DNA of 64,000 nucleotides. Source: Psilocybe cubensis (Eukaryota). A program made the translations under genes and the position numbers. Under the pieces are notes generated by a model. That model worked only from the letters and a program-made list of their open reading frames with translations. It made no database searches and was not told the DNA's origin. The stretch spans positions 62,001 to 126,000 of the forward strand of contig CM039007.1 in the NCBI GenBank assembly GCA_017499595.2, in the 5' to 3' direction. Numbering within the stretch: the stretch's first letter is position 1; the number at the start of each line of letters is the position of its first letter. Of this stretch, positions 1 through 64,000 are shown in pieces.

Positions 1-940
1 TCAAGAGGGATGAAGGACAGCCAGGTGAAGTCGTCGTTACTTTTTTTTCCCATTTTTGAATCGACGGACATCTCCCTCCCAAATTCTCCTCGCCAGCGCG
101 GATGAATGGAGCGCTCCGGGAAGCGACACGACTGGTGAGTACAGAGAAGAAACCCTGCACACGCTCTCTTTAGGAGGAAGTTTCTCACCAGGAAAAGGTC
201 CGCGAGCAGGCGTGGACGCAGCGGCCGACCGGTTAGAAGCCGCTTGAGTGGCCCTGCCTATTCGGGGGTGGATGCAGATCAGAAGGCGTTTAGTGGCGGC
301 CGTGATATCCCCCATGCTCTTATGCTCACGGAGGGAATACACTCACTCACTCCAAAGGACTTGTAATTCATATTAACCCTCATGGGCGCCTAATTCCACG
401 TATAGTATCGATCAAGGACTTGAGTTAAAGTAAGCACAGTACGTCCTGAATTACTCTCTTTAATAGACATAACGAAAGACCTCTCGTAACCCAATAACTG
501 TCATGTCGCACTGGTGTTCTAAAAATGAGCCGTGGGTCAACTACGACCCTTGATACATTAACAAGTAAGATTACACACGCGTCGAACACGTCTAGTCTTC
601 TCTGATGTTCTAGGATACGTGCCTTGTGAGTCGTGTATCCTCGATGTCTTCATCTACACGTTGTTTGACAATGACATCGTGCCTGCGTGAGAAATCGACG
701 AAGAGAACAATGGACTTCTAGGATTAACATGCAAGTAGCTTTTAGGCTGCTGTTTGACATACCAAATCTGGAGATTTCGAAACACCTCATGGCAGCACAT
801 TTGACGCTCCGATAGATTTTGGTGAGTCAATCACTGCAAGTTTTAAACGGTGCGTTTTCTTCCCCTTCACTTTCGCTTCAAAATATCCCCTCTCACTTGC
901 CTTCACAGCTCAATCTTTCCACTAGCGCTGCTGCCCGAAA

Positions 941-2104
941 TATGTCCATGCAAAACCTATATCAAACCTCGTTACCCACATACGCTGCGGTTGTGCACTC
1001 TCCGCAGTCCGACTCTGATGCGTCTAGCGTCAACGTTGACATCAGTTACCGGGAGATGGACGCTTTTATAAATTACGACTACAACTCGGACTCCGAGAAC
1101 CCAAATCCAAGCGTTGGCCCGGATAGAACCACGGAATCAGAGCAGAAAGAGCGTCAAACAAACTCACCTCCAAGCGCCAACCCCCATTCCAACTCCCAAC
1201 GTCTCGACACATGCAATAGTTCGGTTCTTCAGCAACAGCTGCATACCCCTTCATATACCCATAAACCATCACGACCTAAATTTTTATGGCCAAGTTACTT
1301 GGTAAGGAGATTTTGTCGTTTTTCAACATAGTCATTCACTAAAAATTCTGCAATAACCAGACTCCTTGTCTACCATATCACAATGTCGTTCCGTACCCGG
1401 GATACGGTCCACCCATCTACGTGCCACCTTCAAGATACATATCTTCCTCGTCCTCCACATCGGATACTGCTGGCCTGCGGAAACGTAAAAGTTCAGGAAT
1501 AGGTTCTCGGAATGCAAAAAAGGTATGTACTCTCGACTCCTAGTCATTGTTTCAATGCCCAAAGGCTGACATTGGTTAACATCTTTAGGCGTCCACTCGG
1601 AAGCCTCGGAGGCGCGCACCTGTGATTCGGAAGGCGAAAGCACCTAAGCAGAATACCACGGGAGTGTTAACCCCGGCTCAGGTGGCGGCTTTGCCTTGCG
1701 AAGAGCACACGGATAGTGTCGTCGCTCGGATTCTGGGTCTAGCTCCCAATACCCGTTTGGAGGATGCGTGGCCACAGGAAATGGACCCGTGGCGTTACAA
1801 CAAAGTACAAGTACTGATGCTCACAATATGTTGCTCCCCAGGACATAGAGCAACGTTTGAAGAGATTGAAACATATCTCATCAGGAAGTACCCAGCACTT
1901 AAAACAACACTATATGGCAAAAAATGGCGGGTAAGCCCAAGGTTTCCTTTTGCACATTTTGCATTGTCGTGTAATTTTTCATGTTTGAAGGGGACGTTGC
2001 GTGGCCATCTTTCTCATCGACCTGAGTTCAGGCGAATCTTGAGGCCAGATGCACACGGTGATTATTGGACTATTGACATCACCAAGCTTTTGCCCGGACG
2101 GTAA
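941..2104 (+). CDS. Divergent forkhead/winged-helix domain protein, multi-exon (start uncertain)
   Basis: Removing the GT-AG intron 1931-1990 gives ...LMLTICCSPGHRATFEEIETYLIRKYPAL...KKWRGTLRGHLSHRPEFRRILRPDAHGDYWTIDI*, which follows the forkhead pattern (AI.SSP.KRLTL.EIY.WI...YP...W.NSIRHNLS...F.KV.R...G.YW.LD). The N-terminal part (ORF 819..1331) is Ser/Pro-rich, with donors near 1302 and 1523. Confidence 0.7.
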
Positions 2105-3084
2105 AACGTAGAGGCCAATTCCCCTGACTACATTAGATAATTATATAAATCAGCTCTCATCGTGCTTTCTACTTGCTTTCTATTCCATCTCCATGTAATT
2201 CTTGTGTATTTCACACCCTGGCTATGTCACTATCAAATTATATTACTTACTTGAGGGACACAGATCTGTCAGCCATTTGACCGTTTAGATTATACTTTCA
2301 GCAGGGTGTAATAATGTAAAATAAATCATTCATTGTATTAGAAAAGTGATACGCTGGGTCAATTTTTGACAATCCAAGAGGGGCAGAAAACGCGTAGGGC
2401 GCGGCATGATACCTTGCTACTTTCGGCAACTAAGCTGTATGTGATGCTTATGGGAACTTTTCATTGAACACTCCATGATATTGTGGGAATAGCATGTTTA
2501 TGACCGCCTTGCAAAAAATGCAATTGAAACGATTCTGTTCTGAAACTTGACTCGAGTTCGCGGCCATTGACTTTAAAGTTGAAAGGCATTACATAGCAGA
2601 GAATGATAAAGTCACTTAGATTTCTGTTAAGAACTCTTGGTACTCTTTTAAAAAGCGGAAATTATGATGAATAGTAATCAGAATAAACACTGACACGATC
2701 AGAGTTGAAAAGGTTTCTAGGAAAGCCGCAATCGGAAAGAGTCGGGCTTCCAAGATGTTTTTGTTTGGTAAAGATGATATTGCCAAACACAACCATCTCG
2801 AGGTCGAACGTCGACTGATCTCCAATTCTCGCAGCAAAGATATATTGACACTCTCGCTACAAATATACACCTTGCCCGTGGTCAGAAATGGTCTCAATAC
2901 CCGTAAGAACATCAATCTTCCAACACCGGCCCCTCAATACAACACATCCAATACCACATCTCCACATGTCATACTTGCAAAGAATTATGGGCGATCGCTG
3001 GGGCTTGAGATATACAGGAACAGTAGTAGTGAGTAACCTTGAGTTCTTGTCGCTCATCTCCATATCTAACGAGCCACTCATGAA

Positions 3085-4036
3085 ATGAAGAGGAAACGCC
3101 GTTCGACCGTTCCAACGCACGAACTGCGGACACTGCTCCCACACCGTTTGGCCGAAATGCAACAGCCCATATACGACATCTCGGGGTACTTGTCGCCCAG
3201 GTTCCAAGTGTCTATGTTAGAATCCAAGACGCTTCCGTTCAGATTACGGTATCTGAGTTCAATGTTGGACGTACCATTCCCCGAAGGCACGCGAGGATTT
3301 CTCTACTTCAAGCACATGCCGAACCTGAGGAGCGAGGTGAGGTGGCGCGTATGCGAGGACCACGGGGCGTTTGACGGCGGCCATGACTTGGCTTTACCCT
3401 TTGGAGCTGCATGGTCTATTCCGTTGATCAAAATATTTAATTCCAAGAAATATTTCGCGCTCCGTTCGCTAATTTTTCGCGATGGCTTGGTGGACTCGCA
3501 GACTGTTGCTCTACTCGCGAGAGTTACTCCGAACAAGGACGAAGTAATATTATTCGACATTTTTGATCCCTTTGTGGTGGACTTTCTAGACATTTGCGTC
3601 AATATCTTACTGTTCAAGCGTAATCTAATTGCCAGAGGGTCAATATATCATGTGTTTTCAGAAGCAGCGCTTATTGAAAGGGCCAAAAACTACGCCGTGT
3701 ATTCAGGTAAGCACACACATAATGCTCAAAATTCTGCCCTGGCTCGGTGTGCTAATGCGTTTTACCCCAATATCATGACCAGGAAAAGCGTTGGTTCAAT
3801 TTGAGAGATGCCAAGATTACAATGGGGACGAGGCGCTATGTTTACGATTCTTGGAATTCTTAACACCGATAAAGTGCACCAAGCCCGATTACGATACTTC
3901 CGTGCAGCCACCAGTTGTTGGCGCATTGTTGCAGAAACGAAATTCATCTGACCTCCCATACCAACCGTGGATCTTTACACTGAAGTTTTCTGCGTTTGGA
4001 CGAGCTATAGCAAATATTTTGAGAATTTCCGTTTAA
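3085..4036 (+). CDS. Hypothetical protein of an Agaricomycete-type family, 2 or more exons
   Basis: ORFs 3085..3804 and 3791..4036 join in frame through intron ~3707-3782 (gtaagc...accag; YSG|KALVQFERC). Motifs GFLYF, EVRWRV, F.GG.DL..P.G..W.IPL. The true start may lie upstream. Confidence 0.6.
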
Positions 4037-6055
4037 TTTTGACCCGGTGCGTAGTTTCGTATGCCTTCCTAGTCTACGCCCTCGATTGACAGTGAACTTT
4101 TTGACAAGCAGTATTCATATTCTTTTAACCGATTTTATCCTATGCATACCATGGGGAACACAACATCTTCCGATAATCGCCCTTCACATTTAACAATAGC
4201 CTCCACATCGAAAATTTGAAGGAAAAACGATATCACCAGTTCTTCTCGTTGATCTCGACCGAGTTCACATCAACACCGTCCTTGAACCACCTCTCCTCTT
4301 CCAAAGTCTTCACGACGTTCGCGCTCATCTGTCTTTTCCTCGTCAGCCGGTCTGGCTCGAACGTCCAATCTTCAAGTCTGTAGGCACGTTACCATTGTCC
4401 TGAGGAGTCATGGTACTCGTACCCAAATTTCGGCTTACGGTTGCTCTTTGACACCTTCATTCAACTCAATGAGCTGTTGGAAGTTGTATCAAAAGCTCTC
4501 CGCTCAGCGGAGGCGCTGGCAGGCGGGATATTATTGCTGAGCCAGAAAACAGGATATCACCAATGGAACAAGAGCCGGGTCGTTTGGGTAGCTTGTAGGT
4601 GGTTTCATCATCGTCTATCGTTGTTGAATGGATGGGAGGATACCCCCCGTACGCCGATCGATGTTGTGTATGACGCGTAAGCTCCTCGCACTTCATTTCC
4701 TTAAAGAATAGCGCGACAACCGCTTTGCAACACCCTCACCACCCGCGTCGCTGCTTCTCCCTGTGTTTTTGAGTCGTAGGAGGTAGTGGCGGTAAAGGAA
4801 AGGGCGGCGTGACCGGGAGCATCAGTTTGTTTGGCCATATTGTGGACGTGGCGGACTCGATGACCCGGATGTGACTTTGCGAACTCGCAGACAACAAAGG
4901 AAGCCGAGAGGCAGTGCGACAGGGTTGGTGCAGTAATGTAGGAAGGGAAGAAGGCAGAGGATATGTAGAGCCGGGCTCTGGACAATGTAGAAATGCAGCT
5001 GTAATAGGAAGATCGTGAGAGGGAGTTGAGGGAAATGACAAAGGTTGAACGGGGTTTAGGTTTTTTTGGCTCAGCTACACGCATATACGGACGCTTAAAA
5101 TTATGAAAATGGCTCTACCACACGCATATTGTGATCGCCAATGCAACTTTCAGGCTGTTCGTCCTATTCCAGAGTTGACCCCGGCCGTGGTCAAGCCGAT
5201 GACGATTATGCTAAAACTTGATAGTATCATGCACCAGTTGCCGGATACCAAGGTGTGCAGAAGATAGCATAAATTTTATGATTTCTCCTCATATTCTGAC
5301 GGCTCTCTTTTTACACTGTGTAGAATGAATATGACGAATCTGCTTCGGGAATGGTTCCCCGGAGGTGAGACAGAGACGAAGATGCATGGATGTACCAGAC
5401 CCCCTGGTTCCCTGACGATAAATGATACAAGAAAAACTTTCACAACATTCTCAAGTGCGTCTCACCCGAAGCTAGAGGATGTTGCATGTTCATTACCAAA
5501 ATCTGTCGTAGCGCAGGCGGAAGAATGAAGAACTCTGAAAATATGCTCCATCACGTCTCCGGATATCGTACATAGCAACATAATGGAGGCAAGAACGCAT
5601 CTCATAGAATTCCAACGTGTACATGAGGACAAAATAGCAGCATATAAGCTCTAAAACTCGGAGAATGCAGAGGCAGCATGAGGTCCAAACGATTTACTAG
5701 TTAGTTGAAAGGTTATTTTGCTGATCAACCGCCACAAAGCAATGATATATCAACTACGCATACACTAGCGCTAACATCAGACGGGATAGTTAACTAATTC
5801 ATCAAGCTTAAGTTGATGCAACTGCCGCCCAAGTTGGTGCCGAGGCTAGCGGACTCTGCAATTGTCGTTCATTAATATCCTTTTTTCTCAAAGACGAGAT
5901 TACATGATGATCAACTGTGGAGACTGGCCACAGATGGGTGTACCAGAAACTGGATGGAAATTCAAAATAAACAAAGAAGACAACTATAAAGAGTATCGCA
6001 TGGATTACTTCTACAGTAGGCTTTCAGGAAACAGCATTCAAGACTCTCGTACTCA

Positions 6056-6558
6056 ATGCACTTCAACTATATAATCGCTTTCACATTCGCTGCAATCTCC
6101 AACGTTATTGCTGGCGCAGTTCCTGCACCGGTGAGGTGTCCTCCTTTACCTGCCCACTCATCATCTAATAACATCTGCAGCCCAACAATGGCGGCATCAT
6201 GTCGCTCGAAGAAATGAAATCATGGGTCAGCGCTTTACCCCCAGACGAAGTGACTCTCATCGGGGACCCGTTCTCTGCCCTCTCCTTGCGCTCTGCATCG
6301 GCAGTCACCGTCACATTCTGCAGCACCCGCTCAGGCACCACCTGCACCGGGCCATGCCACACGGAGACAATTGCAGGCGGCACCTGTGTCGAAGCTCCAA
6401 ACACCAATTGCATCGGGGCCACTGGCCAGGTTACATTCTGCGATCGTGCTGGATGCGGCGGAACATGTAATGAGATCAACTCGTGCGGAACGCGCTTGGA
6501 AAACAATTTTTGCTTCACTCCGGGCACCAAGTCAATTGGTATCCCTGCTGGAGCATAA
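6056..6558 (+). CDS. Small secreted cysteine-rich protein (10 Cys)
   Basis: Exon 1 6056-6130 encodes the signal peptide MHFNYIIAFTFAAISNVIAGAVPAP; intron 6131-6180 (gtgagg...ctgcag); exon 2 is in frame with ORF 6199..6558. TATAAA at 5985. Internal repeat VTFC..C.G.C occurs twice. Confidence 0.85.
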
Positions 6559-7009
6559 GGAATTGTCTAGTGCGAGGTTAGTTGGCGCAGATTTGCTACG
6601 TCTGGATATCTTCTCATCCTGTTTTCGCAGTGGCAAGAATTGTATCGCATTAGGTTCCAGTGCTTTAATCTTTGAATGAAGAATGAAGAAATTACTTAAA
6701 AAATTAGACAAAACAAAAGATTAGGATTGAAGGAGCAGGGACCCATTTATGTTGAACATAATGTTGAATACCTGTTGTAAGAAACGTAGTTGCCTTCAAC
6801 GCACTTGTTTATACATTATGTCTTCTTCCCACGGTACTTTTTAGAGACGGATCTCCGAAAAAAAACAAGCATACAGAAGTGAGAAAGGACAAAGAAATAA
6901 TAAATTAACAAAAACATCGCTTTCTCAAATTCCATGCTCCCTCGACGCCTTCACTCGCGTCAGAGTCGAGAGGTTACGGGTACACTTCAAAGGAACGCTG
7001 CCCCCTCAA

Positions 7010-7465
7010 TTGAGGCGTGGGAACATATTCACATGACTTGTTGGACTTAACCGAACAATGCCCGAATGCCCGAACGGCTTTTCTCCTGCTTTCCAACGCG
7101 CAAGAGCACCAAAGTTCACCATGCCTGGATTGAAAGGTCCTAGTGAATGTCACAGGACTCTTAGTGTGTGACGGCCAATGTGGGGGGTTCGATATATATG
7201 CATCTGCCGTCGACTACTTCTGTATTGCCAACCCCCTTCTTGTGTTTTCTCCTCCCATGCCTGTTCAGCGTACGTTCCGGGGGTCTTTGATTTTCTGGCT
7301 TAGCATTAACTGTCCATTTCCTTAACTAGTAAATGTATTTTACAAGAACGACATCATGACGCATTCAGCTGGGATGAAGGGCTGGTTCAAAAGACGTGGA
7401 CACCAGGAGTCAACGGGGACAACATTGATATCGCCAGACTCCATTTCAAGGTGCGTAGCTACCTA
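7010..7465 (+). repeat. Diverged direct repeat, copy A (copy B ~15294-15750)
   Basis: Shared blocks tgaggcgtgggaa..cacatgacttgt.ggacttaaccga.caatgcccgaa, tacgttccggg, gatgaagg..tggtt...agacgtggaca and tcaaggtgcgtag.tacct. Confidence 0.75.
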
Positions 7466-9060
7466 GACCTACCACCCCTTCTTCCATCGTTCCTCACGCT
7501 AAATCAACTTCCTCAATCGTGCCTCTCCCTCAATCATGTCACCCTCTCGCTTTCCCCCTTCCTGCGCTCCACCATGTCGACGATTCTCTCAACTCGACTT
7601 CCCATCTCTCAGCATCACCTACTTCAGTCAAAGACTGTTTATACTCCGCATACACTCCTCCCCGTTACGGCTTTCACGCCTGTCTACTGAAATACAACAT
7701 ATCCGCATACACACAGGCATGCTCCAGCACCTTGAAATCCGTGCCCCCCCCCCCCCCCCAAAGTAAATGTTTCCGAGGTATGAGATTCGCATGCGCACAA
7801 GTATCACTAACAAGACGTCTTCTTTCTTCCAGACGCACCCACTGTATCCGTGTGCAAGAAATCCTACAAGCAGAGCTACCTGGCGACTTCTCGAAGCGAC
7901 ACCGATTGTAAGGTGCATTGTCAGGAAGGGTACCAAAGCACATCTGGTAAGTCATATTATGTCCCCATTGCTCTCAGTCCTTCGTTTCCCCCTCTCTCGT
8001 TCCCCCATCTTCGCACAAGCCCCTCGTTCGAATGTGGGAGCTGACCCCGGCTATATGCATGCAACTCTCCAGTTATCCGGGTATGGGAGTGAAGAAGTGG
8101 GCAACGTAGACCAACCAGGACCTTAGGACATGGCTTCATGTTCGGTGATACGAATACCGAGGTGTGTTATACAAACCACCTGACAGCGCATATAATCGAT
8201 ATCCATACCAGTACCCTGATTTCAATGTTCATCAATCATTAGTTACAGTCCCCCCAAATACCCCATAGTGACGCCCACATCCTATTTTCCTCCCTGGGGA
8301 GCTCGACTCTGTTCTCGCCACGTCAGCCGTCCCCACGACCCAGATAAGAAGCGCTCGCCTGCATACACCCTTCCTTCATCGTCTCTATGCATCAGGTGGT
8401 GGTGGACCACACGGATCGGCACGAGCTCACTTTCTTATCATCTCATTTTGCAGGGTTTCGGGGATTTAGAAAGACGGTCAGCAACGACGAGCGCCAAGTG
8501 ACTGCATGTGAGTCGGATACCTTCTATAGTACCTCGACACCTAACGCAGCATGATTGCTTTGTAGAGCATCATCGCTCAGAAGCAGCGATCCGGTGTTGG
8601 AATCTCATACTCGCTGTCATGCTCAGCGATTACGTGGCGACAGGCGTTCGACTAAGTCTATGGTTGGCCAGGATGGAGGGATGAGTGTGGCGGATAATAC
8701 GTATGGCTAGTGAGTTTATGTGTATCTCGCATATTGGATAATCGGTCTTTTCATATGGTGGTTGTTTCTCTGAATTGCATACCAATAGTTACCGATACAT
8801 TCCTCGTCTGTGCTCCAGACTAGTATACTCTAATGTCGATTCTCTCGTGCAGGTAGGAGTCACGATAAGTCTTAGTATAGATCTCTTTCATCGCGTCACC
8901 GACTCTTCATTTCAACACGGACAGAAAATATGAACAGGATAGGCCTAACAATGTTACGCCTACCCAACCAGATATGTTCTATTGCGTTAGCGAGCGATTC
9001 CGGACCCTTCAAGGCACAACACATTCTTAGCCCACCAAACGACATTTAAGCGCCCGAAAT

Positions 9061-11158
9061 TTACACCTCCGTCATTATATCATTCCATCCATAAACGTGC
9101 TGGTTTTGTAATCCTCCTACAAGCCAGATTAACATACGACCTAAACAAACACATGCATTGCGCTAGACTTACATTTTCCCCTCGTGCGCGGGTCGTTTCC
9201 CTTGTAACTAGGACATGGACGTGATTTCCATCGCCGGTCATATCATGTGCCCCTGCTCCTGTACTAGACACTGCACCCAAGGAAATACTATTCCATTCAA
9301 GATTTTCACTCTCTGACTTCGACTTTTGGAGAGTGTTTTGACGGGAATTGAGACTAAAGAAACACGGTAAGACCAAGGTGAGTAAAGCACAGCGTTCCCT
9401 TTCTAGCATCAGTCATACGTTGCCAGAGCACTATTCATGTATACTGTAGATGTCAGATTAATCATTGGTTTTCTCTGACTTAAATCCACATACATTTTCC
9501 GCTCAACTCAAGACCGATGAAAAAGTAAAATGTCCCAGGAAGGGCGAGAAACTGGCGATGAGATGAATTATTATAATGACAAGGAAGAAGTAGGCACAAG
9601 AGCCGACGCACCAGGACCGTGTTTAGCAATGCGCATATAGATGTTAATATTCCTCTGTTGACGGCATATACAATGAGGGTCGTCAAAATATTGTTGCTTC
9701 TATATACATAGGTGTTGAGCATCACAGCGTGCACTCCTGTTAAAAGGAGGTAAAACATACGATTTCATATTACCCTTGCGTTTTGATAAATATGTTACCA
9801 ACGACACAGTGATAATACAGTCACAAATGACTGTTGCAACCGCTTGTAACGATAATGCTGCCTGTATAAGTCGTTAATGCACAGTTAGGATATGGTCCCT
9901 CTTAGGTAGTAGCGTGGCAGAGCTGTATTTACTTTGGCATTGAACAATTGCAGAAATGAAGTCATACGAAGCCTGTTTCATGAATCAGCACCAATAATCT
10001 AATGTAAGCATAGAAGAAAAACCAAACATACGTCGTAATAGTCTGGGCTTCAGTGAAGTCAATAAGAATAGATATTGTCCGCAAATGAAAGAGTCTATTT
10101 ACCCAGGCCTGAGCCTATGGTGAAAGTAAGAGGAATCCACTGTCAATAAAGCGGAAGTTGGTCAACAGCTGGGATTGATACATACCAATCTGTACCACAG
10201 CTAGCGCAAGCTAGAAACCTAATTATCAGCCAAACCGATTTATGTATCATTACAATGTTACTGCAAACATACAATGATTCCAGGAATGATGAAGTTTTTT
10301 TTGTTTACTGTCATCAGAACGGAGAATTTGAGGTGGAAACCAATTTCTGAGATAGATCGTGTCTTACACACGTAAATGCAATACGCATAATATCTATACA
10401 ATATTGAGAAATATTTCTCGGCATTGAAGACGTGCGACTAACATTTGTACAATGAACGCAGAGGCATACTGATGGTTTGAAGCACATTCATAAATCTGAA
10501 CATCGTGACAGAACAAAAACTGGAACGAACCATTGCAAACAGCTGGGCCTATAACACTAGAGTTAGACCAATATACAAACGCTCATAAGATCAATAGACT
10601 GACTGAATCTTCCCTAGATAATCGCGTTGAAACAATCAGGTAATCTGCTAGTTTATCATTGTAAATTTCATAGCTTGCCAATGTGTCATCATCAGCCCAG
10701 GGAAGTTTCCAAAGTTCTGAATGAGGTATTTGTAGGTGACCTGGACAAACACTACTATTTGGAAGGTTTCAATCAACCTATTGTCGAGATGTTAGTACAA
10801 ATTACGAGCACGTTAAACCGTACAAGTCGTACACCAATGACATGACCTATAAATGCACAAGCTATTGATTGGTCGCGAAGATGGATAAAGATTATATTTG
10901 ACTTACCATGCCTTTAATCCCCCAGTGATCCTTGGTGTACCAGTGGAAGTACAACCATCCCTGTAACATACCGCAGCCTTGAAGTCTAATGGCAATAAGC
11001 AGTGCCGCCAACAGATTCAAATGATGCAACATGGCTTACAGGGTCTGAAGCCAAACAATAATGAACCAGATACCATAGGTTGGTCCTATGGGAAGTACAT
11101 CATCCTTTGTTGGGAGGTTCATCTACGCAGTGTAGAACACAACATCATTGCATGGCAT
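9061..11158 (-). CDS. Multi-exon fungal integral membrane protein (DUF6534-like, 7TM-like); start approximate
   Basis: Many short exons. Readable peptides include GPTYGIWFIIVWLQTL, YGCMLQGWLYFHWY..D, NNILTTLIVYAVNRGILTSICALLNTVL, FLALPGTFYFFIGLELSGK, YMNSALAT and LNSRQ, the usual DUF6534-type TM5-TM7 pattern. Confidence 0.7.
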
Positions 11159-12711
11159 GCAACTTTATACGCTGCTCCCAGTTTCAATAATAGCAGAGGG
11201 AGAAGCTGCGTTGACTTCGTTGATCTTTCCGTAGGTGACGGGTTACTTTTAAAGTCATATCCCCCCAATTTGCATCATGATGGGAAAGATTTATTGAAGC
11301 TTCCCCGCTGTTCATAATAAACCATTCTTTGATGATCAAACGAGTGAATACATTGACGCTCCAGGTTCTCTTTCTTCTCGATTGATGATATTTTTATCTG
11401 CAAAATCAAGGGTATAAAATTACACACCGCAGCACCATAATTGTATTACCTCTAGGTTTGTTGGTGCTATAATGAGAAGATAAGTCAGGATTAATATGGA
11501 TACAACTCCGCACCCTTGATGCTAGTGCAACTCGATCTGATATTGGACAGCTAACTTAGTCCTGTTGCTGATTCTGTGGAATGGACGAGATAAGTAAGCT
11601 TAAGATATGTTCAGTCTACAAGGACACGCCCGAGATGACCATGCTTTACAGGTTTATAAGGCTATAACATTCGTTGTTTCTTTTGTAACGACTTCTTAGC
11701 CTCATCAATATGACCTATCATAATCAATTTGACGCAATAGCGTGACTTTGATTACTGCTATGGAAAACTGTTGGGAATTTTTAGTTGCAAACTTTTCGAC
11801 TGAATATTAACAGGTAATCACAACGAGCCGCCGATGACTTGTCCACAGTTGATACAATAAAATGGATACACCTAAACCCCTATGAGTCTTATATCTAACA
11901 AGGGCGTGCACGCAGATAATTGTGTAGAACGCCTGTAACCTTTTTCATTACTCTGTATGCGGTGACGTAGATACCTAAATTTGTAACATATGCCGAACAA
12001 TGGCAATTCCGGCATAAGCGATAAAAGTGTCCGCTCGTTCTAAGTCAAGCATTGGATCTTGTTTTCCAGACTGCCTGATCTTTGATTTTGTAGAAGTTCC
12101 ACTGGATCAAGAACCACCGTAGTACAGCAGCAAATATTGGATTGTATAACGGCCATGTGGATTATGATACTAGAGAGTCTTCTCTGTGAGTAAGCCGTAT
12201 CACTATCGTTGTTGTAGAGATCCCCTTGCATTCCGAGGGGTTTATTCAACACCCATAAATTAATAAACGCTAGGGAAATGCGTACCGGGAAAATGAGAAT
12301 CAATTCATTGATGTAGTATGACACAGTCCCCATGATGGACGGGTAAATTATCTTTGAGGCATATAGCGCGACAGCGAGAGAGTTCACGACATCCGACAGG
12401 GGGTGAAGAAACCCATCGCAAAACTGTGTGATACCAATGGTGACCGTGGGAGATCTTGCCGATTCTTGCCGCGAACGGTTGCCGGTCTATGTTGGGAGGA
12501 AAATGTGGATAAAAGCCTATCTGTTGAAGCGTTATTTCTGTCTAAGCGGAAATTTGGATACCAAAATATAACATGGCAGCGGGATCTAGGACCGATACCA
12601 TGTTTCTTTCGTGCGAATATCTATATCAACTCAAATGAATATCTCAGGTTCAGACTACGGTGTCCAGTTTTATCTGACAATCAAGCGTGAAAAACTAAAT
12701 TACAGACCTAT

Positions 12712-13120
12712 GATGCCGTGGTAGTACCTATACTTCAGCTAACATGTTCCGGGTGAAAGAGAACGCCGAATGCAACATTTCTTATTATTCGTTTTTTCCG
12801 CAGTCTTCGACATCGTGTGTGATACCTCATGCTATGCGCTGCCAACAGACATTATGACCAGTTCTGAAGATTATCGAACCGGAGTGGCCCCACTGCAACT
12901 ACCTTTTCAAACATGCGACGTGGGATCTTCAGATTAGATCAGTTCTTAAAACAAATGAGTTGTTGTATTTTGACATGTGGAATGTTCCAATACATGGTAA
13001 ACGTTACCTTCAATTATGTAGTACGGCAATGAACTCCGGAATGAATACCCACCTTTTACATACTTTTGATGCGTGAGGATCAAAGAGTTTACTGGTAATA
13101 TTAAATCGAAGATTTAATTT
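12712..13120 (+). promoter_or_regulatory. Conserved upstream non-coding module of peptide gene 1 (paralogous copies ~17640-18060 and ~41745-42165)
   Basis: Shared motifs cc(g/a)tgg..gta..., ggtgaaa..gaacgccgaatgca.c.t..ttatt.ttcg, and cggcaatgaa in all three copies. Regulatory function is inferred. Confidence 0.55.
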
Positions 13121-13383
13121 TGACAGACTAAAAACAATTGTTTTCATGTCCATAAATGTGATGAGTACTTGTATATTAGATTGATGAATCCCTAGCTTTA
13201 CTGTTATCATAGGTTGCCATCTATACACGTCCAATGGTGCATGAAATATTAAGATATAAATATGCCTACCCAACCCCATATAAGCTGGAAGTGTTGAATG
13301 ACTGTATACCAACAAGCAGAGCAGAGTCTTCTGTAGTGTTCAACAAAGATCTACCGTTATAGCAACTCCCACCTTACTTAATA

Positions 13384-13822
13384 ATGCGATCCCACTGCAC
13401 AATCCTTCTCTCTTTCTCTGTTATGTTGAGCACGGCGCTTCTGGCGACGGCTCAAACCGCATCAGCTCAAAGCCGTCTCGACACCTTCTGCAAGGCTGCT
13501 GAAGTCGCGTGCAGCAATGTCGAAAGCACCAAACTAGCTGCCGACTCTTCATTCACTGCACAAAAGCAAATTGATGTGCATGACGCCAAGTGAGCTACAT
13601 TCTGTTTTTCCAATGTTGCAGAGCTTTGACTTAACGTGATGTGTGCAATAAAGGGACCTCAATGCAGAGAAAGTGCCGATCCAAACCATCAAGAAAACGT
13701 GCCCCGAAGGATACGATTGGTGTATTGCAGAGTGCAAAAGTAATGTGGAAGGTGGCGTGCATGGTGGCATGCATGGTGCATATCCAGGATGTCTTTTTGA
13801 CTGCCTCCGATGCTTGTTATGA
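13384..13822 (+). CDS. Secreted Cys-rich 'CPEGY' peptide precursor, paralog 1
   Basis: Signal peptide; intron 13590-13653; exon 2 KDLNAEKVPIQTIKKTCPEGYDWCIAECKSNVEGGVHGGMHGAYPGCLFDCLRCLL*. Confidence 0.88.
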
Positions 13823-14736
13823 AGTCTTTCAGTGGGAGTTCCTCGACACACGCGGAAAATTGGATAAGAAATTTAGGTATCACTTTGGAGAAATGCTGGG
13901 CAGATATTGGTTGATGGAGTGGCTTGTAAAATGTGGTACACAAATAGTAATATATACGGAGAAAATATCTAAAAAGATGGAAAAGAAATTAGGGAATATC
14001 AGAGTGCTTTTAAGTGATCATCCAAGCTTTCTGAGGTTGGATAACGCACCAAATATACTTTGGAAAATTCTCGCTGACGCGCATCCTAGGCAGTCTCCAC
14101 CGCATTTTGTCTCTTTCTTTGGGTTACCAGATCTTATATCCTCGTATATGTATCTGTCCTGTGTGGTTATTCAAGGATATCCGACCAGCATTGTCATGAA
14201 TTGCAGTGAAAGATCGTCTCGTACTATACAATCAATATGGCTCCGAGTTAAAGCCGAATTGTTCCACTAGGACAGGATGAATGTTTTGGTCCTACAACGG
14301 TGGTTCTTCGTCCTATCTAGTATGCTTCGTGGATCTGACACAGTGAGCTTGAAGCTGAATAGAATCATAGTAAGTTTACTGACTCATTGTCGGTGGTTCA
14401 CCAGTATGATTCACCGAATCTAAAGCCCTAGCTAGCCTACACAGTTGGAACAGCTTATACAAATCAGTCAATACTGCACTTGTGCCTTTGACCAGAAACA
14501 TGAATCCTTTCAAGTAGGCTATTCCAGGAGGATCTTCTGACTTCTATTGTAATTCTGAATCCACGTCATACATGCACGCACAGCTGGTGAGATAGAAGTC
14601 AACAGAAAATGATTATTTGTGACTAATATTTGAATATTATGTTGAGAAACACTATATAAACTGGCAGCACAAGCAACTGGTATCTCAGAGCTCTTTTTTA
14701 CACAAAAACTCTAGTTTCCTCTCAATTATACCAGAA

Positions 14737-15168
14737 ATGTTTGTCCATCGTGCAATCATCACTGCCAGCTCCATCATGTTGGGGTCCGCTCTTGTAGCAA
14801 TGGCCTCTCCAGCTCTTGGCGCTGTTTCTCAAAACTCCCTCAATGCGTCTTGCAGGACTATGGCAAAGGCGTACGATGCTGCAAATCCCGACATGTTTGC
14901 ATGGTCGGATGTGCAAAAAGGCTGTACCGTGGCAAGCACAGCGGATTCAAGGTAACCAATGTTCTACGATACAATTGAGTATGGTTCATTGATTAGTCTT
15001 TACAGCCAACTCGTATCTAGGGACAAATCAGCTGCACAGTCATGTCCCGAAGGATATAGCTCTTGCATTGCCGACTGTTCCCAATATGACCCCTCTGATT
15101 ATGAGGAGGGTGAATCGGGCGCAAGCATCGGTTGCATTTTATCATGCGTCTTCCGTTGCAGTTTTTGA
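14737..15168 (+). CDS. Secreted Cys-rich 'CPEGY' peptide precursor, paralog 2 (most divergent)
   Basis: TATATAAA at 14653; signal peptide; intron 14952-15005 in the same phase as the paralogs; exon 2 ...SCPEGYSSCIADCSQYDPSDYEEGESGASIGCILSCVFRCSF*. Confidence 0.87.
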
Positions 15169-15293
15169 AGGGGTATTGGAAATAAATACACGAAAATGAC
15201 GTCTTTCTATTCAAATAATAGCCTACGCAAAGGTCTTCTTCGATAGCACTTGTAAGACGTAGCACACAAAAAAATATGTTTCCTCCTGAATGA

Positions 15294-15750
15294 TTGAGGC
15301 GTGGGAATGTTCTCACATGACTTGTGGGACTTAACCGACCAATGCCCGAACGTCCGAATATCCTGTTTCCTCCTTCCAACGCGCATGAGCATGTAGTCCA
15401 CCAAAAGAGTCAACCTGGGCCTGCTATAGAAGGTTTTAGTTATGTTACTGGGCATTTCATATGTGTCTGATGAGTCATGGTGTTTCGATATCTATCCATA
15501 TCCTGACGACTAACCCATCACTCTTCCTGTGTTCTGCAGGCTTCCCTTCCTTCTCAGCTTACGTTCCGGGTCTTCCTTCATTCAATGAATGATATCAACT
15601 CTTTCATTCCGTATCCAGAGACAACTTTCTGAGAGAAAGCTTAACGCACCCAGACAAGATGAAGGATTGGTTTGTAGACGTGGACAACAGGAGGTGACGG
15701 GAACGGCACGGACGGCGTCAGATATCAAGTCAAGGTGCGTAGTTACCTCT
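15294..15750 (+). repeat. Diverged direct repeat, copy B (copy A ~7010-7465)
   Basis: Same ordered sequence blocks as 7010-7465. Confidence 0.75.
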
Positions 15751-18700
15751 TCCCGCCCCAGCCTCTACCATATGTTCTCATTGGAAGACACATCTTTCAT
15801 GGCACTCACTCCTTCGCAGCTCCCTCCTTCAACCCATCATCGTGTTGGCTCTTCTGAACCCACCAACCCGTTACCCAACTCAACATCTCAACCCCCAGTG
15901 TCAGCATTGTATGTACCCATGCCGTCCGGTAAGAACAGTGGCTTTACCTTGTCAGCTCCCCCTCCCCCCTTGGCTGTTAAATTCGATTTCCCACCCACAC
16001 ATAAGCACCTCATACCTCCTAAACCTTATGTCTCCAAGGTATGAGACTCTCACGCGCTATTGTATCATTCACAGAATGCACATTCCCTTCCGGCTAAAGC
16101 CACTGCCTTCGTGTTGAAAGTAGCATTTGGCTCCTAATCGCAACGACATTTGACGAAGGCTACCTGGATATTTTGAGGGTGGGTAGCCATTTTGTCATGA
16201 GTGCGTCTACTAAGTACAGTAACTTGACAATATAGTAAACACACCGTTTCCCAAATTTGAAACCAAAACTGCCTGCCTATTCCTGCCTATCAATATATCC
16301 AATCGCCCCCTCATTGTACCCATTCCACTTCCACTCCGTCCCTTTCCATCACCCGCACTCCTCCGTCAAGGGCATACACTGACCACACAGGTCTTTACGC
16401 GCCTCACTAGCTACTGGCATAAAGTTTTCTTCAGCCTCCCACGTTTGGGAGCAAATAAGTGATCATTTAGGGTGAAGCGGGACCTTAAAGTGCAGTCTGA
16501 CATTACGAGTACTAAGGTATGCCACACCTACCCTTCTAACAACGCTTATGATCGACATCCATGCTAATCCCGTGGCTCTGGTATTCATGTCATTCTTTAG
16601 AGCCTCCCCGTCTACCTTACCAATGCCCCATTCCTTTTTTCTATCCTTGGGCATTCGACTTTTTTCTCATTACGTCCACTGACCTTACATCAAACAGAGC
16701 GCCTTTGCCACTGGGAAAATTCAAAATTGCAACAGACGACCGCAAGACCCGCATACATCCCTCCTTCGATTGCTAATAGCGGATGACAATGCCCAATGCT
16801 GGGAAGCATGACGAATACAACCAATGGAAATTCTGTACCCGATCTAACATCATTTCTTTGAAGCGGATAAGCCCTCCGCAGCGTCTATACACAATCATAC
16901 GCTCAGTGTTGATATTTCGTGATTGCTGTCATGTTGAATTCGTCTGAGGTACGACAATATACCCTCACATGTCGGAAGATGTGTGTTACTGTGATGTGAG
17001 ATGTCTGCAGGTGCGTTCAAAGTTTTTGTTTACCTATGATATATATGGCACGCCCGCAGCATGCCTAGGAGCGACGCCTGACATCGCTAGCCTTGAGGTG
17101 TCAGTATTGCTCTTTGTCGGTGGTGATTGCTTTCTAGAATTCATCCAACTGATTGGCCGTGCGTTCCTCATCTGACCTCCAGACAAGGATGCCCCCATGA
17201 TGATTCTCTTGTTCTGGCTTGAGTTAATCCCGCTCCTCTTTTAGTTATGCTCGTCCAAGTCGGCTTTTGGCGGTTCAGGGCGATGCACCTTTCAGATATG
17301 TATGTCCAATCAACCACAAGTGTAACGACTACAAGAACCGGTTTTCTATTGCTTCTTGCGTTTAGTTCGCGAGAAAATATGTTATTGTTGGATCCTTGAT
17401 TCCATGCTCAAGAGGAAATCCTTATACAAGTAGTATCACCTTATGCTGCAGTTAACGAACCCTCCCACATATGACACGGCAGCGGGATTGAAGGCCGATA
17501 TTATGTTTTCTATTTCAATGTACTCGTTGAACAGAGTCAGGCCGACCTTTCAATTGTATGCCAACTCAGACACATCATTGAGGTCTAGCCTTGTCGTGTA
17601 TTTGACAATGAAAAATCAAATTAGAAGTCTTTACTAATGACCTGCCATGGTGGTACCTTGGCCTAATCCAATACGTGTACGGTGAAACAGAACGCCGAAT
17701 GCAGCATTGTTTATTTTTCGTTTTGTGCACAGTTTTTGGCACCGTGTATGATACGGCATGGGTTAGCCGCCTGCAGCCGACGTCATGAAAATGCGCTTAG
17801 CGCCGCCAACGGACTTGGACTTGTGACCAGCTCCTCAGCAAGCTCGAGTTGCCCCACCACCACTGCCTCTTCCAACGTGCGACGTGGGATTGTACAACAG
17901 TCTCAAGTCAGACGAATCGTTGTAGCTTTCTGTATTGAATGTTCTAATACATGGTAAACTTGACATTCAATTAAGTAGTGCGGCAATGAACTAAAAAGGT
18001 GTATATGCCATACCCACCTTTTTCACATTGTTTGATGCGTGAGGACCAGAGAGATTTTAATAGATAATTTTGATCATCCAGTTTAACGGTTCCATGTTTC
18101 TGATTTCCCTGGTAGGTAATCCTCTATTTCTTAATGATTTGGATGCCTATCCACCATCGTGTTGATCAGTCAGGCTTTCATGTATTCTGATCGTACGTTT
18201 TGAGCCGCAAAAATATGTGAAAGCGGCTTATCACATAGTTGAAACTCTGCACCGGAAATTAACTGCAAAACAAGAGATTCATGAGGTGGTATCTCACTGT
18301 GATCGTGGGTATGTCTCTCAGGTTGTGTGCTCAATGGACAATTCTGCAAACACGGTGACAGGTAGGCTGATTTGCTGACGAGTAAATTATACTCATGTCA
18401 GTAATCTAATACTCTGATACGGCCTCAACATCTTCGGAAGTTCAGAAAGGCAAGCGACCCCAAGATGTGCAGAGTAACTAAGCATCCAATCAATCTTGAA
18501 TATAGATCTCTTTCATTGTAGTTTCTGAGTCACAGACTCGATATTCCGACCCATACCGATAAATCGCGATGGGATAGCCTTTGAAATTTGAAGTTTAAAG
18601 CACCGTGAACCTGCTGCTATCCCACATCAGAATATTTCCGGTCCATTGCTTTGTCCGAAAACCACTGGTGATACTAAATTGACTCTTTAATATCCACAGC

Positions 18701-19341
18701 CTAAGACAAATGAACAACTATATTGGTTAAAAAATTAACCCTGACACTGCATGGGAGTTTTCATTGCCCTTGACCAAATCTCGATGTAAGATAAAATATT
18801 CCAGATCACACCAAACAAAGTACACTATGAAGAGTATGACTTAGGTTCTGCTATATGCACAGGAATCGAGCGATAGTGCAAACGCAAAAGAGATTATACA
18901 ACTAAAATTTATTGTCAGATAGCTTGCAAAACTGACAAGACAGATTTGCTGCAATGCTTGAGCAAGGTTTATTTTTCGTAAGCTCGTGTGCGGGACAATA
19001 CACTCGCATACTTGGTTTTGCGGGCCTTTTTACTGGTGTGGTAGAAAAATTATGTTATCCGTTAACTCGCATACTGTCCTTCCATAATTACAGGACTATC
19101 CAAGATGACTACAGATCTGAAATATGCTATGACTGAGAATGGCATCAAGATTCCAGAGTCACCATCCATACTAGTAGAAGTCCAATGGCGGAATAAATAT
19201 TTGATTTTAAAATATTAAGATGTCAGCCCAACGGTATATAAACTGGCAATATCGAACGACTGAATCCCAACAAACAGAGCAAATTCCTCTGCAGTGTTCG
19301 AACAATCTCTCCCCTCGTAGCCACCATCACTTAACTCTAGA

Positions 19342-19773
19342 ATGCGAGTACAACGCGAAATGCTCGTTCCTTTCTCCGTTTTATTGAGCACCGCGCTCCT
19401 GGCGACGGCTCAAACCGCATCAGCTCAAACCCGTCTCGACACCTTGTGCAAGGCCGCCGAAGTCGCGTGCAGCAATGTCGGAAGCGCCAAATTGGCTGCC
19501 GACTCTTCATTCACCGCACAGAAGCAAACTGGGGTGGATGATGCCAGGTGAGACACTTGTTGCTTGTCTAACGTTTCTTAACTTTGATTAACATGCCGTA
19601 TGCAATAAAGTAAATCCAACGGTGAAACAGTGCCAAACGAAACATTTTTATGCCCTGAAGGATACGATAAATGTGTTGCAAATTGTAGGGATCTCGAACA
19701 CGGTGGCTGGGACAGTGGCGGAACCGGCGCATATTTGGGATGTGTTGTGTCGTGCCTCCGTTGTAAGATATGA
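19342..19773 (+). CDS. Secreted Cys-rich 'CPEGY' peptide precursor, paralog 3
   Basis: TATATAAA at 19235; intron 19548-19610; exon 2 SKSNGETVPNETFLCPEGYDKCVANCRDLEHGGWDSGGTGAYLGCVVSCLRCKI*. Confidence 0.9.
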
Positions 19774-21016
19774 AGCAGTTGGTGGGAAGTTCTAGAAACT
19801 CGGGATTTTGGTATGGAACTCAAGGATAACCTTCGAAAAAGACCACTACGCAGAGATTAGTTGACGAAGTGGCTCATAAGACGTGGTACAAAAAAATATA
19901 ATGGCGTGTATATCTTGGTTGATTACTCTTTTCCTGTGAAACCACTGGGAACGTATAGTTCTTCCCTTCAAGGTAAACTCTGTATATATCAATGAAAGAA
20001 GCTTTACGGACCCCTGGTTTGTTAGATGTGGTGCACCAGGCGGTTTGTCTGGAGAAAATGTGTCAGAAACCATAGGAATCTGATATCCAGATTAAGAAAG
20101 TAAAGACCGTGGCCGACTCAGTTGTGGCTGTCCCATAATATGACTCTAAGGTATGTGTTACCTTTGTCCTAATCAAATGTACCCTCTGTGCATGCTGTGA
20201 TTAGGGCATAGGAAAAAATAAGTGCAGCGTAAGTGCGCAAGTGCAAAACGTGCAAATGCAAGTGCACGGTGGCTGTGCTGCAGTGCAGTGCGAGTGCATG
20301 CGAGTGCAGTGCGAGTGCATGCAAGTGCATGCAAGTGCGCGCAAGTTACGAGTCTTTACGTAAGTAAAGATGAGTTCTTTTATCCCCACAACCCAGCGAG
20401 CAAAAATGTCCTCGCCAATTGTCCCCATCAAAATATTATTGATGCGATCAATGTCGTTACCGCTATCGGTATTTTCCTTAAGCGGTCACCGGACCCCCTA
20501 AGCAACCCCTTTCCAATTCATTCTACGACTTCTTTTTACCATTGGTTACTTTAAAGGTTGTTTTTGATTTGTTTTGATCACAATGTGAATGTGCGTTTCC
20601 ATAAAATTAATTATACCCAACAACAATAGTCCTACTCAATTCACTTTTTTGCGTTGTTGTTTAATTTTTAAAACCATGTGGAACCGTCTAGCCAACGTGC
20701 TTATATATTGTACTAATACTTAGAGATGGAACAAATGCACTCTTTGAACTATGGGTCTGAAAGGTTGGAAATAGAACTGTGCAGGCACACACGTTCCTTG
20801 ATATCGGTAGCTTCATCAATCAGAGTTCAAATAGAAATAATTACGCGTTCTTGGGTTCTGGGCGTTCTGTACTATTTGAATTTGATTTTCTGATTCATGA
20901 TTGTTTCTCACGCATACCAATTTGTTCTTCCCCTACGTTGGGCGTCTATCGGCTTACGGTTAATATATTTATTGACGTAGTATAGACAATGCACTTTTCT
21001 CTGCACTGTTTTACCC

Positions 21017-23964
21017 ATGGCTTCCGCGTTATCCCCCCGTTTCCAACAGTATGTTCACTGTTTTATCTCATTTGGTTATTACTTATTTTTTAGAGTCTTT
21101 CCGCCTCCCATGGACGATGTGTACATGGATCAGATGGATCTGAAAACCCTCTACCGTTTCTCTTGGACTTGCAAGGAGCTAAACGACCGCGTTTCGGGCT
21201 ATATGCGCCGCGCCTTCCGTCCCAAAAATTTATTTGCTCCTATCTTCAAACCCAATGAACATTTGCTGTTTCGTCTTCTCCAGTTCAAGACTGGCCTGGT
21301 TATTTCAGGTTCCACCGTTTTGCATTTTACTTGTTTTAGTGGTCCAACGCAAAGCGTGGCATGACAAGACTTTACATCTCACAATTGTATAAAATATTTT
21401 TTAATCTAGATTTATATAACATAGTTAATATATATTAATATGTTCTGAATGCACAGCCAGATACTGGGCAAGGTTATGATTAATTACTATGACTTAGGTC
21501 TACTACAAGCTTAGTTGTGTCAGACACAAAAAATAGCTGCACAGGTTATAAGGCCTAATTGTAAGGAAGAACTTGTCTATTATAATTTTCATACCTGCTA
21601 AATATTGAAGAATTCCAGATCTGCTGGGAGAATCCCGTATGGAAAACTGATGGAAGAATGCTCATGTGTATGGCTGCCCAAGTGGGGACATATTTCCCAT
21701 AAATATAATTTTCTTATTTTTGAAAAGTGCATCAAGAGTGAAACAATATTGTGTGCAAAAACATTTGTTTGGTGCGCATATTTCTTTTTGGCATAGTTTG
21801 ATGTTGCTGTGAACACAATTGGCTGTGTGGAAACATATTTCAAGCATAATTTGCAAGTGTTAGTGCATTATTTCTTCCCCAAAATACATTCAATGCATGG
21901 AAAACATTATTCAAAATGACCATCTCTTGACCAAAGTGGCCAGTGCTCAATGCAAATTGAGTGTAGCGACCGTGGGAATATCCTGCGTACAGTGTGCGCA
22001 GGATATTCCCACGACCTGCTTATTAATTCACGGCCAGTACAAACACCACAGCAAGTAAAATATAATAAGATCATCTAAACTAGGACTGAAAATAATTATT
22101 ATTGCCAAAAATACTTGTATTTTACCTAAAGTATATGCAATGCATCTCAGTAATATATCAGGAATTACCAGAGAAGTTCAAGTTGCTCAATGCAAAGTGC
22201 GGCAACCGTGAGAATAACTTGCATACACTATATGCAAGTTATTCCTACAGTCTGCTTATTAATTCATGGCCAGTATGAACAGCACAACAAGTTTAATATG
22301 ACAAGTTATTTGAAGTGGCATTAAAGATAATAGCTAGATACATAATGTTTATTATTCTTTATTCTATGCCACCACAGTCTGCTAGTCATTCATGCTAAAT
22401 TTTTTTTGATAACAATAAAGCATTCTATTTACCTCTACTTGCCGTTAGAGGTGTATAAAGCATGCAAAACAGTTGGTATGTAATTGATTGTGACTAATTA
22501 ATGGCCTTAAATCAGTTGAATGAGGTCATTATTATAAAATTTTTGGTTATGAGCGATGATTATCTGTGTCAAAATGTTTAACTTGCAATTAAAAAGTCAT
22601 AATGTAATGGTATCTAATTTTGTTTTCTACCATATGGCAGCTAACCTATCTACCTAGCTAATATCTAGTATTTTAATTTCCATATTCCCTTGGTAGGAAC
22701 AAAAACTAACAGAAATTCTATGATAGTAACCGATTATTAAGTCAAGCATAACGGTTAAGTAAAAAACTGGTATTAATCACGCAATTTTGATGGCATTAAT
22801 GATTTACTGATGGGGACAATTGGCAAGGACATATTTTTGTACAGTGGGTTGTGGGGATAAAAGAACTCGCTTTACTTACATAAAGTTTCGTAATCAATCG
22901 TGCTAATATATGGATTCCGGGTGACATGGACATGTATGTCGAGCACAGATATGCTCTTCCCGTTCTTTCCTGGATGATGTCCATTGGATTTACTATCATG
23001 CCGCATCCCAAATATCCGGACAACACCACAGCGGAAAAAATTTTGAAAATGGAAAAAATCGTCCTTCAGAAACATCCTCTTCATCGACATTACAATACCA
23101 CTGGAGTGGTTGTTAACCTATGGTGCCAAGGTTCTTTTGTCCAACTGATTACGACTTGTCAATCAGTGGTAGAATGCATTTTGGGGTATCATAGCAGTAT
23201 GTCCCCAATGTCATGTGTCAAAACAATGTTAACTTCAATTTTGTTCTACTGCAGCCGGCGTCATGAATTTTGTTACCTTTGAGAAGGTGTACAGCTTGTA
23301 TCCAAATGCTACCTTTGGACATCAAGTCTCTCTGTTGCAACCTTCTGCCGACCTCAAGCGCGGGCAAAAATTTCTTGCAAAATATCATTCCCATGGCTTG
23401 AAATTTGTTCTTTCCATTCCATTGCAAACTTTGAAAATGGACCGCCATATCCAAAGCAGAATACAGTCTATCAGGGACAACGTAAATGTTGGGTATAGTT
23501 CATCTCGTGGTCATGTTCTTGTTGTGCTGGATTACGATCCTTATCCAGAGTTGTTCTCTCCTGGGATTAGACGGGCTGGTGACAGGCATTGTTGGGTTTA
23601 TTCTTTGCCTCTTTTACCCAAAGCAAATCAGACTTCCTTTGTTGAAGCCAATTCGTGGGCATTGTTGCTCAATGAATTTGATTGTTTGCATTTTGGTGTC
23701 CGTCACATCAGCGGTATCGCATTAGATTTTCACTACACAGCGGCAGATGTTTACCAATTACACAAGCGTGTCAAAAAAGCTATCAAATCCTGGGAAAGGG
23801 GTATAAGGTGTGTGCTCTTTAGTTTTAGTATTTGTCAATTTAATTCCTGTAATGTAGGCAAAAAGATGACCGTGTATATGCAACTGTTTTGTATTTGCTA
23901 TCCAGAAAGGCAGATATTTTTTGGTTGCATTGCCCTCAACCACAAAGCCTCTTGTGGAATGGAT
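21017..23964 (+). pseudogene. F-box-like plus nucleotidyltransferase-like cargo gene interrupted by a ~1.55-kb AT-rich insert
   Basis: The 5' part DQMDLKTLYRFSWTCKELNDRV...FRLLQFKTGLVISGSTVLHF (to ~21328) resumes at ~22890 as INRANIWIPGDMDMYV...VQLITT...ILGYHS|..VMNFVT...SLYP. The GS...DxD motif is split by the insert. The 3' end is approximate. Confidence 0.65.
21971..22249. repeat. Two 43-bp palindromes within a ~236-bp tandem duplication
   Basis: cgtgggaatatcctgcg-tacagtgtg-cgcaggatattcccacg (21971-22013, perfect 17-bp arms) and a decayed copy at 22207-22249. Both are followed by ctgcttattaattca.ggccagta. Confidence 0.85.
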
Positions 23965-24068
23965 ATTTGTAATTTCTTCCATCCTTAGTCAAATTTTTGT
24001 TCGAAATAAACTTGTGTTCTCGTCCTCATTCTTTTTGTCTTAATTTGTAAGTTTGACTTGCGGATGAG

Positions 24069-24250
24069 CGTGGGAATATCCTGCGTAAAGTGTCCGCAGA
24101 ATATTCCCACAGTCAACCTCTCCCGATATTCAGCCCAGTGTGGGAATATTCTGCGTACAGTGTACGCAGAATTCTCCCACGGACTTCCTCGCCGATATTC
24201 AGCCGAGTGTGGGAATATTCTGCATACAGTGTACGCAGGATTCTCCCATG
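24069..24250. repeat. Array of three 43-bp palindromes (period ~70 bp) between convergent cargo genes
   Basis: Units at 24069, 24139 and 24208 (gtgggaatat.ctgc.ta.agtgt.cgcag.at..tccca). The spacers share ccgatattcagcc. Confidence 0.9.
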
Positions 24251-24394
24251 GGGTGCCAACTAACACCTTCAGATAATTTCTGTCATGAAAATGACTTGAC
24301 AAATTATTCCTTGTTATTTACAATGTTCACGCAAATGGATTGATTGTTTGTTCAGCACATTTATGATATCCTTGTCTTTCTATGTACATATGTA

Positions 24395-25369
24395 TTAATC
24401 TTGGGACATAGTATTGCTATTGTGGACTGTGTCCTCATTTAAGCACATACGTGTCATCCTCTGTTGCGTGTCTTCAATGTCAATCTGACCTTTGTACAGC
24501 TGCCTTTTTGTTCTACACAAAACAGCAACCTGTCTTTTCGCTGGAGTATAGCGCGACCGCATTCTGAGAATATCAGCTTTCTGTTGGAAGTTATGAATGG
24601 CTATGAGACTGTTCAATGTAACATTGCTTACCTCTCTTGCCTCCTGGTCCAAGACAAGTATTCCGCGAAGAGCGACAACAAATTTGTACTTGTTTCCTTG
24701 GGCAGGAAATGCAACAAAGGCAACACTGATCTCGACAATGTCTCCAATTCGTATGGAGGCAGGATTATAAGAATAATATCTGTTGCAACATGATATTAGT
24801 TTGGTTGTGATGTGTTGTTGGTATTTTCTAAACATACCTGGCTGTTCCGTCAGGAAGTATATCCCGACGAAGAAACTGTACCTTGTTATCGATTGCGTGG
24901 ATGAAACTGTCCCCTACCATGGACGCCAACACGTTATCAGGGTTGACCAGGGGATGAAAACCTATGTTGTCAGATTTGTCTTGATATGCGGATACCTTCG
25001 TGAAATATTGGCTATGCGCATGGAAAACATTGAAACCCGTGTCTTTGTGAAGAACTGGGTCATAGCCGCTGACGCTGTCCGCGGGAAAATTGTTTGCAAA
25101 ACGGAGGAAAACTTCTTCTAGCTTTTCCATCACCTTATTGAACACAATGTCTCCGAGTCCCGTGATAGCAATGGCGGTACGTAAATATGGTTGTTGCTTG
25201 ACCGTTCTGTCGCGGCTGTAACAGTCCTCATTTGTAATTAATTCACCTCAATGGAGTGGACGTACGAAGCAGGCTTTGCCATTGGTGGTAGCATCTTGTC
25301 GCTAACTATGCCTTGGAGTCTGAATATCACTTTGTCCATTGCACCGATATCCACGTCAAAGTTGGACAT
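24395..25369 (-). CDS. Hypothetical transposon cargo protein, multi-exon (possibly beta-barrel/OB-like)
   Basis: ATG at 25369 (MSNFDVDIGAMDKVIFRLQGIVSDKMLPP). It joins ORFs 24828..25145 and 24395..24835 through short GT-AG introns. Motif PASIRIGDIVEISVAFVAFP...KFVVALRGILVLD. Confidence 0.65.
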
Positions 25370-26560
25370 ATTTATATTATATTATATATATATTATATTA
25401 TTACAAAGCGTGACGCTGAATCGTAAAGACTCGTCATGCCACGCTCCGCGGTGGCCCACTAAAACAAGTGCACGTGAGTGCACGCGAGTGCAGTGCAAGT
25501 GCACGCAAGTGCAGTGCAGTGCAAGTGCAGTGTAACACAAGTGCATGTGACATAAATGTGACATAAATTAGAAGGTTATCGGAGACGAGTCAATTATTGT
25601 ATAATTGCCAGCAGAATCTCCAGCTATAAGCATACTTTTTAATGTTACCCAATTGCTTAATCCGAATAGCGGAGGTTTTAGCAGGCAGACATTGTTTTGC
25701 TTGATGTAGTACCTCATCATTGTAGAGAGAATATTCAAACTTATTTTCAATTTATTTCGCCCCAAGTTGCCCAAAGAGAATAAAAAACACCATTCGGGAG
25801 AATGGGTACACCACACAGACCGAAATATGTAAGTTTTATGTTTCATTTGATCATACTCCAAGGCACAAGGTGTATTTACAACGAGTTCATTGGTCCATGT
25901 GACGACAGATCACAAGTCCGTGACAACACATCCCTGGCAGTGCAATGTGACATAAAATGGCGCACAAACTGTCTGAAGCATATTTTAGAATAAATAGTCT
26001 AACAGAGGCAGTATTCAAAACTAATGCTAGCAGCAAAAATTGTTCATTTGCCTCAGACCTCAGTTGTACGAGCAAAACATGGCATGTTCTCCTCACTCGG
26101 CATGCACCGGCACCTTAGTCCCGAGGAAATAATTGTGACATATTGGCACATTTGTCACACGCGACTCTGCACTTGCATTGCACTTGCATACACTTGCATG
26201 CACTTGCATGCACTTGCGTGCACTTATTTTTCTATTTGCCCCTGTTAGGAATCGACTTAAGTCAAGAGAGAAGAATGCCCAAAGACCAAGTTGATATCGA
26301 AGCTGGGGTCTGACTACTGACCCCAGGACCCTATATATACATGGAGACCGGAGTAACTACTTCCCGGACCAGAGTACTCGACATATGACAACTATCAATA
26401 GATGAAACAGGAGAACGATAGACGTGGGACCGAACACAAAGATAGAACAAGGCATGACAGCGTGGGACCGTAACAGATAACGATAACGGATAGGGGTGGC
26501 ACCAATACGTACCCTGACATCACCTCCCCTCTAAAGGTCGGTGTCCCAACGACCTGGTCT

Positions 26561-37880: not shown

Positions 37881-39139
37881 GATGCGTCAGCGTCCACCTT
37901 TTTTCTTCCGGCTTATACTACCGCGATATCGATGGCTGGGTGCGTGGGAATTTCACGCACGCCGTCCGCGATGGCTCGAGAGCGCTATAATAAGTCTCTT
38001 CGAGGCCAAAATTTAGTCGGATAGCGGTCTTTCGGTAGGATTGTGATCAAATTAGCACACAATGAATAAACTTGCAATCACATTCTCTTTGAGAGATATT
38101 TTATTTCATCAACATTGTTTAACTTGCTTCCAACAAGTCTCATTGGCATTCCTTCCTTCTAGAAAATAAATTAATCTAGCATCAAACATCCCCAACCTCA
38201 AAATAAAGCTCGCCAACTTTTGAATCTTCACGGGCGTTTGAGCACAGACACCTCGGCCTCCATTGTACCCTATTTATGAATCAGAATATACATGAACAAA
38301 AACCCTCTCCAATCGGAGACAGAGTCCGAAGTTGCGTGCCATTCACACTTACGCTCTGAATTTTCTCATTTTTTTCTTTACCATGTGTTGCTTTCTGTTT
38401 GCACAGGAACCCTTCAGAAACGAAGTTACAGAGCTCCCTATTTGTTAGCTGGCTGACCCTCTTACGCTTGAGAGCTCAGGCGACACCCGACATAGTCACA
38501 TCATGAAAGCTTGCTTCACTCCTTGGGAATCACTGACACAAGCAAGCAGCACTTTGAAGGGTCCTAATTTGACAAGCTTCTTCTTCGTAACTCATCGATA
38601 CCTCGATAATCGCATATCCCTTTCAAACTGAGTTTATTTCATGCCAACGTAAGTCGAGATCGCAAAATATGAGTACTCTAGAGCCGAATCCCCCATTTTA
38701 AGATGAAGTGTAAACATGACAATTGATTTTATTTACTTGTAAACATCCTGCTGCTAAAAATGTTATGGATGAGATGCTGTAAATCTATGTCCAGTAAGCA
38801 TAACACGCCTTCATGGTAGTAGGACTGACAAATCTAATACAAGATTCCCATAACGTCAAACACGCATACTGCTATAGCACATCGCCGCTAGTCCAAAACG
38901 CTATCAGACCTTTCAACTCTCTACAAAAGTTATCAATTAACCAACAAAAGAACACCCACCGTGTTTGATAAAATGAGGAGGCCCCGGGGTCTAAATGAGG
39001 CCTCTAAAATATATCAGGCGCCGCCGACGGATATCATTGACGTATTGTGGACACAATTATTCTGAATCGAAAGCACGAAGAAACCTAAGCAGGGTCTGGC
39101 ACAGCTCACCCATGATACCATGATTCAATTTCCAATGTA

Positions 39140-40441
39140 TTATATTTGCACAAATAATACCGGCTGAACATTTGCGGTACTGTGGGTGGTAATAGGCCCA
39201 CTGCTAGTACCCATAAGGTCGTCCGGTGGAGAATGGTCGGATTGTACTCCAGAGATGTGGGTTATAGTACCGGATGAGTCTACCATGTTGGCGTTGCTCA
39301 CAGCGAGTCTTAGAGCCATGACTGTGGGGGCAAGCCCCTGAGGTAGGCATGACCAGATCGAGTCAGTAATATCCAATAAGCGCAAGGTGTGCAAGTGCAA
39401 AGACGCCAACACGTACCGACAAGATAAATACGAATGGTTGGATGTAAGATAATGCTTCGTTAACGTTGGGCGGGATCCTGTATAGCACCGCAATAATTGT
39501 TGAAACACCGAATATTGCGAGGACGACAGAGTAGGCCGCGGACGACTCAACGATTGTAGATAGGATGTGGGCGTATCGCATGCGCATTGTTTTTCTCGCG
39601 TGGGACGTGGAGGCGTGTGAAGCGTTGTGGATCTTGTATCCAATTAGAATGGTTGTGGAAACAGTAGTGACCGTCGATGAGAGAAAGAGTGCAATGATGA
39701 CGCTGTTTGACAGGGTGGCAACTACAATATTAGAATACGTGACGTGAACCGCATGGATAACGGTGCTAATGACAGCGAATGCTGTATGGAGGTTAAATAA
39801 ACATTTTTGCAGGGCAACAAACCACCCACCGAACTCGGCGGTCAGTAACATAAATAGAACAAATGTAACCTTCAGTCGTCGTCCCCACACGTAATAACAC
39901 CTCCAAATCTGCAAAAATTTGAATGAGTTGTATTATTTTATGTGAGAGGGTTGCAAATTACTGACCAAGAGTGCGTCTGAAATTACGAATGACATACTCA
40001 GTACACAAGTTAAACCTGTATCGAACCACGACACCGGTTCCAATGTTGCATAAGACAGGGAGTCGCGCGTATCCCCTCTGGAAATGAACGTCCAGTTCAA
40101 CTTGTTCCATAGGAGTACCAGAGTAGATGATGAGAGGAAGTATAGTGCCGAGATCATGCCCAACACAATACACCGCGGCATGCCTGACGACTCACTTGAT
40201 GCTAACCAAATTTTTGATGACAGTCGGACGCCAATGATACCTCAAGACATACCATAGGCGTATACAACTCCACTGTAAACCATTGTATATACACCTGTAG
40301 GGTTTTTAGCGTAATTTGAGGTGTTTGAGCTGACATAATGTACACACCCATTAAAAATGTGTACAGCATTGTGCTGTTCAAGTCTCCCCTAATATAATGT
40401 TCCTCAACGATTGTGGGGATTGTGGAGGGAAATGTTGTCAT
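39140..40441 (-). CDS. 7TM receptor-like membrane protein, ~6 exons, apparently intact
   Basis: MTTFPSTIP...LNSTMLYTFLMG|VYTMV, ISDALL|IWRCYYVWGRR, TILIGYKI, STIVESSAAYS, GLAPTVMALRLAV...ITHISG. Confidence 0.8.
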
Positions 40442-41036
40442 CGTAGCTGCAACTAAGGCAGGAAGTAAACACGTGGGGGAATCTGTATGATGTTCGAAAG
40501 TTCATGGTATACCTTATTCCCTTTATTGCCTTTCCTCTCAGCGCTGTAACACTGAATTATTGTATGATATTTATATTCCAAATGTATACATCTGGTTTTT
40601 GACAAGAATCTTCCCTGATCATGATTTGATCCCCTACGACTGGGTGGTCCTTGATGATCTCAATATCGTATGTTTAAATTTGGAGCCACAGTGTTATTTT
40701 TCATCTGCTGTACATCATCCGAAATACTGCCGCCGCTTGGAGACGACTGAAGAATAGGAGTTGAATGTATCAATGCATTTATTAATATTTGTTATCATTT
40801 CAGCCACCAGGACTATTGGATGACCCATCCGTTGCTTCCGCCCCCGTGGCTTTGAAAAAGATTTTGGCCCTTTGAAACAGATCATCATGATGGGCGCTTC
40901 GACTTGTGCAACTTCCAGTGTCCAGTGTCATCACTGTGCATGTGGGAATATCCGGTAACGTGGGCACAGGAAATTTACCTTGCAGGGGAAGCGAGGGAAG
41001 TGCAAGGGAAGTGCAGTGTGGAAGTGCGGACAGTGC

Positions 41037-41110
41037 GACGTGCGCGAGTGGCTGAGGGACGTGCGCGATTGGCTGAGGGACGTGCGGAAGTGGCTGAGGG
41101 ACGTGCGTGT
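41037..41110. repeat. 21-bp tandem repeat (~3.5 copies)
   Basis: gacgtgcg(cgag/cgat/gaag)tggctgagg repeated. Confidence 0.8.
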
Positions 41111-42738
41111 GCATGCGCAACCGTGTTGAAGCAGGTTGGGGTGATGGAGCGTGGGATAAATTGACTTCAAACTTGTGTTGTCTTTCTTGGTCGCCACTAT
41201 TCCTCTACTATCAACAAGGCTTGTCCCACTAAAAAAGTCATATTGTAATAGATAGTAGTGTAAATAGTTGAATAGAAGTAAATTTAAAAGTTATTTAATG
41301 GATGATTGTGTATTAAGCTAAGAATTGAGGCCCGGGCTACTTTGCCATGGGTGAGCAACTATCCTTGTATGAATAAAATATTAAACCACATACCTCGAGT
41401 TCACTGTCATCCCCTTCTCAATCACCAAAGTTGAAGTAATCTGGAAGTCCACCGTATGGGTTCCACCCATCTTGATGTGGTCCAACATCGAGTCCCATCC
41501 TATCCTATCATCATTCTAGCTAAATATTATTTAACAAGACTGAATATATAGGCAAACAGTAAAAGATCAATTGAGGTAAAGTCAGACTAGTTTTTTTGGA
41601 GTTCTCTGTGTATTACCCGTCGATGCGCATGACATGCCGAGTGATTGCCGGGAGCGGGAGACCGAGCACAAACCGGGAAAACCGAATAAACGTCCACGAA
41701 GTCCAGGTTCATCCGGTATTCTGGTATAGGTAAATGCCTACTCTACCGTGGCGGTAAGTATGTACCTTGCCTTGAACTTTGAACTTTTCTGTGTTCGGTG
41801 AAACACAAGTTCAGAAACGCCGAATGCAACTTCGTTTATTTTTCGTTATGTGCGCAGTCTTGGCGCAGGCGCCGTATACCATACATACGGCACGGCATGG
41901 GTATGGGCATGGGTATGGGTATGCAACCGACGTTATGCAATGAAGGGGGTGTGCACTGTGCTAAGCGCCGCCGCCAACGCGCCTGTGATCATTCCTGTTG
42001 TCCCTCTAATATAACACTGCATCGTCAAATTTGCGCCGTGGGATTGTATGGTCATTGGTCGGACAGAGCCAGATGGGTCCTTGTCCTTGTAGTTTGACAT
42101 CGGGAATGCTGTAATGTTTAGCGTACTTTATGAATTACGGCAATGAATGTCGGGATGTGTACATGCTGTATTTCAAATGTTTGTTTTCTTCAGGATAAGA
42201 GCGGTGTGTGGTATTATGCTTAATATTAAATGGAATTTTCAATGTCCACCGACAATTGCTTTACCGGTTTGCTCAACCTTAAGCCCTTGACAATGTACCA
42301 AAATCAATGTAAGATATATGCTTTCAGGTATCATTAAACTGGACTCAAGAACATCATGAAGAATTATAACTCGAAATATGTTACATACGTGTACACCGCA
42401 CGATAGTGCGACCCAAACAGACTGTGTTACCTAAGTGTATTGTCAGGTGGTTGGCAAAAGGCGTCTTGAAGATTTACAGAGACTTTTTTGTGCGTAGGCT
42501 TGTATGCAGGGTGATATCCCTGTGGTAGAAGTTATGCCAACTTGAAACTGATGCTATCCACAATAATTACGAAGCTTAAGTACGCCACAGAAAGCGGCTG
42601 CAAAAGTCACCATCTACACAAGTCCAACGGTGGAAGAAGTACCTGGTATTTGAAATATTAATTTGTCAGTACAAACTCCAACGGTATATAAAGGCCATCT
42701 TCCAACGAACGAGTCCCAGCAAACAATCTAGCTCGAGG

Positions 42739-43158
42739 ATGTATACCCACCGCGCATTCTTGCTCTCTTTCACTGTTTTACTGAGCACCGCGCTCATGGC
42801 GACGGCTCAGGCCGCATCAGCTCAAACCCGCCTCGACACGTTGTGTAAGACCGCAGAGGTTGTGTGTAGCAATGTCGGAAGCACCCATCTGGCGGCAGAC
42901 TCTTCATTCAAGAAACAGGCCGCTGACTCAAAGTGAGTCTTGTTATTCCCTGCAATGTTGATCAAATACGATCTAACACGGCGTGTGCAATGAAGGGGCG
43001 CCACAAGAAAGACAGTGCCGATTCAAACGTTTTTGTGCCCTGAAGGGTACGATCAGTGTCTTGCGGAGTGTAGGGGGCTCGAGGACGGTGGCTTGGACAG
43101 TGGTGGAACCGGCGCATATTTAGGATGCGCTGCTTCCTGTTTGCGATGCTTGATTTAA
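42739..43158 (+). CDS. Secreted Cys-rich 'CPEGY' peptide precursor, paralog 4
   Basis: TATATAAA at 42685; intron 42933-42995; exon 2 KGATRKTVPIQTFLCPEGYDQCLAECRGLEDGGLDSGGTGAYLGCAASCLRCLI*. Confidence 0.9.
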
Positions 43159-43564
43159 GGTATTGAATGGGGATCTATGGGCTCATGAAGAAGGATAGAT
43201 AATTCAAGGAAAACTTGCGGAAAGACGGCTACGCAGAGAATGGTTGATGTAGTGACTCGTAAGACGTGGTATCAAGAATAGTATTGTGCATATTTTGATT
43301 CATACCTTTTTATGAACTATAACACTGGGAGTTGATAATCACCGTTTGAAAGTGAATCCTATCTATGTGGGCGCAAAAGGTTGTATAATACTAGCTGGAA
43401 TAATAACCTTGGACTTGATCCATGCGTTGCCTGGTTGTCCGATATTAAGTCGTAGAATCCAACGAATGACGCGCGCTAGGAATCGAATCTGGCTCAAAAA
43501 CAGGTATGAGGAAAAGATTTTTTTTGTATGAAGTCAATAATAAGACGTGGCCCGTCGAACCGAG

Positions 43565-45442
43565 TTAGGATGGCTCAATATTCGCGCTACCGTGGGTGGT
43601 GCTGGGACTACTGCTATCTCCCATAGTACCGTCCGGAGGAGAATAGTAGGATTGTAACCCAGAGATGTGGGTTATTATACCGGATGAATCTGGGAGGTCG
43701 GTGCTATTCAAGTTAAGGGCTAGTCTCAGCACCATTACTGTAGGTGCGATGATGAGCCGTGTCGCGCTACAAGCGCGGGCGCACAAATGCGCGTTCCCAC
43801 GACCTGCCGCGCGCGGCATCGACCGGTATTTGCCTTTACCCACGACTCTCGACATCCCCAATATGCCCCCCCTCGCCAACCAGACCGTCCCCCTATCAAC
43901 TTTTATTCTTTTAGACATCCTCAACTTCACCCCCTATTGCGCGCGACGCACCCCGATCAAGCCTCATGGTGTAGCCAACAGTTTTCACACGTTTCGCTTT
44001 GTTCCCACGCCTAGGCCGTCGCGATCGACTTAGAGAAAAATGCGAATTTGGGTGCTTCCTCTCGCCTCATTCCTCAGAAATGACTCCTATTTCAAATCTT
44101 CTCGTATATTCGACGCCTTTCTATTCCTCTTATGTACTAGTAGCTGTAGGACAAGTTTGGTACACAGATACTAGGCAAGTAGAGTAGCTTTTGGTCCCTT
44201 TTAGAATACCATTCCTCTCCAAGTAGCTCAATTTTGCGAAAATCACATCGATTTTACTGCGTTCCTCTGCGTCGTTTCGAATTGCGTTTTAGTCCACAGT
44301 ATACTGTGGTTAAGCAGGGCTTTGTGAAGCAACCCGCATATATCAACGCATCTTGCACGAGTGTTTGGGTGTTCTAGGCACTGCCCAGCTCGTCTCTTTG
44401 TCTTTCCACACCCATCACACTCGTCAGCGTATCAGCGAATCCCTGGGTTTGGTATGACGAACGATACGAACGATAAATTTAGTGCAGGACCAGAGATTTA
44501 TGGTGTATACAAGTATGAAAAAGTGAACACTTACTGGGGAGACAGCGCTCAACACTTGAATATAGTTCGACACTTGGCCATCAACTGATATGTCAGAATG
44601 CAACGGCAGGACTATCAACGTCACGGCATATAGCACGACGACGAGCGAGTACACAGCGGATGACTCGGCTACTGTGGAGATAATGCGTGCGTAGCGTCTA
44701 TGCTGTGATTTTCGGGCGTTCAACGAGGATGGTGATGAGGCTTTGTAGATTTTGTATCCGATGAGAATGGTTGTGGTGATGGTAGTGCCTATCGATATCA
44801 ACGTCAGTGAGAACACGATGTTGTTTGATAGCTCGACGTTTCTATCGTTTAACCCATATACAACCGTGTCAGTGATAAAGAGAGCTATTAGAGCCTTGTT
44901 CACTATCTCAAACCATGTTTTGCATTCAGGTAGCACACATACCAAGTTCGGTGGCTAACAGAAAACACAGAGCGCCTGTAACTCTTATGTGTCGTCCCTA
45001 TACGTAGTGACATCGCCAAATCTATACATTTGGTTCATAAGGCATGCTTTTATGTTGTAGATGACTGACCAGCAGTGCGTCTGAGATTATGAAGGACATA
45101 TTCTGTAGACAAGAAAATATTTCGTTGTACCATGTCACGGGGGCTACCATCGAGGAAAACTCGGAGATACGGCTACTGCCTTTCTTAATGAGTGACTTGT
45201 CAAGGAAGCACCATTGGAATAGTTGGGTGGCAAATGCTACAATGTATAGCACCGAAATGGCGGTCAATACGACCGTGACACCATAAACCACGGTATACGC
45301 CCCTATAGAGCATTCGTATCATTGACGTTTTGAAATTGAAAACTGAAAAAATACCCATGAGGAAATTGTACAGCATAGCTTGGTTTAAGCCTCCGCTAAT
45401 GAGAGCAATCTCATAGCCTGGGGCGTTCAGTGTGTCCGACAT
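43565..45442 (-). pseudogene. 7TM family pseudogene
   Basis: Same motifs as 39140..40441, but IWRCHYV*GR has TAG at 44998-45000 in place of TGG. The last exon (IAPTVMVLRLAL, 43565-43752) is separated by ~0.7 kb of unrelated sequence and has no evident acceptor. Confidence 0.75.
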
Positions 45443-46018
45443 AGTCTAGCAAAGTGTAATGGGAAAGGAATCCGACCTGTCCTGTCGCCCTTTTAAACCA
45501 TTACTTCCGAGACAGTAATGAAATGGTATATTTTAAGCCCAAAGATGTCGTTAACGTTTGAACTTCAAAGCATCACTGGAGACAATATCAAAATATCAAT
45601 TTTTATCAGAATTCAAGTACAGGATACATCTGTACTGACGTCACTGGGACGGTGAAACCCTTGGTATTCAATGAGATGGGTTATTCAAAGACGCAGTCCA
45701 ATCACCCGAATTACCGCCTTCCACAGTCAGAGATGTGAAATCGAATCATTCGAGTCCTACATATAGCCCTACTCATCAACCACTCGCTAAATCTACCTGT
45801 TGATGGTTATCTTCCTTCGAAATTCGAAATACTCAATTACACCATCAAAAAAACCGTGTATATGTACTTTAAAACCTGAGAACAAAACCACAGAAAAATA
45901 AATCGGACACTACTGGTACTAGTACTAAAAGCTACAAATGCACAATGCCCCCGTAAAATTCTACCCGCTTTACATGTATCCCAAACCAAATATCGTAAAA
46001 AATCATCACACCCCCAAC

Positions 46019-48618
46019 TCAAAGCTTACTCCCGCCTCCCCTGCCCATCCCCACCCCACCACCCACACCAACCCCTACACCACCACTCCCACTCCCCAAC
46101 CTCGTAATAGGCTGCAACTTCCTCTTCACCTCCCTCAACACGCCCGTCCTCGGCGCCCACTCCCCAAACGCCCTCTTAAGCCTCTCAAACTCCTCTCTAA
46201 ACAACCACGCGATGCGCTCGTCCGCAATCACATCCCGCAGCGCCCACGGGATCTCGTAGTCGTTCTGCTCTTGCGCGGCGTTGAACGGGTCGACTGTTAA
46301 TGGTGGGTGGGTGTATGTGTAGGGCGGTAAATCGGGGTCGTGTTCGGGGTCAGAGGGAGAGGAAGCGCGCGTCAAAACCTCCTGCACGCTCCGCCCGTCA
46401 TCAGCCAAAAAGAGGTAATCGACCGCGAGCCGATAACAAGCTTCCTCCTCATACGCCGTCGAATGTCCGATCCCGCTCAGACTCCCCGCCGTCGCCTCCG
46501 AGAGGTGCGCGAGCAGGCCCGAGTCCGGTAATCCCGCGTTGCGGATGCGTAGGAGGAGGATGAGGAGTGCGCAGAGGAAGTCTGATGAGCTGTGTGCGTG
46601 TGTGTGTGTTAGAAAAAAAAAAGGTTTTCGTGGGAGAGGAGGATCTGAAAAAACATACTGATACGCATCCCCATCGATATACAACGCACGCAAAATAAGC
46701 GGATGGTTCGCAGCAGTAAACAACCCCGAATAAATCGGCACAACTTGATCGTTCAACGACGCGATATACACCACTTTCGTCTATGCACCCACAAAGCACG
46801 TTAATAGCAGCACACAAACACACACACAGTGCGTGTGTGCGAGAAAAGGAGGACGTACACCATGATCCAAAACCCTCGTCAGCGCACCCACATACGCCTT
46901 CGACACCGCACTCTCCGTGTTCTATGTATTCATCACAATTCATCATCATCGTCAGCTCCTCCACTAAAAGAAAAGAAAACAAAACACACAAACGCACCTG
47001 GAACTCAAACAGCTCTCTAGCAGCCATCGACTCAAAATACTGCAAATACGGTCCCACGAGCGTGCTCGAGCTCAAGTACCTCAACGGGCCTAGATGAATC
47101 CCACACATCGCAAGAAGACATACACGCTGTGCTGTTCTTCCTTTACGTGGCGGGGGTGGAACACCAATAGCAGATGCACCGGGGTCTACAACGCCCAACG
47201 CGCTGTGCACCACTCCATCTCCTTGCTCTTCCTCTCCATGCCCATGTCCACTCGCATGGACCCCAGAAACCAAAACCCCATCCGCAAACAACCGATCGAC
47301 CAAATGCGCAGCAACCACGCTCCCCTGCGAATGCGCGACCACAAACACCACATCCGCATTTCGCACAGCGGACATGTGTGCCTCGTTCTCCGTGAGAGAT
47401 TTATACAACCTGATTTTTTTCAAAATTCAAGTTTTTTTTTATCAGTAAGTATATATATAGACAGAGACAGAGAGAGACAGAGAGAGAGACAGAGAAACAG
47501 AGAAACAGAGAAACAAAAAACATACCGCTCAACCCGCCTCTCAACAACCCCCTCACCTTCAAGCGGCACCTGCACAACCTCAGCAAACTGCACTCCATGC
47601 GCGCGCTCGAACGCGCGCAGAGCTTGTACTGTCATCGAGGTGAATTTTTGCGAGGTGCCTGTGGGCTGTTTTTGTTTTTGTGGGTGTTGGTTGGTGTTGG
47701 TGTTGGTGTTGGTTGGTGGTGTTGGTTGGTGGTGTTGGTGGTTGAATTTTGTTAGAGTTGTGCGTATTGTTGGAGTTGTGCGTGTTGTGCGTGTTGTGCG
47801 TTGCGTATTGTGCGTATTGTGCGTGTTGTTGGAGTTGTCGGAGTTGTTGGGTTTTTTTAGGTGGTTGGGTTTTTTGGTGGTTGAGTTTTTGGTGGTTGAG
47901 TTTTTGGTGGTTGGATTTTTGGTCGTTGAGTTTTTTGGTGGTATGCGGTTCGGATGATGGCGAATATGTGCATCGTGTAAAATGCGAGTACGAGTATGTG
48001 CGAATGCGCGAATGTGCGAATGTGCGAATGCGCGAATGTGCGAATGTGCGTAAGCGCGTTATGCGCAATTAGCGCGTTATGTGTATGTTCCGACATGTTC
48101 GCGACGTGCGAGGTAGGCGTGAACAGGGAACAACGGGTGCATGATCACGAGGGCGTGTGCGTGCGCGTATGCGCACGGTTGCGAGAGGAATGCGCGTATA
48201 TACGCAGATGCGATGCGAGAGACGCGACCGTGAATGCGAGAGACGCGACCGTGAATGCGAGAGACGCGACCGTGAATGCGAGTACGTGCGATGCGACCGT
48301 GAATGCGAATGCGATTGGCGAGCGCGACGTGTCATATGCGAATGCGTATGCGCATGTTTGGAAGTTTGTATGTTCGTAGCACGTTCGCACGTTCGCACGT
48401 TCGCGTGTTTGAGATGTCCGATGATGGTGATATTCGCGAGTACGGCGATGTTCACGAGTACGGCGATGTTCACGAGTACGTGCAAGCATGAACGCGAGCA
48501 TGAACGCAAACGCGAACGCGAATGCGCGTAAATAGGCGATAGGCGATAGGCGATATAGATCCAGCATGAGGGGAAACAAGCAAAAAAAAAAATCAAACAA
48601 TCAGCAAACCACCACCAC

Positions 48619-48653
<35 letters not shown>

Positions 48654-51600
48654 CAAAAAACCACAAACCACAAACCACAAACCACAAACCACAAAACAAA
48701 AAAAAAAAAAAAAAAAAAAAAAATCAACCACCCACCTCACCCAACACACTCCTAATCATCGCACCGGGGAACCACCCATGCACACCAATCACAACCACGC
48801 GTTTGCCGTTCGCGCCGCTTAACACATCTCTCACTTGTGCGTTCTCCTCGATTCTTTCGGCTGCTTCACTGGGACTGGGATTCGGATCGACCGCCTGTTC
48901 AAAGTCGAAACACCTATCCCGCACCTCGGCCTCGGTAGTAGAAGGTGACGAAGGCGACGAGGGTGAGGAAGGCGACGATTCAAATGCAGGCCGTGTATCG
49001 TTCACACTGTCCACCGCTCTTCCCTCCCTCCTTCCCTCCCTCGAGCTCGAGCGACTACCAGAAAGCAAGGGTAGTGAAAGACCAAGGAACGACGAAGCAG
49101 AGTGCGCGCTTGGTCCAGAGCGCATTTTCACCCCTCCCGCACCTCCCGCTCCTTCGTTTCCTCCTCCTCCTCCTCCTCCTCCTCCTCCTCCACCTCCATC
49201 CCCCAATAAAGGAGAGGAAGACCCAGAAGACCCAGAAGAAGACGGAACAACCAAATCCCCCCACCCACCCCTCTCAAACACGCTCCACGCCTTCGGCAGC
49301 GTCATCCCAAGCGCGCGCATCCGTGCGCGGCGGTATTTGTCTAGTGGCGATTCTTTCTGCTTGTGCTTCAGATTCTCTTTGCGATTGAGATTGTGCGTGT
49401 CGTATGGGCGTTGATGGAACGCGTCCGTATCATCCAAGTCCAAGTCCTCTTCCTCTTCCTCTTCTTCTTCAACATCAGCCGACGATCGAGATCGGGAAGA
49501 CGACGCAGACTCCGAACGCGCGCGCCCCTTCCCCTTCCCCTTCCCCTTCCCCTTGGCTTTCTTATGCACACTCGCGCTCGCACCGCCGCCTAAAGGTGAA
49601 GGCATAACAACCCTCCCACTCCCTGTCCCTCTCCCACCTGCTACACCGCTCCGTACCGATCCTGCTCCAGAGGACGAACCAGACGTCGACCCAGACGCCG
49701 ACCCAGCAGCAGCAGCACCAGCAAACAACACCCCCGAGACAAACCTCACAGTGCGTCCAATCAGCCCCTCTCCCTCTCCTCCCTCTCCCTCTCCTTCTCC
49801 TTCCCCATTCCCCCCTACTCCCCTCCTACTAACAGACGACGCCGACGCCGAGCGTTGAGACAATCGAGGCCGAGGCGGCAACACACTCCGAGGCGGCGCA
49901 TGGAATGTATCGTGCCAAGTTGGCAGAACGAGGTTGGGCGGTGGAGGGGGTTTTGGGACTCCTGTGCCTGTGCCTGTGCTTGTGCTGGTGCTGGTGCTAG
50001 TTGTAGGCGTTGGTGTAGACGTCGATGCAGAACCTGATGCAGAAGCGGTGGATTTCGTAGATTTAGTAGATTTGGTAGAAGGCGCAGGCGACGCCGCTCT
50101 TTTCGTCGCGTCTCCCAAACCCGGAGGTTTCGAGTTCGAGTTGGACATCGCGCTGGGAGTTATCTTACCCCCGTTCGTCGCGCTATTCGTCGTGGAATTC
50201 GCAGTCGCAGTAGTCGCAGTAGTCGCAGTAGTAGTCGCAGTAGTAGTGGAAGTGGAAGTGGAAATGGAAGCGGTCGTCACTCCGACCCGTGAACGTGATT
50301 TCTCCGCGGAACTTGCCGGCGTACTCGCTCCCGACCCCGACCCAGCGCGCGCAGGCGTCGACGCGCCTGAGCCTGAACCAGATTTGGCCATCTGCCTCTG
50401 CACTTTCGCAGACTCGCGCTTGAGATCTTCCGAGACGACGAGCAGCGGCACAGCCCGTTCTTTATCTTTACCGGCATCAGACGCAGCCACGCTCCCCGTC
50501 GCGTCCTTACTCCACCCACGCTCCCCCTCCCCTTCCCCCTCCTCCTCATCAAACTCAAGCTGCATAACCTCCACCCCATTCTCATCTCTCTCAACTCCCT
50601 CCACTGCCCTTCTCGACCCCGACCCCATGCGCGGCGCCCCGGTATACGCCGCAAGCGTCCTCACAAGGAACTGCGAGCTCGCCGTCGTACTGCTCGAGCT
50701 AAAATTCAAAATCGACGCCGCCCACCCACTAGCGCTAGGAGTCGGACTCGTACTTGTGCTTCGAGGTATATCCGCGGCCTGAGTGTGAGGTAGCGGTGTA
50801 TACACCACAACATCCTCCTCAACCCGCGGAGCTTCTCCCTCCTCCTCCTCCTCCTCCTCCTCGTGCGCCACCGCCGCATCCCCCTTCTCCTGAGATACTT
50901 CCAAAGCACCATCCGTACCCGCACTACCTTCACCCCCTTCCTTCACATCCGCATCCGTATTCGCATTCGAATTGGAGTTAGAACCAGCGGCACCACCACT
51001 CAAACTCTTCAAAGACGCCGACGAATAATACCACGCCCACGGCGCAAGCCACGCAGACGTAATATTCCCCTCGGACGTATCAGGCCCAGGGCTCGCAGCG
51101 TCTTCTCTTGTCGCCGGTTCTTCTCTCTTCGTCGCCGTTTCTCTTTCTGTGTTCTCATCCTGCGGCGTCCGCGTTTCATCTTCATCTTCCTTTACCGCGG
51201 CAACCTCCTCCACCTCAGTCACGCGCGCTTCTTCATCCACCCGCACATCCGGCGCTTCATCCTGCGCGCCTTCTCCCCCCGGCGGCTCTTCCTCTTCCTT
51301 GCCTCCCTCCTCCTTCTCCTCCTTCTTCTTCGCATCACCAACAGCCACACCCGCACCAGCACCAGCACCGACACCGACACCAGCCTTCCACCCAACATAC
51401 TCCCACCACGTCCCTTTCGCCGTTCCCTTTCCTTTTCCCTTCCCAGTTCCATCCCCATCCCCATCTACTTTCACCTTCATCTTCTCCACCTCCAATCCCG
51501 AACCCGAGACCACCTGCGCGCTCAGCCCAGACTCCTCCACTCTCCCAGTATCACTATCAGGAGCAGCAGGAGCAGGAGCAGGAGCAGGAGCAGCGGTATC

Positions 51601-64000: not shown

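Follow-up and report, generated by a model that had tools for sequence, protein, structure and literature searches.

CPEGY genes in the window

The window, a 64,000-nt stretch of the Psilocybe cubensis genome, encodes the CPEGY motif five times in six-frame translation (at 13700, 15043, 19651 and 43036 on the plus strand and at 56426–56440 on the minus strand). A profile scan of the window returned exactly five genes. All are intact, with two exons apiece and an open reading frame (5/5):

13384–13822, plus strand: CPEGY paralog 1, exons 13384–13589 and 13654–13822, 124 aa
14737–15168, plus strand: CPEGY paralog 2, exon 1 from 14737, acceptor ambiguous (15006 or 15021), about 120–125 aa
19342–19773, plus strand: CPEGY paralog 3, exons 19342–19547 and 19611–19773, 122 aa
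42739–43158, plus strand: CPEGY paralog 4, exons 42739–42932 and 42996–43158, 118 aa
56318–56738, minus strand: CPEGY paralog 5, 118 aa, outside the section 9061–45442 to which the preliminary description refers

The 64-nt intron of paralog 1 (GTGAG..AAG) is the only choice positioned as in paralogs 3–5. Paralog 2, the most divergent copy, lies in tandem with paralog 1, 0.9 kb downstream. Paralog 3 is in the database as protein P0003, annotated with a 3′ end that bypasses the stop, and the database model of paralog 5 (P0002) is mis-spliced.

The genes had been described as encoding peptides, but their products are precursors of about 118–124 aa and hence no short peptides. They are small secreted-type proteins with a signal-like N-terminus, eight conserved, aligned cysteines and about 90 mature residues. 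Judged by eye, all five start with a hydrophobic signal-like segment followed by AQA or AQT; paralog 1 has one additional cysteine in the signal region. With a computed pI of 4.2–6.7, the mature proteins range from acidic to neutral. Their second-exon half carries a CX3C...CX3C pattern, in which C21-x3-C25 and C44-x3-C48 are invariant in 5/5 paralogs, and two extra invariant cysteines lie outside this motif. From the five-sequence alignment, this half was modelled with moderate confidence (mean pLDDT 67.8) as a helix-loop-helix, with helices at 16–29 and 37–49. A Foldseek search with the model returned a single, non-significant row, a vicilin leader peptide (Ara h 1, E 5.7).

Pairwise dN/dS was 0.19–0.43 in the nine of ten pairs that were computable, paralogs 1 and 2 being saturated, and these ratios indicate purifying rather than diversifying selection. 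The dS values were 0.80 for paralogs 3 and 4, 0.61 for paralogs 1 and 3, and 0.20 for paralogs 4 and 5, the youngest CPEGY duplication. Our search for relatives beyond P. cubensis found none. CPEGY is apparently a constrained, secreted eight-cysteine family restricted to one species.

Seven-transmembrane genes and fossils

One seven-transmembrane (7TM) family is also represented in the window, by three genes (A, B and C) and by three fossils of last exons. The family profile recovers the three genes and two of the fossils; the third, at 28 kb, was found by BLAST only, and the family HMM has no match there at E ≤ 10.

28062–28121, minus strand: 7TM last-exon fossil, tail motif only, downstream of paralog 3, 15/20 aa matching the gene A tail
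31062–31259, minus strand: 7TM last-exon fossil with in-frame stop, within direct repeat 30928–31264
32143–33325, plus strand: 7TM gene C, apparently intact, distant member of the gene A/B family
34451–34648, minus strand: 7TM last-exon fossil with in-frame stop, within direct repeat 34315–34653, 77% to the 31-kb copy
39140–40441, minus strand: 7TM gene B, intact, six exons, 337 aa (our own model), divergent from paralog 4
43571–45442, minus strand: 7TM gene A, probable pseudogene, convergent to paralog 4

Database protein P0001 covers the gene B residues from the second exon onward, and in gene C the family HMM matches span positions 30–299. In our tree, A, B and P0005 form a three-tip clade (support 0.98) with C distant; the clade containing both C and B holds 84 of the 108 tips. 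Gene A has three lesions and is probably dead, as judged from its sequence. A TAG at 44998–45000, read in this assembly only, stands where the IWRCxxVWG motif has its conserved W, the TM1–TM2 region lacks 13 profile positions, and the last exon (43571–43750), ∼0.7–0.8 kb away from the donor of exon 5, showed no in-phase AG acceptor.

The family comprises 468 clusters at 50% identity (E ≤ 1e-3). Its motifs are IWRCxxVWG and GxAPTxMVAR, and a conserved tail ends around ITHISGLQF; a strict pattern for this tail motif matched 20 of 150 family representatives. For P0001, a Pfam search at E ≤ 10 gave no match. None of 92 aligned relatives matched the STE3 profile at E ≤ 0.01, and none of 92 family members matched DUF6534 or DUF6533. 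A structure model (pLDDT 85.5, pTM 0.80) gave Ste2 as the top VIA-align match (Z 17.9, rmsd 4.2 Å, 236 residues aligned); 49 of the best 50 matches were GPCRs or a designed GPCR-like fold, with Z still 14.2 at rank 50. Foldseek matches to GPCRs were not significant (best E 0.022, none ≤ 1e-3). We describe the proteins as a very large, Pfam-less Agaricomycete seven-helix family with a predicted GPCR-like fold, in the sense of fold class only.

A composite transposon insertion

The 8289 bp between the stop of paralog 3 (19773) and the 28-kb tail motif (28062) are largely taken up by one insertion:

20205–27830, no strand: composite insertion, a TIR element (about 20205–26242) plus a nested small LTR element (26243–27825)

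It is flanked by a 9-bp direct repeat, TGTGATTAG, at 20196–20204 and 27831–27839, which occurs nowhere else in the window. The 20205–26242 element is a TIR DNA transposon, as shown by its 23-nt terminal inverted repeats (20204–20226 and 26219–26241, 83% complementary), the duplicated target site and an empty site in other contigs. The ORFs of at least 85 aa scanned in its span included none with a transposase domain. The 26243–27825 element is an LTR retroelement; its 284-nt LTRs are 99.3% identical with TG..CA termini, and it has produced a 5-bp duplication, GCCCC. Its ORF has a KH domain, KH_1 being the sole domain. Neither reverse transcriptase nor integrase was found in it, and the element is therefore non-autonomous. 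The empty site was seen in a 13,875-nt contig in the DNA-like runs X1 and X2, in which a CPEGY gene is followed by 452 letters and then directly by 27830–31097. The contigs of these two runs, which represent other strains, lack the insertion. These results bear out the earlier reading of 20204–27829 as nested transposons. By word depth, the window is multi-copy at 26.0–28.0, 34.7–38.7 and 40.7–42.0 kb.

The tail common to paralogs 3 and 4

Both tail strings are on the minus strand, at 43655–43699 and 28062–28106. The convergent 7TM tail had been placed ∼0.4 kb after paralog 4, and we measured 410 bp from the stop of the gene (43158) to the 7TM ORF stop (43568–43570). A homologous tail was also said to follow paralog 3 at ∼0.65 kb once the transposons are removed. 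Subtracting the insert and one target-site copy indeed leaves about 654 bp from stop to motif, in the same orientation and compared with 497 bp at paralog 4, but what lies there is only ∼60 nt and not a gene. The upstream position at which a 7TM gene body would be expected is occupied by another ORF, which abuts the fossil:

28947–29708, plus strand: LPMO_10-domain ORF (PF03067, E 2.3e-15)

The brevity of the match and the missing profile hit would fit chance similarity, and hence no shared adjacency at all. We consider this the least credible of the explanations discussed here, as the match is above chance within the window (15/20 aa, tblastn E 3.7e-6; 40 nt at 87.5%, blastn E 1.2e-5), is on the same strand at a comparable distance and covers the family's conserved tail motif. 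The tail patch also aligned over 48 nt at 85.4%. Flank homology between paralogs 3 and 4 consists of this 48-nt patch and a 72-nt 3′ patch and nothing more. The tail patch is better kept (85–87%) than the coding sequence overall (72% over 523 nt). This could reflect constraint or gene conversion instead of neutral decay, and it could also be ascertainment of the best-preserved patch.

The shared tail is one inherited adjacency (n = 1). With random placement in this window, five independent genes would have at least one convergent 7TM element within 700 bp downstream with a probability of 0.155, and three genes with a probability of 0.094. Two such elements would be rare (0.010), but the two observed stem from one inherited event. 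The duplicated unit had been proposed to be peptide plus 7TM gene. The duplication did carry at least the 7TM 3′ end, with orientation kept and spacing much alike, but the results do not support a functional unit that has been maintained.

Paralog 5 and the other neighbors

Paralog 5 duplicates paralog 4 in inverted orientation (block 42145–43477 against 57332–55996, 90.5%). The homology stops at 43477/55996, ∼90 bp short of the gene A stop. This copy lacks the 7TM tail as well as gene B, and its ORF is intact. The segment containing gene B is missing:

38411–42144, no strand: segment absent from the paralog 5 copy, 3.7 kb, contains gene B

Apart from a 2-nt filler the junction is clean and shows neither duplication nor inverted repeats; run X2 has the same joint with filler GC.

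No member of the gene A/B/C family lies near paralogs 1 and 2 in the family HMM search of the window, and in a profile scan of the window neither gene C nor the fossils at 31 and 34 kb had a CPEGY relic next to them. The membrane gene that precedes paralog 1 is of another type:

9061–11032, minus strand: multi-exon membrane gene of putative DUF6534 type, divergent from paralog 1, start chosen by eye

The assignment comes from a single exon (9483–9764) matching PF20152 at E 0.001, with 20.6 bits and thus below the gathering cut-off of 28.2 bits. Divergent multi-TM genes had been noted ∼2.2–2.3 kb upstream of paralogs 1 and 4. Their positions agree: 2352 bp separate the start at 11032 (by eye) from the paralog 1 ATG (13384), and 2298 bp the gene B ATG (40441) from that of paralog 4 (42739). 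They belong to different families, however, and hhalign of the two gave a probability of 0.27%.

Comparison with known systems

In basidiomycete B mating-type loci, pheromone precursor genes lie near their receptors, according to PMC10282164. The present region resembles such STE3 and CaaX loci in that small-protein genes are interleaved with genes of a seven-helix, GPCR-type fold in paralogous sub-units. It differs in that the 7TM proteins have no match in Pfam, not even to STE3, and in that most pairs are broken. We rejected an STE3-type pheromone receptor (no STE3 profile match for P0001 or for any of the 92 relatives). Unlike CaaX precursors, CPEGY proteins have a signal-like N-terminus, eight cysteines and ∼90 mature residues; their C-terminal cysteine is at position −3 (5/5) and therefore forms no CaaX end, so a CaaX lipopeptide pheromone precursor was rejected as well. 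The preliminary description was thus right to see no relationship to either.

Two other papers describe DUF6534 as the largest unclassified 7TM cluster of the study, with 3893 sequences, next to clusters without Pfam domains (PMC12842992), and SNB1 as a 7TM protein outside every GPCR class (PMC10949477). Like DUF6534, a candidate new GPCR class, and DUF6533/SNB1, the gene A/B/C family is Agaricomycete-specific, large, 7TM and orphan in function. Unlike them, it lacks those domains and has its own motifs; the one gene of putative DUF6534 type is that preceding paralog 1.

The α-hairpinin motif is given as XnC-X3-C-Xn-C-X3-C-Xn in PMC7191063. All five CPEGY paralogs share the C-X3-C...C-X3-C arrangement with these plant peptides, and the moderate-confidence model would resemble their helix-loop-helix, which two disulfides pin in place, but the CPEGY proteins are fungal, have two cysteines flanking the hairpin and two more in the N-terminal part, and are acidic to neutral. 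CPEGY has no sequence homology to α-hairpinins, and we regard the likeness as resemblance, not membership. As in fungal lineage-specific small secreted cysteine-rich families, CPEGY genes are orphans in tandem and segmental duplicates, with a signal-like N-terminus, an even cysteine count and adjoining transposons; unlike diversifying families of this kind, their dN/dS indicates constraint. A hydrophobin, which needs eight cysteines with two CC pairs, was rejected, the CC pair being absent from all five.

Explanations for the linkage

We favor, with a probability of about 0.75, that this is a transposon-rich, strain-variable region of P. cubensis in which two unrelated lineage-specific families undergo birth-and-death turnover, and that their adjacency is left over from duplication. 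An ancestral CPEGY gene would once have lain tail-to-tail with a 7TM family member. One segmental duplication would have copied this junction, giving rise to paralogs 3 and 4, after which the 7TM partner would have decayed in each copy. Paralog 5, now without a 7TM neighbor, would stem from an inverted duplication at a later time. The homology and its boundaries, the lesions, the transposon structure with its empty site and the purifying selection on CPEGY are demonstrated here, whereas we infer the order of events and the lack of function of the adjacency. Counting against a leftover of duplication are the better-kept tail patch, the intact gene B at 2.3 kb from paralog 4, and the nearly equal distance of a divergent membrane gene from paralogs 1 and 4.

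The ligand-receptor reading, in which a secreted CPEGY protein is sensed by a neighboring 7TM protein, realistically paralog 4 with gene B in a non-STE3 system, had been suggested earlier. It gains from the modelled GPCR-like fold with Ste2 on top, from the intact and divergent gene B, from the apparent secretion and constraint of the CPEGY proteins and from the single duplication that took both kinds of sequence. We nevertheless find it improbable, given one adjacency, two degenerate tail-to-tail partners and an intact paralog 5 ORF with neither gene B nor tail. Paralogs 1 and 2 also lack a nearby family member, the spacer between gene B and paralog 4 contains a multi-copy repeat, the Foldseek matches to GPCRs are non-significant and fold alone does not give function. 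We prefer the caveat once attached to this reading, that the size of the 7TM family may make the linkage incidental. Slightly easier to accept, though still unlikely, is a co-regulated neighborhood, a common chromatin domain or developmental program in which linkage is kept for expression and not for interaction. Several lineage-specific secreted and membrane genes do cluster within 64 kb, but the cluster is broken up by pseudogenes and polymorphic transposons. That CPEGY is a secreted antimicrobial or killer protein from which the membrane protein shields the producer seems very improbable. The cysteine pattern, compared with the motif in PMC7191063, and the modelled hairpin may recall the antimicrobial α-hairpinins, but at four of five CPEGY genes no intact 7TM gene is adjacent and loss of an immunity gene with the toxin retained is not expected. 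The pI range and the moderate confidence of the CPEGY model also speak against it. As to the proteins themselves, our best guess, a weak one, is that they are secreted defence or competition proteins and not signals.

Significance

It is a long shot that CPEGY proteins are species-restricted secreted cues read by members of the Pfam-less GPCR-fold family, in which case paralog 4 and gene B would be the pair that survives. Mushrooms would then have a second peptide-receptor system, separate from STE3 and CaaX, with the dead copies as debris of rapid specificity turnover. Were the pairing functional, mushroom-forming fungi would have a first ligand for one of their large orphan seven-helix families. 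The evidence points away from it, toward one inherited junction amid rapid gene and transposon turnover. What the locus yields is a set of corrected gene models for secreted eight-cysteine proteins that form a constrained and apparently species-restricted family, an account of a large unnamed 7TM family whose fold is predicted to be GPCR-like and whose C-terminal motif is conserved, and a dated case of partial gene fossils arising from segmental duplication.

CPEGY genes and their products

The CPEGY motif occurs five times in a six-frame translation of the window. Gene models were built by enumeration of GT..AG introns, which gave a single common model of two exons and a 63–64-nt intron for paralogs 1, 3, 4 and 5, and an equivalent layout for paralog 2, in which the acceptor is ambiguous.

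13384–13822 (+), CPEGY paralog 1
14737–15168 (+), CPEGY paralog 2
19342–19773 (+), CPEGY paralog 3
42739–43158 (+), CPEGY paralog 4
56318–56738 (-), CPEGY paralog 5

Synonymous divergence (dS) is 0.20 for paralogs 4–5, 0.80 for 3–4 and 0.61 for 1–3, and is saturated for paralog 2. Since the frames of all five genes are open, eight cysteines are aligned and pairwise dN/dS is 0.19–0.43 for the pairs with measurable dS, we conclude that, judged by their sequences, these are real, constrained genes encoding small, putatively secreted, cysteine-rich proteins, with a hydrophobic N-terminus that looks signal-like by eye. The products have a length of 118–124 aa, which rules out the short peptides implied by the term “peptide genes” in the preliminary description.

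Two of the genes, paralogs 3 and 5, match the NCBI proteins P0003 and P0002, respectively, both from P. cubensis. Both public models appear to be wrong: one goes out of frame past exon 1, and the other splices beyond the stop and loses the eighth cysteine. In two other DNA-like sequencing runs, X1 and X2, the contig at the paralog 3 position (19370–19513 allele) has a 144-nt stretch with no differences from paralog 4 of the window (42767–42910); across the same 144 nt the window's paralog 3 is 85% identical to paralog 4 (123/144). The pattern points to either a divergent allele or conversion of one paralog by another.

Word-index protein searches with CPEGY matched two P. cubensis proteins only (2 among 99 candidates in one search, 2 among 16 in the other). 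Pfam gave no match for P0003, four exon-2 translations or the exon-1 translation of paralog 2, and one sub-threshold chance match for exon 1 of paralog 4 (E 0.041). The top score in the Atlas was at chance level (0.80), sequence comparison with the PDB found no relative (best E 0.62), and none of the 188 and 209 pattern matches from two metagenome scans was confirmed. The family thus appears limited to P. cubensis, a restriction that is provisional because the searches are of limited sensitivity and hold few fungal genomes. In the second-exon half a C-x3-C … C-x3-C pattern is invariant, and two helices are predicted with moderate confidence (pLDDT 67.8). This cysteine motif is the one given for the plant alpha-hairpinins (PMC7191063). 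Foldseek returned a single row for the second-exon model, a vicilin leader peptide, which was not significant (E 5.7).

The 7TM family

The 121-aa exon translation of gene B, the 7TM gene at 39–40 kb, is 100% identical to the UniRef protein P0001 from P. cubensis. No Pfam family was found for P0001 or for 92 aligned relatives drawn from the 150 representatives among the matches listed. An exhaustive search placed 468 clusters (at 50% identity) in its family at E ≤ 1e-3, 163 of them at ≤ 1e-10, and its nearest Atlas clusters are hypothetical proteins from Basidiomycota. Large 7TM families exclusive to Agaricomycete fungi have been described, among them DUF6534, put forward as a candidate GPCR class (PMC12842992), and SNB1/DUF6533, a 7TM protein whose mechanism is not known (PMC10949477). 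Comparison of the IWRC family (genes A, B and C) with DUF6534 by hhalign, made with one exon, gave a probability of 0.27%. Our literature search, with bioRxiv and PDF supplements (possible expression tables) outside its scope, found nothing on the CPEGY genes or the 7TM genes studied.

The AlphaFold model of P0001 is confident (pLDDT 85.5, pTM 0.80) and shows seven long helices. As VIA-align ranks Ste2 on top (Z 17.9, rmsd 4.2 Å, 236 aligned) with class A GPCRs in the next places, and Foldseek gives no more than weak GPCR rows (best E 0.022), the earlier label “7TM receptor-like” is fair for the fold; it has no bearing on function. The tail motif noted earlier lies in the last 40 residues, which are modelled as disordered. 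It is a feature of the 7TM family, its strict pattern being matched in 20 of the 150 representatives among the matches listed. A short conserved ITHISGLQF-type motif at residues 262–276 of P0001 and in relatives, ∼20 residues past helix 7 in the disordered tail, might act in docking or sorting.

To locate members in the window, a profile built from 106 of the representatives among the matches listed (290–380 aa) was run over all ORF pieces, with BLAST in addition.

28062–28121, 60-nt 7TM fossil, found by BLAST only
31062–31259, 7TM last-exon fossil carrying a stop
32143–33325 (+), gene C, apparently intact
34451–34648, 7TM last-exon fossil carrying a stop
39140–40441 (-), gene B, intact
43571–45442 (-), gene A, with three lesions

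In this assembly, the conserved Trp codon of IWRCxxVWG in gene A is replaced by TAG, 13 profile positions are missing from the stretch that separates helices 1 and 2, and the last exon lies ∼0.7–0.8 kb away with no in-phase acceptor found. A proximal last exon (around 44360–44441) was dropped, as the gene B last exon aligns solely to the distal copy. In the exon-5 tree, A, B and the 7TM database protein P0005 form a three-tip clade (support 0.98); gene C is distant, the clade uniting B and C spanning 84 of 108 tips. Direct repeats at 30928–31264 and 34315–34653 (77% identical) flank gene C; the last-exon fossils they contain, one in each, run antisense to it and have tails resembling that of P0005. 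Directly past the 28-kb fossil, a 41-nt stretch (28151–28193) is absent from the X1 and X2 contigs.

Insertions and other genes in the window

The nested transposons proposed at 20204–27829 are borne out by terminal inverted repeats with a 9-bp duplication, nested LTRs with a 5-bp duplication, multi-copy word depth across 26.0–28.0 kb, and one contig in X1 and X2 that links the paralog 3 gene to 27830 via 452 letters and continues to 31097. The outer element (20205–26242, ∼6 kb) carries GCAAGTGCA-like repeats in subterminal arrays as well as palindromic repeats in its interior, with no transposase domain in the scanned ORFs of at least 85 aa. The small LTR element (26243–27825; 284-nt LTRs, 99.3% identical) is present at 10–40 times the single-copy word depth in two runs; it is without reverse transcriptase or integrase, and the one ORF that can be recognised in it encodes a KH_1 RNA-binding domain (26564–27550, -, E 6.8e-9).

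Word depth also marks 34672–38673 and 40675–42008 as multi-copy (up to 878 vs. ∼73 for single-copy), and neither has any Pfam domain. Because 34672–38673 is multi-copy, the 94–96% match of 36709–38410 to 59257–57329 is at least partly dispersed repeat. The paralog 5 copy of a repeat holds a 216-nt MITE-like insertion with terminal inverted repeats (57597–57813) that is missing from the copy at 38142/38143.

On the minus strand, 48727–54267 is an ORF that stays open for 1847 codons within a GC-rich block; its product has a very high content of Gly, Ser, Ala and Glu and no Pfam match. It terminates in a hydrophobic segment of the GVHGW type, which may continue into a hydrolase domain encoded by the following exon, and contigs guessed to be RNA extend to 45840–46000, near its likely 3′ end. 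An ORF at 60194–60979 (+) has a Tet_JBP 2OG-Fe dioxygenase domain (E 9.5e-19); genes of this type are frequently transposon-associated in basidiomycetes.

Relationship between the CPEGY and 7TM genes

The region at 9061–45442 had been proposed as a candidate ligand-receptor cluster in which CPEGY and 7TM genes were co-duplicated. The distances and strands were as described, and the flank homology of paralogs 3 and 4 does indicate co-duplication in one event. As both tail adjacencies derive from one junction, the association has been observed once, and under random placement in the window a convergent neighbour of this kind would lie within 700 bp with P = 0.09–0.16. Neither partner in the tail-to-tail pairs appears to be functional: that of paralog 3 is the 60-nt fragment, with an LPMO ORF next to it, and that of paralog 4 is the disrupted gene A. 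Paralog 5, the youngest copy, is open and constrained with no 7TM neighbour. Its block homology to paralog 4 ends 90 bp short of the gene A stop, and it lacks, with a clean junction, the 3.7 kb that holds gene B. A mobile insertion of this segment was rejected, since it has no duplication or terminal repeats.

A divergent multi-TM gene is present upstream of both paralogs 1 and 4 as claimed, but the two are of differing kinds (DUF6534 type and gene B), with no relation detected by hhalign, and the spacer between gene B and paralog 4 holds a multi-copy repeat. A profile scan of the window found no CPEGY gene or relic beside gene C or the fossils at 31062 and 34451. Two runs guessed to be RNA gave scraps of 26001–46000, with no coverage of paralog 4, genes A, B and C or the LPMO ORF. 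The established peptide-receptor clusters of these fungi are pheromone genes beside STE3 receptors (PMC10282164). With the association seen once, the tail partners probably dead and paralog 5 lacking a 7TM neighbour, we do not favour the cluster proposal; a functional pairing is unsupported and unlikely, with a probability of about 0.05–0.07.

Some observations count against birth-and-death evolution as the explanation. Gene B is intact and near paralog 4, the near-equal spacings of 2.30 and 2.35 kb between paralogs 4 and 1 and their upstream genes are curious, and the shared tail patch is better kept than neutral DNA of equal age predicts, which could be due to conversion by intact paralogs or to the choice of whichever patch survived best. 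Taken together, the region is best described as one in which two lineage-specific families undergo ordinary birth-and-death evolution amid active transposons.
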